A DNA stretch of 63,982 nt, the filler included, from Basidiobolus ranarum (lineage: Eukaryota): the NCBI GenBank assembly GCA_040143965.1. It is 3 parts of 3 records of this genome, joined end to end, with 100 filler letters (N's around TTAATTAATTAA, not from the genome) between each part and the next. Parts side by side here need not be neighbours in the genome. Positions count along the whole stretch, not along the records: positions 22,928 to 45,676 come from JASJQH010000179.1; 2 more parts are not named here. One strand, written 5' to 3'. Under the pieces are notes generated by a model. It was given only the letters and a program-made list of their open reading frames with translations, had not been told where the DNA came from and did no database searches. Below, one piece after another: positions 1-63,982 of this stretch (positions within the stretch are counted from its first letter, which is position 1; every line of letters begins with the position of its first letter). The position numbers and the translations under genes were made by a program.

Positions 1-188
1 CAATATCTATATAAGCCCCATGTATTCCTTGATCAGACCTCAGTCTGATCAACACCAGTTATCAATAAAGATTCTTGCCAAAGTATCTTCCTTGTCCAGT
101 CTTGTCTTGTGGTCTACACCCAAGTACTCTCCAGCCTTCTAGCCTCTTGTTGTTGTTTCCAGTCCTTGTCCAGTTCCTTATTGTGACA
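1..188 (+). mobile_element. Probable 3' portion of an LTR (solo LTR or retrotransposon end)
   Basis: TATATAAG at ~8, AATAAA at ~64, a pyrimidine-rich tract, and a terminus ...TTGTGACA at 188 matching the TG...CA LTR end pattern. The 5' end is outside the window. Confidence 0.35.
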
Positions 189-285
189 GTATAGATGTTA
201 ATAATCAATAAACTACACAAAGGCTGTAGAGATGTTAATAATCAATAAACTACACAAAGGCTGTATAGATGTTGATAATCAATAA
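189..285. repeat. 37-bp tandem repeat, ~2.6 copies
   Basis: Unit GTATAGATGTTAATAATCAATAAACTACACAAAGGCT at 189 and 226, partial copy at 263. Confidence 0.9.
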
Positions 286-892
286 TAAAAAAGCATTTTC
301 TGGGTCTAGAAAATTCAACCAGCAAATAACTGGTAGAATACTCTAAAGAAAGTGTCTAGACTTTACTTTATCACCAAATAAATAAATTTTTATATTAAAC
401 AGAAAACTACGCCCTCTTTTTCCATAAACAATATAGTGTCTTTTTGGCATGCTTTGAACAGGCTGTACGTGTATATTATCTTTGTACCATCAATAAACGG
501 AAGATATTTATTAACGTTTGATTCGTGTTTGATAATTTCGTAAATGAACTTGTTTCTCATAAATTAACTGGTCCACCATACCAGCCATTTGGTTTAGGGA
601 ATGAATGATCTAGCAAGCCTATTCTAACGCTTGGTTTTCCGGTCCAGCAGCCTGGGGAACATAACTTCATTGTCAGCATACTAACCGGTTCAATGCGAGA
701 TGCCTTTCAACGAGTATGAACCTAAGTACTGACTTAGAAATACCATTGGTTGCGTTACAGTGCGAAGCAATGTCTAAGGGTATAGGGTGTTTTTCGCTTC
801 ACAGATATAAAAGTCATAGGCTTCACCCATATTCACAATATCTCTAGCTTCTGACTATCTCTACATTCACCAAGACTTTAAAACAATCCAAG

Positions 893-2138
893 ATGCAAAA
901 AATGAACTCTGGAGATCTGTACAAGAGGGTTAATATAACACGTGCTGATGGTTCCAAGCCTCATGTTCTCATCATTGGAGGTGGCGTCTCTGGTCTTACT
1001 ACTGCATGGGCTTTGCGCAATGCGGGATGCAAGGTTACTGTACTAGCAAAACGATATGCGCAACACGGAGCCCATGGCGAAGCAATAGTTTCTGAAATTG
1101 CTGGTGCATTATGGGAATGGCCTCCTGCCGTTTGTGGCTCTCATGGAAAAGATACTGATGAACAGCTCAGAAACTTACAACGATGGTCTCAGATTTCTTA
1201 CCTTCAATTTAAGGATATTGCTGATGAATTTGGTGTGGATAAAACTGGTATTCGTAAGCGCATGTCATGTTTTCTCTTCGATCGCAAACTTACCACTGAA
1301 GGACTAAAAAAGAACAGTGAAGTTGAAATTGTATGTGACGAATTCAATGATAATATCTAAGATTTAATCAAGAAATACAAGATCAACACCAATCTGGAGG
1401 AAGGGGTACCACATTGTCGATGGCTACGAGCACTTGTCGTATGTAGTTGATCCTGGAAACTATCTTCATTGGTTAAGAAGATTGATTGAAGAGAAAGATG
1501 TTGGATTTCTCCAGGGTGTCGTTGAAGATACTCTTCATGAAGAAGCACCTGACTTGTTAAGACGCTACAAGGCCGATATCATCGTCAACTTAACTGGTAT
1601 GGCCTCTAGAGAACTATGTGACGATGAGAAGATGAAGCCCCTTCGCGGAATCCTTATACATGCGAAGAATGACGGAAAGCGATTCAAGAAGATTGAAGGC
1701 TGCATCTCAATCTCTCAACGCGATGCTGATACCAATTCCACTGCTGAAGAGAAAAGAAAGGCTGAGGAGGGAAGGTTCGAGTTCATTGTACCAAGAAATG
1801 ATGACATACTTATTCTAGGTGGTTATGCTCAGATGGGGCAAGAAACACTTGGGTGGAATGAAAAAGAGGAACAGTACCTGGAAAGAATGAAAGCTGGATG
1901 TGTCAATCTCTATCCTGACTTAGCCAAGGCCGCATTCACCGATTACTACTACCGCGTTGGAATTCGCCCATTTCGTGATGAGCCCCGTGTAGGTCAAGAT
2001 GATAAAAACCCAAAGATCTTCCATAATTACGGTCATGGAGGTTCAGGTTACACCCTTTCATACGGATGCGCACTCGATATCCGCAAAGGGGTGAAGGAAT
2101 ACTTTGAGAACGAATGCAGGCCTCGCAGTAACTTATAA
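893..2138 (+). pseudogene. D-amino-acid oxidase family FAD oxidoreductase, interrupted by an in-frame stop and a frameshift (or a cryptic intron)
   Basis: IIGGGVSG FAD motif, AGALWEWPPAVCG, RG..I, VGIRPFR, HNYGHGGSGYTLSYGCA and a PTS1-like C-terminal SNL. TAA at 1358-1360 and a frame change before ~1404 separate the two ORFs. Confidence 0.75.
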
Positions 2139-2589
2139 GTCTCATCGATTGATGATATTTATTCGTATTGATTGATAGCGCAAATCGTATAAAATGGAGT
2201 CGAAATGGGTTTTACTAATACAACAAAACAGTTAAACACGTCAAAATAAAGTAACTAACCCTAAATAAATCACTCGCATTAATAATCTGACCTCCATATT
2301 GGGTTAGCAGCGAAAAGATCTAGATTTCTTTCACCTGGCAATCGTGATGGGTGAAGAGTGTATATATACATAGAGTCACATGTATGTAATTCAACAAGAA
2401 TATGCACTCTTTTGTTGAAGTGCTCCAATCTTAGGTCAGGTTGGCCAAACTTCACACATAGGATGTTTGTTTTCAATTCGTAATTGGTTCGGTTGATATC
2501 ATATTTATATTTATTATTACCATATAAAAAATATGGTCAGATTCATCTGCGTACTATGCTAATTACTGATAAATAGGTAAGAGTAAGAA

Positions 2590-2624
2590 AAAACCCCTAC
2601 CCTAAAAACCCCTACCCTAAAAAC
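2590..2624. repeat. 15-bp tandem repeat (AAAAACCCCTACCCT x2+)
   Basis: Direct duplication visible between the convergent DAO and ODC genes. Confidence 0.7.
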
Positions 2625-2726
2625 CATATATAATTTCGAATATTTCTACCGACTCTTAGTTACCCCTTTCCTGACAGCAATGTTCGTAATCTCTGTAAGT
2701 TCGTTTAAAACAGACACCTACACTAT

Positions 2727-4001
2727 CTAAACCGAGTTTATATAGTGTAGCTTGGTTTTTTGAAAGCCGTTAAATACAGTAGAGGCACTAGTGGTGTAAG
2801 CACCCATACTCTCAAATACTAACCAGTCATTCACCTCAAGCTCTGGTAGAGAAATACTCTTAAATAAACAATCGGTAGTGTCACATGTTGGTCCCCAAAC
2901 AATGCTGTCATAACGAGGCTCTTCCAATAGCTGATTCTCAAGCTCACAATCAGGTCGGTATGAAAACTCTCCATTATACAGCAGGATTTTCGGCTTGACT
3001 ATAATCAACTGGGACGGAACTCTGCTAAAACAACCATAAAGTCCCTCATTGAGATAGTACATCCATTTTTTATCAGCCTCAGTAAGCCTATCCTTCGTAT
3101 TACCACCATCTAGCCATGTGTCTTTTAACCGCCGTCCGATAACGCATGCTGCAAGAGTATATGCTGAAGCCACCAGGTACCTTCCAGGCTCAGCTATCAC
3201 TCGAACATTTGCAGCAAAGTTCGCATGAAGCTCCTCCTTTATTGCTCTAGCCACCTCTGCAATACTTCCATCTTTCTTTGGATCCCCGGGGAACCCACCA
3301 CCAATATCAAGTGTATGGAATTGGTAGCCATGAGCTTTTCCTATTTCGAATACCTCTCGAGCTTGGGTAAGAGCATTCCGATAAGAAATAGGGTCAAAGC
3401 ATCTGCAGCCAACATGGAAGCTAACTCCCACCACTGAAATACCAATATCTCTAGCTTCTTGAAGGAGATTACCCACTGAAGACATCGGTGCACCTGCCTT
3501 GTCACCCAAGCTGTATTGAGCTTTTGTATTCTGGATAAGAATACGGATGATCGCCTCGGCGTCAGGATAATGTATTTTAATTTTATGAAGCTCGTCGACG
3601 TTATCAAATGTCATTAAGCGGACTTTACGTTCCTTAGCATATTGCAAATGGACACTAGTTTTCACAATGTTAGCAAAAATGATTTTGGATGGACTCACGC
3701 CTTGATCCAAGATTAGTTTGATCTCCTCTTGACTTGCACAATCAAATCCAATCCCTTCGGCGCAGAGAATCTTAAGTATCATTGGATCCGGATTGCATTT
3801 AACAGCATAATAAGGCTCTACCATAGGAAGATGGTTTCTCCATTCTTCTAGTCTTTTCCTCACTTCTCTAAGGTCAGCTATAATGAATGGATCATCGTTG
3901 TTCGATTTGCTCTTATTCTCAAGTTCAGCTTTCAGAGCAGTACTGACGGAGTAGTTGGAATTATTGGTGGTTAAAGTAGAGGATAAATTAGCTACTTTCA
4001 T
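2727..4001 (-). CDS. Ornithine decarboxylase-like PLP enzyme (fold type III), intronless, atypical
   Basis: PYYAVKCN (PLP lysine), FDCAS, FHVG, DIGGGFPG, AEPGRY, WGPTCD and MGAYT motifs; 424 aa. Confidence 0.9.
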   Translation of the reverse strand: MKVANLSSTLTTNNSNYSVSTALKAELENKSKSNNDDPFIIADLREVRKRLEEWRNHLPMVEPYYAVKCNPDPMILKILCAEGIGFDCASQEEIKLILDQGVSPSKIIFANIVKTSVHLQYAKERKVRLMTFDNVDELHKIKIHYPDAEAIIRILIQNTKAQYSLGDKAGAPMSSVGNLLQEARDIGISVVGVSFHVGCRCFDPISYRNALTQAREVFEIGKAHGYQFHTLDIGGGFPGDPKKDGSIAEVARAIKEELHANFAANVRVIAEPGRYLVASAYTLAACVIGRRLKDTWLDGGNTKDRLTEADKKWMYYLNEGLYGCFSRVPSQLIIVKPKILLYNGEFSYRPDCELENQLLEEPRYDSIVWGPTCDTTDCLFKSISLPELEVNDWLVFESMGAYTTSASTVFNGFQKTKLHYINSV

Positions 4002-5961
4002 GATGTGAACTGTAGAATTCTTGGTGGTTAAGAAAGCTCAAAATTACTTATATATAAGAGCAAGGCGCAACTTTAAGGGTCAAGTTCAAAGATCGCACTC
4101 AGATGCATTAATATGAGCAATAAGCACGACTTAATGTAAAAAGTTGCATGCAGTCATGATTTAGTCTCAATTTTCAGCAAAGGCACATTTAATACGTTGT
4201 ACTTGTTCCATCAGGTCCGGGGTGATCGGACCTTGGCTCAATATAATAGAGTAATTATGACTGAAATTGCTCATGCTGGAGGGTGCTTGTTATTGCCAAA
4301 TTGTGGTGCATAATTTTTAGGATCCAATATCCTATATACAGCACAATCTGGCACTATAAAATGGAACAAGTCCGTTCAATCTGCTTGGTATCTTCAGTAC
4401 CCTTTATCACCACAATTCAATATCAGAATAAGGTATTTCAACTAATGATTACCATCTCCATGCAAGGAACAGAATGATAAACAAGGGTTGACTTCTTTCC
4501 CTCGCGCATACACACAGAGCTTTAGCATTCCTTAATGCTTTGAGTGCCTGCCATATTTCACTCAACAAAGGTGATTAAGCATATCAAAAGGCCTATTTTT
4601 GAAATACTCTATCATAATTGGAGCTCAGATATTAACTACTTAACAGGAAATATTCGGAATCCACCTATCCCAAATGCATGGATCGACAAGGTGAACAATC
4701 CCTTGTATCTAAGCCCTCGCCGCTACCATCACCTTCACTTGCTTACTTACATCTCAGCTGACATACTCACGCAATATAACATCGTATCATCTATGCAAAC
4801 GTATCTTAGAGATTTCATTATATACTGTTTGATAGTAATTTTAATGCAATTCCTCCTCCCAAAAACCCCCCGCATAAAGCTAGAATATATGTTTGGATGA
4901 TTGCGCTACAATATTGCACAGACAAAACTAAAAGAAATATGTACCTATTCGAGGGCTTAATCATATGCTTCAACGCTCGGCTCAAATCGTCAAAGTACCC
5001 CCAACAGACTAAAATTGAGTAATCTAAGAGTAGTTCTCAATGGCCATTTTCTCAAACTTAAGCTAATATTACATGAAATCAAATACTCTACGTACTTTGG
5101 AATGAACCTACATTTATGCTAACACACTCTGGCCTCCACTGTTTATAGAAGAAAATTTGACAAGCTAGACATTTGTCCAAAGAGCAGTGAAAGCGAAGGG
5201 CTAAATTTGGCAAGCTTCTCTATATTAGCACCCTCCGCCAGGCATAAATGAAAGGGTATCTCGTCAGCTAGCAGCAGTCGACCAACGAAAAAAGTAAACA
5301 ATCCTACGTGGTTATCGCTACACTAAACACTTGATGCAGAGTATCTTAGCACCAGTTAACATTGATTTTATTATAATGCTCGTCTTCGAGAATGAATGCA
5401 GTATTGCCTCGATTACTACGGCTACTTCAGTGAGCAACTGTTGGTTGAATCATAGAATTTGTTAACGAAGCCTAAAGTGACGTCAGTATACAAACATACC
5501 AATATAAGGCCCTTAATAGATCTCCGTCGTCTAGTGGCAAACTTCACACTGACTCTTATTGCCTTCATCTGCATTTCATCCGAAACAGAGGCCTCGCCGA
5601 CCAATATATATCTTGCTACTTTAGTTAGTATATTGTACTCTCAATATTCTGTTGATCAAATATTGCAGAACACCCCCATAAGCCACATCTTTAATACATA
5701 TTGCTGAACATGATGACTATCTACATTATCCTAACACCAACCTCTATATTTCAACCCGAAGACTTTAGTTTCAAATTGCCATCTGAAATCTTCGCAACTG
5801 TCTTGCTCTGCTGTGACTGGTGATGATAATATTCCAATTATGAAACATAGTTTGTATGCTCCAACAGAAACCCATTGAAGTAATCCACTTGAGCATTTAG
5901 TCACAATTCCATTCCACTTGAGATACTTAAAGCTGTTGTGGTTAACAGAATATAGCGCAAA

Positions 5962-7601
5962 ATGATGTCCCCTAGTGCAACTGAGTCGCTTGAATGGCTA
6001 CATTGCAACAGTTGCTTTCGTGATCCTCTTTCATTTGATAAAAATTTACAACTATCTCTTCAATTCCTTAACGTTACCGAATGCGGTCATATTGTTTGTC
6101 AGCAATGCTTTAAAAAGGGTACATATCAATATAGCAACTACAAGGAACTTACCGATACTTATACTTTGTTAAAGATAGCAATAATCTCCCCTCTCAATGT
6201 CCAGTTTGCCAAACTACATGCGCCGCCGTACCACTGGGAGATAAAGTAAATACCTCTTACAATTCTACGCTTTGTGTTTAGCTCTTTTACTCATAGTGAT
6301 TGGCTCTTCAGTTTCCTTCTAAAATCAAGCATTTTTTCCGTCCGTCGATATCCATTCTTGAAGAGACTCTTGAGGTTATGAAAGTAATACTATGATTACA
6401 TTTACCTTCCCTTCTATCCATTTAAAGGATATTCAATAATAGAAGTTGTAGTTTCAGCAGACAAATATGTTAGGATTGATACGTTTTTTAAAATCAAAAG
6501 TATCCAAGCAGAAAGAGGTTCTGAACAAGGCTAAGAATGAATTGTTAAATATCAAGGACCTTCGCAAGTACGTGCTTCATTACCTCAATGAAATCATTAG
6601 CTAATCTTTATTTACCCAGATCAATCCAAACGTTAACTAACGAAAATGAAATACTAAAATCCCGTTTGACTGGTGTTCGTAATGCAGTATCAACGAACGA
6701 TGGGTATAGATTTGGTACTTCGTACCAATTAATTGCTGGAAATTTTGTTAATTTTAATGTTTCCTAGAGCTCAACAATTGGATGACTCAGTATCAGTAGC
6801 ACAGTCCAGCAAACCTCAACTCTCGGCTCATGTAATTTCTAAATATATAACATAATTTTGTGATATCAATAATATATAGCAATATTTGAGGTTCCTGTAG
6901 AGGAGAACCAAAGATCTAGGAGTATATCTCGCCTATCACTTCCTGCTCGTGGACGAAGTTTCACTCCTTCTCCTCTACTGTCAACTTCACCAAATTTCAT
7001 CCCTAGATCACCAATTCAACACAGCAAAGCTACGATCGGTTCCAGATGGACTAAGTATCCTCGAGGTGCCAAAGATTCTTATCCGGCAACAAAGCAACTA
7101 GAAGAGTATCCAACTTCGAATCGACAGCCGAGGTAAATTCATAAAATTACATACGAAATATAATAATTAATTCTCTTGCATAAAGACGCTTTCCGGCACC
7201 ATATGAGGATTCCAGGCCTCAAAGCCGGATGTCGGAGCATTCGCAACCATTACTCTCTTACCCTAATGCTTCAAATATGCGAAGGCCATGGGTATATAGC
7301 TCTCATTCAAACTACAGCCAGTCTGCCAGGGATTTCGACTCGCAAGGGAGAAATATGCGACCTTATACTTCCTCAACTTTGCCCTTCGTCCGCAACCCTG
7401 AAGGTTATCCACACCCAACTAATGGAGGATATTTCAATAATCGATACGGTAGATGTAATATTTCTTGTTTTATATCATATATATTTTTTATTAACTCGGA
7501 TTCAAGCTTCACCACACCAGCAAAATTATAATGGACCGCAATCTATACGTACACCAGTTGTTCGAAATCGCTCGGCATTCCCCCATTTAGGATACAGCTA
7601 G
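5962..7601 (+). CDS. RNF212/Zip3-like RING-finger meiotic E3 ligase (multi-exon)
   Basis: WLHCNSCF...TECGHIVCQQC...CPVC RING, then coiled-coil exons (FQQTNMLGLIRFLKSKVSKQKEVLNKAKNEL) and a Ser/Pro-rich tail; GT-AG introns; stop TAG at 7599-7601. Confidence 0.75.
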
Positions 7602-8085
7602 CTTTGATATACAAGGCAAGATTAGCATTGTCTTTAGTTTTTGCGATGATTTTGTTTCAATAAATGCCTAGCTAATCTTGCTTGTGAGTAAATGTACTTC
7701 TCTTGATTACTGAGACTAAAATATTAAGTTAGTACCACTATAAGTTTTTAGAAGCGTCTAATGTATTTGTTCGTTGACTGAACACTATAATAAGCATTAT
7801 TTCTGTTCGAAAGTAGTAAAATTGTAGACTGATATTATGAGTTCACTATTCAACTGACATTTTTAAAAACATTTGCCTATTTCCAGGAGTTTAAGCGATG
7901 AGCCTAATATTATCATAATGAATACGATATTGACAGTCACGGGATAAATTAGCATATTTATCCAATACTTGTGACAGATTTTACACAATGAATATACAAA
8001 TTCTATTGAAATCACTTAATACAAATTAATATGCATTGACTTCATTCAAAAACTATCATTAAGATACGAACGAATACCTGCACGA

Positions 8086-11000
8086 ATGAGCAGAGATTCA
8101 CTTTCTTTGGTTGACATGCCGCTTTCAGGTAGATCTAGAAAAGATAGGTCTTCTGATGAACATGAACACGCTGCACTACTAATAGATGATAATCCTGAAG
8201 TATTTGGAGTTTACTGATCTTTTTTCAATCTGTGTAATTAACCATATTGTTAATTTTCCAGGTTTTACCGAACATTAACAGTTCTCAAAAAGGGTCACGG
8301 ACGATAGGCCTACCAAGAAACAGTAATGATTAATTGACTTTTGAAAAGCGTAAGTGTTACTCATCTGACTAATCGCATTGATGATAAACAGATTCTTCCG
8401 GCAATAAGTACCCGCCCAATGTCATTCGTAACCAAAAATACAATGTGATTACTTTTCTACCCATCATTCTCTATGAACAGGTTAGTAAGTTATAATTTTT
8501 GTCAATCCTTCTACTGGAACTAAGAGCGATCACCTTCTTTTCAATAGTTTAAATTCTTTTTCAACCTCTACTTTTTATTGGTTGCACTTTCACAATTTAT
8601 TCCGGCATTAAAAATAGGTAAGAGTATTTTTTTAATCAAAACACGTAAAGCCCACTTTATGAAATATCGGTGAAATAGGATATATCGTGACATATGTTGG
8701 CCCTTTGTGCTTCGTGCTTATTATAACTATAAGTAAGGAGGCTTATGATGATTGGAAACGCCATCAACGAGATCAAGAAGCAAATTCACAACAATACGAG
8801 ATACTGACACAAGACGGATACGAATTCATTCCCAGTGCTAAAATCAAGGTTGGAGACATGGTGGTTATAAGAAAAGACCAGAGGGTAAATACTGAACGCG
8901 TAACTTCTATATTTCTGTCTAGAACTGTAAGACTAACCGACATAAATTTCTTAGATCCCAGCTGACTTGATACTTCTGCGAACAAGTGAAAGTAGTGGTG
9001 CCTGCTTCATTCGAACTGATCAACTTGATGGCGAAACTGATTGGAAACTAAGGTATAACCTACTACGAACCAAATTGGCAAAGATCTTTATTAACTGAAT
9101 AAAATATATCAGGTTGGCTGTTCCTACTTGTCAGAAACTACCCAACGATAATAGTTTACTGCAAATTGAAGCGTCGGTCTATGGTTAGTTCTAGCGCAAA
9201 AACAAGGTTTTTCAGTAGTTGACTGTTTTTTCACTATCTCTAGCGGATGTCCCTCACAAAGACATACACAACTTTTTGGGAACATTCACGAGATATTTTC
9301 CCAATAGTTTGGTACTACCCTTATGTTTTATGAAGTAACCTTGCTCGTCTATTTCTAATAATGTCCTCAACCAGCCTCCCCAAATAGAAGCTCTTAGTGT
9401 CGAAAATACTTTGTGGACCAATACAGTTTTAGCTTCGGGAACGGCTGTAGGTCTTGTGGTGTACACTGGAAAAGAAACCAGAGCTGTTATGAATACAAGC
9501 CACCCCGAAACCAAAGTTGGACTTTTAGATATGGAAATGAACAGGCTATCCAAGGTTAATATCGATCTTTCGATTTCCACAAGTATATGTTTCTCATAAT
9601 GCTTTGAGTAGATACTCTGTGCCGTAACTTTCGTATTATCATTCGTGATGATCGCGCTAAACCAGTTCCGAGGAACTTGGTATACTTACCTCTTCCGCTT
9701 CTTGATTCTATTTTCCTCCATTATTCCCATCAGGTAAAGTTTCGCAAAGCTTTCACCTCTCTCCCAGTTTCTCACAGGTTTTCCTTTGTAGTTTACGTGT
9801 GAATCTCGACATGGGAAAGACATTCTATTCCTACCAGATCACCAGAGACAAGCAGATCCCCGATACTATTGTACGTACTAGCACAATCCCCGAGGAATTA
9901 GGACGAATTGAATATTTACTTTCTGATAAAACTGGAACACTCACTCAAAACGGTACCCTATCATAAATATTGTACACTCATTTGCAGTTTCAAATATACT
10001 TACATGTACTTGACAGAAATGGAGCTGAAGAAACTACACATGGGCACAATGTCTTATGGCGACGATTCTATGGATGAAGTTTTACGTCACCTTACAACAT
10101 TTTATGAAAGACAACAAAGTAATAGCATCTTGTGATTTTACATAGCTTCCAATTCAGTGTCGTATTAATATTATTACATACTAGATACTTCAGATACTGC
10201 ACCAAATCGTACTAAGAGAACCGCGAGTTTCTCGGCTACAAAAACTAGACGGGATATTGCTACTCGGATTCAAGATATAGTGCAAGCATTAGCTCTGTGT
10301 CATAATGTTCGAGAACCTTAGCATTATTACTAGACAAACATGATTGACTTAGACTTAACTATATATAGGTTACCCCTGTGGATTCTGAGGATGGCTCCAT
10401 TACATACCAAGCCTCATCTCCTGACGAAGTCGCAATAGTTCGCTGGACAGAAAGAATCCAAATGCCTTTGGTGTTCCGAGATTTAAACTCTATGCATATT
10501 AAAACACCTGGAGGAAAGACACTCGAATTCGAAATCCTTCATGTATTTCCTTTTACCAGTGAGAGTAAGAGAATGGGTATTATCGTCAGGAACAAGTCCA
10601 CCGATGAAATCACTTTCTACATGAAAGGCGCTGATGTAGTAATGGCTAAGATTGTGCAATACAATGATTGGTATGTAACAGTGACTATGCTAGTATAGAG
10701 TATAATGGAAACTGACCTTTGATCCCAGGCTTGATGAAGAATGTGGGAACATGGCTCGTGAAGGCTTACGCACTCTTGTGATTGGACGTAAGCGACTATC
10801 AGAAGAAACATATCGTGTGTTTGAGAAGAAGTGAGTACTTCATCTTGTTTAATCCCAAATCTCTGCTAATGTTGCGTATCAGGTATCTCGAAGCCAAAAT
10901 TAGCATTCACGACCGAAACACCGCTGTACAATCAGTGATTTCTACCATGTTGGAGCATGACTTGGAACTTCTTGGCTTAACTGGTGTTGAAGACAAACTT

Positions 11001-13093
11001 CAGGTATTTATCAGGAACCACTTTAAAATGGTCTCTTTATCAACGATGTTTTTGGCACTAGAATGGAGTTAAGAATACATTGGAGCTGTTAAGAAATGCC
11101 GGTCTAAAGATTTGGATGCTAACTGGTTTGTGATACTTCATCAAACTCTATTAGTATCATGAATTTAACAATTGTCTTCTTCCAGGTGACAAGATCGAGA
11201 CTGCCAAGTGTATCTCCGTATCTTCGAAGTTGGTTCATCGTAATCAAAACATTCACATCATCTCCAAATGTAAGTCTACCAAACTCGACGTGGATAATGT
11301 CTCCATACTTAAACTGTATTATCTCATGCTAGTAAAACATCCCTCTGTTGTTCCTGATGAGCTGGATATCCTACGTGTTCAGAATGAAAGCTGCTTAATT
11401 ATTGATGGTGAATCTCTTCAGGTGAGTTTGACAAACTAATCAATTCAGATCGAGCATATTGAAGTGGTTGCTTATTTCCTCCCTCATCAAGATCTGCTTA
11501 GACTACTGGAAAACAGAATTCATTGAATTAGCAGTCCGTCTTCCGGTTGTGGTTTGTTGCAGATGCTCTCCAACACAAAAGGCAAGATATAAGAGAATCT
11601 TGATAGTGATGTTTAGTGGAAGGTTAAATAACTCGAATCCTTCGATATAGGCTGACATTACTAAGCTTATTAGAGAATTTACCAAAAAGCGAGTTTGTTC
11701 AATTGGTGATGGAGGTAACGATGTAAGCATGATCCAGGCCGCCGATATAGGTATGCATCTCTCTATCTTAACCTAGAATTACAACTTGCCATAGAACAGA
11801 ATGTTTACCACTCTTAATCAGGTGTTGGTATTGTCGGAAAAGAAGGAAAGCAAGCATCTCTAGCCGCTGACTTCTCGATCACTCAATTCAGCCATATTAC
11901 ACGTTTACTTTGTAGGTTTTTCTAACCTGATTCTCTTTTGGACTTATTTGTACTAATCATCCCTCAACAACCCTTCGGATCAATCAGTATGGCATGGAAG
12001 AAATAGTTGTATCCTTACTTTACAGATTCATCATTTAGCCCCTTTGGAGAAACTATTAACAAATGTTACCCTTAACCTAATTCAATTCAATACTAACAGA
12101 TCAACGCTCCGCGAAGCTCAGTCAGTTTGTCATTCACCGTGGTCTCATTATTTCTATAATGCAAGCAGCTTTCTCTGCCATTTTTTACTTTGCGCCCATT
12201 GCTCTTTATCAGGTACGCTTTTACTGATTCCACCTATTTTAGATCGTTATTTACTTATGTTATGGTTGGGTTTAATTTAGGGTGCTCTTCTTGTTGGGTA
12301 AGCTATAGTCTATTCTTTGTCTATATAACTGTTTATTGACTTCCCTGCAAAAAGATACACTACTTGCTATACGATGTGGCCAGTGTTTTCTTTAGTTTTA
12401 GATAAGGATGTTAGTGAGGATATTGCGCTTCTCTATCCAGAATTGTATAAAGATCTCACTAAGGTATGAAGTTATACTGTTATGTGGGAGCTTTGTGAGC
12501 TTTAAGATTAAAATTTATTACAGGGACGTTCGTTGTCATACAAGACCTTTTTCACATGGCTGCTTATAAGCGTTTATCAAGGTACTTTACTGATTCTTTC
12601 ACATAATGTGTGGCCTATTTCTAATTTCCTTTGTAGGGGGGGCTATAATGATGCTTGCGATTTGGTTGTTCGATGCTGAGTTCATTCACATCGTATCTAT
12701 TTCCTTTACCGCTCTGATCTTCAACGAGCTTCTTATGGTTGCATTTGAGATTAATACTTGGTAACTTAATATTTTCTTGAATGGTAGACCTAGTATGTGC
12801 ATTAACTCTGAATTACTCTAGGCATCCGTTTATGATTTATTCGCAGATAGGGTCCATTATTGTCTACATTGTATCTATGATTTTTTTGAAAACGGACTTC
12901 GGTAAGTTGTTGTCTGACTGATTCCATGTTTATTAGTTTACTAATGTTAACTTTGGTAGATATGGACTTTATACTGACATGGGGATTTGTATGGAAAGTT
13001 GCTTTAATTACCGCTGTAAGCAGTCTACCATTATATGTGTTTAAACTTTTCAGAAGATGGTATGCACCCCCAAGTTACTCGAAATTGACGTAA
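8086..13093 (+). CDS. NEO1: P4-ATPase phospholipid flippase, Neo1/ATP9 class (many exons)
   Basis: [72 protein letters not shown]-terminus APPSYSKLT*. Confidence 0.95.
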
Positions 13094-13300
13094 GAAAATG
13101 ACGTAAAATAGCTTCAACATTCAATCAACCAACCTTCATATACTCCATCAGTGACTAAAAATGCGATTATGTAAACATGTTTATTTTATCCTTTTTGAGA
13201 TATCATTGGAACCAACATAATAAAATAAATCATGAAATATGTGTTCGGAATAGACATCAACCAGAAAGGATTTTGATAATTATTACGTAAAATGTAGTAT

Positions 13301-14844
13301 TTAGCTGGAACCATTGTTACCACCTTGGTTACCCATAAATTGTCTAGCCCTGTATGAATTTATGATGAATTAGTATATCTTCTGAAACCAACAGAAATAC
13401 TCATTAAATCTTACATATTCATAAGCTCTGGGTTGTTCATCATATCAGCCAATGGGTTACCGTCAGGAGCTCCAGCTGCGGGATCTCCACCAGCACCAGC
13501 TCCAGCACCGCCACCCATCATATTTTGGGCCCTAAATTTCAAGTGTCAAGATACGAGGAAATAAACCCTATGATAGAAGAACCACTTACATTTGAGCGAT
13601 ATTGGGGTTGCTGAGAAGTCTTTCTAAACCACCGTTGCTCATAAGTTGATTAGCCATGTTCATAAAAGCAGGATTACTCATCATTGATGAGAAGTCCATT
13701 CCTCCAAGGTTGGGAAGACCACCGGCACCGGCTCCGGCTCCAGGTGCAGAGCGAGCTTGGTTTTGGGGGCCAACCTCTTGAAGCTTTTGGCGAGCAGTAC
13801 TCAATGCGCTCTTCATAGAGGCATTATTGGAGTCCAATTCCAAACCCTTTTCATAAGCTTCAACAGCTTCTTTGTATGAGCCTTTGGAGAAGTAAGCATG
13901 ACCCATGCGACTATAGGCTTTAACATAAGTAGGATCGATTTCAGCAGCTCTGATAGAATCAGCGATAGCGCTATCATGGTCACCCAATTGACCGTAAGCA
14001 GCGGCACTTTAAACAATAATTTAGTATATAATAAAGATACAACAAAAGCTGATCAAGGTATACCGATTAGCATAATACACGGAGTTGTTATCATTAATCT
14101 CAATAGCTTGACTGTAGAGCTTAATGGCTTCTTCGTAATCCTTCTCTGATACTTTCTTGTTGCCTATATCGTTAAATAAGTAAGTACCCTTCGAATACGG
14201 TCTCTATGGTTGCATTGCTTCTTACCAGCTTTCTTTAATTCTTCGGCTTTGGCTATTTCTTGTTCAGAAATTTCTGCTTTCTATTGGTGGTTGATAGAGG
14301 AAATATTAGTTAAAAATTACGTTCGGTAAACAGTTCGATTTTAAAAATTACTCTTACCTTTGCTACTATAAACCATACCGAACCGAACCAAAAAAGATTG
14401 AATATCTATTTTCATGGGAAAATATATACAAACGATCTCTACATACCTGGAACTTCTGGCTGAGGAGCGGAACTAGCCTTTGGTTAAAAAGAAGGTTGAG
14501 TACTAATGGTAAATAAATATACGGTAACTTTGCGTCAAGCCTACTTGTTTTGAAGACATCTTGTTTTGGGTTTTGATGAAAACGTCGAAAATGGTTGACA
14601 AAGTCGCAGGCTTGGTAGTGAACATAGCTCTTTGTGTTTCGTCTTGTACATCTACACCGAAAGACTCACCAATACATTGCATGGCAACTAAATAGTATGA
14701 GTAAAGCTGGCCATATATCAAACATCTATCCAATAAAGTACCTTCAATTCCTTCGACATCATCAGCTTTAATCGTACCATCGTTAACCGATTGTTGTAAG
14801 AATTCCAAGATAGAAAATACTAAACGCTTCTTGTTATCACTCAT
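13301..14844 (-). CDS. SGT2: Small glutamine-rich TPR co-chaperone (GET pathway)
   Basis: N-terminal dimerisation domain (KRLVFSILEFL...VAMQCIGESF), three TPRs (YSQAIE, DPTYVKAYSRMGHA) and a Met-rich STI1-like C-terminus. Confidence 0.92.
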
Positions 14845-15232
14845 TTTTAAAGGCCAATTATAGTTTTGGTGTGGAAAGAGCTGGAGAGTAAAGATGATGA
14901 ATTTGAATGATTATAACATTCTCGATATCAAACTCGTAGATGATGATGGAATCATCCAGAATTTTCATATTCCTCCCCGGAAATCAGTAGATACTTTCTG
15001 CAGATCGAGAGTTGCTTGAATTTTCTAAGCATTACTAACCATTTGGTTATTCATTGGTGGCCAGTTCGAAAATGCTAATCACCTATTATTATATTAATTA
15101 TGCGAATTTCAATTACAGTGATTGCCATATTTTTTTTCTATTTTCATACAATCATTGTTTATCATTGAAATTCTATTTCTTGCCTTCAACAATAGCGAAC
15201 TAAGTTGCGAGTTTTCACGAAAATACACGACG

Positions 15233-17688
15233 ATGGCTGTCAATTCATACTATGAGCGATGTAGCTCGATCCTACAGAGTCGACTATACTCCACGGTCTT
15301 TCTCATAGTAGCTTACGTATACACTCTATTGTATCTCTGGCAAGCCCGCTTTTCTGATGGATTAGGTAGAACACTTCTGGCAAAACTTACAAATCTAGAA
15401 TGTCAAACTAAAGCTTCACTTAGGGATTTTTGGGAAACTTTTCTCTTTTCGACTCATTTGGTGGACAATGCTCGTTTCTTTTTCTCTTATTACTTTGGTA
15501 TTCGCTCGAAAGGTTTTATTGCAAGGTAAGCGAGAACCACACTTTTGTATACGAAGTAATTCCAAATACAAATACTGAAGAAATGTTTTATTAGTCAAAC
15601 GTGATACCGATCCCAATCTTCTTTCCTCTATTCTGAGGATCTTTCAGAAGCGTTTTTTGATCATTGGGGCATTGCATATGTTTTCAGCTTTCCTTATTTC
15701 ATCGTATTATTTTGGAATTCAATGGAACAAAAAATATTACCAGTTTTTCAAATATCCTGAAGGGTAAGAAACCTAGATTTCATTATCTATTTGACCATTA
15801 TACTCAGACTCTTCCTTCGAACAGCCAAAATGGACCACTAAGAATCAACGAACTCTCTCTTTTTGTGTTGCTTCACAGCTGTGGCCTAGCTATCTATTAC
15901 ACGGTTACCTTTGTTTTACATGAGAGAAGCCAGATTAGATTTCCTATTATTCAGGTGCTGAGATATTTTCCAGATCTTTTATGTGAACCGTTATTTAATG
16001 CTCTATTGTTTTGTTTAGCAATCCCGGTTCTTTGCTTTAAAAGGTCGTTTACCTACAATCTTTTACAACAGCGTCAAAACCTCACTCCAGTACTTCCGTG
16101 GATTTTTCTTGGTCTATCTTCTTTTCGGCTATATGGCACAAAACAGTGTCACTTATATCCTAGGAATCTTTGTAGAGTAAGTGATGATTTGTAGGAGTTG
16201 ACTTCTTGATATGATAATGAACTTTTCTTTGATCACCTAATTATTATAGAGTTGCTCCTTACCCAATATCCCGGAGTATTCTCTTTGACTTTGGTTTAAT
16301 CCTTCGAGTTATCTTGAGTGGATCACTAATCACTCTCTGTTGGGAGATTCAAAATCATATCTTTGAGATATGCTTTACTGAGGTACGTTTAGCTCGTATT
16401 TATTGATGTAAAATAGTATGATAGTAACACCGTCCACTGCCACCAGTACGTCAATGTTAGCGACTTGAATGTGAATCCCAACACTTGCCTTGTTTCCGGC
16501 TTACAATTGAACTCCAAGCCATATATGCAGGTTCGTGACGTAGATATACTTCCTTGGAGTGTATCTTACGATATTAATCAATCTCTTCTTTTAGCATTTG
16601 GCCTTTTTGGAGCTTTGGAGGATAGCCAAGTTCAGCCCTACTCGTCGTTCATTAATCTTCCGCGACATCGAGAAGAACCCTACATCTTGGCAACAAATTT
16701 CTGCAGAGTGCATTAAAGTTATTGATGAATTGACTGTCTCCATCAAAAGTCATATGAATCCGGATCAAGCTGGTAAGCTCCATTAAAATCTATGGTTCAT
16801 CTATTCTTGGGCTAATGACTGGTTCTTTCAGATACTTCTAAACCAGTGGCCAGTCAGAAACCAAAGCATTTCCAAAGTTCCATCATGAGCGATGCATTCC
16901 CCTCAAGACAAACTGCTTCCAAGACTCACAATGCCACTAGCACCATCCCAGTCAACGGAGGAAGAGCACTACCTTCCATTTTCTCGAAGCCTACTGAAAG
17001 TTTGCCTCAAAGACCTGATGGACATTCACGAACCTTGGGGCCCAATGATAATATTTATCAACCAGTTACTGCAGCCACCCAAAACTGGGAGGGTAAAATC
17101 CTATCACTGATCACCACTCTTATTAAGCGTTGGAAATGGGGCCAAATGCTACTCGTTCAAACCGAAGAAGAGCAAGCAAAGGCCCTTTTCGATAGTATCC
17201 AGCTTCAAATCTGGGCTATTCAATGTAAGTGATGGTTATTTGATATCACTCGTACAGCATGGACATTAACAAGCTCTACTGATTTTGACATACAGCTCTG
17301 TCTCGCTTCACTGCCTCTTCTCTTACTGAGGATCTTTATGGCACGGTTCAAAGAGACATCCCCAAGATTTTGGAATGCTTATTAGCCTGTTTGATCACCG
17401 TTGAGACATATATTCAGAGTCCACCCATGCAATCCAACTCTGGGATCAAAGCTCGTGATATGCATCAGAGTCTTCAGAGACAATCGTTTGCTGTTATTAA
17501 TGGTAAGTCGCAACGCAACCCAAATGAATTCTCTTCGATGATTACTGACACATTTCACTTCTGAACGAATAGTTCTTCAAACATCCATTTACGAAATCAC
17601 CACCGCATTTTACGAGAACCTATCTGGTTACAAGTTCCCGCCTAAGTATGCAGTCAGACTTCAATCTTTCATGGATTTCAGGGAGTAA
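15233..17688 (+). CDS. NDC1: Transmembrane nucleoporin Ndc1
   Basis: N-terminal multi-TM region, AFLEL..IA...PTRR..IF, SLTEDLYGTVQRDIPKILE, C-terminus RLQSFMDFRE*. Confidence 0.85.
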
Positions 17689-18876
17689 AATGTACATTAA
17701 GAACCTAGAGTTGAACTTGATTATATAGATATTCTGATCGATCCCCATTTACTCTCTTATGCAGCCATCCACACATCCACCCATGAACTCTTATTTACTC
17801 TCCCTTCCTTCCACCCATGAAATCTTCAATAAAGATCCCTTGCGCTTCTTCATTCTTGGATCAGATTGCCATGAACTCTATTGTCTCTTTATTTGATCAG
17901 ATGTCAGCCAAGCTAAATTCCATTGAGCACATGATGCTTATTGTTTAGGCTTTTTTAGCCTTCGGATCGTGTATTCCAGATTGACCTAAGCTATATATGC
18001 ACTCTGTATCCAGCAGATCAAGAACAGAAGCAGAGTGAGAGGGATATCCTAACCCTCCTTCTTTCCCCTCCCCTCCTCTCCTCTCCCCCTACCTCACCCG
18101 ATACGGGCAGCACATGTTAAGAACGAAATGAGCTGATTAATGTTGATTCTGTTTCTCTTTTGTTTCTCCGAAACCTAGTGATGTCAATAGGATCCGATGG
18201 TTGGTCAAGAATTAGCCGTGACAAGGTGAGGGAGAGCTTGGTTACCGAATTCAACACTTGGGACTGAAGACCAACGTAACATCCAGACTTTTGACATTTC
18301 GTGCTACCCTGTGCGGCTAATTCAGAGCGGAACTTTTAAAGCAGTTCGAATTACTCCCACCGTTCATTTGCATTTGCATTTGTTTATTAAATTAACTAAT
18401 CTTCATATGACTGTCATTGTGAATGCATCATCCGAATTAATTTCATTCGTCCACCCTTCCGATAACTTTTCCACGATGCAGAGAGTAACTGGAGCTAAGG
18501 ATGGGTGAATTGTGGGTGAATGGTTGAAATGGGTTGTTACCCACAGGGCTAGGGGAGAGGGGAGAGTCGATGGGGTGAAGCTAGGGTTACAGATTCGCAA
18601 TTGCCATGAAAATAGTGAAACTAAATGTATAAGTTTGGCGAGGATAAGGTAACGTTTGAACACATGATAATTAATCCTACCCGACACATGACGTTGATCC
18701 GAGTGAATAAAAGGGGTGCCTCACTTCCCCTTTAACAGATATTACTCTTGTGCTTATCTATTGCATTTTTGGGACGGTAACGATAACCGTAGCGGAACCA
18801 ACATTAAAGTTCTCTCTTCTTTTGACTCACTTTATTAGTATCTTGTGTTGATTCTTCCCTCCTTCTCTACTCAATC

Positions 18877-19943
18877 ATGTCCAAAGATAACCAAAAAAGG
18901 TCCGTCTCCACCCATTTGATTGCCGGTGGCTGTGCTGGTTTCGTTGAGGCATTAACATGCCATCCCTTAGATACAATCAAAGTTAGAATGCAGTTGAGAA
19001 CCAAGGCTGCTGCTCAAGGACAACCACGTAACTTTGTCGGAGTTGGTATTCGTATTATTCGCAAGGAAGGTGCGTTGGCTCTCTACAAGGGTCTTGGAGC
19101 TGTGGTTACTGGTATCGTACCCAAGATGGCTATTCGATTCTCCAGCTTCGAAATCTACAAGTCTTGGATGGCTAACAAAGAAACTGGAAAGGTTTCCACT
19201 GGAGCCACCTTTATCGGTAAATATTTGTAGAATGATTCACTTTTGTCACATTTATCAGGTATTCATCGATACAATTTTTAGCTGGTCTTGCCGCTGGTGT
19301 GACTGAATCCATCTTCGTGGTCTGTCCTATGGAGGTAGTTAAGATTCGTTTACAGGCTCAACGTCACTCCATGATGGATCCCTTGGATGTTCCCAAGTAC
19401 CGTAATGCCGGTCATGCTGCCTACACCATTATTAGAGAGGAAGGTGCCGGTGCTCTCTACAAGGGAGTAACCCTCACTTGCTTACGTCAAGGTAATTATT
19501 CAAATAGTTTATGAAATAGCCACCAGATGGAGTAACTTATTGCATTCATAGCCACAAACCAGGGAGTCAACTTCACTGTTTATCAAGAAGTCAAGAAGTA
19601 CCTATTGGCCAAACAAGATGTCAAAGAACTTCCCAGTTACCAGGCGTTGATTGTCGGTGGTCTGAGTGGTGCTATGGGCCCCATGTGCAATGCCCCTATC
19701 GATACTATTAAGACACGTATTCAACGTGCCCCCAACCCATCTGGCCAATCTGGTTGGACTCGTTTCACTGCAGTCACCAGTAGTATTATTAAGAACGAAG
19801 GATATCGTGCCTTCTACAAGGGAATTACACCACGTCTTCTCCGTGTTGCTCCAGGTCAAGCCATTACTTTCATGGTGTATGAAAAGGTCCGTCAATGGAT
19901 TGAGATTTGGCCAGTTCTCATGGATAAAGAAGCTCAAGCTTAG
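18877..19943 (+). CDS. SFC1: Mitochondrial succinate/fumarate carrier
   Basis: Three PxDxxKxR carrier signatures (HPLDTIKVRMQ, PMEVVKIRLQAQ, APIDTIKTRIQ), KYRNAGHAAY and RVAPGQAITF; two introns. Confidence 0.92.
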
Positions 19944-20527
19944 TTAAAAATTGAATAGATGAACCCCCAATACATATATAAACCCAGTGCATGGATGACA
20001 TATATTCTTGAAAACATTAACACTGATATTTCTAGAAAATGAACATCTCTTTTCAACATATTTATTAACAGACATTATTCACTTTTCGCATTTGCACCTC
20101 TACTCACTTTACCCTTATGCCACAACTTTCTACCCCCCCCCACGCTCAATAAATCAATGCAGCCAACCCAAATGACGGTGGGAAATAATTCATGATTTTA
20201 AATAGAGTACAATTCCATTTTAGGATATGCCATGACAATGGTCACCTAAATTAAGAATAATCAATTCACCTAACCCTAACCCTTGTATACACTCGTATTA
20301 AGTTTAGTTTGATGCTAGCACAACGTCACCCATCAGCTTATCTCTTTCCGTCGGTTTCTCATGGGCTATAAATGCTGGATTTCTCCAAACATTTATCTAA
20401 TATATATATACAATATCCATTGAAATTCTTATTTATAGCATTGACTGAGTTTATTTCCAATTGGAAATTGTAAACAGAGACCAACCCAATTGGAAAGTAA
20501 CCATTGTAGATCGCGGAATTTATGGAT

Positions 20528-22129
20528 CTAGGGTGAGGATGTGGTTGAAGCGACTGAAGAAGAGGTTGCTTTCTTCTTTCGTGTACGTAATCTTTTACCT
20601 CCTCCTACGAACTTATTTTCCTTTCAAAATAATTTAAAAGTCGATAAAATAGTGAAGCGAACTACTAAAGAAATCTCACTTACTTTTGTATCGTTTAAAT
20701 CAACGTTAACTTTCAAAGGTACTAAAGTATATCCAAAGAAAAGTTTTCCAAATGGTAAGTCAAGTGGTGCCTCCGAAGGAAATTCTTTTTTAAGGGTAGT
20801 TTCGGAACTAGTGAGAGAAAAATATTCAATGGTTGAGAATTAACCATAATTAGTGTTAAAAGTTAGTTGATGGTTATGGTTATGGAGTTGAAAGAGTTGA
20901 AGGTGAATATACTTGGTAGAGGTTGTATTGAATCCTTTTCCACTTAGACGACTACCATTTCCTTGAAAGGCACTCCACTTGTTAGGTACTTCCTTTACTA
21001 TCTCGTCGATTCCAAGACTTTTGGCCTAGAAATTATGGATTATCAGAGAGTAATAGGGAAATATAGTCTATGATTAGTATTACCATTGATGAGGTAGGTG
21101 TCTGAGCAGGCTTGACTGGCTCGACGTAACCTACTGGAGGGGCGAAATCGACCTGTGCAGAGGTTAGTATGAAGCATGGACGGATAAATGACAAACAAAA
21201 GATTTCCATTACCTCCAAGTCAGTTTCCACGATGGATATTCCAGGGCCAGTAGGTTTAACTTCCATGACCAAGATTTCGTACAAATGATTATTATAATGA
21301 ATGGTGATGATATCTCCATTAGTTAAAGTAGTGAAATTTCTCAACGCATTTTCAAGTCTAAATGATTCAAGTTAAGGCAGTATTAAGAGAAGTAATCAAG
21401 ATGGTCAAATAATTTGGAATCATTACGAATACTATTGAAAAATGGATACACTGCTTTCGGGTCGGTGATATCTAAGAAATCTACTGATTGTGGTTGTATC
21501 TTGACAAAACTCCCTAAAGGTAAAGTGACATTTTTAACCTCAATTAAATCACCAGGTTCTAAGAGTAGACTTTGCATAATCTAAAGGTAATCATCAGTAT
21601 CACATACTAGTCCTCTTGGTCATGTTAATAATTCCTGAATACCCAATGGGGAAGATATACTCTTCCTTCTTCAGCAATAAATTCTAATACACCAGCATGT
21701 GTGTGTCTATTGTGGAGTTCATTTTCCAGTGAGAACAACATAGGATAAGCGATATTTAGACTTGCTAAAAAAAATCCCAGTTTTAGTAAAGACTATGCTG
21801 AAGAAAGTTATCCCAATTGTACCTAATCTGGCTAAAGCAGATTGTGGAAGTATAACTATGGATAAAGAAGTTAGTTTGAACTGATAGTCCAAGTCTCCTT
21901 AGATAGAAATAATTTCAACATACTTTTCCCTCCAAAGTTCACGTTCTCTCTTTCATTTCCAGGTAACATAGAAACTGGATAACTCCGATAATGTTCTTTA
22001 AAGTTATGAGTACCACTTGGTATACCGAACTGAGGGAAACCTTCGTGTTCATATCCACCAAACTGAGAAGAGTATCCTAAAGTGAGTGAGTTGGTTGATA
22101 AAAAGTAGGTACTAAAGTTCAGCTACCAT
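20528..22129 (-). CDS. UFD1: Ubiquitin fusion degradation protein 1 (Cdc48 cofactor); start codon approximate
   Basis: FKEHYRSYPVSM..ERENVNFGGK, THAGVLEFIAEEGRVYLP, FLDITDPKAVLENALRNFTTLT, ETDLEVDFAPPVGY, AFQGNGSRL (SHP box), LDLPFGKLFFGY. Confidence 0.92.
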
Positions 22130-22721
22130 ATCTATGTTGCGTGTAAAGTTAAAGATAGGTGCTGTATTCTCACTATAATTTACAGAGTGACCGTTGGTTC
22201 CTGTTTATAGAACCTATGCTGCTATTTTCTTGTTACGTCAGACTTTAAGGATCAGGGTTTAGGGCCAATATAAGTATGAGAGCAGGGAACAGAACCGGGA
22301 ACAGAACAGGGAACAGGCTGATCGAAAAGTAGTCCCATTTTTGCAGATCAGAAGTCATAAGTCCCAGATTTAATGTTGATCCCAGATAATCTCAAACCCT
22401 AACCCAATGATGTCACTAAAGATCTGCGGTAAATTCATATCAAGTAAATTCTCAAAGCAGTCAGATATGGCAATACAGTGTTGTGATCCTATTGATAATC
22501 GATTTATTGAAAAATCTAGAAAAATCTAGAAAAATCACCTAGGAAGTAACATTTATTTCCGAAAAATCCGATTCAACATAGAGATTTACTCAGCTTTCAC
22601 AGTCATATCAGTTATACCATTCATATTCACGACGCTCAAATTTATTTGGTAAAAAGATATTTCAGATGACTATTCACAATCTTCAGATTTAAAGTACAAT
22701 TTGTTTAACAGTCACAACCAT

Positions 22722-22827
22722 ACCCACCAAATCTACCAAATCTACCGAATCTACCAAATCTGCCAAATCTGCCACGACCAAAGCGACCAAACCTTCCACG
22801 CCCAAAGCGGCCGAATCTACCTCTGCC
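22722..22827 (+). repeat. Degenerate 9-bp tandem repeat (ACCAAATCT) running into an assembly gap
   Basis: ACCAAATCT ACCAAATCT ACCGAATCT ACCAAATCT GCCAAATCT...; reads TKSTKSTESTKSAKS in one frame. Confidence 0.8.
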
Positions 22828-22927
22828 NNNNNNNNNNNNNNNNNNNNNNNNNNNNNNNNNNNNNNNNNNNNTTAATTAATTAANNNNNNNNNNNNNNNNN
22901 NNNNNNNNNNNNNNNNNNNNNNNNNNN
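22828..22927. other. Artificial contig/scaffold spacer
   Basis: 44 N + TTAATTAATTAA (stops in all six frames) + 44 N, exactly 100 bp. Confidence 0.97.
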
Positions 22928-23338
22928 ATTTAGGATAACATGTCACGCAAACAGATTGCTCATGTGAAATATTTAGATGCCAGAGCAGGCTTGACCATCC
23001 TCACCAATAGATATCACATTCAATTGGGGTAAACCGATAGATAAAATGATTGAATGGTTCTAAATATTACAGGATAATGGCGCTTTTGACTCTGGTCAAC
23101 GATTTGTATAACATTCTCAAAGTACAATAAGCTTGGCTGATTTTTAGCCTTCACCTTCCACAAACCGAATAGGTCACAAGGTGATATATGTATTTTGTCT
23201 TACCTGTTAAATAATACCTGAAAACCAAATATGTAGAGTATTTACTCGTTGCCAATCTCAAACCATTAAAGTTATAAAACGTGACATTGTTCAACAAAAA
23301 CTATCATCGGCCGTCAGTTCAGGATTATATCAAACTCT

Positions 23339-25740
23339 ATGCTATCTACCGACGATTTACATTATACCCCGGTGCGCCCAGGCAACCCAATACAACTGCT
23401 ACGAAAGAAAAAAAATGCTACGTCTAATGAAGAACTGGAAATAATTCCAGAGGCTCTAGAGATCCTTGGACGTATCACAGGACCAATTGTCGTTGTAGCA
23501 GTTGTTGGAACTATGAGACAAGTAAGCTTGACATACTAAGAAATGCTGCCTAGTCAAGAATTATCATTGATTTTCCCAAAGGGAAAGAGTTACTTATTAT
23601 CTAGGATGCTTGGACGTCAAGAGGCCTTTGAACTTGGACCTACTACTGATCCAAAGACATTTGGTATTTGGACATGGGACACTCCATATGAGGTGACAAT
23701 TAATGACCAAAAGGCTACGCTCATTCTACTAGACACTGAAGGTTACCCAAAATATACACCATAGGACCAAATACTTGATAGACAAAGCTAACAGATTGCT
23801 TCGTATTATAGGTCTAGGAGCTCCAAATGCTACCGAACAATGGTTAATATATGTTACGTGGTAAATCTGACTAAATGATAGCCATTGATCACTCAAAATA
23901 TTGTAGGGATACTAAAATCTTCGTACTTTCTCTTTTGCTGTCATCTCTCTTTATCTACAACACTCGTGGAGCTATCGATCGTGAAGCAATTCAAAAGTTG
24001 AGGATCATGCAGGATTTAACTAGGCTTATTGAATCCAGTAGCGAAGCAGTTGTAGATGAAGATTGTGATGACAATGCCGAGCAATTCTCTGAGTATTTCC
24101 CTGAGTGTATGTCGATTCATATATTTTCTTTCCTTGCCTAAAACTTACGTATAAACTATTCTCCAGTCTTGTGGGTTGTTAGAGACTTCAATCTCAAGTA
24201 TCCTGAAGGTGTCAATACGGCAAAGGAATATCTTCTTCGTGCTCTACGAAGTGAATCCGATACAATGGGCAAAAAGGGGATATCATTGAAAGCACGCCAA
24301 GAAATTAAAGATACCGATGAAATCAGAAAGTCCATCGTATATTATTTTGGTAACGCTGATTGCCATACTATGCCACTGCCAGTGAGTAATCCAGAGGAAA
24401 GTGGTTTCGTTGATATTCCAACAGCCATGCAAAATCTTCGTAAGTAAAGGGCTTTCTATCATAAAAATGCAAACTGAAATATTGACCTATCGATTATAGA
24501 TCTAATTCCATATGAGAGATTGTCAATGGCTTTTAGGTCTTCAATGGATGGATTTCTGGGAAAAGCGGGTGCTATGATGAATTTAAAACGTTTTAAAGAT
24601 GGCTCGCTTATGACTGGTGCGTCCTTTGCTCAACTTCTACAAGTTTATGTCCGGCAGATCAACACCAGTAATTGTATTAAGGTTGCTGATGCTTACCAAG
24701 GTATCACTATTTATCTTAACCTGGCATGGCTGTCTTTAAATTTACCAATTTGATTATTATCTGTAGCTGTGGTTGATCAGGTGACTAAAAAGGCCATAGA
24801 TTTGGCTATTAGTAACTATCGGTCTTGCATGGAGTCATTTGAAAACACACATCCTAACGAGCCCGTCATGGGCGAATTTCTAATTAGTAAACATATCGAA
24901 TTTTACAAAAAATCTCTTGATATTTTAAATCAAAATCTGTTAGGATCTAATGAGGAGGTGGAGAAGGTTCATTTGGAGCTGAAAGAGATGATCATTCAAC
25001 AAGACAAGGATAACCGAATATTAAATAGTTGCGTATTTTCGGAGTTTCATGAGAGAAACTCGGCTCTTATTGTTGCAAGAAATGAAATGTTGGTCAACGA
25101 TATTTGGCAAGGGCTAATTGGTAAGCGCTTAAATGGTTCAGAGAAGGATGAGTTCACTTCATATCAAGAGTTCATTGATGCTATCGGCGCATTTCAAAAC
25201 GAGTATGAAAGAAATTGTTTTCCAGGAGTGGAGGCTAAGCAAGTGTTCCTCAGATATCTGGAAAAAGTTGAGGAGAGTAAAGCCAGGCTCAATATGTGGT
25301 TCAAGCAAAAAGGAATGTTCGAAGAAAGATTGGCCAAGATACAGGAGGAGAATTTGCAAATCCAAAAACAAGCCAATCGCATTCAAATTGAGAATGAGAG
25401 TTTGATAGCCTCCATGAAGAGAATACATGAGGAGCATGAAGCCTCCTTAAATATGATGTGGGAGCGTATTGAAAGCAAGCATCAGGAGGCTGAGGAAGTT
25501 AGAAACCAACGGCAACTTCAATTCGAAAGGCAGCAGGAGGCATTTATCCAGATGAGAGATGACGACTTGGCTGAATTCAAGCAGCTTCAACGAGAAGAAT
25601 TGAAAGAACAGGAAAGAAACATGCAGCGAGATTACGATACAAAACTCAAGGCCCTCCAAGAGGACCATAAAAGATTAGAAGCCGAGAATCAGCAACTAAA
25701 AGCAAAGAAACAGAAAAAGAATTCTTGCAATGTTATGTGA
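23339..25740 (+). CDS. Guanylate-binding protein (GBP)-like large GTPase with C-terminal coiled coil and CaaX
   Basis: After splicing: VVAVVGTMRQ|GKSYLLSRMLG (G1), KTFGIW (G2), LLDTEG (G3), DTKIFVLSLLLSSLFIYN, WVVRDF (G4), then a helical stalk ending KAKKQKKNSCNVM*. Confidence 0.92.
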
Positions 25741-27202
25741 ACATCTGAATTCTCCCCATGTGATATTCTGGCATAGTGGTCGATAGCTAATATTAAATAT
25801 TATACTCTTGTCTTGATTGTATCATGTTTAAATTTCGTATGATCTTCATAACCTGTCTCTCAAACACAATACTACCATGCGTAATTTTAATAACATAATT
25901 GAAAACGTATGGATTCCACCAGTTCCATAATACTTGCGAGTTCGCGAAATAATCTTAATTGAATCATCACATAGGAAGTACTTACAATATTTCGGTCATT
26001 AATATCTCCTGTGCATTAGCTTATACGTAGTTGAAGATTCATTCCATGAGGCCAAAGAAAAAGATATGTTAACACACCAAAAAAAGATTGAGATTCATGA
26101 CCAAGACCAAGAAAAGAACTCTGATACATTCTCTTTTGTATACGCTTCGTTCAAGGGAACTCTAGCTCAATTGTACATACAGCTCTCAGATCCCGAGTGG
26201 CTCTTAATTAGCTCGTATCTGTAATTGACAAGTCGTGTGGGTGGGTAACAAGGCTTATTTGAAACCGATTCCTCCCAGATTATTATTACAATATATATAT
26301 ATATCGATATAATAGAACATATTCGATTTCTCCCAACCTGCTAATATCTATTTTCCCCTTCATTTAGTTCGTCTAATTAGGGTATATTTGGTTTAAAGTT
26401 CCCATGTATAAAGTATATTGATCAAAATACTTTCAAAGGTTGCCTACAAAAGAAGTCAGTTAAGCTCCAGTTGTTTTCAAAAATCATACCAAGTTCTCCT
26501 CATACTTTATATTTCACAGTGGCTGCTTTCAAGTTTCAATCGTAGTATGACCGAATCAAGCCACTTCATGTTTTGTTCCCAAACGATACCAATCCAGTTT
26601 AGTTTCTATCTTGAATGAGTGAATATCGTATTCGATATCATGATTTGCCGATTTTACTGATTACAAATAAATCCAAACCCCGTTGTTGCGCAGAGTATTT
26701 ATAAGGAGGTAATAGTTACATACATCCACATGTTCTGGATTCGAGGGTCAGTAATAGTCAGGTTTTATGGTAGCACCGATTTCAAGTACTTCTAGGAGTT
26801 TACCAATTTGATTCCGAAGGTGCTCGCCAGGCGACGAAGTACAACTTGCGTATGTTAGTTTGATATATGCTTCTGCTTAATTTATCTCATTCTCATTTTA
26901 TAGATATATGAGGTTGAATGAGTGCGTTAAATTTGTGCTATATTAACCAATAGTTAATTTCGCCAAAGGAAAGTACAAGGCCTGATATGATGAAAGTAGT
27001 GAGATAGTTTACTTTGATCAACTAAAGACAATATATTGAAAATATACGGTGGCAATTTTCCTAACGTAAACTACTGCAATTACTTGATAAAAGTACGCTC
27101 GCCATTTCGTAACCGATGATATTCAATGTTCAACCTGGTTCGCGAGATAAAAATAATGTTGCTTATTGATTAACAAAATTTGTCAATAAGCGATAACATG
27201 GT

Positions 27203-29493
27203 TTATGTTATGACACAGTCCCGTCGTTTCATATTTGCACTCCGATGATCAATCGTCATGCAGGTCGCTAAAAAATATTCGGCGGGAATTAAGAGATTTT
27301 GACCAGTCAGTTGAAAATCAACATTCATGACACTAGAATATAGCTCAATAGCTTCCGACGCTGTTACATCATCATAGTATGTGTCTTCTGTTAGAAGGTC
27401 TGGTAAAGCCAACGAAATATCAATGTTTGCATCGAATGTGATTCTCGCAATCTTGATATTTTCTAGAATCCTTGTAAATTCGATTGGATCCTGAACCATT
27501 TTGCGATAGCGATGCTCGCCAAATAATTTTTCTAGGAGCCTTAACACACGTCTATCAATCACAGCTGCACTTTTGTTCTCACCATTCTCTGAAACGGATA
27601 TAGATGGAACTCCACGTGATACCACAGAGGCAGGCTCTTTAGGTGCTACTGAAACAGACTCTTTAGGCCCATAAGATGCTTTTTTGGGGAGAAACAATGC
27701 ACGTCCATCAACCACTGTTGATTTCCTCTTCGCGCCATTCCCCGGAACAGATATAGATGGAACTCTACGTGATACCACTGATGCGCGCTCTTTAGGCCCC
27801 AAAGATTCAGATTCATCAAGAGTTGTCTTAGAAAAAGTACTGATCATCTGTTCAACTCTAGATCTATATGCCTGTTGCGCTATAAATCCCGTATCGGCAC
27901 CAAGCAGTACAGCACCTAGAAATTATGTATACTTAGAGAAATATTCATCAATACGGACAAACTTAAAATTACCTTTCACTATGGCTTCACCAGGCCTTTC
28001 TAAAACTATGATCCTAGCCTTGCCAAACTCTCGAGCAAATCGACTCTGAAGCTTACGGGAATTAGAAAACCCTCCAACTAATGAGATTTTACTATACGTC
28101 ATGGGTAAATAATGAGTGGTATCTCAAATGATGTTATTAGCTACCTAATGCCCTTATGCTGAGTAAGAATGCCTCTAACATGTTCCACTATCCGATTGAT
28201 CGTTGGTTCCATGCAGGTTTTGTAAAAGTAATCATTTGGGACTAAAAGGTTTTGACCAACTAAGCGAAGGTCTACATTGTGCTTCATGGAGTATCGCTCT
28301 GTAGCTTCAATAGCCGTTATCGTATCTTCATGTGTGTTAGCAGTTAAAAAATCTGGTACGACAAGTACATACTCGGAATCCTCATCAAATGCAATTTTCG
28401 CCATTTCGATGTCTTCTTGAATTTTTGCAAATCCAGAAGGGTCCCGAGTCATATTCTGATAACGATGTCTGCCAAATATTTCTTCTAAAAGTTTCAACAC
28501 ACGCCAATTTATGGCTGTCGATCCCCAGTTTCCACCATATGCTGGAATCACTGATCCATATACAGAGATTATTTGTTAGAGCAATTATCAAAGCTTCAGC
28601 AACGAATCATAAGCATACCTTCTTTGATCTTCGGTTGTAGATTAACTTCATGCACAGTAACATCAACACTTTCCCTACTGCAGTTACAAACCATGTGCAT
28701 AGAACCTAAGTTTAATCCTATATTGTTGGATTGAAATGTCCAAAGGAAAGCAGCGTCAGGCTCAAGTACTAATTGTAATGCGTAACCTTTTAGGTCTGCC
28801 AATTCTGCTGCATCTCTCATCACTTGCTTTTCTGCATCACTCCATATAACGGGAACAGTTATAATCCATTTGATTTCACACTCTAGTATGTCATTTGTTG
28901 ATCTGTTGATTTGTGCGAGAAGTGCTATGGAAGTAAATTATTAACATTTTGGATATCGGAGTGGGCATATCTTGGATATTACAATGCTTGATGTACTTCA
29001 AACTTTCAGATAATACAGTTTTAGCAGCAACCTTAATCCCATTAGCTGCAGAAATAAGCATATATCCCCTAACCGATGGCTTATATAAATTCCTTTTGAA
29101 ATGTTCGAAGTATCTGTCTTTGATTTCAGAACCATTCACTTTGCATTTCATTACTATGTCTTGATATTTCGTCTGAGCGGATTTCCCAAAAGCAATGAAC
29201 TTGTTGTTTTCATCTAAAAGCACAGCAGTCTCAGTTTTACCATATTTTCCATCAGCCCACGGACCATTAGAAAAAATGGAATCTCGAGCATCCGTTATCC
29301 CACCCTTTCCGGGGTAGGCAAAAGCATAACTAATATAAATAATTGGTTACGAATATTTTCATGAATTTCAGAACGATAGAATCTACCTTGTCTTATATGT
29401 ACCAAAATCGATTGCAGCAATACACTTGGCATCGGTAGGGCGAATATACTCCCTAAATGGATTAATCTTATCAGGCGCAACTCTTTTAAGCAT
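27203..29493 (-). CDS. HSPA12-like Hsp70 copy A: predicted ATPase-dead, with rearranged C-terminus
   Basis: Six exons appear open: CIAAIDFGTYKTSYAF, ITVPVIW, LVLEPDAAF, VCNCSRESVDVTVH, LVGGFS, IVKGAVLLG, then repeats and a second copy of the IDRRVL...YF..CM segment. Confidence 0.8.
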
Positions 29494-29537
29494 ATCAATG
29501 AAGTAGGAGATAATCTACTTTGCACTCTATATGACAA

Positions 29538-29553
29538 TGCTGACTTAAATACA
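29538..29553 (-). promoter_or_regulatory. Conserved TATA-like element upstream of the HSPA12-like genes (TGTATTTAAGTCAGCA)
   Basis: The same element lies ~35-60 bp upstream of the ATG of copies A (29538), B (34734), C (37691) and, in variant form, D (43152). Confidence 0.6.
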
Positions 29554-31412
29554 TTTTCAATTTTCCCTACAATATTCCATTTCCTATAGTTACTGCTAAC
29601 CAGCACAAGAGACTTGCTATTAACCTTGGTATTATAGCAAATTCAGTTTTAAATCGCATTGGATTTCTGTTGTTTATGATCTGTTGGTATTTTCTATTGG
29701 AAGGTACTACCATTGAACAGGATTTCCCAAAAGAACTTTTACCCATAGTTAGTGTCATTCAATAGAGAAATTAACTTGCACCTGCCTAGCACTGTCCCGA
29801 ATATTCCAGTTATATTCCAGCCTCGATATATCATATGATGAGATATGTAATCAGTACATTTCAAAATATACAGTCTCAAAGAATATTCCCGCTATAAGTG
29901 TGCCATGCTTGGGAGTATACTCATAAGATAAATCGCTGAATTAATGTAGCTAATAAAGTATATAAACGAGATCTGAAAACTGATTCAATCTTTGTGTTGC
30001 TAATTTACATACTCTGATAGTTTCATTATCACCAAGCCAAGTGGAATCAAACTTCTACTAGTGGACTCAATATGCCAATGGTTACATATCTACTTTAAAA
30101 CATAACGAGAATATTTTATCATTGAATCAGATGTGAGAATCTTGCCAATATGAAGGAAAGAACTATTTTCATATATATTGATATATTTAATTGAATTTCG
30201 TTAATTGGAAATTGCTTGCTTGATAGACCTAATTGGCCTGCAAGCCTGTCTATGGCCCAAATACACCAGCTTCATGATTCCTCCTGATATTTGTCACATA
30301 GCCTACTTAACGACCAAATAACAGTCTTTGATATTAAGAAAGTGATTTCGCCACTCTTTCGAATGTTAAATACATTAGGATTCGGCACTACAAGGGAATC
30401 AGTTTTGATCTCTGTTCTTTTAATCCTCCTAATTTTTATGAGCCATGCAATCATAATGACCAAAACTATAATATTAATAGTTAGGATCTTATAGAAAGTA
30501 GCATTTAGAATAATAATTCGGAATTTTAGTGCAAAAAGCATGTTGAGCTCAAAACTGAAATCCTACCTGTAATGAATATAAATGTATGTAATAGCACCAA
30601 GAATAACGTAAACACCATCATAATAACAAAGACTGTTATTAAGGCTCTACTTAGGCTATGTCGCATATATCAAGTTAATACATGGAAGGAATGTAGAGAT
30701 ATTATCTAGCTAGTTGATACCTATCTCGTAGTCTTTTTTATCTCGTTATATGAGCATTTCTTTATCATCACTTTTAGTGAGTTAACATAGCCAAGTAAGC
30801 ATCCAACTTTTATGCAGTATATTACATGTGGGTTAGAACTATGAATACAACCACTAACCACTTTTGCCAGTGATTATGAAAGTACCACCGACCTGCGTAC
30901 AGATAGTGAGTACTACTTGTAGATATTTTATTAACAGTTGAATGAATATCCCCAAACCTCCAAGAAAGTATTTCATGTTGATCTTAATGGTTTTCACTAG
31001 AAAACAATGAATTCTTAGCGTTCGTTTTTATCATGTAAGACCGGGCTCAATAAATATTCATGCCAAGACAAATATTTCAAATTCTGTACTGTTAGCAAGC
31101 AATCAAAAATCATTATGTATTCTACCCTATGTTTCAACACTTCAGCTGTACTTCCATATGGTTGTAACCTGTGGCATGACCGTCATCAATTTACTGATAT
31201 CAGTCTGTATACTGCATACATATAGGCACCCTGAGCTACGCTTCGCAACTGTCATCACTAAATTCTCTAGTTACTCCCAAAGCGACGGAGTGACTCTAAA
31301 ATTCCTGGCATCCGATATTTTTGCTAAAGAAATTTAGTTAGATATTGTTGTGCAACCATATATAACAAAATAGTAGGTTTCAGTTAATATGAAACGGTAC
31401 GTTGTAATTAAT

Positions 31413-31947
31413 TCAAATGTCACACTACCAGCTAGAAGAATCTAGTTTGTATCTTGTTATCAGGACAAGTCTAGATTCGATTACCGGATTAGGTGGTTAC
31501 AGATGCTTCGAAAATTCTAGATTGAATCAAAAACCAATTACCATATGGGTATAAGTAATCTTACACAGTTTATTTTTGTCAATATGTTACAGACCAATTC
31601 AAATCGTCATACGTATTCGGATTAAATCGTGATCTTTTTACCCGATTTACTAAATCTGCATTAAACTTTACACTAACTCCTTCCAAGATCTTTCAAGATG
31701 GCGACCTATTTCTACTCGATTTGGTAAGTAGGAAATTTGCTCTTACCAGGCAACATTGCACATGTAAGCACGGTGTGATCGAATTCTAACTTTGGGATCG
31801 ATATCTTTTATGAGAAACATCATTTTTTCATTCTGGTTTGTAACTAAACTTGTCTCACATACCTGCTTGTCGAAGCACATTTGTATCTTGCTATCATGGC
31901 ATAGTCCAGATTCGACTGCAGGATTGGGTGGTGTTACAGATTTTGAT
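31413..31947. repeat. Diverged ~100-bp direct repeat pair (31413-31512 and 31844-31947)
   Basis: Shared core TTTGTATCTTG(T/C)TATCA...AGTC(T/C)AGATTCGA..(C/A)GGATT(A/G)GGTGGT..TACAGAT. Confidence 0.7.
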
Positions 31948-32588
31948 ATACACAGGTGATAGCAACGCTATTTCTGGCAATATGCCACACACCGAGGAAC
32001 AATTCATCGAAATATCATGTCTGTTTTATGACATAGTATTAAACTATATTACAATTCTGGGTTTGACAATACGTGTACTTTGTCTCAAATTATTACACAT
32101 GATACATTCATATTTCATTTCGCGCTTTATATTTACCTAGTACATGTGACTGGCAAGAGATTCTAAAAGGCATCACATCCACCGAGAGCGAGCTATGATA
32201 GATGCATAGTGGAAAGCATCAAAAGATGGTTGACTTGTATATAATGAACCTGAATTTTAGTTGTATTTATTGCGAATAAGTCGAGTTATGTATCCCCAGT
32301 AAATGATTTATAGCAGAGCGAAATCATTGGATATTTTGGTGGTGGTCGTGATTGTTTTACTATTGAAGTACTTTCTAAACCAGAAGATATTGGAGAAACT
32401 ATAAAATTGCTTTTTGAAACCTCAAGAGAGTTCATTAAGTTTATTATTTATTCATTAACTCTGAACACTAGAATCTAGAATACATTTCATGTCAGTACAA
32501 TTAAAACAGTATAATACCCTATATGCTATCAGATCATTGTATTTAGCTTATGAGACATCGTGAAAAACGACGATTCAGACGTAAGCGA

Positions 32589-34694
32589 CTACTCATTAAA
32601 TGTTAAACGGACTTGATTGCTTTTTCCTTTAGAATTTACAGCCTTGACGAGTATTTCTGAGGAAAAAAGCATGCTGCAAGTAATTCTAGAATTATTATGT
32701 TAATACCGTGATATCGCAACTGTACTGGGTTATAGTCAATACCTATCATATTTTCCGTCGCATTCCAAATCAAATGAACCGGCTTTCCTAACATGATTGT
32801 CGGTAACAAACTTCACCTCATGCCTGTTCACTTTGTAAATTGCGATATTTACGTTGCTCTGATTATCCTCTACCGCCATATATTCACGGACAATTTCTTC
32901 CCCGACTTCAACAATCTCATTCATTGTCACAAACGGATCGAACACGTCCCGACAATGCTTTGAGCCATCACTAGCGTAAAATATCTTCTCTTCTGGGTGC
33001 ACTGCTGGGTTGAATTCAACGCCAATGCTGCTTCCGTAGGTAAATCTTGCTTTACGTTGGGTCACTAACCCCGGATCGGCTCCAAACAACACAGCGCCTA
33101 TCAGTTTTCATGCTTAGTTTAAATATGTTCCCTCATATAAACAACAGAGATATCACCTTTCATTATAGCTTCTCCTGGCATATCTGGAACAATGATTTTA
33201 ATCTCCTTAAAATCTTGAGTGAATCGATTTTGGAGCGAGCGACAATTGGCAAAATTTCCTACTAAAACGACCTTACTTAAGATCAAGAATCAATATTTGC
33301 TGTACAGAATATTACATATGGTTGATGATACCTTATATCCTTATGCTTATGAATAACACCTTTAACGTGATTCATTGTATCATTAATTGTTGGCTCCATA
33401 CAAGTTTTGTAGAAATAATCAGCGGGAATTGAAAGATTCTGACCCACTAGATGAAGCTCCACATCTTGAGCCTTTGAGTATCTTTTTACGGCTTCTACAG
33501 TGGGTAATCCATCATTATCCAATCCAGATGTCAAGGAATCCGGCAAAACCAGTACAATATCGGTATCTGCGTCAAATGTGATTTTTGCCGCATCGATATC
33601 TTCTGCAATCCTCGCATATCCGAACGGATCTTTAGTCATATTGTTATAACGCTGTTTTCCAAATATTTCTTCTAAAAGTTGCAATACACGCCGATCAATC
33701 GCTGTCGATCCCCAATTTCCTCCATTGGCTGGAATTGCTAATTCATATACAGAGATTCTATGTTAGAGCAATCATCATAGAGACTAGTTCACAGAACAGC
33801 CCTCATTATTAAGGAGTCACAACCATACCTTCTTTCACTTTTCTTTGTGAATACTCAACTTCATGCACAGTAACATCGATGGTTCCCCCACCACAGTCAC
33901 ATACCATGTACACAGAACCTGGTTCCATTCCTAGATCATTGGATTGAAGCACCCAAAGAGAAGCAGCTTCAGGCTCAAGGGCTAGCTGTAGAGCCGCACC
34001 ATGTAAACCTGCCAACTCAGCCGCATCTCTCATTACTTGTTTTGCTGCATCACTCCATATAGCGGGAACTGTTAGAATCCATTTGATTTCACTCTCTATT
34101 ATACCTTGGGTTGATTTGTTTATTTGAGCGAGAAGTACTATGGGTGGAAAAGATGTTAGACTTTGAATATGCGAGTGCTTGTTTAAAGGTATTACCTTCT
34201 TTGATGAACTTTAGACTTGCCGAGAATACAGTTTTAGCGGTAACTTTAACTCCATTAGCTGCAGGAATAAGCATTTTCCCACTAATTGAGGTCTCATATA
34301 AATTCATTTTGAAATATTGGAAATATCTTTCTTTGATTTTAAGACCACCTGCTTGACTTCTCATAGCCATGGCTCGATACTTTGTCTGGGCCGATTTTCC
34401 GAAAGCGATAAACTTATTATTTTCGTCTAGAAGTAGGGCGGTTTTAGTTTTACCCTCCTTTCCATCAGACCATTGACCATTAGTAAAAACGGAACTTCGA
34501 GCCTCTGTAATCCCGTCAGTCCCGGGAAAAGCATAAGCAAAGCTATAACAAGCATTTAATAGCATTCTAGTGAACTCAAGTGTGGTGGGTACCTACCCTG
34601 TACCAGATGTACCAAAATCTATGGCAGCAACGCACTTGGCATTAGTAGGACCAATGTATTCACTAAATATATCAGCAGTAGCTCTTTTTAGCAT
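32589..34694 (-). CDS. HSPA12-like atypical Hsp70, copy B
   Basis: CVAAIDFGTSGTG|YSFAYAF, KTKTALL, WILTVPAIWSDAAKQVMRDAA, LALEPEAAS, CDCGGGTIDVTVH, LVGNFAN, GAVLFG..P..VTQRKARFTYG, ends FNE*. Confidence 0.92.
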
Positions 34695-35496
34695 GTTAGT
34701 AGAGATCAATTTATCTTACACTTTATATGACGGTACTGGCTTAAATACAATTCCATTTTTTCGTCGGAATATTCCATTTTGCCATCAGTTACTGTTGGCT
34801 AATAGCAAATGATCCCATTAGATATCTGCCTTATTTGGAAATCATTTTTGAAACATTGAGTTTCATTTTTTGATTTGGATGAGGTTACAATTAAGGTTTA
34901 GTTGGAATCGGTGGAGGATCGAGGAGGTGATGAATTGTTTGTCAGTCCCAAGATTTCCTAATACAACTTTAAATGGGGTCTTTGACTCAAGATTATCCAT
35001 GCGGCAAGCAAAAACCGGTTTCCAATAATCACAGATTTGGTGCTACTCTCTAGCCAGTTTGAATTTATGGGTTAACAAATGACAGGCGAGTTCTTGCAAC
35101 ACGATCGAATTGGTACAAATTGACACATAGGATCCTCGCATGAAATATCTTTTGGATATTAACTATTTAGCTTATTCGAGATGTTACACAGTATGAATTG
35201 TGCGATCATTATTTCCAACTTTGTTTGGATACACTCTCACATATAACATTAACGGGAGAGGTTGTTGACCACTCCGCAACTACATTTATCCTCTAGCCAC
35301 CATTATGCTATTGAATTAAGACACTGAAGCCATTGAATATTGTGCTTCTTTTATTTCAGATTATTGTCCTCGCAGTTCGAAGATACAAATTATTCTTACG
35401 GTTTATTGTAAATTCGCTACCTAGCATTCGAAGTGGATAATTGGATCCTATCTATAAGTGCATATGGTGACAGCAAAAACATCTGCTTATCGATTA

Positions 35497-37646
35497 TTAT
35501 TCATTGAATGTCAGACGGACTTGATTACTTTGCCCTCGGGAATTCACTGCCTTGACTAATATTTCAGAGGAGAATAGCATACTAAAATTGACACTAACAT
35601 CCGCATGTTATTATGTTAATTATACAAATAATATATGTATATATGTATATGTCTATTATTACCTATCCTCCCGTCCAGAGCATTCCAAACTAAATGAACC
35701 GATTTGCTCAACCAGAGTATCTGTGATGTATTTCACATCTCGTCTAGGTGCTTTGTAAATTATAAAGTCCATAGTAGATTGCCGTTTTTCCACTGTTTGG
35801 TATGTTCTTGTAACCTCTTTACCTACTTCTAAATTTTCACCCATCAAAACAAACTTGGCAAATATATCTTGGCAATATTTTCGGCCGGCTTTACTCCTAA
35901 ATGATTTATATTCATCATGAACGGCCTCGTCAAACACAGCACTGATTCTGTGTCCGTATGTAAATCTGGATTTCCGTTGCGTCACCAACCCAGGGTCAGC
36001 GCCAAATAGTACGGCACCTAAAAGTGTTATTTAGACATGGAAATATGCATATAAAGAGAAGCAAGGCACTACCTTTTACTATAGCTTCACCAGGAGGGGT
36101 GGGAACTTTTACTTCAATATAGCGAAACTCCTGGATAAATTGTTTCTGAAGCTGGCGGCAATTGGCGAAATTTCCCACTAAAATGATTTTACTACAAAAA
36201 AATTGTTAAATAATGTGTAGTATCCCAGATATTGTTCTTAACTACCTGATCCCCGTATTATTTTTGACAATATTCCTAACATGTGTCACTGTTTGCGTGA
36301 TCGTAGGCTTCATACAGTTTTCGTAAAAATAGTCAGCTGGAATCATAAGATTTTGACCGATCAGGAAAAACTCGGCATTCTTTTTCTCACAAAATCTTTC
36401 CATAGCTTCAGCGGCAGTTGTTGTATCGCCATGCGTTTTAGCAGTTAAAGAATCTGGAACAACAAGTACAATATCAGTATCTTCATCAAATGTAATTTTA
36501 GCCATTTCAATGTCCTCTTTAATCTTCAAAAATCCTAATGGGTCCTCCGTCATATTCAGATACCGATTTTTGCCAAAGATTTCTTCTAAAAGTTGCAATA
36601 CGCGTTGATCTATTGTTGTCGATCCCCAGTCCCCTCCGTCGGCTGGAATTACTAATTTATAGGCAAAGGCTAATTACTAAAACAATCCTCGCTACTTCCA
36701 TAGAAACTTGCGATCCTACCTTCTTTCACCTTTCTTTGCGAGTAGTCAACTTCATGCACAGTAACATCGATAGTTCCCCCACCGCAGTCACATATCATGT
36801 ACTTAGAATCTGGGTCCATGCTTAGGTCATTGGATTGAAGTGCCCAAAGGGAGGCAGCCTCTGGCTCAAGCGCTAACTGCAAGGCAACACCTTTTAAACC
36901 TGCCAATTCTGCTGCCTCTCTCATCACTTGCTTTGCTGCATCACTCCATATTGCGGGAACTGTTAGGACCCATTTGATATCACGCTCGGATATACCATTT
37001 GTTGATTGGTCAATTTGGGCGAGAAGGGCTATGGGGGTAATATACGTTAGCATTTTGGGTATATTAGTGACTATAGTTGGAGATAATACTTTTCTTAATG
37101 TATTTCAAACTCTCAGAAAATACAGTTTGAGCAGCAATCTTAACTCCGTTAGCTGCAGAAATAAGCATCTTTCCACTAACGGATGTCTTATACAAATTCA
37201 TTTTGAAACATTCAAAATATCTTTCTTTGATTTCAGGTTTAGATGAACTTGCGTTGCCTTTCATGACCATGGCTTGGTATTTGGCTATGTCAGATTTATA
37301 TTTCATTGCTATGGATTGATATTTCTTCTGGGCCACTTTTCCGAAAGCCATAATCTTATTATTTTCATCTAAGAGTAAAGCGGTCTTAGTTTTACCATCC
37401 TTTCCATCAGCCCATGGACCATTGGAAAATAATGCGGTTCGAGCGTCTTTAATCCCGTCAGATCCAGGAAAAGCATAAGCATAGCTATAAAAAATATTTA
37501 GTCTTATTCCAATGAATTCAAGTATGATGCGCACCTTACCCTGTACCAGATGTGCCAAAATCGATAGCGGCGACACATTTCGCATTGGTGGGTCCAATAT
37601 ACTCGTCAAATACGTTAGCAGTAGTAGTAGTAGCTCTTCTGATCAT
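35497..37646 (-). CDS. HSPA12-like atypical Hsp70, copy C
   Basis: Same motifs and intron positions as copy B (IDFGTSGTG, VPAIWS, EPEAAS, DCGGGTID, GNFAN, RKSRFTYG), ends FNE*. Confidence 0.92.
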
Positions 37647-38996
37647 AATGGTAAAACAAAGGTGAATATGCTACAGTACCTCCTTGTGAGTGCTGACTTA
37701 AATACACTTTGGAGTTTCATCGAAGAATCTCATGGCACATTAAGTATTTAGATTCTTCAATAGACACTTATTGGATAGGGCTTCTGTATCAGGACTGGAA
37801 TATTATATAATAACTAAATATTGTGGTTGGCTTGATGTAACTATTGTATCCCGTAGCGAAACGATGGTTTCACTCTGAGGATGATTGGAAGCATGCAATA
37901 AACTTTGGCTAGTAGAATTATTTACATGAAAATTGTTTTATATAGCGACAGCAAATAAAGCAAGAATAACAGAATTCTATTCATCACGATCGCAACGTAG
38001 ATTATATCTTTATTCGAAATATTCACACACCATTCATCCTGATCTTAAAACCAGATGTGAATTCTCGTTTGTTGTCCAACTAGAGTGTTATCTAAAATTG
38101 AAGTTGCACGAATATATTATCACTAATAGCTACAAATTATATTAAGTAAATTTACAAGAGAGACAGAGGCAACTGTCAATTGGAGTATTTACGAAGTTTA
38201 ATAGAAAGTTCAAACAAGGTTAAGACATCATTCAATTGATTTTTGTATATATAAAGAATTTTTAAAAGAGTTGTGACCAATAAGTACTACTATTGTCAAC
38301 AGATTCCACAGCCCCTTTAAGATTTGCACGGGAAATAGGTATATTTTGGTGTCTGTCTTGCGCAAATAAACCAGCAACAAAATATATTTTGGTTACATTC
38401 ATGGGGAAGGAGTACAATCGGCCCGGATTATTTTACCGATATGGTGATTGTTAGCCTTGTTGGCAATGCTAAATATCACTTCGTTCATAAATATTGTAAC
38501 ATTGTTTAAAGCCGAGAACAGATTTTGACACATGTGCCGTGTAACCTGCACAGGTACCACTAGCTGGTTTATTTCCCCATAACGTGGTCTCAAACAGCTA
38601 GTTGTGTGGGTAAATGTAATAATCTTATTGAACTCTGTCGGTATATTGATTATATTGTGTACAGTTGCGCAATATTTCAACCAAGGAGACAAAGCGGAAA
38701 TATGGAAATCTAGAAAGTATGATTTTCGTGTTCCACGTTTTTTTAGCGCATGCCATTTTTTAGTTTAATCGTATTAACCCGATGCAATGGATTCAAAAAG
38801 CGTGACCATTTATCAATTTATTCTAGACTTGATATTGCTAAATAGATACTACTAAAGTATGGTATACAAAAGTTATATTAATCATTTGTGATACGTTATG
38901 TAATCGCCTAAATTATGAAATATCCGTAAGGGTAATGGACAGAGTGATATATTTTCCAAATTAATATATCAGTAGAGAGTTCAGTAATGACTCTGG

Positions 38997-40061
38997 TTAA
39001 CTTATGCATACGAGCTGCATCTTTGTTGGCTGACGAGCACCGTGCGAATCAATTTGGTAGATGGCAGGTAGAACGGGAAACGGAACTTCTACAGCAGGTA
39101 CAATTACACCCTTCAGTAAAAATGAAGCATTCGTTTGTTGTTGCGTAAAGTCATATTCAACTTTTGGTTCTACCAATGAGAGTAACAAAATTGTATCGAT
39201 AAGACCTTCCAGATGAGCTTGCACGCCATCAAATAGTTGTTCAGTTTGGATATTACTTAGTACAGCAGTACATATCCTTTTATGCATATCAGACTGTAAA
39301 CTGGAGTTTTCGAAGTTGGCAATGATGATTGATTTGACGTACATTAGATTGCGCTGGTAAAAATCTGAATCATCGGCTTCCTCATGACCCAAACAGAGTA
39401 AAGTATGAGTAATATGCTCAAACATTGTTCTAAACGTCATTCCAAAGATTTCCTCAAGAAGCTTGGAAAGATACATCACTTGATGTAAAACGTTTGTCGG
39501 TTGCGTTTTTTGTGCCGTAAGAGAAGAAAAAACAACCGATTTGATTTTATTTTCGAACTTCTTAAATCGTGGCACTAAGTTTTCCAGTGTCACTGTTTGC
39601 AGCTGACCATTTGCTGTGACGAGCTGACTAAGTAATCGGGCGGTCTCATTCTGGGCCTTGCTTAACTCTACGGTCAATCTTTTCTGGACACCTGTTAATT
39701 CGGTCTTCTCATGTTGAATATATAGGTTAACTTCGTTTTGAAACTTGCTGCCTTGCTTATGTTGTTCATGCAACATTTCATACATTCTATTCATCTTCTG
39801 TTCCAATGTGCCAATGCTTATGGCGACGTTAGTACTACTTCCGCAACACGACTGCTCCTTAGGGCTAGATTTTTCTCTTAGCACACCTGGACTGGTTTCG
39901 ACTTTCTTTTGCCTGTTCTGACTGAGGCCACCTGGTTGGCCTTTGGGGTTAGCATAGTATTCAGGCATATGCCCTTTTCTTTCTGGATAGGAATTCGGTG
40001 TTTGCATATTAGGAGCCTCTTTGGGGTTACTGCCAGTCAAAGGGTTTTTCATAGTGCTCAT
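38997..40061 (-). CDS. Uncharacterised intronless coiled-coil protein CC1, paralog of 43977-44981
   Basis: Long ORF (open up to 40175; MSTMKNP start preferred). Disordered N-terminus, coiled coil, and a C-terminal domain shared with CC2. Confidence 0.8.
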   Translation of the reverse strand: MSTMKNPLTGSNPKEAPNMQTPNSYPERKGHMPEYYANPKGQPGGLSQNRQKKVETSPGVLREKSSPKEQSCCGSSTNVAISIGTLEQKMNRMYEMLHEQHKQGSKFQNEVNLYIQHEKTELTGVQKRLTVELSKAQNETARLLSQLVTANGQLQTVTLENLVPRFKKFENKIKSVVFSSLTAQKTQPTNVLHQVMYLSKLLEEIFGMTFRTMFEHITHTLLCLGHEEADDSDFYQRNLMYVKSIIIANFENSSLQSDMHKRICTAVLSNIQTEQLFDGVQAHLEGLIDTILLLSLVEPKVEYDFTQQQTNASFLLKGVIVPAVEVPFPVLPAIYQIDSHGARQPTKMQLVCIS

Positions 40062-41116
40062 CGTGCTTAGAATAATTGGAGATATGAGTAAAATAGAAAC
40101 CCTTTTTATGAACGTTGGAAAATCTCCGGAGTCAACCTGAATGCTACTGTTTTCTCTATACAGGAATTGTAACATTCAACTGGCACTAAATTTAATTAGT
40201 GTAGTGCAGCGGTTACAATGTATATATGACCAAAATCCGTGAGTTAACTCTTCGAACTAATGACACGGTTTTACAATCCTGAATCTTGCACTGATAGCCA
40301 AAAGTGTCACGCCGGTTCTTTGTATGGAAATACAGTTTCAACTCGACTTGTGTGAGTTCTGGTATATATATACAGGATTGCTCTTGGTACAAGCTCAAGT
40401 ACGATCCAATCGAGTTAGACTTCCGAGATTTTGCCCCACAAACTAGAATTGCCATCATATTTACTAATAAACTTTTCCTTGTTGGAATAATGAATTCATA
40501 ATATACTTGAATATACTTTACTGAATGAAGTTTCTAACGTACTGTGCTCTTTGAAAAAGCATAGAATTCGCGATCTGGTAGGAATAAAAACTAAATCAGT
40601 TTACAATCTTATTTCTATCTTTTTAAGCGAAAGCTGGCTATGGTGCCCACCTTGTATGTTGCAAAGCGTTTTTAATTACCGATTGAAATTAGTCCAAGCA
40701 GTGATTTAGGACTATGGTAAAGATTACCATATTCGTTCCTTATCTTTTCAGTTAGTGTAAATCAAATACATTTAATCGTCAAAGGCTAGAGGTATATATA
40801 TATATATAACAGCAGAATAGATTCGATATTTGAAGAGAGACATTGCTACAGGAGATACAATGCAACTATGTTAAGGGAGCTTTGAATTTTAATTTTTCAT
40901 AATCCGAAAGCAATTAAACCATAGGCAATTCCTATTAGTAATATTTTGTGTTTGTAAATGTAGCATTCACCTCTTGTGCGCATTGTATACTAAGCGAACT
41001 AATGTAATGATAGTAATTAATCAGTGTAAAGAAAGTTCTTGGGATGTAAGAGCGTCAATATATTTAAAATTTGTTTCATTGCCAATACTTAATGAAGTAT
41101 AAATTAGATTGGGTTT

Positions 41117-43117
41117 TTACTCATTAAATTTTAACCGGATCTGGTTTGTCTCGCCACTAGAGTTTTCTGCTTTGACTAATATCTCTGAAGAGAATATCAT
41201 GGTGTATTTGATCCTAGAATATAGCTAGTTTAACAATGAGTATAGAGGTATTGCTTTCATTATAGTTACCTATCATTACTTCCCTTGCAGGGTAATGTGA
41301 AAGATCCTATCTGTTTGACCTGAAAGTCAGTGGTAAATTTTACTTCACGCCTTGCCACTTTGAATATTTGAAAACCAACTGTGGTATTATCATCATCCAA
41401 AGCATAATATTCCCGGGAAACTTCCTCACCTACCGCCATCTCCTCTCCCATGATTGCAAGTCGATCAAAGATATCATTGCAGTGCTTAGTTCCTCTCTTT
41501 GTTGTTATGGCTTTTGATTCTGGGTGTATACTTTCATCGAAAACGTGAGCCACTCGTTCTCCGTAGGTAAAGCGCAATTTACGAGATGTTACTAGCGCAG
41601 GGTTAGCTCCAAATAAGACAGCACCTTTCATTATAGCATCTCCAGGTAAATTTGGGATGATAACATCGACAGACCGGAAAGATTCGATGAATTTAGTCTG
41701 AAGTGGTCGGCAGTTGGCGAAATTTCCTACTAAAACAATTTTGCTAGATAACAAGTGAGTAAAAATATGAGGTATAGTCATCTATACCAGTAGATACCTT
41801 ATTCCGGGGTTTCGACCTAATATTCCCTTGACGTGAGCTACTGTCGAATTAATGGTTGGCTCCATGCATGTCTTGTAAAAGTAAGTTGCAGGAATTAAAA
41901 AATTGGAACCCAACAGCTGGAAGTCGGCATTTTCATTACTAGAGTAGAGGGATACTGCTTCTTCAACAGAAAGTTCATCATCAGGTGTTTGTGATGCTAA
42001 TGATTCGGGAAGTACCAGAACAATATCAGTATCGATATCAAATGATATTTTGACTGATTCGATATCCTCAAGTAGCTTTGTATATCCCATCGAATCCTGA
42101 AGCATGCGCTTATAGCGCTGCTGTCCAAATATCCTTTCTAAAAGAGCTAGCACTCGTCTATCAATAGCTGTTGATCCCCAGTCTCCTCCAGTTGCAGGTA
42201 TTGCTATTGAGTATCGGGTTAGTCTTGGTAAAAGGTTGGATTACTTCTTGATTCCTGTTAATACCTTCTTTGACCTTTCGCTGCGAAGAATCCACTGCAT
42301 GGACAGTGACGTCAATAGTTCCGCCTCCACAATCACAAACCATATAGGTAGAACCTACGTCTACACGTAGGTCATTAGATTGTAAAACCCACAAGGACGC
42401 AGCCTCCGGTTCAAGAGCCAATTGTAGTGCTACACCCCTCAAACCTGCTAATTCTGCAGCTTCTTTCATCACTTGCTTTGCAGCATCACTCCATATAGCT
42501 GGGACTGTTAAAATCCATTTGATATCACTTTCATCCATGTGCCCACTGGATTTGGTGATTTGGTCCATCAATGCTGAAATTGATTTTCGAATTAATTTTC
42601 AAACATCATACATCAATGACAATTACTTAAAAACTTACACTTTTTGATGTATTTTAAACTTTCGGAAAATACTATAGTCGCCGAAACTTGGTCACCATTT
42701 TTAGCTTTTATTTTCAAACCTGCATTCACCGAGTCTGTGTAGAGATTCATTTTAAAATACTCAAAATATCTCCCTTTATTTTGAAATGCCATAGCTCGAT
42801 ATTTTGTTTGCGCCGCTTTTCCAAACGCTATAAATTTGTTGTTCTCATCCAAGAGTAATGCCGTCTTGGTTTTCCCGGGTCTTCCATCAGCCCAAGGACT
42901 GTTAGTATAAACGGAGCCTCGTGCATCGCTTATTCCATCCCAACCTGGAAATGCAAACGCATATCTATTCATATGTTAGTTTACAAGGCCTTTTGCTCAA
43001 TATTAGGTTGAAGACTCACCCGGTACCAGATGTTCCGAAATCAATGGCAGCTACGCATTTTGCAGTTGTTGGGCCTGTGTATTCCCTGAATATATCTGGA
43101 GTTGGACCTTGAAGCAT
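41117..43117 (-). CDS. HSPA12-like atypical Hsp70, copy D
   Basis: MLQGPTPDIFREYTGPTTAKCVAAIDFGTSGTG|YAFAF, VPAIWS, EPEAAS, DCGGGTID, LVGNFAN, RKLRFTYG, ends FNE*. Confidence 0.92.
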
Positions 43118-43976
43118 AATACAGATTATTTTAGATACAGTAACTTGCCAAGGCTGATATTTAAATAGTTAACACCACTTAATGAAATTGCACGGAGTTA
43201 AACAATTGCGTTCATAATATAGAAATCACCACGGTAATAACACTACGATATGAGGTAGTTTCCTTTGGCCGTACAAATGGTGTACGTTGCCCCAAATAAT
43301 AAATATCTTTGTATCACAGTATATGGCGAACTGAACTAGCAGTATTCGTGAGTTCTTGATCGATAATTCACCGGATGTACATCATTTGGGTTGTGCCTGT
43401 GTGAGATGATACAAAGCATTAACTGTTTAAAAAACATTCTAGCCCATTGTTTTCTAAATACTTCCCACCGTTGAAGTACCTTCTTTATTATAAGCATATG
43501 AATTATAATTCGACAATAGATTTTGTCATCTTGAATGAGATTATGCCCCTAATTGAATATAGAATATTCTTGGGCTAATAAAAGAGTCTTGCTAATTTCT
43601 TGTAATATTCAGGTATTTCTAATTTGGAAACATCAGCGATAGAATTAAAATATCCTCCACAAGTACTATTCTTAGTCACATGAGGCAATGGGACACCAGG
43701 ATTGAGAAATTAATGTACCAACAGATCATGACCACAATATAAGAAGGACGCTGTTTCCAACCTACCAGATCAGAGTTCACACACCAATGGCTACACCTAA
43801 CGATTTACTGCCAAATAATGGCATGCAATTAGACGTGAGTAGAGGAGATCAATCCATTGAAGGCAAGAAAGACAATAATGGCACTTCGGTAATATAGTCA
43901 TCTGATTTTTCATATATAGCATGTATTAAATCGTTCTTCTGAATTTTAGACTTTAGACTATCTACATCAAGTAATT

Positions 43977-44981
43977 ATGGGGAAGCCACAGACGAACTAT
44001 AAAAATCACCATGAAAGCAATGAAGGCAATCAAAACTTGATAAGAGAACTTGAACGAATGCAATCACGAATTACTAGTTTGGAGAGGAGCAATGCTAACA
44101 TTGAAGAAAAACTACTATACATTGGCTTAGAGTCCCATGCTGCTAAAGGGTTTAAAAATCACAACGAAGACAAACAAAGAATCAAATTTCTGGAGAAGGA
44201 ATGCGCAAACTTGTGCAAGCAAAACTCATCTTTGAAAGATTATGAAAAGAAGTACAACAATCTCAAAACTCAGATTCAGGAATTTCAAAAAAATTACGAT
44301 GGTCTACTAGCCGCTTGTGACATGCAAGCTAAACAATTGGAGCGTGAGAAAAATGAAAATGCTAATTTACGAAGCCAACTTGTAACTGCTGATGGACAAG
44401 TGAAGGAAGTCACCATAGAGAGCATTTTTGGGTCCCTAAAAGCTTTTGAAAGTAAGGTCACCCCAGTCCTATTTAAGATCGGAAAGACTCCAAATATCTG
44501 TCATGATCTTGATGCGTTCTCCAAAGCCATGCAACAACTATTCAATACAACTTCCGCCTTTGCGGCTAGCCATGTTGAAGACACCATGGCTAAGTTAGGC
44601 CACCTTCGCGATGATAAGTCGCAACTGTGCGTTCGTAATCGAGTTTATGTTCGAACAATTATTATCGCTAATCTTGAAAATTCCGGTTTAATGCAACAGA
44701 TGTGTGATGAGGTTCTTAAAGGACTGGCTGAAGAATACCACACCAATAGCTTATTTTCTCATATTCTAATGCATCTGCCTAATTTAGTAAATGCAGCATT
44801 GCTTCTTGCTCTAGTAGAGCCACAGGTTGCTACATCATTCAAGTTGAGAGGAGACTCTATTGCCATGCTGAAGGATTTCGCTGGAAGCAAAAGGCCAATT
44901 CCAATTCTTCCTGCCATCGATCAGGTTGGGATTAACGGCGATTTTCAGCCGACCAAGATGGTTATGCGGTATATTAACTAG
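43977..44981 (+). CDS. Uncharacterised intronless coiled-coil protein CC2, paralog of 38997-40061
   Basis: 334-aa ORF with a heptad-rich N-terminal half; C-terminal half aligns with CC1 (SQLVTAxGQ, RNxxYVxxIIIANxENS, LLLxLVEPxV, PxLPAIxQ, QPTKM). Confidence 0.85.
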   Translation: MGKPQTNYKNHHESNEGNQNLIRELERMQSRITSLERSNANIEEKLLYIGLESHAAKGFKNHNEDKQRIKFLEKECANLCKQNSSLKDYEKKYNNLKTQIQEFQKNYDGLLAACDMQAKQLEREKNENANLRSQLVTADGQVKEVTIESIFGSLKAFESKVTPVLFKIGKTPNICHDLDAFSKAMQQLFNTTSAFAASHVEDTMAKLGHLRDDKSQLCVRNRVYVRTIIIANLENSGLMQQMCDEVLKGLAEEYHTNSLFSHILMHLPNLVNAALLLALVEPQVATSFKLRGDSIAMLKDFAGSKRPIPILPAIDQVGINGDFQPTKMVMRYIN

Positions 44982-45356
44982 TATCTCAGGCTCATTCAAT
45001 TTCAATGAATAAAATAGGGCATCTTTGATCCTTGTATAGTGTAAACCCATTTAGCCGCCTTGAATTTCAAATATACCAAGTCAAATGTTCTGAATACAAA
45101 GCTAAGACGAGTCGATGCGACTCTACAGGCTTTACAACTGATGATATATGTGCCATTCTTCTAGCAGTTAAGTTACTCAGATATATACTATTGAAAAGTT
45201 GAAGTGTGTATAAACATGCCAGTCATAGTGAGATCAATGAATTGAATATATATTATGATCACATGAGTAGTTTATTGATCGAATTTTATAAATGTCGTGA
45301 TATTTGCAATGAAATATTTTATTATAGTTAATATGAAAACTCGCAAATCAATTAAA

Positions 45357-45676
45357 TCAATCACTAAAGCTGATTCGTATTTCCTTTGTCTCTCCTTGAG
45401 AGTTCACAGCTTTGGCTAATATTTCCGAGGAAAATAGCATACTAAATTTTACGCTATATAATATATTAGTTCCAGGATCTATGCTGATATTTCGAAAATT
45501 GATTACCTATCATCTGGGCCACACCAAACTATGTCGAAAGTGCCGACTTTTTGAACTCTAAAATCAGTTGTGTACATTATTTGGGGCCTGGGTGCCTTGA
45601 AGATTTCAAACGTAATTGACTTTTGCTCCAACTCAATGGCAAAATATTCTCTAGTTATTACTTCGTTAGGTTCCAA
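45357..45676 (-). CDS. HSPA12-like Hsp70 copy E, 3' end only (truncated by gap)
   Basis: EVITREYFAIELEQKSITFEIFKAPR...TTDFRVQKVGTF|...KFSMLFSSEILAKAVNSQGETKEIRISFSD*, with the same last intron as copies B-D. Confidence 0.85.
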
Positions 45677-45776
45677 NNNNNNNNNNNNNNNNNNNNNNNN
45701 NNNNNNNNNNNNNNNNNNNNTTAATTAATTAANNNNNNNNNNNNNNNNNNNNNNNNNNNNNNNNNNNNNNNNNNNN
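45677..45776. other. Artificial contig/scaffold spacer
   Basis: 44 N + TTAATTAATTAA + 44 N. Confidence 0.97.
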
Positions 45777-48700
45777 TCCATATCCATTTACGCCATTTTT
45801 ACTTGAATCCTGCTACTTTATCCTGTTTAGATTCCCTGGGGCCACCCCCGCCCCTCTACTATGCTGATTCTGGATTATTTGAACTCGCATGTTTTATATG
45901 TATATTCACGAATCCTCAGAACGCACGTTTGGAAGCATACTGTAACAGTATGTGATTTGTAGAGTCTGCTACAATGGCAACTGCTGACATCTGGTGTTTG
46001 ATAAGGAACGGCGTAAAGTTAATTCTAGTGACTTGGAAGAGTGTGACTACATGGACGTATATTGAAATTCTCAATGGGCAAAGCAATGTAGCCAAGTATT
46101 AGTAAACAAACCATTAGATTTCAGCTCTTTCCAAGCAACATAATAAGGGAAAACTAACAAAAGAGAAATGTCAATGTGATGATTCATATATTATGATACA
46201 TTCGGAACATTGATGTATATCAACCATTCTTGAAATCATGAAAATACTTCTCACAAGACTATGAACATAAAATGAATGCAATATTCACCTGTCTTCATAC
46301 TTTTGAAATGTTAGACAAGTTTATGGAATGCAAAACTGAATCCTCAAATGTTTGCTCATTATCTCCTCTTTCTATTGAAAATAGTGGCTTGTGGATTGTC
46401 CAGCTCTACCTCGATCGAAATCATGACAGAAAGTTTGTAATGAGTATTCAACATTTCTCTCTCAAGGAAACTAAGATGGTCTATGTAGACTAATGAGTTA
46501 TGAATTACCAAAATATAGTCTCACAATAATAAGTAACTACATTACGTAGCTCAGTGCTCACAAGTCAGCAACTGCTAAACTGAGGGCTTCCAGTGGAAAT
46601 AGTAGAGTTGATGTCAGATATATCTCAAGAAGGTTGGAACATGGTCTAAAACTTCCCGATTGTTACGAGCCTTATTAGCCCCTTAGAATTACAAGTTGGG
46701 TTTTTTTTACTTGAAATATATGTGTATAAGTGTTTTTTTCATTTCCAATAAAAGTATAAATACTGTGTCAAGGAAATCAGTAAATGAGAGTTGAATATAT
46801 CTTCCAGTATATGTTGGTGTTCAAATTTAGGCTTCACCAATAGACAATGTACTCGTGGGTATTCAGAGCACCTTTAGCCTTCCAAACATTATGAGGGCTA
46901 TCTATAGAACTAATATTCCATCAGATTGGGTTATTTTCACATTTTGATTTCAATGATCTTGCTTACTTCATGCTCATTTGGATTATGAACATCTGCGGAG
47001 ATTGAGGATTCAATCTCCACATTATCCAGTTTTGGATCTCTGAACCTCATCTAGTCCAACTGAATCCTACACCTAGACCCCGCCTAGCACACTAACACGT
47101 TCTCTGCAATTGTGATGTTTTTAGTCTATAGTAGTGAAAGTAGGTCATAGTGGGCCCAAGTCTACTATCAAATCAAACACCTGCCTAGAAAGCAATCACA
47201 GGCTGTGGAATAGAGAGAATCCACTCAGATGCAACAACAACAAAACTGCAGCTTCAAATTACTCGATCTTAATATGACTCACAGTGGTATTCGAAGGAAT
47301 GGTACCTCCAGTCAAGTGACTCGGTTAAATGATTTCACAGGGACCTGTCGAAGCATATGAACCTTCCCTTATTAGTTGTTGTGTATTGCAACCAGGGATC
47401 GTATCGAGAGTGGATTCATTGTGTCAGCAAAATGAGCGCATTGTAAAACTAGATCTCGCATACTTACACAAATGAGGCAGGAAACCTCTTTTGAAACTGG
47501 TAAATCAGTGTCTCACAGGTTTCATAGTAAATCAGCCCAAATCTAATTTATTTGACATCCGGTCTATACTCGTTCACCATGGTTCCTCATCCATGAAGGC
47601 CTCGAGAGAGCGTCAAAAGTAGACAGAGAGGGCGATGTTTCCACTGTATAAACCCATTTCAAATGCCTCCCTCTCGATGCCGTTGAAATACTGCCTACCT
47701 GACTTCACCACGCAATCTAAATTCCACTATATTTGGGCTACACATCATCAATCGAGATAGTCCTGTATTCAGGGTGAGAAATAGTTTAATCTAAAAGAGG
47801 AGAACGACTAGAACTATCATAGAACTGAGCTGAAATCCAGACGAAACACACAAATGGCTGATCATTCAATTGAGAGACGACGTAACGAATCTGATAGGAC
47901 GGTTTGATATGATTTTATGGATCACGACCACTCAAACCCGTCTAAAGAAATCATTGGTGGAGACAAGAAGTAGCTTGATAGATTTTAGCTTAATTAGATC
48001 GACCAAATACGATATATGTACCACTTCTTAGCCAATGATGATAGCTCAAAGTATTCAGATGTGAGGACACCCTAGCAATCGTGTACTAAAGTGCCCGACT
48101 TGGACAGACCTGCAAATTCATATTGTGTGCATGGGACCTTTTGTCTGTTTTGGAAAATACACTGTTATCTTATCAACCACTATTGTAGCTATGAGATGTA
48201 GGCGAAATGTCATCGCGAATGGATATCAAAGAGTCTGAAAGATTAAGTGTGAACACATCACATGAATGTGCCATTTGTGTGAGCAGTATCACGCTCTGCG
48301 GCAAATATGCCTGTCCTGTTCTCCCGACCGCTTTCAATCTATACTGAAAGGGAAAGTCCCACCTGGGTGAGCCATTACTCTGGACCTTAGCAGGATGCAG
48401 GGATAGCTAGAGCCCAACTTGGAGTTTTGGCCATGGTAGCCAAACGGAGAATGGTCATTTCAAGCCTTTGCATCCTGTCATTTTCTCGATGGATCTATGA
48501 AGAAACGGCGAACTTTGCTGAGCCCCTCTATAGATGATTTTCATAAGTATGAGGCCTATTCTATTCTATATAACAACCAAAAGAGGATCTACCCCATCCT
48601 CTCTTAAACGGAAGGAGTCTGGATCCTGGAATGCTGGACTTCTATGTAGAAAAATTCATTTTAAAATGAATCTGTTGTGATTGTAATCCATTCGTGCACA

Positions 48701-49200
48701 TTAATTCCATGATTCATAGGCCATATGGAGATGTGGAGTCAGTGAAAATTTCGGCCCCCTCACTCTCAAGCGCTGACATGTTGATTTGCTCAAGCTAAAC
48801 ATAGATAAGCTACTCACAAGCTAGCCACTAATGATCCTTAGCTCAGATTTAATAGGGTCTCAATAGAGTAAAATGGATGTTCAGTAGAATGTACAACGAT
48901 TGTATGTTTACATAAAAATTTCAAGGGCGTGCCAACTTTTGGAAACAAAATAAGCGGCAATGAGGGGAAGTGGACTGCCATCCAATGAAAATCTCCCCTG
49001 TCAAATCAAAATTAGAAAGATGAATGTACATGAAATAACTGATAAGGTTGCTACCAAATAGATCGATAGAAATGAAAATTATGACATAATTAAGGGCATT
49101 ATTTAAGATACGAGGTGAAAGGGTATCATGATGTGTCGGCAGTGATTGGTTGAGCGAGCAGAGCCAGGAGGCAGGCAAAATAGCAGCCAGGGCTTCAATC

Positions 49201-51633
49201 TTACTTGGGAGGGCAGTTTCGATAAGTCGATCCGTGTTGTTGCTGAACAATAACTTCGGTAATCAATTCATCTATGTTTTTCTCCGATGCTAGGGTGCCG
49301 ACTGGTGGAAAAGAGCTGTAGCTAGACTGTGCGTTAGCCATGGTGTGTGTGCTACTTGGTGGGCTCTCCTGCTGAGTTTGTGAATAAACAGGGTGTGCTT
49401 GAACTGATGGTACAAATGGTGGTGCTAGAAAGGGATTGGAGATGTTTGTTAAGGTTTTTACTGGACTTTCTATGCCTATTTTGGAGAACTCGATTGGGGT
49501 AACATCTTCCTTTAGCAGTCTCAAGGTCTCCAGAAGAAAGTTGCAATAGTTACCACAATTCTTCCAGAACGAATTGAGGTGTCTCAATATTTTCACCAAG
49601 AAGGTAAGACAGAGGAATGATCTCTGAGATTGCTCTAAATTTTTGGATTTGGCTCCGTGCAAATAAAACGTAGCTGCACTAAACACCGAGAATCCGAAAA
49701 ATGGATGAATCTGAATGACTGGCTTATCTTTGATCTCTTGAACAACAGATAGAATACACTTGGCTGCAACGAATGCGTTTCTCAGAGATTGCGTGAAAAA
49801 TGGTGATTTGACGTCGTAAGACCATTCTTGGCCTGGTATACGCAGTCTAGTGAAATTGAGCTTGATAATGATGGCCTGTTTCATCGAGTACATAAAAGAG
49901 TTAAACAAGTAGGAGTCGTTCTTGCTGCCATCTTGCGTAGGCACATGCCGTAGATTTGGAGGTAAGATTACTTCCCAGTTATGAATTGCTTCATTCAGCT
50001 TCACAAATTCTTTGTGCCTTTCATCTGCGGCCAAGAAATGTCTTTCAACATAAAACTTGTTCACTCTTCCAACGATGATTGAGAGAACAGCCAAAGCCGA
50101 GAAAGATGTGAACTGTGATCCGTCTTCTACATTAAATGATGGGAGGCCGTCGCTCAACTTCAGGACTTGGTTCAGTGTGGGAGTTCCATTCTCCCAATTT
50201 GAACATTCAACGGGCAACGAAACAGTACAATCTGCAACATTGATGCCTACAGGGTGTTTACCCTCAGCTGAAAGGATCTGATCTAGTATACAGCAGTACC
50301 ACCAGACTCTCCTCTGTGTCTCCAACTCAATCCACCTCGGAATGCTAGATTTCTCCAATGGTTCAGGGAATTCGTCCATCCTATGTATCTTCATGATTTG
50401 GCTCAATCTAAAAAGGATTGAAAGATTATATATTTAGCTATGAAATCATATTTAAAAACGTTTAGAGAGAATATTGCCAAGAGACTGACCTAGTAGCTAT
50501 GCCTACAGAATAGATTGTAATTTAATCTCTCTACTTACATAACAAGTATTATAGAGTATCAAATAGATGCACTTACCAATATAAACGCAGGATCGGTTCT
50601 GCCGGCCATAAGAGATTTCGTACATGCTCATTAATAGTAACGCTTGAATTACTTCCACGGAAGTATTCTCACAGCAAGAAAAAATCTTGTCCTCAAACCT
50701 CTTCGAGTAAATTGAGTCGGAAGGATCTTCACAGGTTTGAGGTTGGTATCGTGAGGCAAGTGCGCAAATGCTATCCATTAAAGTACTCTCGACTTTTCCT
50801 TCGTGGTACCTTCTCATGAAGGTAGCTTGGTGTACAATTGGAATATGTATATGGATATAATCAAAGAAAGTTGCAACAAGACGGCTTTCAGGGTCAAACT
50901 TTCTAAGAGTTTCCTCCGACTCGGGTGTGACTGAAGACTCGCTATGTGAGTGGAAATAGATAGAATCTTGAAATTCTTTCTGACTACGCAGTGATGGAAG
51001 CTGATTCTCCTCAGGATGTGAGGTTCGTAATGAGGAGTTGTGATTCTGTGGGATAAGAATATTCTTGGTTTCCAATTCTACGTCGGGAGTGATTGAAGGC
51101 TTATTAGGTGAACATAAATAAGAAGTTTGTTGAAATGTTTTCGGTGTGCGGAGAGGGGATAATTCATTCACCTCTGAAGGTGGGCTTAATAGCGAAAAAT
51201 TATGATCCTGTGCACTGAGTTCTGATTTCGAATCTACTTTAACATCAACCTCTGGGGTTTTCCCCAAACGCTCGGACCTGCCCTGTGAACTTTGTGAAGG
51301 TTGTTCCTCATGTAAAATGGCCTCCATTTCGTTCCCCTCGCCTGCTGCCATAGAGGAAGTCACCTCGATAATCTTACCACCGTCCATTTTTAACACCGTT
51401 TGCTGAAAATTTCCGGACACACCAGAAAGAAAGCCAAATGCGTCCATTAAGTTTTGACGTGGACCTCTTCGTTTGTTTCTAGTTAAAAATGTGCAAGGAG
51501 TATTCAAACGATAACAAGTGCTGCATGAGGGCTTTGTAGCATCACAACGGACTTTCATTTTGCGACAACAATCGCAAGCTTGAGTAAGTCGTTTTCGCTT
51601 TAAAGAGGAGTATTCATAGTTATCAGTATCCAT
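49201..51633 (-). CDS. Zn(II)2Cys6 fungal transcription factor with Fungal_trans middle domain
   Basis: ACDCCRKMKVRCDATKPSCSTCYRLNTPC, FFDYIHIHIPIVHQATF, ETQRRVWWYCCILD; a 13-nt micro-exon at 50490-50502 joins the two ORFs. Confidence 0.93.
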
Positions 51634-53984
51634 TCTACCCCGACTTCAAGTATCAAATGTGTATAGTATATATAGTTACAACAAAATTAGGTCAGGACTT
51701 GAACCCGATGGAATAAGAAAGAGACAATAAAATGAGAAGTTTCTTCGTGCGTTGAACAACCTCCAATATAAGTGCATCAAACCTAGTTTGTAGAAGTGGG
51801 GGGAAGCAACAAATATCGAGTCCAATGTCGAGAATTCCCTCTTTTAATTTTAAATTTGATGAGGGTTACATAGGAATTTCGCATGCCTTTTTCACGTAGG
51901 GTTAGCAATAATGATTTCATTAAAATGATATTTTGAGGTTACTCTTTGGAACATAGCTAACAATACCTATTTTGTATAGGTGCGTTAAGGAATTGGCCGA
52001 TTTAGGGAATTTACCATACATTCGGTGTAAACATATTCCCACTGCTTTTTCATATTTGCAGGAAAGCAAGTCAGTTCCATATTAACGCCAGAGTTCTAAA
52101 GCTAAGAGAAAGGGTGCCCAAATCACTTAGCAGGATTAGTAATCCTCTCCAAACATTCGCTAAGCGCCTTACCGTTGCAATCCATCACTTGCAGGCGATC
52201 TTAATTTGTACTTTAGTATGCAGTAATAAATCCATTTGGAACTCCCTCTGCCTTCAATCCATGTCCCGATCCTTCTTGGATTAGAGAGAAGCAGTTTTGA
52301 ATGTGGTGATCGGCTTTCCTTACCAATTGCTGTCGTATTTCTCCACGCTGTGCCTAAAAATCGAATCCTAAGGCTTTGCACTGATATCTTTGCAAACGAT
52401 CCAATCATATGCCTCTTCAATGGCGACATCTTCCCAGAATGTCGCTCTGATTTGAACAGGCTTCAGGATCAGTCTCGATCCAGTTTACTGGACGAGAAGA
52501 TATCGATTACACGTACCTGCAAACAGAGACAACTCTGCTGTACCGACTTTGACACGAATTCAAGAAAGTAAGGCTAATCTGCTTCCGCAGAACCCGTTAG
52601 AGTGATCAAAGCGAGAATGTTTGTCAAATGTGTCATGAAAGGATAAACTAACAGCGATTACGACATCTCAGCCACGTGTGTAACCAAGACGAATGCATGC
52701 CCAGTCAAGAATATTCGGTGAGAATTTTGGGGTTGAGAAAGTCAAACATGCGAATATCTGGAACTTTGGTCATCTAGCAAGAACCTGGACTGCCCAAAGT
52801 CATTTTTGTACTACGGAATTTACCTTTTGTTGCAAATCCATCATATTCGCGCCTTCTAGTTAATAAATTCTACGATTCGAGGCTTCCTAGGTCAGGAAGT
52901 TAACTCTTTCCAACATTCATTTAAGATCAACCTGAAGACTCTTTCTGCTTCATGTGATGTACCTGATCAAAGAACAGATTACTCTGTATGTGCTTGAATG
53001 AGGGGTTCTTAGCACTATGACACAATGCATCATCAACTGCTATTATGTTTCTCAGAATATTATTATCAATCCTAATTCATCTCAGGGATGAAATATCGAC
53101 ATGATAAGCGTCGTTATCACTTGGTTTATGAACATGAATTGGTCACCTGTCTAACCATGGACTAGGGCCTTTACATTAGATTGCGCAGTAAATTAACCTT
53201 GGCTTCAGCCTCCCATATCTATGGTCGATATTGATAACTAGAAAATAATGATATACTATTAATAACATTTACTAGTCTCTCTAAGAGCAGATAGGTTGAC
53301 ACGGCCTATACAGAAATCCTGTTAAATCTTGTTATACTCCAGAAGTTTATATTTTTTGTTCAAGTTGGAGTATGCAATATGTCATATGCAATGAAGGATA
53401 CTAATGCTGAATTGCCTATCATTTTGATGCAGCTTTGATTTATTGAGATATGATTTTGAGCAACTAGCTGCTTGTGAAGACTGGGAAATATAGCAGCCTT
53501 CATCCTCTCATAATATTGTGGACTAGTTATGCTGAGAAGTTAGATCTAAGCATCTATATATTAATGACTCACCCTTATCATATTGTATTTTATATTTGGA
53601 TTTGACGAAGAAATGTTGGGAAAAGACAGTATTTCCAAGCCAGTCCAACACTCCCCAAATTTTGCCCAAGCTTCCAAAGAACTGCAGTGCCGAATGTTAC
53701 TGAGTAGAATTTACAAATTTTCTCTAGTGTCCGAAATAAGAAAATTTTTCACCTGCAAAATATTCGGTAAACATCATTTAATGAATGGTGTGCAATGTTA
53801 GAATTTCGTTTTAAGTATTCGGGACTACACGGAAGTGTTCAGGATCATTGGAAGAAATATGTGCCTTGGAACAAGTGTATTAGTGAATTATACCATATTT
53901 ATACATAATAACTGCAAGAATTAGCTCTAGGGCACTAAGAATACCGAAGAAATGTTCGTGTCTTTTCTCAATATCTCTAAGATA

Positions 53985-55420
53985 CACTATCACTCAAAAT
54001 TGATTCATTTTTTTGAACGTATTCTTTGAAATGACAATAGCTCGTCATTTGCTTCATGTTTTAATGTGCTATTTGTCATACTGCTTAAGCAGAGCCCAAA
54101 TGATCGTTCTTTATGTTATGAAGATGATTCTGTCATTCTTGGCGATATCATACACACTTATATTTAGTGTAGCGAGTGGGTCAGTTTTGAGCGCAACATG
54201 TTTTTTACACTAAAATTATACATTAGCAGCTATACTTCTAAATCCTACGTTTTATAAGAGCCCAAATTGTAACATTATGACTTTAACCATGGTCATTACA
54301 TGTCTCAATTAGACCTGGCTGGCCAGCACCAAGTAAATCTCTCACAATCAATGAATGTTTGATAGGAGTTTACTATAGTCACAGAAGTTCAATATGTCAA
54401 AATTTCACATATTGGCAACTATTTCAACTTTATATATATAAAGAAAATATTGCTTTGCAGTCATGAATGCACTAAAAGTGATTTTTGCAACAACTGTTTT
54501 CCCCAACATTTTTATAATTTGATAAATATTGGGGAAAAAATGTCAAGATCAGAAATAAAACTTGAAGGGGCCATGTTATATATCACTTATAGCAGCAAAT
54601 ATATGCATCAGGTGGAACTCCATTCAATGGAATATCTCTGACAGCTTGGCAAATTGTGTCTCATGTTCTAGATTGGAGTAAGGTAGAATGCAACTACTTG
54701 AATATATTACTAAATTTCAAATCTTCAATACTTCAATACTTCATCATTGGATATGAAGTCATTGGTCCAACTATGATATTTAGTATTCCTGTAGATGCCA
54801 GTCTCTTTTAAGTTTTGCTGATCCCAGATGTGTGAGGGGGATTTTAGTTCCACTAACTTTTGCTCCCTATTTTAAAGATTTTGGTACTACCTCATTCCAT
54901 TCAATCAGCTTGTATGCCATCTGTCAAGCTGTTGAAGACAATACATCGAATAGGGCTCATCTTGGTGCATATATTTGCAGCTATAATGGATACATAATAA
55001 GGCCCTTCAAGTTTTATTTCCATACTAGACATTTTTATTTACTAATATTTAGCAAATTGTGAAAGTGCTGGGGGAAATTATTGCCGCAAAAATCACTTTT
55101 AATGCATTGATGGCTGAAAAGTAGCATTTTCTTTTTATGTATGAAGTTAAAATAGTTGTCAATATGTAGAATTTTAGCATGTTGAACCTTGGTGATTTTG
55201 GTAAATTGGTGTAAAAACATATTGCGCTCAAAACTGATTCACTCACTGCACTGAATATAAGTGTGTATGATATCGCCAAGAATGGTGGAATCACCTTCAT
55301 AACATAAAGGACTATTATTTGGGCTCTGCTTAAGTAGGGTGACAAATAGCCCGTTAAAATATGGAGTAAATGACGAGATATTGTCATTTAAAAAATGAAT
55401 CAGTTTTGAGCGGTAGTGTA
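53985..55420. repeat. Long imperfect inverted repeat (fold-back or MITE-like)
   Basis: Arm ~53985-54690 matches the reverse complement of ~54880-55420 (e.g. CTTAAGCAGAGCCCAAAT, TTCTTGGCGATATCATACACACTTATATT, GAAATAAAACTTGAAGGG). The left arm has ~160 extra bp; the spacer is ~190 bp. Confidence 0.85.
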
Positions 55421-55944
55421 TTTCGAAATGTATATCGCAATTTTGACTTGAAATATTCAGTAAATTAACGATAAATACTATGCACTTGATACTGAGAAAA
55501 TCCAAGAACCTCACACATTTTGACAATTGGAAGTAAAATGGCAACAATATAGATATGCTACTAGGGTACTAAGGATGTTGGAAGTGAAGTTTGAGGATAA
55601 CGTATTTAATGCTTAATTACTGAATATTGAAGTTAAAATCTTAACATACACTCAGAAACATTGAGGAAGGATAAAATATTTAAACATGATATACGAATAG
55701 CGTATATTAATATCTTTTAATATCTTGAAGTATCTATTCAATGGCCATTTGCTTAAGATTATGCCAACAATGCTGTCATAATTACCAAAATCATAATACA
55801 GTGTCTGAAAATGATAAGGGCTTGGGTATATGGCTTAAAATGCCAATTTTTGGCCAAACTTTCCCCTTCCTATGTGTATAAATAATAGATGAATGTGAAT
55901 TAGCTTAGATTATCGATTTTGCATCGGACATAGTAATTATCATT

Positions 55945-56018
55945 TGCAATTAGAAGAATTCGAAATAGGTATTCAAAATCATGCAATTAGAAGAATTCGA
56001 AATAGGTATTCAAAATCA
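55945..56018. repeat. Perfect 37-bp tandem duplication
   Basis: TGCAATTAGAAGAATTCGAAATAGGTATTCAAAATCA x2. Confidence 0.9.
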
Positions 56019-58015
56019 AGGAAGAGATTCGAGTTTTATAAGTGGCATGACTTCTTTATGGCCAAAGTGGTAGTAGGAATAATATTTTGGGCTGCAAAGA
56101 TTCCCGAAATTGTTCGATCAAAGATTAGAGGTTTTAGGTTCGGAAAGGTTATTTCTAATATGGTCTTAGCTCCATAATCTAGCTTTTGATGCTAGATTGG
56201 AGTGTGGCTTAAACACGTCAAACTGGTGGTTTATCATTTCAAGGTAAATCACCTTGGGCATTCATGGCATTGTAGGTCTTTTTCAGCTACAACCAACTCA
56301 TAATAGTGGGCACTCTTGTCCATATAAAGTTGGGTTTGTAGAATAGTGTCTGAAAAAATGCTTTACATCTTGAATAGTACGCTTCCACACCTAAACCTCC
56401 ATTTACATATAGGCTTGGGTACAATTACTGCAGTTTCAGAGGCATAAGATACCTGTATTCTTCATTGGATATCTGAAAATAATAAAGGTATCCCTGCCTA
56501 AACCAACTTAAATTCCAACTTTAGGAAAACACTCACACTGGATCTCTACATCCAAGAAATCACCTAAGACTACTAATGATAAAATGAAACTGAAGTCAAC
56601 AGATCAAAAGCACCATTGCCGAACTCCTCAAACACTCGTAGTATCTACTTACCAGTAACACTTATTTGGGAAATGAATCAGCCTTGTTTTGTCTTCCAAG
56701 ACCTGGAGCAAAAGCATGCATACTGCTTTAGATCATGTTACTCAAATGAGCAAATTACATTTTGCAAACAGGGCGGTGCTGAGAGATCTGTTAACAAATA
56801 ATTGATAACTTCGCTCCATGTTATTAACCAATCTCCATTGGGCCAATTAACTGGTGCAGAGCACAAGATACTAAGGAAGCCTCAGTCTTAATTAATATCT
56901 GATTCAATGTGCCCAAGTCGAGATTCTTAGAGTGGTTTTATATGAAAGCTACTGACAACATTGTGAGAAGCCGGAAGAGATGTATACGTTGCTCAAGATC
57001 CAAGAGGTGCCCCTTTTCAGTACAAACCTAATTTTGGCATCAGATCAACTATTCTGTAAACATTGTTAATTCCCTATGTCTTAGACTATCTTGTATGTGC
57101 ATCAAGCCCCATGGCAGCTGATACTGTGGGGTCTAGTGACCTTTTCTATCACGTAAACTCTCATTTCTTGCGCATCGACCTTCACAGAGTAAATGGGCTG
57201 TTTACTATCGTTATCAAACCTCGGAAATAAACCACGTTCTGAAACCAAAGAGCTCGGGGTTCCGACATATCTTGTCTGATTTATGAGTTCGCCCCTTTCT
57301 ACATCCAAACAAGTTAGTGATGCTGAGTTTGGGAATGGGTGGATGGTGGAGTCAGGTTATTCTTGTCAAGATAACAAACCCAACTGACGAATTCGCTATA
57401 TTGAATGATCTTGAGGTTTCAGAAATGACTAATTTGTACCAACCTCAATTTAGGAGCACTGTGCTGGCACATAATACGCACATAATAGAATCTAAAGATC
57501 CAATCTATATCATCTGGTATACACTAAGGGCATTTTTCCGATAGTAGTTCTCAATAGCGGATCTTCGATCCAATACTGGGTGTAGAAGCTATGGTCACGT
57601 TATATTGAGTTTTTGTTGCTCATAAGTCGCCTGTCTGCGTTACTTGAATTTCATCACTTTAGCATGAATTCCGTAATAAGCTAAATGCTAAACGAGTGGG
57701 CGATTCCAGCGATAATAAATAGAGTAAGGATATCCCATGCCACTTCATATTTCGGTTCTTATATCACAGTCCTGTAGCTCAAAGCAATCTATTTTCTTTC
57801 CTTTGTTAAGCAATCCCTGGACTACATTCTGAAATATATTCCTGTGCGATGTAAGCGCATTTAAGGTATTATGTTTGCACTAGCGCATCATCCTAACTGT
57901 TCTTCCAAAGGGTCAACGACGCGAATTCTAGGGCGCATATGGTATTTCCGCTTATATGTATCTCACATATAGTAAGGTGTTATTAAAATACTGCATCAAT
58001 ATGTTGATATAATAG

Positions 58016-60295
58016 GAGCCACTTCTGCCCTCTACCAATGGATCACCCACCTCTACCCCAAAGTACCGTCGTGGAAGTCTAAAGCTTCTCCTGGGCTTGT
58101 CATTGATCATTATTGGTGGCTCTCTCTACGTGCTTACGCACTTTTCCCGTAAGATTTGCTAAGATCTTGCCAGTTTGATATTCTATTTATTAACAAATGT
58201 ATCAGGATTACCGGTCCAGCCTGCTCATAAGGCTATCTTGATAGAGGCTAAGCATGGGGCAGTTGCTGCTGATGATAAAACCTGCTCACAGATTGGTGTT
58301 CAGGGTATGTACAATTGTAACGTGCGGTACAAGATTAATGCTAACACTCGGTATTTGCAGTTTTAAAAGATGATGGTAACGCTGTCGATGCAGCCATCGC
58401 CGCCGCCCTATGCATCGGTGTGATCAATAGTTTTTCCTCAGGTAATTATTAACTTGACTAAGAATTGAATTTAACTCTCTCTAACAATCAGATCGATTAT
58501 AGGTATCGGAGGGTAATAGTTTACCCAAGTTCTTACACCTATGACTCTTGGTACTCATGTTTAATTTTAGTGGTGGATTCATGGTGATACGAAATAGTAC
58601 TGGAGCCGAGGTAATTGATTTCCGCGAAGAAGCACCAGCCAAAGCACATCGAGAAATGTATAAGGATAACCCCAAGCTTGCTCAACACGGAGGTTTAGCT
58701 GTTGGCATTCCGTAAGTTTATTAACTAAACCGGTCAAATCAAGTCGCCGCATTTTAATCAATTCGGTTATGTAGAGGTGAGTTGCGAGGATTTGAGGAGG
58801 CTCACAAGAGGTAAATAATAGATTCTTCAAGATGGGCTATTTTATTCTTATCTCGCTTTTGTAGATACGGAAAACTACCTTGGAAAAGACTGTTCGAACC
58901 TTCAATCAAACTCTCTCGCGAAGGATTTCGTGTCACATCGGAATTGGCCAAGCGCATAGAGGTTTGTTACTTCTTTTAAATTGATCTTTTGATTGCTATT
59001 AAACACTACGATCGATTTTCAGATAATGAAACCGCAAATCTCTAAGATTCCATCTTTCCTAGAGGTGTTTGCTCCTAATGGTGAGTTTTTCAAAGAGGGA
59101 GATATCATGAAGCGTGAAAGTTTTGCGAATACCTTAGAGACTGTGGCCAGGAAAGGAGCAAAGGCTTTTTACAATGGACCGATCGCTGAATCATTAGTAA
59201 AGGAGATCCAGAGAACCGGTGGTATCATTGAACTAGAAGATTTCAGTAATTATCGAGCACATATTCGAGTACCAATGGTGGGTTATTATCGTGGTCATAA
59301 AATTATTACCGCCCCTCCGCCTGCTTCGGGTGCTATACTTTTATCCATTCTGAATATTCTAGAAGGATATTCACTCGATCGCGACAGCCTTACTTCGTTA
59401 CATGCCCATCACATTCTTGAATCATTTAAATTTGGATACGCTCAACGAACTGAACTTGGTGATCCGGACTACGTAGATATCGGTGCACGCATTGCTCAAT
59501 TTGTCGATAAAGGTCATGCGGCATTAATCCGTCAAAATATTTCTAATAGCCAGACTTTCTCCACTGAACATTATAAGCCTAGATTTGAAGGCAAAGAAAG
59601 TCCTGGTACAACACATCTTTCCACAGTAGACAAGGATCAACTAAGTGTTGCACTCACCTCCACTATAAATCTCTACTTTGGTTCTCAAGTGTTGGACCTG
59701 AATACTGGTGTAATATTGAATAATGAGATGGACGATTTCTCTATCCCTGGGGTGTCCAATTCTTTTAACCTGCCTCCTTCACCAAACAACTTTGTAGAGC
59801 CCAAGAAAAGACCGTTTTCGTCAAGTGTCCCTACCATCACCGAATTTAATGGAGAATTGGAACTTGTGTTGGGTGCTAGTGGTGGCAGTCGTATCACTAC
59901 TGCTGTTATACAAACATTGATCAATGCCATTGATTTCCGCATGAATTTAGCGAGTGCTGTTGAGTATCCTCGCTTGCATCATCAACTAATCCCAGATGTC
60001 GCATACTATGAATCGGAGTATCCTAATGATATCCAGGACGAGTTGAGCAAACGCAAACACGAAGTAACCAACTAGATTAATATCCTCAATACTTGATTGA
60101 GTTATTGACATTTTTTACCAGATACTTCCTATGCCTTTCCATGCCGTAGTTCAAGCGATCCGAAGATTGCCAGATGGACTAATTCATGGTAAGATCAGAG
60201 ACTAGCTTTATCTTCCAAATCAGATTTTAATAAGGATTTCAAATGATATAGCCGTTAGTGATCCAAGAAAACAAGGGGTTGCTGATGGATACTAG
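58016..60295 (+). CDS. Gamma-glutamyltranspeptidase (membrane anchored); start codon uncertain, probably slightly upstream
   Basis: TM anchor [51 protein letters not shown], catalytic [41 protein letters not shown]. Confidence 0.93.
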
Positions 60296-60840
60296 TGTCA
60301 TATTTCCGCAATTGATCCCTTGGGGTGACTATGGTTGCCTTAGTATGAATTGGAGTTTAGTCATACTCACACCTACCATGATTGCAATCTAGTGAATGAT
60401 CTGTAAAGAGCAATCATTTATATTTAGTATCGAAAGCCCCTACATATCTGTTAAAATAAACATACATCTAATATACTGAGGGTTATGAGGGTGCATGCTG
60501 GTTCTCTACTAGAGTTGTCAAATGATTGTGACGTCAAGTATACAACGCACGTTTCAATTCAACCTAATCGATGATCTAAACTGTAGTGACTGCGGAAATA
60601 TCCCAGTTCAAACATAGAATTCAGCGAGTGGCGCAGTGATTCAGCTAAACGAACGCACGAGTTGTATCTATCTATTGGTCAGAACGTATCGATCAGCTAT
60701 TTACTCCAATTACGAGAAAAAAATTAGCTACTCATTTAAAGGCAATCCATATGAAATAAAAACATTACTATTTACTCTCAACTCAGCATAACCAAGCTTT
60801 TGTTGACCGCAACCCTTTTTCAGAGTTTACCCTTTCAAAA

Positions 60841-62533
60841 ATGGCAAAAAAGTATAGAAATAACAGGAAGCCAAAAAAAAGCGTAACCGGTGGAGCTTTA
60901 CGTAATAGTCGGAATCTTGCCAAAAATAAGCTTTCAGCCGAAACCAGTGAAGACTCAGACTTCAGTTTTGACGAGGCTTTCAAATTCAGTGAGGTTGGTA
61001 TTATGATAATATATTTGCCATACTAAATAATGACCAATTACTTATTTCTGTTTCTCACCTATACAGGGTCAATTTTTGAATGAAGATATCAGTGAACCTG
61101 AAGAAGCAAGCGTGAACACTTTGCTTGCTCAACGCATAAAAGCATCGCTCCTTGAGGAACTTGAAGATCAGGATATATTGGAATTTAGTGATGACGATTT
61201 TTTAGAGAGCACAGATGATTGTGAAGAGGACGAGCTCTGGGAAATAATCAAGGAACTTACTTTGAATGATAAAAATAAGCCTGCTACCCGCCAAGAGATG
61301 GAAGCCTCGCTACAAAAAAATTCGTTCTCCACTCAATCTGTTGAGGGTAAGAAGAAATCTGGCAAGAATATATCTTCTGAAGAAAACCTCTTACGCACTG
61401 AGAAAATCAAAGGTAAAGAAAATCCGAAACCACCAAGAAAAAGTAAACTTAAACTGAAGGAAGAGTTGAGTATGTATGAGCCTATGAGTGCCATGTCCAG
61501 TAAAGACGAAACCCATTCTAGAACTGGCAGCAAAAAAGCTAAAAATAAGAAAAAGAACGTCTTCGAATCACCTGAATCATCGAAAAAGCAGTACCATTGG
61601 CGTGAAGCTAACTCTTTAATTGCTTCTGATTCGGATTCAGAAGATACTGAAACGGATCTGTCTAGCAGTGAAGATGACTCTGACTATGTATCAAACTCTC
61701 GAGGTAAGACTAGAAGCAATTTTACTTCAGTATCGAGCTTACTTATTGATATTTATTTTGTTAGGGAAATCCACTAAAGCCTTGAAGTCGGTTGACCCTA
61801 GTGTGCAAACCCCTAAAAGCAAGTCTCTAATTCGAAAGGAAAGACGCGAGGAAAAGAAAGCTAAACGGAAAGAGAAAAGGGAGCGTAATAAGCTACTCCA
61901 CAATCAATCCGTAAATCTTTATAGTATCGATAGAACAATACGTGACTTTGTCAAACATAGCACCATGGCAGCTATACCTTTCCAACATATGGATCGAGGA
62001 AAACGGCGAGCTGTACATCTTCTGGCCAAGGAATACAATATATCGTCCAAAAGCAAAGGCTCGGGTGACAAAAAGTAAGTTCATATCTTACGCCTAATGG
62101 GTATTACCTTCTGACCTATATCTTCATTAGATACCCAATATTATATCGTACTCAGCGGACGGCTATTCCCGCAAATCTCAATGGAATTCGTCAGATCTTG
62201 GAGAATTCTGGTTCTATACCACGTAAAACTAAAAGTCCTTATGATTTGATAAAATCAGAAAAACGTGACAAAGGCAGGCCAAAAGACAAGAGTACCACTC
62301 CATCCAGGGCCTCTAGAGCTTACGATCCCAACTCACCGGTACCACCTGTCGGCTCTATTGTTGGGCAATACGCAAAACCAATTGAAGAATCAAACATTGG
62401 ACATCAAATGTTACAGAAAATGGGCTGGTTACCAGGTCAGAGTCTAGCATCGAGTTCATCCCCTGGTAGAACTACTCCAGTTGAGGCAATTGTTCGTGGT
62501 AAAAGTCGTATTGGTCTGGGTGGCGCATTATAG
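60841..62533 (+). CDS. SQS1: R3H and G-patch domain protein, Sqs1/Pfa1-like
   Basis: Acidic/basic low-complexity N-terminus, R3H (RRAVHLLAKEYNISSKSKGSG), C-terminal G-patch (ESNIGHQMLQKMGWLPGQSL...RIGLG). Confidence 0.8.
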
Positions 62534-62900
62534 CAACATAATATGCCTTCTAGTTGTTGATACTTATTTTATTTATTCCTTCGTGACTATGATGATTAGT
62601 ATTTACATATTTTGAGTTTTATTATGATTCTTTTGTATAATTTCATCTTCATATGTACAGACCCACTGTTTGAACACTTTTGTTTAATTATAGTCAATTC
62701 GCTATCAAATTTACATTTGGTTGTTCTTTTCACAATACGCGTTTTCAAAGACACTGATGAAATACATCCTGGATGAACGTCAATAACTTGGATACAGTAA
62801 TAATTATAAGGATCTTTTAAATTAATGTAACATGTTACAACTAGAACCTAGATTAAAATAAATAGTCGTCAGGTGCATGGTAATTTATAATCATTCATGC

Positions 62901-63982
62901 TTAGTTTTCTGTAACCAGTTTATGCCGTTTCCACTCGTCGATAACTTCTTGTCGAATTTCTATAAAGAGCTTAGTAACAAATTTAATAATAAGTTTGGTT
63001 TATAGACTTACCTGGTGGTAGTTGCTGGAAGACTTCTGGATCCCAAGAGTCATCCATCTTGGACAAGTATTCCGACTCATTCTCTATAGCATGAGAGTCA
63101 GCGGTATGTTGAGGCTCTGTAGATACGGGAGGCTCTGATTCAGGAGGTATTTGATACATTCTTTTCACATCTTTTTGAATATCAGGTGGTAGCTCCTTGA
63201 AGGTTGCCAAATCGACCTGAGACCATAAAAGTGAGGTGGAATTAGATTTAAGTTTTGTAGAGGTTCGTTTTGTGGTGGTAGCGGTAAAATTCAGTTTCGT
63301 TTGAACTACTTTGTTAGGAGAACTTGTAAGCTTTGGCTTTTTGATACTCGGAGAGATTGGATTGTCAGAACTCGTTTTAACATTTGGACTTTTTGCTTTG
63401 TCACGCGAAGACAATTCTCTTTGGTTATCAGGCAGCTCGATATGATTGTCTACGTCCGAACTTTTGGGTGCAGGGTGTTGAAGCGATTCATTTTCGACGA
63501 TGGTTGTTTCGTTCTGTGGTTTTTGCATTGGTTTATCAGATGGCTTATGTCTCCGACCTTTAACAAAATCCGCGATTGTGGGTTGTTGGTGATCTGTGAC
63601 TTGATGAGTATAATGGCCTAGTAAAAGTTTCATCTGAAAGGAGATACCTTTGATACTAGCATCAACGAGTTTCGTAAAGTGAATCCCTATTCCTCGAACT
63701 TCCTTTGGAGGAATTTTCATGACCTTGTATAATCCAATTACCTCTTTAGCAATTCGGGGTGCTTCATCTATAGCTGCGGGTAGATTATGAGATCGGCCAA
63801 AAACGTCGCATTCGCCATGCCCGAGGTGTTTATAAGGCTGTTTGGCATCGGGTCGCGTTTTATATATAATGTAAAATAGTTTAAGTTATAAAAACGTAAT
63901 GATTTCTAAAAAAAATGTGAAAAATAACCGAATGGAAAAAATTTTTAAACCAACGCCCCCGGCGTTCATTAAGTTAATAAAA
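62901..63982 (-). CDS. REV1: Y-family deoxycytidyl transferase Rev1, 3' part (partial, possibly degenerate)
   Basis: KHLGHGECDVFGRS, PPKEVRGIGIHFTKL (end of little-finger domain), two UBM motifs (SQVDLATFKELPPDIQ; WDPEVFQQLPP|EIRQEV), stop at 62901-62903. Confidence 0.8.

What the first reader, a model, noticed from the sequence alone, without database searches (positions are those of the whole stretch)
23339..45676. Candidate undescribed immune-like cluster: prenylated GBP + tandem HSPA12-like Hsp70 array + novel coiled-coil partners
Seen: the ~22.7-kb block between the spacers contains no housekeeping gene. It holds one GBP-like GTPase, at least five co-oriented, strongly diverged HSPA12-like genes, and two paralogous orphan coiled-coil genes interleaved with them. 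Established: GBPs are dynamin-superfamily effectors of cell-autonomous immunity in animals, HSPA12 is an atypical Hsp70 prone to lineage-specific expansion, and Hsp70s work with coiled-coil cofactors. Inference: a physically linked, birth-and-death-evolving GTPase/Hsp70/cofactor module for defence or non-self recognition in a fungus, reminiscent of bacterial neighbourhoods pairing dynamin-like GTPases with atypical Hsp70s.
Basis: partly seen in the sequence, partly recalled or inferred. Interest (0 to 1): 0.88.

Follow-up and report, generated by a model that had tools for sequence, protein, structure and literature searches.

The report
Fungal HSPA12-type ATPase array with partner genes
One small contig of the fungus Basidiobolus ranarum carries five copies of an Hsp70-like gene of unknown function, interleaved with a nearly unique coiled-coil gene family that is probably their helper, next to a GBP-type GTPase gene whose link to them is unproven.

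Summary
The "spacers" are artificial linkers (N44-TTAATTAATTAA-N44), so the block is one whole 22,749-bp contig of Basidiobolus ranarum.

It holds:
- one true GBP with intact G motifs, ending in CNVM;
- four complete HSPA12-like genes, one of them rearranged, plus a fifth cut by the contig end, all on the minus strand;
- two paralogous coiled-coil (CC) genes, plus a relic of a third.

The HSPA12-like copies form one fungal clade, so they are local duplicates and not contamination. The CC family is nearly unique: 4 hits among 1.84 billion representative proteins. Each CC copy lies just 3' of an HSPA12-like gene.

Bacterial relatives of the ATPase keep a coiled-coil partner gene directly downstream in 19 of 26 loci. 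Three of those loci have the ATPase inside one large ORF, and the one scanned carries a trypsin-STAND NTPase front. A complex prediction for H4+CC1 gave weak support (0.55 against 0.01 for controls). ESM Atlas features hint that the CC tail is MIEAP-like, but HMM searches do not confirm this.

The GBP link is unsupported: no GBP lay near 80 metagenomic or 26 bacterial homologue loci.

Best reading: a tandemly amplified ATPase-plus-partner module. A defence role, and GBP as a member, remain inference.

The parts
22828..22927 (.). Artificial linker (N44-TTAATTAATTAA-N44) joining contig 1 to the middle contig. It is not biology.
23339..25740 (+). GBP-type large GTPase gene (K7432_004899, 673 aa). 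It has several short introns, G motifs GTMRQGKS / DTEG / VVRD, a C-terminal helical and coiled-coil region, a polybasic stretch, and ends in CNVM.
26774..26860 (+). Relic of a third CC-family gene. Only the last ~25 codons are recognisable (14 of 23 residues match the CC1 tail). It lies tail-to-tail about 370 bp from the 3' end of H1.
   Evidence: tblastn E 6e-4; profile E 0.035
27203..29493 (-). H1: a rearranged HSPA12-like gene. The N-terminal ~460 residues are family-like. These are followed by a 153-bp tandem duplication and a second copy of the middle sub-domain in place of the normal C-terminal domain. It is either a derived chimera or a decaying copy.
32592..34694 (-). H2: HSPA12-like gene (K7432_004901, 546 aa as annotated). 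It has 6 annotated exons and 5 GT..AG introns of 54-91 bp. A further family-typical last exon near 32592-32690 is left out of the annotation.
35500..37646 (-). H3: HSPA12-like gene (K7432_004902, 564 aa as annotated), built like H2. A last exon near 35500-35600 is left out of the annotation.
38997..40052 (-). CC1: intronless coiled-coil gene (351 aa). It has a disordered N-terminus, a helical hairpin, and a conserved C-terminal domain of ~200 aa. It lies about 1.07 kb downstream of H4 on the same strand.
41117..43117 (-). H4: HSPA12-like gene (K7432_004904, 569 aa). The full model has 6 exons and 5 GT..AG introns of 54-65 bp.
43787..44981 (+). CC2: paralogue of CC1 (K7432_004905, 377 aa, 2 exons). 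It is head-to-head with H4 (669-bp shared upstream region) and tail-to-tail about 380 bp from H5.
45360..45676 (-). H5: the last ~85 codons of a fifth HSPA12-like gene, cut by the contig end. It is probably the missing end of K7432_016230 (477 aa, partial, on a 3,327-bp contig). This is an inference.
45677..45776 (.). Second artificial linker.

Best explanation
The contig is a lineage-specific tandem amplification of a two-gene unit in Basidiobolus ranarum. The unit is an HSPA12-type (lidless, atypical Hsp70) ATPase gene plus, just 3' of it, a gene for a coiled-coil protein with a conserved ~200-aa tail domain.

Proposed mechanism (inferred). The ATPase keeps an active Hsp70-type nucleotide-binding domain. 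The coiled-coil protein binds it as a dedicated cofactor or adaptor, acting either as a nucleotide-exchange-type regulator like GrpE or as a scaffold that recruits clients. The pair acts as an ATP-driven switch or remodeller.

History. The unit duplicated repeatedly. Some copies lost the partner (H2, H3), one partner decayed to a relic, and one ATPase was rearranged (H1).

What is shown: the genes, their paralogy, their geometry, the fungal ancestry of the ATPases, the rarity of the CC family, and conserved pairing of the ATPase with a downstream coiled-coil gene in bacteria.

What is inferred: physical binding, cofactor activity, and any stress or defence role.

The neighbouring prenylatable GBP is a real gene. 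Its membership in the module is not shown.
For: Geometry. All three CC copies lie 3' of an ATPase gene:
- H5/CC2 tail-to-tail, about 380 bp apart;
- H1/relic tail-to-tail, about 370 bp apart;
- H4 then CC1 in tandem, about 1.07 kb apart.

Concentration. At least two of the three annotated CC genes of the species lie here, as do three of the four B. ranarum ATPase proteins listed. H1 and H5 were seen only in the window. The third CC gene and the fourth ATPase protein are on other small contigs.

Rarity. A profile of the CC family found 4 proteins among 1,835,955,588 representatives: the 3 from B. ranarum and one unnamed 321-aa protein at E 3.9e-10.

Ancestry. In a FastTree tree of 60 rows, the 4 Basidiobolus ATPases form one group (97). 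They are sister to Jimgerdemannia (100), lie inside a fungal group of 20 (98), and are apart from animals. Introns are 50-91 bp with GT..AG ends.

Active-site motifs align to DnaK: EPEAAS to EPTAAAL and DCGGGTIDV to DLGGGTFDI.

Bacterial relatives. In 26 full-length relatives (Actinomycetes and filamentous cyanobacteria), a homologous ORF of about 230-300 aa with a coiled-coil front starts directly after the ATPase gene in 19 of 26. A ~420-aa upstream partner occurs in 8 of 26. In 3 loci the ATPase is the C-terminal part of a 1,650-1,850-aa ORF. The one scanned (L096) has Trypsin_2 and AAA_16/nSTAND in front.

Complex prediction, H4 + CC1(70-351): weak support, score 0.55, best of 3 controls 0.01. 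The mark was reached by 51 of 78 solved complexes and 2 of 108 mismatched pairs, but at 0.60 or under by only 5 of those 78 and by all 4 mismatches that passed (of 180). The runs agree in at least 61% of contacts, and partner pLDDT is at least 74.

Earlier notes of this scan, read after my own bacterial result, report the same ATPase-partner pairing in bacteria and Naegleria.
Against: - There is only one locus, on a 22.7-kb contig. No whole genome is held and no sequencing runs were offered, so linkage statistics and expression could not be tested.
- The fungal CC family shows no significant sequence similarity to the bacterial partner. hhalign gave probability 1.4% on whole alignments. On the tails it gave E 0.39, with a collinear alignment only at relaxed settings.
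- H2 and H3 have no partner gene next to them.
- No shared upstream motif was found above shuffled controls.
- The complex score lies in the range where passes are 'more often wrong than right unless the guess was likely beforehand'.
- None of the 80 metagenomic homologue loci held a CC-family gene. Their flanks are short, though: only 14 loci are 4 kb or longer.
Confidence: 0.5

Rival explanations
1. GBP, HSPA12-like ATPases and coiled-coil proteins form one three-part cell-autonomous defence or non-self-recognition module. The farnesylated GBP coats a target membrane and the ATPase-cofactor pairs act with it.
For: - The GBP is full-length and aligns end to end with human GBP2/5/1 (E 8e-42 to 2e-39), against 4e-8 for atlastin. 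It keeps GTMRQGKS, DTEG and VVRD and ends KKQKKNSCNVM.
- It lies 1.5 kb from the array, with only a CC relic between.
- Family reputation. HSPA12 genes are expanded and vary in presence or absence in bivalves (bioRxiv 10.1101/2020.09.15.298695, passages). An HSP12-related chaperone was the gene most induced by MDP and poly I:C in a coral, alongside GiMAP GTPases (PMC3723955, passages).
- Bacterial relatives of the ATPase are fused to trypsin-STAND fronts, lie beside STAND NTPases, and in one locus lie beside an integrase.
- GTPase-plus-Hsp70 conflict systems exist in multicellular bacteria (PMC7159879, passages).
Against: - There is one instance only.
- No GBP-like sequence was found in 80 metagenomic homologue loci (256,578 bp; tblastn E up to 1).
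- None was found in 26 bacterial loci (one chance-level 21-residue hit, E 0.85).
- Among 152 neighbouring bacterial ORFs, 7 have a Walker A motif and none has an [NT]KxD motif.
- 30 neighbour ORFs scanned with Pfam showed no GTPase family.
- The published systems use DO-GTPases, not dynamin or GBP types.
- No shared promoter motif links the GBP to the others.
- No expression or challenge data exist.
Confidence: 0.15
2. There is no functional module. The contig is simply a tandem array of a fast-duplicating gene family, with unrelated neighbours (CC genes, GBP) carried along by segmental duplication.
For: - HSPA12-like genes are arrayed in tandem in many organisms. 12 of the 17 hits longer than 700 aa hold two HSPA12 modules in one annotated protein, in chytrids, bivalves and a fish.
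- Paired tandem copies are reported in bivalves (bioRxiv 10.1101/2020.09.15.298695, passages).
- Duplicating a segment copies whatever lies in it, so interleaving alone is weak evidence.
- H2 and H3 lack partners.
Against: - A coiled-coil gene in the same position directly after the ATPase gene recurs in 19 of 26 bacterial loci.
- Almost the whole tiny CC family sits beside ATPase genes.
- The weak pass in complex prediction.
Confidence: 0.25
3. The contig is a contaminant or a misassembly and does not belong to the fungus.
For: - It is a short contig.
- The best non-self hits by score include bivalves.
- No Basidiobolus meristosporus protein was among the 120 listed hits.
Against: - The ATPases fall inside a fungal clade, next to Jimgerdemannia and chytrids and apart from animals.
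- Introns are 50-91 bp, a compact gene structure, and the annotated models are reproduced exactly.
- G+C is 0.35-0.38, like the neighbouring contigs at 0.32-0.44. One of those contigs carries a Zn2Cys6 fungal transcription factor.
- Paralogues lie on two further contigs of the same assembly.
Confidence: 0.03

Closest known systems
Animal HSPA12A/HSPA12B and the expanded HSPA12-like (HSP70-12) genes of bivalves
   Same: - The Hsp70-type nucleotide-binding domain has intact phosphate-binding motifs.
- Length is about 550-570 aa.
- The nearest named relatives are 'heat shock 70 kDa protein 12A/B-like' proteins.
- The genes form tandem arrays with lineage-specific expansion.
   Different: - This is a fungal clade separate from the animal ones.
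- The array is small (5 copies) and interleaved with a partner gene family.
- HSPA12 function is itself unknown (PMC13580251, passages).
Mammalian prenylated GBPs (GBP1/2/5)
   Same: - The large GTPase domain and helical domain align over nearly the whole length.
- The P-loop has the arginine (GxxRxGKS), and DTEG and the RD motif are present.
- The C-terminus is Cys-x-x-Met after a polybasic run. I recall, from no call, that human GBP2 ends CNIL and GBP1 ends CTIS.
   Different: - It is a single gene in a fungus, with a longer coiled-coil tail.
- Nothing is known about its regulation.
- Prenylation and any immune role are untested.
Bacterial operon of an HSPA12-like ATPase followed by a coiled-coil partner (Actinomycetes, cyanobacteria). 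It is unnamed in print as far as my searches show, but noted earlier in this scan.
   Same: - The ATPase is 25-31% identical over about its full length.
- The partner gene lies directly 3' and has a coiled-coil front, a helical middle and a short strand-rich tail that ends about 20 residues after a PAxY-like motif.
   Different: - No significant sequence similarity between the fungal and bacterial partners.
- Bacteria often add a ~420-aa upstream gene or fuse the ATPase to a trypsin-STAND front.
MIEAP / SPATA18 domain proteins (Pfam PF16026)
   Same: - The architecture is a coiled coil plus a C-terminal domain of about 200 aa.
- ESM Atlas features for CC1: score 0.91 with 185 of 256 shared, and 21 of 30 hits in the MIEAP set.
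- Atlas structure row: TM 0.43 by query, 184 residues aligned over 152-351.
- The tail of the distant member P0125 scores 0.88 against MIEAP clusters.
- Mieap and HSP70 families are both among the bivalve-enriched expansions (PMC8382680, passages).
   Different: - No PF16026 match by hmmscan even at E up to 10.
- The Atlas rows are 'under the bar' and are leads only.
DnaK-GrpE and the DO-GTPase / Hsp70 conflict systems of multicellular bacteria (Kaur et al. 2020, PMC7159879)
   Same: - The logic of an Hsp70-type ATPase with a dedicated coiled-coil cofactor encoded beside it.
- A precedent for GTPase plus Hsp70 in conflict systems.
   Different: - No GrpE family match, and GrpE is not among the listed fold matches.
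- The published systems use TRAFAC DO-GTPases, GAP1, and DnaK-like Hsp70 with GrpE and DnaJ. None of these is present here.

Membership tests
GBP (guanylate-binding protein, dynamin superfamily) | N-terminal large GTPase domain (Pfam PF02263) above threshold | tested here: met
   E 3e-53, 181.1 bits against a cut-off of 21.1
GBP (guanylate-binding protein, dynamin superfamily) | C-terminal helical domain (PF02841) | tested here: met
   E 2.9e-7, 30.6 bits against a cut-off of 24.3, covering residues 317-653. Aligns to human GBP2 residues 19-572.
GBP (guanylate-binding protein, dynamin superfamily) | GBP-type G motifs: P-loop with internal Arg, DxxG, and RD in place of NKxD | tested here: met
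   GTMRQGKS aligns to GLYRTGKS, DTEGLG to DTEGLG, and WVVRDF to WTLRDF in the printed alignment
GBP (guanylate-binding protein, dynamin superfamily) | C-terminal CaaX box and actual prenylation (only some GBPs have this) | tested here: inconclusive
   The protein ends ...KAKKQKKNSCNVM. The motif is present, but the modification cannot be tested with these tools.
GBP (guanylate-binding protein, dynamin superfamily) | Induction by infection and an antimicrobial role | not testable with these tools
HSPA12-type atypical Hsp70 | Hsp70/actin-fold nucleotide-binding domain with phosphate-binding motifs | tested here: met
   PF00012 E 7e-13 to 3e-16. The profile hits DnaK at E 2.5e-16 with EPEAAS and DCGGGTIDV aligned to the DnaK motifs.
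HSPA12-type atypical Hsp70 | Closer to HSPA12A/B-like proteins than to canonical Hsp70 | tested here: met
   Named hits are HSPA12A/B-like at 41-57% identity over the conserved exon. Canonical DnaK, BiP and Hsc70 are hit only at E 1e-10 to 1e-7 over about 190 residues.
HSPA12-type atypical Hsp70 | No alpha-helical lid and a non-canonical substrate-binding part | tested here: inconclusive
   The proteins end at 546-569 aa. Pfam HSP70 covers only profile positions ~52-300 of 599. A collinear piece against DnaK residues 402-501 is not significant, i-E 140.
HSPA12-type atypical Hsp70 | Heat-shock element control (a feature of canonical inducible Hsp70, used as a contrast) | tested here: not met
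   No nGAAnnTTCnnGAAn or its inverse anywhere on the middle contig. The one match in the window is at 59352.
MIEAP domain (PF16026) | Match to the family HMM | tested here: not met
   No PF16026 row at E up to 10 for 4 full proteins or for 3 isolated tail domains
MIEAP domain (PF16026) | Same fold and features in the C-terminal domain | tested here: inconclusive
   ESM Atlas scores 0.91 with 185 shared features and 0.88. The structure row gives TM 0.43 over residues 152-351, marked 'under the bar'. No solved MIEAP structure appeared in the fold searches.
GrpE-like nucleotide-exchange factor | Sequence match to GrpE (PF01025 or solved GrpE chains) | tested here: not met
   No GrpE row in Pfam or among PDB chains at E up to 10 for the fungal profile or the bacterial profile
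GrpE-like nucleotide-exchange factor | GrpE-like fold of the tail | tested here: inconclusive
   C-terminal domain model: pLDDT 78.2, pTM 0.77. Best VIA match has Z 5.2 and GrpE is not among the 50 rows. Foldseek found nothing at E 1e-3 or better. The last ~60 residues were not modelled alone.
GrpE-like nucleotide-exchange factor | Encoded beside its cognate Hsp70-type ATPase | tested here: met
   Window geometry. Bacterial partner present in 19 of 26 loci.
DO-GTPase / Hsp70 conflict systems (Kaur et al. 2020) | TRAFAC DO-GTPase pair with a GAP1 component beside the Hsp70 | tested here: not met
   The window's GTPase is a GBP. None of 152 bacterial neighbour ORFs has both a Walker A and an [NT]KxD motif. 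This is a motif-level test only; GAP1 was not searched for by profile.

The most novel reading that the evidence does not exclude
The coiled-coil genes are very diverged MIEAP-domain proteins, and MIEAP-type coiled-coil proteins are the ancient, dedicated partners of HSPA12-type ATPases from bacteria through protists and fungi to animals. That would explain why the HSP70-12 and Mieap families are both among the large bivalve expansions. It would give two orphan human protein families (HSPA12A/B and MIEAP/SPATA18) a shared mechanism. In Basidiobolus, this ATP-driven pair would sit beside a farnesylated GBP as a membrane-directed stress or defence locus.
Probability: 0.15. Interest if true: 0.85.

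Novelty: new variant of a known kind. Interest (0 to 1): 0.55.

Why it matters
A 2026 review states that HSPA12 function "is presently unknown", despite massive expansion of the family in bivalves (PMC13580251, passages read). A partner gene that stays next to the ATPase gene, in a fungus and in bacterial operons, gives a concrete pair to purify and assay. It turns "what does HSPA12 do?" into a testable question about a two-protein machine.

Bacterial relatives are fused to trypsin-STAND NTPase fronts, which points to a regulated conflict or stress role rather than bulk protein folding.

If the MIEAP likeness holds, it would link two poorly understood animal families. The GBP shows that prenylatable GBPs occur in an early-diverging fungus.

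Tried and rejected
- Whole genome of the window: none is held.
- GBP homologue search with the C-terminal exon found only the gene itself.
- CC family:
  - No Pfam family beyond coiled-coil noise.
  - UniRef's automatic name 'FRIGIDA-like' for CC2 has no support in Pfam.
  - No PDB sequence match except coiled coils.
  - The full-length model matched only coiled-coil hairpins, Z about 9 over residues 69-152, and nothing in Foldseek.
  - The C-terminal domain model had no convincing match: best Z 5.2, and no Foldseek E at or below 1e-3.
  - The metagenome scan found no relative; 49 pattern matches, none confirmed.
- Homology of fungal and bacterial partners: not significant.
- PADLOC: no defence family for the ATPase, the GBP, or the bacterial module (one 12.9-bit row at E 0.008). 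NCBIfam: only weak DnaK/HscA rows.
- Fusions: none of the 120 ATPase homologues carries a CC-like or GBP-like part.
- Promoters: no canonical heat-shock element on the contig, and no k-mer shared by the six upstream regions beyond shuffled controls.
- My exon mapper failed on the GBP gene, so its exon table rests on tblastn only.
- dN/dS was not attempted. At 59-67% protein identity, synonymous sites are saturated.
- Literature: searches for HSPA12 with fungi, with mitochondria-eating protein, with GrpE, and for Hsp70 with dynamin in conflict systems listed no paper describing this pairing. I judged this from listings and abstracts only.
- Supplementary files of PMC8382680, which give chromosome maps of bivalve HSP70 genes, were closed. 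They might bear on HSPA12-Mieap adjacency.

Full report
What the window is. The window holds four N runs of 44 bases. Each pair flanks TTAATTAATTAA, a stop in all six frames. The "spacers" are therefore artificial linkers, and the window is three unrelated contigs. The finding covers the whole middle contig, 22928-45676, which is 22,749 bp. An exon of one Hsp70-like gene hit NCBI proteins of Basidiobolus ranarum that lie on a contig of exactly 22,749 bp. The GBP and CC genes map to the same contig. A neighbouring contig carries a Zn2Cys6 fungal transcription factor. G+C is 0.35-0.38 on the middle contig and 0.32-0.44 elsewhere in the window.

Gene content. tblastn with the annotated proteins places HSPA12-like genes only on the middle contig, all on the minus strand:
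- H1 at 27227-29493
- H2 at 32592-34694
- H3 at 35500-37646
- H4 at 41120-43117
- H5 at 45360-45676, a fragment of the last ~85 codons cut by the contig end

The annotated models of H2, H3, H4, CC1 and CC2 are reproduced exactly. H2, H3 and H4 each have 5 GT..AG introns, of 50-91 bp. CC2 has one intron of 61 bp and CC1 has none. H2 and H3 have a further family-typical last exon that the annotation omits.

H1 is aberrant. After about 460 family-like residues it carries a 153-bp tandem duplication and a second copy of the middle sub-domain in place of the normal C-terminal domain.

H5 begins about 8 residues after the point where the partial protein K7432_016230 ends (477 aa, on a 3,327-bp contig). 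The two are probably one gene split between contigs. This is an inference.

The GBP. The 673-aa protein matches Pfam GBP at E 3e-53 and GBP_C at E 2.9e-7. Against solved structures it aligns nearly end to end with human GBP2, GBP5 and GBP1 (E 8e-42 to 2e-39), while atlastins reach only 4e-8. The printed alignment shows GTMRQGKS opposite GLYRTGKS, DTEGLG opposite DTEGLG, and WVVRDF opposite WTLRDF. The protein ends KAKKQKKNSCNVM. That is a Cys-x-x-Met box after a polybasic run, so farnesylation is plausible but untested. That X = Met favours farnesyl transfer, and that human GBP2 ends CNIL, are recalled from memory and come from no call.

The ATPases. Pfam HSP70 matches only the nucleotide-binding part (E 7e-13 to 3e-16). 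A profile of 13 fungal members hits DnaK at E 2.5e-16, with EPEAAS and DCGGGTIDV aligned to the DnaK motifs EPTAAAL and DLGGGTFDI. The nucleotide site therefore looks intact. Named relatives are "heat shock 70 kDa protein 12A/B-like" proteins of bivalves, plus hypothetical proteins of chytrids and Jimgerdemannia.

I built a FastTree tree from 60 rows chosen out of the 120 listed hits. The rows were 13 single-module fungal proteins (two short fungal rows were left out), 21 single-module animal proteins, 13 unnamed ones, and 13 module-length pieces cut from 8 long proteins. In it:
- the four Basidiobolus proteins form one group (support 97);
- they are sister to Jimgerdemannia (100);
- they lie inside a fungal group of 20 rows (98);
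- they are apart from the animal rows (95).

The array is thus a local duplication of an old fungal gene and not animal contamination. Twelve of the 17 hits longer than 700 aa hold two HSPA12 modules, so tandem copies are common elsewhere too.

The coiled-coil family. CC1 (351 aa) and CC2 (377 aa) are 36% identical over 217 residues (E 3e-34). The conserved part is the C-terminal ~200 residues, not the coiled coil. A third paralogue, K7432_013912, lies on a 5,960-bp contig. A profile search of 1,835,955,588 representative proteins found 4 proteins in all: these three and one unnamed 321-aa protein at E 3.9e-10. Between the GBP and H1, a 29-codon stretch at 26774-26860 (+) matches the last 23 residues of CC1 at 14 positions (tblastn E 6e-4, profile E 0.035). 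I read it as the relic of a third local CC gene.

All three CC copies lie 3' of an ATPase gene:
- H5 and CC2 are tail-to-tail, about 380 bp apart.
- H1 and the relic are tail-to-tail, about 370 bp apart.
- H4 is followed by CC1 on the same strand after about 1.07 kb.

The duplicated unit was therefore probably ATPase plus CC.

What the CC protein looks like. AlphaFold2 with the four-sequence alignment gives a disordered N-terminus, a helical hairpin at 71-144, and a helical domain with two short strands at the end (pLDDT 62.7). The C-terminal 202 residues alone give pLDDT 78.2 and pTM 0.77. Neither model has a convincing match among solved structures.

The ESM Atlas gave a lead to the MIEAP domain:
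- For CC1 by features, the score is 0.91 with 185 of 256 features shared, and 21 of 30 hits fall in the PF16026 set.
- One structure row has TM 0.43 with 184 residues aligned over 152-351, marked under the bar.
- For the tail of the distant member, a Mucoromycota cluster scores 0.92 and chordate MIEAP clusters score 0.88.

hmmscan shows no PF16026 match even at E up to 10. The MIEAP likeness therefore remains a lead only. A bivalve genome study lists both an HSP70 family and a Mieap family among the bivalve-enriched expansions (PMC8382680, passages read; supplements closed).

Relatives elsewhere and their neighbours. A scan of prokaryotic genomes with the fungal ATPase alignment returned 30 loci. 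I used the 26 with near full-length matches (25-32% identity), from Actinomycetes and filamentous cyanobacteria, and dropped 4 partial weak ones.
- In 19 of the 26, a homologous ORF starts directly after the ATPase gene.
- An alignment of 13 of these shows a coiled-coil front and a conserved tail. Six were dropped for internal stops, mis-extension or fragmentation.
- A ~420-aa upstream gene recurs in 8 of 26.
- In three loci the ATPase is the end of a 1,650-1,850-aa ORF. The one scanned has Trypsin_2 and AAA_16/nSTAND in front.
- Other neighbours include a STAND-WD40 protein, an NB-ARC-TPR protein, an NPHP3_N protein and a phage-type integrase.
- No GTPase was seen. Of 152 neighbour ORFs, 7 have a Walker A motif and none an [NT]KxD motif. 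tblastn with the GBP gave only a chance-level hit, E 0.85.

In metagenomes, 80 loci (256,578 bp, 14 of them at least 4 kb long) held no GBP-like or CC-like sequence. Twenty neighbour ORFs showed a helicase, DUF488, B-box, SUMO-like and WD40 families, but no GTPase.

Sequence comparison of the fungal CC family with the bacterial partner is not significant. With relaxed settings, though, the tails align collinearly: YDF with WDF, and LPAIY with APAY.

Only after these results did I read earlier notes of this scan. They report the same ATPase-partner pairing in bacteria and in Naegleria, with the partner tail called GrpE-like in some notes and MIEAP-like in another. They are leads, not support. 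I reproduced the bacterial pairing, did not reproduce the GrpE likeness for the fungal family, and reached the MIEAP lead independently.

Binding test. The complex prediction for H4 (569 aa) with CC1 residues 70-351 gave the verdict "weak support":
- Median score 0.55 (runs 0.46, 0.56, 0.55), against 0.01 for the best of 3 controls.
- The mark was reached by 51 of 78 solved complexes and 2 of 108 mismatched pairs. At 0.60 or under it was reached by only 5 of those 78 and by all 4 mismatches that passed (of 180).
- The runs agree in at least 61% of contacts, and partner pLDDT is at least 74.

Regulation. There is no canonical heat-shock element on the contig, and no k-mer is shared by the six upstream regions beyond shuffled controls.

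Verdict. The best-supported reading is a tandemly amplified two-gene unit, an HSPA12-type ATPase plus a dedicated coiled-coil partner, undergoing birth and death in B. ranarum (confidence about 0.5). The GBP is genuine and interesting in its own right, but its membership rests on one adjacency and is not echoed in any relative examined. A defence role is suggested only by family reputation and by the STAND and trypsin fusions of bacterial relatives. The published bacterial GTPase-Hsp70 systems (PMC7159879, passages read) are of a different kind.

Noticed in passing
L096:4239-9791 (+); also L097:4227-9791 and L098:4256-9196: In Actinoplanes, Dactylosporangium and Paractinoplanes, the HSPA12-like ATPase is the C-terminal part of a 1,650-1,850-aa ORF. 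In L096 the front carries a trypsin-like peptidase and a STAND-type NTPase, an NLR-like layout with an Hsp70-type domain where a sensor domain would usually sit.
   Followed up: partly
L013:445-8015: A metagenomic contig that looks prokaryotic (G+C 0.42) carries, in order, a 1,170-aa SF1 helicase (AAA_11/AAA_12, with weak Schlafen-helicase and nSTAND rows), an HSPA12-like gene, a 380-aa unknown gene, and a DUF488 gene.
   Followed up: partly
L055:188-2044 (-) and L059:181-2091 (-); L025:286-2064 (+): On very AT-rich metagenomic contigs (G+C 0.18-0.22), intronless HSPA12-like genes sit beside ~600-aa ORFs with a SUMO-like Rad60-SLD end or a B-box zinc finger. The organisms are unknown.
   Followed up: no
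window 22700-22827: The first contig ends in a run of imperfect 9-base repeats (ctaccaaat-like), which probably explains why the assembly broke there.
   Followed up: no
window 32592-32690 and 35500-35600 (-): The public models of K7432_004901 and K7432_004902 stop early, by reading into an intron. A conserved last exon, homologous to the last 31 residues of K7432_004904, lies downstream in both.
   Followed up: partly
window 29500-32590: A 3.1-kb stretch between H1 and H2 has no long ORF and no relic of any of the three families at the thresholds used. Its origin is unexplained.
   Followed up: partly
window 848-4037, 49201-51645, 58993-60075: The two flanking contigs carry ordinary genes: an FAD-dependent oxidoreductase, ornithine decarboxylase, a Zn2Cys6 transcription factor and gamma-glutamyltranspeptidase.
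   Followed up: partly

Follow-up and report, generated by a model that had tools for sequence, protein, structure and literature searches.

What is to be made of a gene that reads through without interruption but has lost the catalytic loop of its family, and is it kept for another use or on its way to loss? The question is raised by one Hsp70-type gene of Basidiobolus ranarum, here called copy A, which corresponds to public model K7432_004900 (665 aa, 100% identity, minus strand). It lies in a window of 63,982 nucleotides, the whole stretch of DNA that was analysed, and is a member of a tandem cluster of four HSPA12-like (atypical, lid-less) Hsp70 genes. The coordinates given for it in a preliminary description were found to be exact, and three full paralogs, B, C and D, lie in the window:

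27203..29493, minus strand, copy A, whole coding region, exact spliced match to the window
29493-29387, 29329-28983, 28924-28619, 28550-28145, 28091-27973, 27915-27206, then TAA, minus strand, exons of copy A
29524..29603, minus strand, block -110..-31 upstream of copy A, common to B and C, with TATA-like TGTATTTAAG at 29544-29553
32739..34694, minus strand, copy B (K7432_004901), canonical motifs, with a further last exon near 32592-32700
35662..37646, minus strand, copy C (K7432_004902), canonical motifs, with a further last exon near 35500-35607
41120..43117, minus strand, copy D (K7432_004904), full length, 569 aa

Copy A runs from an ATG at 29493 to a TAA at 27203-27205 through six exons and five GT..AG introns of 53-68 nt, the positions of which are the same as in B and C. 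No stop, frameshift, broken splice site or lost start was found across its 665 codons and five introns. The initial view that all exons and splice sites are intact is borne out as far as the open frame and introns are concerned; it fails in the last exon, where the C-terminal domain has been replaced. The upstream block is 68.5% identical between A and B, compared with 52% in shuffles (sd 3, max 59%) and 61% in the introns, a level of conservation that may hint weakly at retention of the gene.

Membership of the Hsp70 family is indicated by both sequence and predicted structure. Pfam PF00012 matches residues 147-434 of copy A at 25.0 bits (cut-off 20.6), the weakest score of the group (48-59 bits in B-E). 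An AlphaFold2 model, which leans on the alignment of relatives, has pLDDT of at least 83 in each 10-residue block of residues 21-440, mostly above 90; Foldseek with this model recovers DnaK/Hsp70 domains at E ~1e-17 with TM (target) values up to 0.77, the fold matches including Ssz1 chains 5mb9_B, 6sr6_C, and 4gni_B. The predicted structure shows that copy A still codes for a nucleotide-binding domain of the two-lobed Hsp70 type that is confidently predicted to fold. Outside the genome, the relatives with the best scores are HSPA12-type, to our knowledge the least understood branch of Hsp70, and the nearest are about 34-35% identical: proteins of the chytrids Entophlyctis and Nowakowskiella and of Jimgerdemannia (E=1e-98 to 1e-62, 34-35% identity), with animal HSPA12A-named proteins at E=1e-42 and below and about 30% identity. 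Copy A and these relatives have the signature stretches AIDFGT, TVPAIW, LEPEAA, LVGGF, and KGAV in common, so that of the marks of an HSPA12-like protein copy A has the relatives and the signatures and lacks the beta-rich C-terminal domain. Since its sequence relatives are HSPA12-type, it is not an orthologue of Ssz1/HSPA14. Word-based protein searches, an exhaustive HMMER search and a metagenome scan (37 pattern matches, 0 confirmed) returned no orthologue of copy A and no sequence nearer to it than its paralogs in this genome (46-61%), and a literature search on the Basidiobolus ranarum genome and Hsp70 found nothing relevant.

The preliminary description held that the ATPase motifs of copy A are destroyed, on the basis of four changes relative to its neighbours (DFGTSGT to DFGTYKT, VPAIWSDAAK to VPVIWSDAEK, EPEAAS to EPDAAF, and DCGGGTID to NCSRESVD). 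All four are present, and their mapping to phosphate-1, connect-1, and phosphate-2 is upheld by profile alignment to DnaK 2kho:

29387..29409, minus strand, phosphate-1 segment D29-F-G-T-Y-K-T-(S36), DFGT core retained, with S33Y, G34K, and G36S
28827..28856, minus strand, VPVIWSDAEK (A177V, A183E), counterpart of DnaK VPAYFND
28746..28763, minus strand, connect-1 E206-P-D-A-A-F, Glu-Pro retained, with E208D and S211F
28662..28685, minus strand, degenerate phosphate-2 loop N232-C-S-R-E-S-V-D239 (codons AAC TGC AGT AGG GAA AGT GTT GAT)

Destruction is an apt word for phosphate-2, which is altered at five of six positions, but not for phosphate-1 or connect-1. The main value of the present analysis lies in correcting that first reading: one motif is destroyed instead of all, and the gene is not intact. 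In phosphate-1, D29, G31, and T32 are retained, G36S alone touches a conserved column, and positions 33 and 34 are variable across the family; a further paralog, E, has Y at position 33 like copy A, yet retains DCGGGT. E206-P207 of connect-1 is the same in 95 of 102 relatives, with the Glu mapped by profile alignment to DnaK 2kho, and E208D is conservative, while the change of VPA to VPV is mild. Also retained are the adenosine-motif GG, connect-2, and the catalytic lysine K114 (K in 96 of 102 relatives), which we take to be the equivalent of Hsc70 K71. Overall, of 40 columns with a conservation of 90% or more across the family, copy A retains 33, among them D29, G31, T32, K114, E206, P207, D239, G259, G263, G395, G396, and G429.

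The phosphate-2 loop of Hsp70 proteins comprises a Mg-coordinating Asp, a Gly-rich phosphate loop and a catalytic Thr. Here copy A deviates at five of the six checked positions of D.GGGT.D (D232N, G234S, G235R, G236E, and T237S), each by a single-base change, four of the five being G to A; the corresponding codons in B and C are GAC TGY GGT GGG GGA ACY ATC GAT. Origin of NCSRES in one event (a frameshift or indel) was considered and ruled out, because every residue change is an in-frame single-base change. Within residues 232-238, six of the seven columns identical in B, C, D, and E are altered in A; outside this segment the figure is 32 of 191 (Fisher p=2e-4), and clustering as tight as this anywhere in the gene arose in 27 of 5000 permutations. 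This excess suggests that constraint on the loop has been lifted and that the remainder is still partly held.

The second departure concerns the 3′ end of the gene, which is made up as follows:

27206..27915, minus strand, exon 6, starting with a normal GAVLLGAD (end of connect-2), then ~43 weakly family-like residues, then the aberrant tail
27700..27796, minus strand, tail repeat unit 1 (PKERASVVSRRVPSISVPGNGAKRKSTVVDGR), direct repeat
27547..27643, minus strand, tail repeat unit 2, direct repeat, continuing into fragment T
27251..27601, minus strand, fragment T (residues 534-650), a second exon-4 (lobe IIB) segment, profile match E=4e-12

In HSPA12-type proteins the nucleotide-binding domain is predicted to be followed by a C-terminal domain that is rich in beta structure and has no helical lid, as judged from the model of copy D, which is all-beta over 431-564 and aligns along some 590 columns with a two-domain DnaK lacking the lid. 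B, C, and D each have this domain of about 130-150 aa after connect-2; A does not. Copy C matches A at the start of exon 6 (39.5% over 43 aa, E=0.003); beyond the first ~43 exon-6 residues, tblastn and the family profile found no remnant of the domain in 25500-27950, nor were remnants of it, or of the donor's later exons, seen in other frames or past the stop codon. A 10.5-bit hit of the profile, in which exon-6 residues aligned to its positions 428-534, was set aside as untrustworthy because the profile alignment includes A itself.

The tail is unique in databases, finding only itself among 2264 candidates when used as a query, and the AlphaFold2 model has pLDDT below 50 over residues 492-665. 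When the tail is compared with itself by blastn, its two repeat units are 78% identical over 97 nt at an in-frame offset of 153 nt, while Tandem Repeats Finder reported no repeat; the units differ by 8 synonymous and 13 non-synonymous changes (pN/pS 0.60 on 32 codons, too few sites). This 153-nt duplication appears to be old (22% diverged) yet in frame. Fragment T aligns without gaps over 115 codons to exon 4 of A-D, with 46-49% amino acid identity to each, and is a second copy of that segment, from an anciently diverged paralog. The omega on its branch is 0.21 (<1 at p=2e-4), a low value that may predate attachment to A.

Copy A carries LVGGF, as do 98 of 102 relatives, where B-E have LVGNF instead, and it branches first in the clade of a tree in which its terminal branch is 0.39 long (B-D, 0.20-0.24; E, 0.59). 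Taken together, these two features indicate that copy A is an old lineage and no recent copy. The outgroup of this tree consisted of 15 rows hand-picked from about 100 matches, with the chytrid and Mucoromycota proteins outside it, and the Basidiobolus clade stood beside animal HSPA12. Horizontal transfer from animals was dropped as an explanation for this placement once an exhaustive search gave closer chytrid and Mucoromycota proteins.

The strength of selection on the lineage was estimated with branch models on 429 gap-free codons of A-D under all three topologies. Omega_A is 0.46-0.47 against a background of 0.11 (LRT against one ratio 28.6, p=9e-8), showing protein evolution estimated to be about four times faster than in the neighbours and slower than neutral. 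An omega_A of 1 is rejected in all three topologies (LRT 5.2-5.9, p=0.015-0.022), and the bootstrap 95% range is 0.29-0.68 with 0 of 60 replicates reaching 1, although the departure from 1 rests on p ~0.02 and synonymous sites are in part saturated (dS 0.95 between A and B; D saturated). A ratio near 1, which the preliminary description had named as the outcome contrary to its proposal, was not what this branch gave (0.46); the second half of the gene, at 0.54, is indistinguishable from 1 (p=0.23). The further suggestion was of a targeted loss of catalysis, but the loss is not aimed at catalysis alone. Omega_A is still 0.43 when motif columns are removed, lineage-specific changes fall on 7 of 35 family-conserved columns and 31 of 163 variable ones (0 of 28 and 39 of 171 in paralog E), and the C-terminal domain has been swapped as well. 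Such an even spread over conserved and variable columns appears as the pattern expected of lost function. The replacements themselves are milder than chance, with a mean BLOSUM62 of +0.18 against -0.36 expected at random (E: +0.64). Relaxation extends over the whole gene, and phosphate-2 carries an additional cluster of changes.

The explanation we prefer, with confidence somewhat above even, is that copy A is a retained, non-catalytic, relaxed paralog. Its phosphate-2 loop has been replaced residue by residue and its beta-rich C-terminal domain exchanged for a tail with a second lobe-IIB segment, leaving a protein that is predicted to be unable to hydrolyse ATP, is probably a poor ATP binder, and could no longer hold clients as its paralogs presumably do. 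It may survive as a non-catalytic protein that is still of use through the surfaces presented by its nucleotide-binding domain, a putative role being, for example, the binding of a partner or co-factor common to B, C, and D. Anything more specific, be it the sensor, decoy or inhibitor first suggested or a regulator or scaffold, would be conjecture. Of the two options first offered for this gene, a retained non-catalytic protein or a young pseudogene, the former is the better supported, given an omega_A below 1 (p=0.018).

Rather doubtful, though far from negligible, is the competing explanation that copy A is a redundant tandem duplicate on its way to loss, (nearly) non-functional and fully released only recently, a rearrangement having removed its C-terminal domain and point mutations its catalytic loop. 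Four-fold, gene-wide relaxation that persists without the motif columns, changes spread evenly over conservation classes and a second half whose omega is no different from 1 all agree with this course, but omega over the gene is below 1 in three topologies and in 60 of 60 bootstraps. A relative-less, low-confidence tail in place of the C-terminal domain likewise suits it, yet the duplication within that tail is old (78% identity) and still in frame, and both the splice sites and the upstream block with its TATA-like element persist. A history of function followed by neutrality requires ~0.14 neutral substitutions per site to yield an omega_A of 0.46, and in neutral simulations of the 445-codon core the probability of no stop falls from 0.29 at d=0.02 (0.18 for the whole gene) to 0.05 at d=0.05 and 0.003 at d=0.10, with 0 of 2000 copies stop-free at d=0.15. 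A long neutral phase is therefore rejected, and a short one is allowed; the young pseudogene of the preliminary description survives only if it is very young. In having lost catalytic residues and a domain, in its raised omega and in being redundant beside its neighbours (with four or five intact paralogs able to take over the function), copy A has the look of decaying tandem duplicates and unprocessed pseudogenes; unlike them, it has no disabling lesion, an omega below 1 and a frame open for longer than neutral drift allows.

Going beyond bare retention, copy A could be a working pseudo-ATPase in which a second lobe-IIB module has taken the place of the client-binding domain. It would act upon the catalytically intact B, C, and D or compete with them, for example by occupying a shared partner or nucleotide-exchange surface. 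We consider this possible but unlikely; if true, an early-diverging fungus would have in copy A a regulator or decoy within what may be a stress or immune-type gene cluster.

It is highly improbable that copy A remains an ATPase or nucleotide-dependent chaperone with a non-canonical phosphate-2 loop. Of the features of a catalytically competent Hsp70-type ATPase, it has phosphate-1 (D-x-G-T), the lysine (K114) and the connect-1 glutamate (E206), along with the adenosine motif and connect-2, and fails at the phosphate-2 D-x-G-G-G-T. Among 262 relatives this loop is perfect in 242, gapped in 7, and carries one mismatch in 5 and two in 7, so that one or two departures are tolerated in 12; copy A is the sole case with five of six positions changed and none of the others comes close. 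Arg and Glu side chains stand in place of two of the three Gly, and by profile alignment to DnaK 2kho the positions of D232 and T237 are DnaK D194 and T199. D194 helps to coordinate Mg and a T199A replacement serves to prevent hydrolysis (PMC12406271). The domain for coupling ATP to clients is also gone. Least probable of all is an assembly or annotation artefact hiding a normal C-terminus, for although the window has N runs (22828-22927 and 45677-45776) and the public models of B and C are without their last exon, there is no N inside or adjoining A, a public entry listed independently, on a contig of 22.7 kb, gives the identical 665-aa product, no remnant of the domain lies in 25500-27950 past the ~43 exon-6 residues, and the reading frame is unbroken from the normal start of exon 6 into the tail.

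For copy A as a retained non-catalytic paralog, known systems offer partial parallels. HSPA12A/HSPA12B-type proteins of animals, chytrids and Mucoromycota are the closest by sequence and share its signature stretches; copy A differs from them in being without the phosphate-2 loop and C-terminal domain and in its second lobe-IIB segment. Binding of human HSPA12A to its partner SorLA responds to ADP/ATP, and the nucleotide dependence of HSPA12-type proteins is described as still debated (PMC6345817); nucleotide-responsive partner binding of this kind is unlikely in copy A. Ssz1 of the yeast ribosome-associated complex is an Hsp70 homologue maintained by selection that works via partner binding without hydrolysing ATP and whose C-terminal part is reduced; it still binds ATP and keeps a beta substrate-binding domain (PMC7083937). 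Copy A may be comparable to it in principle as a non-hydrolysing Hsp70 relative, a likeness in mode of working only, since its phosphate loop is wrecked, its beta domain is gone and no J-protein partner is visible at the locus. One relaxed paralog in one genome is a modest finding, but a dead copy beside live ones that bears marks of selection would be a natural control for functions needing ATP turnover or the C-terminal domain. The locus also carries a guanylate-binding-protein homologue and duplicated coiled-coil genes.

Copy A (public model K7432_004900) of the Basidiobolus ranarum Hsp70-like cluster is regarded here, with somewhat more confidence than doubt, as a retained non-catalytic paralog. 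It lies at 27203-29493 on the minus strand, where six exons separated by five GT..AG introns of 53-68 nt are followed by TAA, and its product is identical in every residue to the 665-aa public entry 'hypothetical protein K7432_004900 [Basidiobolus ranarum]'. Three full tandem paralogs (copies B, C, and D) lie nearby, and a fifth full paralog, E (K7432_016230, a partial model), is found on a different public contig. Across the columns they have in common, the identity of A is 59.5% with B, 60.6% with C, 53.4% with D, and 45.9% with E; B, C, and D share 65-70% identity with one another.

Hsp70-like copies and fragments in the window
29493-29387, 29329-28983, 28924-28619, 28550-28145, 28091-27973, and 27915-27206, minus strand: exons 1-6 of A, then TAA
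32739-34694, minus strand: copy B (K7432_004901), full paralog
about 32592-32700, minus strand: short last exon of B, downstream of B
35662-37646, minus strand: copy C (K7432_004902), full paralog
about 35500-35607, minus strand: short last exon of C, downstream of C
41120-43117, minus strand: copy D (K7432_004904), full paralog
45360-45676, minus strand: C-terminal piece of one more HSPA12-like copy, adjoining a gap (N runs 45677-45720 and 45733-45776)

The public B (546 aa) and C (564 aa) models end ahead of the short last exon (...FSSEILVKA...NQVRLTFNE), which is included in D's model, and the splice sites chosen in the C model insert AFAYKL ahead of exon 4 and leave out GEAIVKG of connect-2. 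The fragment at 45360-45676 begins about where the public partial model of E ends and might conceivably be its missing end; no match to E above 85% identity occurs anywhere in the window. The gaps at 22828-22927 and 45677-45776 are built alike in an unusual way, each consisting of two 44-N runs that flank 12 bases. An upstream block containing a TATA-like TGTATTTAAG is common to A, B, and C, and the A-B identity within it (68.5%, vs 61% for introns and 52% for shuffled sequence) is only a hint.

PF00012 (Hsp70) is the sole Pfam family of these proteins, scoring 25 bits in A and 48-59 bits in B-E. The best matches outside the B. ranarum genome are approximately 30-35% identical and comprise chytrid, Jimgerdemannia, and many animal HSPA12A/B proteins, some of the chytrid ones (Entophlyctis, Nowakowskiella) being named 'Heat shock 70 kDa protein 12A'. 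The nearest non-Basidiobolus relatives (P0105, P0106, and P0112, from these two chytrids) are 1085-1212 aa long, and two of them have the HSPA12-like domain in the C-terminal half and show two matched stretches; these may be fused or tandem-domain chytrid forms of the family. AlphaFold2 models D with high confidence along its whole length (mean pLDDT 92.7). The model is all-beta at residues 431-564 and aligns to lid-less two-domain DnaK chains across about 590 columns (E=1e-27), so a nucleotide-binding domain combined with a beta domain, and no helical lid, is predicted to be the normal architecture; the family C-terminal part aligns weakly (8.6 bits) with the DnaK beta substrate-binding domain. 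Residues 21-440 of A are likewise predicted to fold as an Hsp70-type domain, with pLDDT of at least 83 in every 10-residue block and above 90 in most, and the model matches DnaK, BiP, and Ssz1 domains.

Alignment of the family profile to Escherichia coli DnaK (2kho) places AIDFGT at phosphate-1, LEPEAA at connect-1, DxGGGTxD at phosphate-2, GGxWG at DnaK LGGEDFD, and LVGGF at the adenosine motif. The preliminary description had reported an intact reading frame whose ATPase motifs were destroyed; its four quoted substitutions are all found but differ in weight, and the account holds for phosphate-2, while the cores of the other motifs are kept. In A, residues D232, G234, G235, G236, and T237 have become N, S, R, E, and S; each of the five is kept by 96-99 of 102 relatives. 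Among 262 relatives with a length of 400 aa or more, D.GGGT.D is perfect in 242, has one mismatch in five and two in seven, and is gapped in seven; A is the only case with five. Each of these five changes took a single base substitution in frame, G to A in four of them, which indicates point-mutational erosion and rules out an indel origin for the loop. Across residues 232-238, six of the seven columns identical in B-E are changed, against 32/191 elsewhere (p=2e-4), and a comparable cluster arose anywhere in only 27 of 5000 permutations, so the clustering exceeds chance. At phosphate-1, D-F-G-T is kept; position 33 is T, S, A, or Y in the family (E also has Y, yet keeps DCGGGT), position 34 is free, and the column of G36S is G in 88/102 and A in 10/102. 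Connect-1 keeps E206-P207, with a conservative E208D; S211F and A177V are unusual but affect non-catalytic residues, and K114 and connect-2 G429-A430 are retained.

The 3' end of the gene, by contrast with the description of an intact frame, is disrupted: most of the C-terminal domain has given way to a different tail. Exon 6 starts normally (GAVLLGAD...) and includes about 43 residues with weak similarity to the C-terminal domain of copy C (39.5% identity at E=0.003); the remainder, some 130-150 residues in B/C/D, is absent, and no remnant was found downstream or in other frames.

Features of the A tail
27700-27796, minus strand: unit 1 of a 153-nt in-frame tandem duplication
27547-27643, minus strand: unit 2 of the same duplication
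27251-27601, minus strand: fragment T, a second exon-4 segment (lobe IIB), gapless over 115 codons against exon 4 of each of copies A-D

The repeat units are 78% identical over 97 nt. Fragment T is only 46-49% identical to exon 4 of each of A-D and so derives from an anciently separated paralog; the GGxWGS stretch at its start is degenerate too (NGENKS). Omega (dN/dS) on the T branch is 0.21 (below 1 at p=2e-4), and much of that branch may predate attachment to A. A search with the tail alone matched only A itself among 2264 candidates, and pLDDT is below 50 for most of residues 448-665, where the alignment lacks depth.

A tree was built from the five paralogs and 15 hand-chosen outgroup rows. 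A branches first within the paralog clade (clade support 100/100; position of A weak, 79/73), with terminal branches of 0.39 for A, 0.20-0.24 for B-D, and 0.59 for E. The adenosine motif is LVGGF in A and 98/102 relatives and LVGNF in all of B-E. Together, the tree and the retained LVGGF mark A as a lineage of long standing and not as a recent copy. The 'live' copies B-E thus have an unusual change of their own in a nucleotide-contact motif (e.g., B exon 5, 33275-33157).

Selection was modeled with a custom codon model (GY94-type, F3x4) on 429 gap-free codons of A-D under all three topologies, of which the best, AC|BD, agrees with the protein tree. In all three, omega on the A branch is 0.46-0.47 against a background of 0.11, and a single ratio is rejected (likelihood-ratio statistic 28.6, p=9e-8). 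On the A branch as a whole, where the preliminary description had proposed a dN/dS check, the value of 0.46 is below 1 (likelihood-ratio statistic against omega of 1, 5.6, p=0.018; 5.2-5.9 in the other topologies), and 60 bootstraps span 0.29-0.68 with none reaching 1. Omega is 0.43 once the ten phosphate-1 and phosphate-2 columns are removed, 0.40 in the first half of A (below 1 at p=0.022), and 0.54 in the second, which is not separable from 1 (p=0.23). Relaxation is therefore gene-wide and approximately four-fold, and the branch is relaxed but non-neutral; the earlier interpretation gains from the constraint on A, but not as a loss confined to catalytic motifs.

A possible, though less probable, explanation is that A is in the course of being lost. 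At columns on which the other four paralogs agree, its changes are flat across rising family conservation (14/77, 7/34, 10/52, and 7/35; in E, 26/89, 10/37, 3/45, and 0/28), part of which reflects one loop, since the top class falls to 2/30 without the phosphate-2 cluster, the middle class remaining high. Its replacements (mean BLOSUM62 +0.18) are milder than random single-base changes (-0.36) and harsher than those of E (+0.64), and synonymous sites show partial saturation (dS 0.87-1.02 between A, B, and C; D saturated). Loss is opposed by the omega below 1 and by the open frame: in a two-phase model (constrained, then neutral), omega of 0.46 needs about 40% of the branch (dS 0.35) to be neutral, or approximately 0.14 substitutions per site, whereas the simulated probability that the 445-codon core of A stays free of stops is 0.29, 0.05, and 0.003 at 0.02, 0.05, and 0.10 neutral substitutions per site, and 0/2000 at 0.15. 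A long dead phase is thus rejected, and a very recent death is compatible.

As a retained non-catalytic paralog, with a wrecked phosphate-2 loop and a lost beta domain, A would not hydrolyze ATP, would probably bind it poorly, and could not hold clients in the manner its paralogs may use; if retained, its value would lie in its surface, in a role as partner, competitor, or scaffold. The little probability left is shared by an enzyme that is still active and an artefact. Kinetics are available for D199 and T204 mutants of Hsc70. In DnaK, D194 is described in one report as among the residues holding Mg-coordinating waters, and T199A as a routine replacement to prevent hydrolysis (PMC12406271). 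Ssz1, described in another report as an Hsp70 homologue maintained without hydrolysis (PMC7083937), provides a precedent; A is not its orthologue, and the beta domain is lost in A but not in Ssz1. The finding is a modest one. A belongs with known dead or relaxed enzyme paralogs and non-hydrolyzing Hsp70 relatives; no paper on the gene was found in a literature search.

Genes neighboring the Hsp70-like copies
23285-25740, plus strand: guanylate-binding-protein (GBP) homologue, convergent with A; Pfam GBP N-terminal domain, three consecutive ORF pieces, E 1.9e-13 to 6.5e-6
38997-40175, minus strand: paralogous pair, member 1, between C and D
43950-44981, plus strand: paralogous pair, member 2, upstream of D

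The C-terminal piece of the GBP homologue (24754-25740) has a weak GBP_C match below the cut-off (20.9 bits), and the occurrence of such a gene next to a cluster of HSPA12-like copies may hint that the locus is of a stress or immune type. Members of the pair, for which a Pfam search returned no family above the cut-off, are 36% identical over 217 aa and have coiled-coil-like N-terminal parts. They are interleaved with the Hsp70-like copies, and the cluster may have been duplicated as two-gene units.

What the first reader, a model, noticed from the sequence alone, without database searches (positions are those of the whole stretch)
38997..44981. Two orphan paralogs define a new protein family that may be a GrpE/Mieap-like Hsp70 cofactor
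Seen: CC1 and CC2 have no evident N-terminal similarity but align over ~190 C-terminal residues. Examples: SQLVTANGQLQTVTLE / SQLVTADGQVKEVTIE; RNLMYVKSIIIANFENS / RNRVYVRTIIIANLENS; LLLSLVEPKV / LLLALVEPQV; PFPVLPAIYQIDSHGARQPTKMQL / PIPILPAIDQVGINGDFQPTKMVM. Inference: long coiled coil, helical bundle ending at L.EP, and a short terminal beta region (PAI....G....K.V) recall GrpE and the Mieap/IRKI-type C-terminal domain. Each gene sits just upstream of an Hsp70 copy, suggesting dedicated nucleotide-exchange factors or adaptors.
Basis: partly seen in the sequence, partly recalled or inferred. Interest (0 to 1): 0.78.

Follow-up and report, generated by a model that had tools for sequence, protein, structure and literature searches.

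The report
Orphan partners of HSPA12-like ATPases
Two related coiled-coil genes of the fungus Basidiobolus ranarum sit inside a row of unusual Hsp70-type ATPase genes and probably encode helper proteins for them, because related ATPases in bacteria, protists and fungi keep a helper-like gene in the same spot, but for these two genes the link is suggested and not proven.

Summary
CC1 and CC2 are 36% identical over 217 residues, with no similarity at the N-terminus. The family has a third B. ranarum paralog with no ATPase on its contig, a remnant in the array and one unnamed homolog. CC2 is head-to-head with HSPA12-like copy D; CC1 lies between D and C. Five ATPase copies share two intact CC genes, so they are not one-per-copy. 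All 15 of 15 bacterial loci of this ATPase type carry an adjacent gene with a GrpE-like head (hhalign 91%). One such bacterial pair passed complex prediction (0.74, best control 0.26). The weak step is CC's own membership of that partner family: in-register but marginal profile match (P about 0.04), a weak Mieap feature hit for the homolog only, no Pfam match, and no GrpE in fold searches. Best reading: very diverged cytosolic cofactors that bind the ATPase's IIB lobe and probably promote nucleotide exchange (0.5). They are not GrpE or Mieap family members by the tests run. The scan noted this pairing before in other genomes.

The parts
38997..40175 (-). CC1: intronless ORF (392 aa from first Met; 351 aa from the Met at 40052 in the protein collection). 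Unstructured-looking N-terminus, short coiled coil, shared C-terminal domain.
43787..44981 (+). CC2: deposited 377-aa protein (exon 1 43787-43888, exon 2 from 43950). Long coiled coil, then five-helix domain and small beta head. Head-to-head with ATPase copy D.
44334..44960 (+). Shared domain in CC2 (aligns to 39018-39668 in CC1); invariant LG, R, N, L.L.EP and PAI.Q positions across the four members
41117..43117 (-). HSPA12-like ATPase copy D: six exons, 569 aa, intact nucleotide-binding motifs, short beta substrate-binding part, no lid
35497..37604 (-). HSPA12-like ATPase copy C, 581 aa modelled from an in-frame codon (true start is further 5'), intact motifs; downstream of CC1
32589..34661 (-). 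HSPA12-like ATPase copy B, 565 aa modelled from an in-frame codon, intact motifs; no CC gene directly upstream
27203..29451 (-). Degenerate copy A: DCGGGT motif lost, C-terminal part replaced by a repeat of an internal segment
45357..45676 (-). 3' end of a fifth ATPase copy, E; its 5' part is on contig C2563, which overlaps the end of C179 by 11 nt in frame
26780..26848 (+). Remnant of a fourth CC gene: C-terminal motif only, 61% identical to CC1 over 23 aa, local score 67 against a maximum of 38 in 300 shuffles
24142..25740 (+). 3' part of a guanylate-binding-protein-like gene ending in a CaaX-type motif (CNVM); neighbour of the array, link to it not shown

Best explanation
CC1 and CC2 are fast-evolving, probably cytosolic members of an unnamed family of partner proteins that travel with lidless HSPA12-type Hsp70 ATPases. 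Each has a coiled coil, a helical domain and a small GrpE-derived beta head. The first helix of the helical domain and one head strand most likely grip subdomain IIB of the ATPase and open the nucleotide cleft, so they act as nucleotide-exchange factors shared among the intact copies of the array. Shown: paralogy, gene layout, intact ATPases, and the pairing of this ATPase type with a GrpE-headed gene elsewhere. Predicted only: binding on IIB, and for a bacterial pair. Inferred: that CC1/CC2 belong to that partner family, that they bind the Basidiobolus ATPases, and that binding speeds ADP release.
For: (1) 15 of 15 bacterial loci found with the ATPase exon profile have a GrpE-head-like ORF just downstream; 13 were profile seeds, 2 were found as pieces. 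The partner profile matched none of 400 other genomes in each of three phyla and matched once in each centre genome. (2) Partner C-terminus against GrpE: probability 90.8%, E 1.2e-6, 48 columns, 0 of 40 block shuffles as high. (3) In metagenomes 16 of 20 loci with at least 3.5 kb upstream have a partner hit, 13 of them upstream on the opposite strand as CC2 is to D (profile partly built from these rows, several rows near-identical). A bacteria-only profile still finds 6 such upstream ORFs at E 0.0014 or better among 4031 ORFs. (4) The ATPases B, C, D fall in the tree among the non-bacterial-labelled rows that carry head-to-head partners (fork 93/94). (5) A second, distant HSPA12-like gene in the same genome is also head-to-head with a coiled-coil gene with a similar tail. 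(6) Bacterial cognate pair L035: score 0.74, best of 3 controls 0.26; runs agree in at least 63% of contacts, partner pLDDT at least 80; the mark was reached by 51 of 78 solved and 2 of 108 mismatched pairs. Contacts map to IIB. DnaK-GrpE is solved, so the pass may reflect likeness. (7) The CC2 domain model (pLDDT 68, pTM 0.68) shows five helices and then short strands after EP, at PILPAI and before the end. (8) CC against partner profile aligns 74 columns in register, P 0.039; 2 of 60 shuffles as high with the enlarged profile. (9) The homolog P0004 scores 0.91 with a MIEAP cluster in the ESM Atlas.
Against: The sequence link is marginal: probability 1.3-1.4%, 4 of 40 and 2 of 60 shuffles reach it, 8 of 60 with the eukaryote-only profile, and three subfamily profiles gave nothing. 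HMMs of the partners do not find CC1-3 among 224 test sequences. CC against GrpE directly: P 0.18. No GrpE, MIEAP or GIL1/IRKI Pfam match for the domains. The F-D-P-x-x-H head motif of GrpE and the bacterial partners is missing in CC. The ESM hit is weak (recognition 2043, under 2300; 164 shared features) and the CC2 domain itself gave only 0.79 to an unnamed cluster. The head of the model has pLDDT 47-63. CC3 lies head-to-head with an aldo-keto reductase and has no ATPase on its 5960-bp contig. Copies A, B and E have no CC gene upstream in the DNA held. The C190 partner does not align with CC.
Confidence: 0.5

Rival explanations
1. CC1/CC2 bind the ATPases but not as exchange factors. They are adaptors or inhibitors that hold the ATPase in one state or link it through their divergent N-terminal coils to a target, in a defence-like module that may include the neighbouring guanylate-binding protein.
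For: N-termini are unrelated between paralogs. The GrpE head motif is eroded. The system is rare and patchy in bacteria. The locus shows gene birth and death: copy A, the CC remnant, a broken copy of the C190 partner. A GBP-like gene is adjacent. HSP70 plus GrpE genes occur in some predicted bacterial conflict systems (PMC7159879, passages).
Against: The predicted contact surface in the bacterial pair is IIB, the lobe that exchange factors move (established knowledge, recalled). No PADLOC model matches the ATPase or the bacterial partners. No GBP link was seen or tested in other loci.
Confidence: 0.22
2. CC1/CC2 are an unrelated lineage-specific coiled-coil family that was caught in the tandem duplications of the ATPase array. 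The resemblance to GrpE or Mieap is generic.
For: No significant sequence, profile or fold match. CC3 sits away from any ATPase. CC1, CC2 and the remnant could stem from one insertion followed by local duplication.
Against: The gene in CC2's position is a partner-family gene in most comparable loci. The same genome repeats the layout at C190. The order of helices, EP, strand and P-A-I matches the partners in register. CC1 and CC2 have kept open frames although synonymous sites are saturated (pS 0.82, pN 0.45).
Confidence: 0.22
3. CC1/CC2 are Mieap-like proteins that work in mitochondrial quality control independently of these ATPases.
For: ESM feature match of P0004 to a MIEAP cluster, 0.91.
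Against: No PF16026 match; the only PF16026 candidate in the genome is a sub-threshold hit elsewhere. The first 30 residues contain 2-6 acidic residues and do not look like mitochondrial presequences (crude count, no predictor run).
Confidence: 0.06

Closest known systems
GrpE / Mge1 / GRPEL1 (Pfam PF01025) with DnaK-type Hsp70; complex 1DKG
   Same: Coiled coil, then helices, then a small C-terminal beta head; gene next to an Hsp70. The bacterial partners of this ATPase type match the GrpE head.
   Different: CC has a larger five-helix domain, lacks the F-D-P-x-x-H motif and has no Pfam or direct profile match. B. ranarum has two canonical GrpE genes elsewhere and 14 of 15 partner-bearing bacterial genomes have a separate grpE. 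The predicted bacterial complex is centred on the IIB hairpin, whereas in 1DKG, as recalled, the long helix runs along lobe I.
Mieap / SPATA18 (Pfam PF16026) and GIL1/IRKI C-terminal domain (PF24994)
   Same: Coiled coil plus helical domain plus short beta tail (recalled). ESM features place the homolog P0004 near a MIEAP cluster. One bacterial partner touches PF16026 at E 0.98 and one fungal-type partner touches PF24994 at E 0.14.
   Different: No Pfam match for any CC protein. No Mieap sequences or structures could be compared directly. No paper in the library held both 'hspa12' and 'mieap'.
HSPA12A/B (lidless atypical Hsp70)
   Same: The neighbouring ATPases lack the lid and carry TVPAIW, LEPEAA and DCGGGT motifs; the name HSPA12-like rests on these recalled motifs. 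A 2026 review calls HspA12 function unknown (PMC13580251, passages).
   Different: Copies B, C, D have LVGNFA where relatives have LVGGF. No animal HSPA12 sequence was in my tree, so orthology was not tested.
GAP1-N2 conflict-system neighbourhoods with HSP70 and GrpE (Kaur et al. 2020, PMC7159879)
   Same: Accessory HSP70 and GrpE genes linked in patchy bacterial loci.
   Different: Those loci centre on a GTPase with FNIII/DnaJ or TPR proteins. Whether their HSP70 is the HSPA12 type was not tested; I read only passages, not the supplements, which may list such loci.

Membership tests
GrpE (PF01025) | Match to the Pfam model above its cut-off | tested here: not met
   No PF01025 hit listed for full proteins or isolated domains at E up to 10 (one search showed only the best 25 of 34 and of 67 families for P0001 and P0004)
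GrpE (PF01025) | Conserved head motif F-D-P-x-x-H-x-A | tested here: not met
   Present in 14 GrpE rows and recognisable in bacterial partners; absent in CC1-3, partial (F-P-E-E) in P0004
GrpE (PF01025) | N-terminal long helix / coiled coil | tested here: met
   CC2 helices 55-98 and 105-179; shorter in CC1
GrpE (PF01025) | C-terminal beta head of GrpE topology | tested here: inconclusive
   Strands at 153-156, 182-186, 192-194 of the domain model at low confidence; fold searches gave no clear match of any kind
GrpE (PF01025) | Homodimer with four-helix bundle | not tested
GrpE (PF01025) | Nucleotide exchange on an Hsp70 | not testable with these tools
   Needs a biochemical assay
Mieap (PF16026) | Match to the Pfam model | tested here: not met
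Mieap (PF16026) | Likeness by language-model features or fold | tested here: inconclusive
   P0004 0.91, 14 of 30 hits, low recognition score; CC2 domain 0.79 to an unnamed cluster; no predicted-structure library of cellular proteins was available
GIL1/IRKI C-terminal domain (PF24994) | Match to the Pfam model | tested here: not met
   Not listed for the four isolated domains at E up to 10
Unnamed partner family of HSPA12-like ATPases | Gene adjacent to an HSPA12-like ATPase, divergent in eukaryotes | tested here: met
   CC2 divergent from D; CC1 adjacent but co-oriented; CC3 not adjacent
Unnamed partner family of HSPA12-like ATPases | Detectable sequence homology of the C-terminal domain | tested here: inconclusive
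   In-register hhalign P 0.036-0.04; nothing with HMMER or subfamily profiles
Unnamed partner family of HSPA12-like ATPases | Binding to the neighbouring ATPase | not tested
   Predicted only for bacterial pair L035; no full-length Basidiobolus ATPase was available as a chain
HSPA12 (for the neighbouring ATPases) | Hsp70 nucleotide-binding motifs, no helical lid | tested here: met
   B, C, D 565-581 aa, motifs intact, ending after the beta part
HSPA12 (for the neighbouring ATPases) | One clade with animal HSPA12A/B | not tested
   No animal sequences were in the tree

The most novel reading that the evidence does not exclude
HSPA12-type ATPases form a separate two-part chaperone system, from bacteria to fungi and protists, with their own GrpE-derived cytosolic exchange factor. 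CC1 and CC2 are its Basidiobolus version, and Mieap-type domains are the animal descendants of the same factor, so HSPA12 and Mieap would be an unrecognised ATPase-cofactor pair.
Probability: 0.3. Interest if true: 0.85.

Novelty: new variant of a known kind. Interest (0 to 1): 0.55.

Why it matters
A 2026 review states that HspA12 function is unknown and that no dedicated cytosolic GrpE was retained in eukaryotes (PMC13580251, passages). A GrpE-derived cofactor for HSPA12-type ATPases would qualify the second statement and give a direct handle on the first: a named partner, a predicted surface (IIB) and a simple ADP-release assay. It would also suggest testing HSPA12 against Mieap in animals. 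For this locus the gain depends on a family link that is still unproven.

Tried and rejected
Homolog searches: the word-indexed search found only CC2 itself, nothing among longer proteins, and nothing new with the four-row alignment. The metagenome scan with P0004 found no relative, so its genomic context is unknown. The viral scan with the ATPase profile found none. Pfam, NCBIfam and PADLOC gave only coiled-coil noise; the ATG16 hit (E 1.6e-5, below cut-off) and the UniRef name 'FRIGIDA-like' are not supported by the domain scan. PDB sequence search with the CC profile: best E 0.2. Fold searches with the full model were filled by the coiled coil; with the domain model the best Z was 6.4 (rmsd 4.2, 121 aligned, an ABC transporter), within background, and GrpE was not among the rows shown. 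That absence is not evidence against the fold. Subfamily profile alignments, local and global, were negative. A by-eye match of the first domain helix between CC2 and the L035 partner was not borne out by those alignments and is not counted. Rejected: one dedicated CC per ATPase copy (five copies, two intact CC genes); CC as the canonical Mge1 (two canonical genes elsewhere); frame or assembly artefact (both genes lie inside one contig and are in the protein collection). A spliced model of the C190 ATPase failed. Literature searches with no relevant paper: mieap+grpe (1 unrelated); grpe-like+hsp70-like+atypical (0); mieap+spata18+hsp70 (3 unrelated by listing); irki+grpe (0); hspa12+head-to-head+fungal (0); hspa12+mieap (0). 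Listings only for hspa12+fungi+expansion, hspa12+nucleotide exchange factor, basidiobolus+hsp70. The library lacks most subscription papers.
Full report
VERDICT. The two genes are real paralogs. They most likely encode cofactors of the HSPA12-like ATPases around them, but their own tie to GrpE or Mieap is weak, and by the tests run they are not members of either family.

SOURCE AND LAYOUT. The CC2 protein is deposited as a Basidiobolus ranarum hypothetical protein. The window is a concatenation of contigs separated by N spacers at 22828-22927 and 45677-45776; the finding lies inside contig C179. Along the plus strand the order is: GBP-like gene (+), CC remnant (+), ATPase copies A, B, C (all -), CC1 (-), copy D (-), CC2 (+), and the 3' end of copy E (-). 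The end of C179 overlaps the start of C2563 by 11 nt in frame, at the matching place in the protein, so E is the ATPase on C2563. Spliced models of B, C and D are open, 565-581 aa and 60-66% identical, with intact nucleotide-binding motifs and no lid. Copy A has lost its DCGGGT motif.

OBSERVATION. CC1 and CC2 align at 36% over 217 columns, E 5e-34; the shuffled maximum was 67 against 338. N-termini do not align. Synonymous sites are saturated while both frames stay open (pS 0.82, pN 0.45). A third paralog, CC3, lies on C8329, head-to-head with an aldo-keto reductase, with no ATPase trace on its 5960 bp. It is closer to CC1 (42%) than CC2 is (36%), lacks the last strand, and has dN/dS 0.45 against CC1. 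A 23-codon remnant of the C-terminal motif lies at 26780-26848. A profile search of 1.84 billion representatives returned 4 proteins: the three paralogs and P0004, an unnamed 321-aa protein at E 3e-6 that aligns over the whole domain. So the family is nearly but not strictly orphan.

ANATOMY. The full CC2 model is weak (pLDDT 55) but shows two long helices. The domain alone folds better (pLDDT 68, pTM 0.68): five helices, then strands at 153-156, 182-186 and 192-194, with pLDDT 47-63 in that head. No member has a strongly hydrophobic segment (maximum 19-residue hydropathy 1.67) or an obvious mitochondrial presequence (crude counts). Fold searches found nothing above background.

WHAT THIS ATPASE TYPE KEEPS NEXT TO IT. 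Notes from this scan suggested the pairing recurs, so I tested it. A profile of one ATPase exon found 15 bacterial loci. All 15 have, just downstream, an ORF ending in a GrpE-like head; 13 served as seeds and 2 were recovered as pieces at E 6e-28 and 1e-33. That head matches GrpE by profile (probability 90.8%, E 1.2e-6, 0 of 40 block shuffles), though no partner reaches Pfam GrpE and 14 of the 15 genomes have a canonical grpE elsewhere. The partner profile matched none of 400 other genomes in each of three phyla. In metagenomes I kept the best 80 of 430 confirmed loci. Of 20 with at least 3.5 kb upstream, 16 have a partner hit, 13 of them divergent; of the 60 shorter ones, 10. That profile included many of these rows and several rows are near-identical, so the count is not independent. 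A bacteria-only profile still ranks six upstream ORFs at E 0.0014 or better among 4031 ORFs, along with one hit far from its ATPase. One 3.2-kb contig has telomere-like repeats at both ends and holds the divergent pair (L079). In B. ranarum itself a distant ATPase on C190 is head-to-head with a 407-aa coiled-coil ORF with a similar tail; it does not align with CC and matches the partner profile only marginally (P 0.018, 2 of 60 shuffles). In a tree of 60 rows, B, C, D and E group together inside a fork (93/94) that holds the rows with divergent partners; rows with under 150 residues of the region and duplicates were left out, and several branches are long.

PREDICTED BINDING. Score 0.74, best of 3 controls 0.26; runs agree in at least 63% of contacts; partner pLDDT at least 80. 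The mark was reached by 51 of 78 solved and 2 of 108 mismatched pairs. ATPase contacts are mainly residues 288-315 and 329-334, which align with the IIB helix and hairpin of DnaK. Partner contacts are the first helix after the coil and a strand of the head. DnaK-GrpE is solved, so the pass may come from likeness. It says nothing direct about CC1 or CC2.

THE WEAK STEP. CC against the partner family aligns 74 columns in register (EP with PP, PAI with PGY) at P 0.039. With controls, 4 of 40 and 2 of 60 block shuffles scored as high, and 8 of 60 with the eukaryote-only profile. Three subfamily profiles gave nothing, HMMER does not bridge the gap in either direction, and CC against GrpE gives P 0.18. 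The ESM Atlas puts P0004 near unnamed ciliate and Mucoromycota clusters (0.92, 0.91) and a MIEAP cluster (0.91, 14 of 30 hits), but its recognition score is under the tool's bar, and the CC2 domain itself scored only 0.79. Position, architecture and these weak signals agree; I put homology to the partner family at about 0.75, binding to the local ATPases at about 0.65-0.7, and exchange activity at about 0.5. These odds are judgement, not computed.

MECHANISM. Most likely CC binds the ADP-state ATPase on lobe IIB, tilts it and releases ADP, as GrpE, BAG and Hsp110 do (recalled), while the divergent N-terminal coils set localisation or clients. With five ATPases and two intact CC genes the factors would be shared. 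Rivals are an adaptor or inhibitor role in a defence-like cluster (0.22), a chance passenger of tandem duplication (0.22), and an Hsp70-independent Mieap-like role (0.06).

LITERATURE. PMC13580251 (passages): HspA12 lacks the lid, its function is unknown, and no cytosolic GrpE isoform was retained. PMC7159879 (passages): HSP70 and GrpE genes in about 14% of GAP1-N2 neighbourhoods; supplements not read and may bear on overlap with the bacterial loci here. PMC13149161, PMC12692333 and PMC8778642 (passages) named no HSPA12 cofactor in what I saw. Six term searches found no paper on the pairing. The scan's own notes report the same pairing in other fungi, an amoeba and bacteria and at the C190 locus of this genome; they are unchecked and are not counted as support.

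SCORE. New variant of a known kind (an Hsp70 with a GrpE-type cofactor, in a branch with no described cofactor). Interest 0.55: the system-level idea is testable and bears on an open question, but this locus is its most diverged and least secure example.

Noticed in passing
L031:1473-4875 (G000:C190): A second, distant HSPA12-like gene lies head-to-head, about 200 bp apart, with an intronless 407-aa coiled-coil ORF with a GrpE/Mieap-like tail; no Pfam match and no alignment to CC1-3.
   Followed up: partly
L153 (G000:C2118:827-1914): A broken copy of the C190 partner gene (78% nucleotide identity over 1115 nt, stops and frame changes), with no ATPase trace on the 2882 bp held.
   Followed up: partly
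window 45666-45676 and L030:1-11: Contigs C179 and C2563 overlap by 11 nt in frame, so the ATPase array continues beyond the window's spacer and has five copies.
   Followed up: yes
window 22828-22927 and 45677-45776: Artificial spacers (N runs around a short AT-only linker) join unrelated contigs; genes across them are not true neighbours.
   Followed up: yes
window 24142-25740: GBP-like GTPase gene ending in CNVM, a possible prenylation signal, directly beside the ATPase array.
   Followed up: no
window 27203-29451: ATPase copy A keeps an open frame but has lost the DCGGGT motif and ends in a duplicate of an internal segment.
   Followed up: partly
window copies B, C, D: All three have LVGNFA where the related ATPases nearly all have LVGG; this may alter nucleotide binding.
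   Followed up: no
L035:1987-3807, L036:2137-3963, L037:2191-4014: A conserved ~607-aa gene lies upstream of the ATPase in three bacterial loci; the L035 copy has no Pfam, NCBIfam or PADLOC match. A possible third component.
   Followed up: partly
L079 (3231 bp), L063: Telomere-like CCCCAAT repeats at both ends of L079 and one end of L063 suggest ciliate gene-sized chromosomes carrying the ATPase and its divergent partner together.
   Followed up: partly
L054:1756-7377 and L070:13-3447: HSPA12-like domains inside much longer open frames (1874 and 1145 aa), possibly fusions.
   Followed up: no
L004:2156-4285 (G000:C8329): CC3 is head-to-head with an aldo-keto reductase-like gene (name recalled from its motifs, not scanned) and lacks the last predicted strand.
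   Followed up: partly
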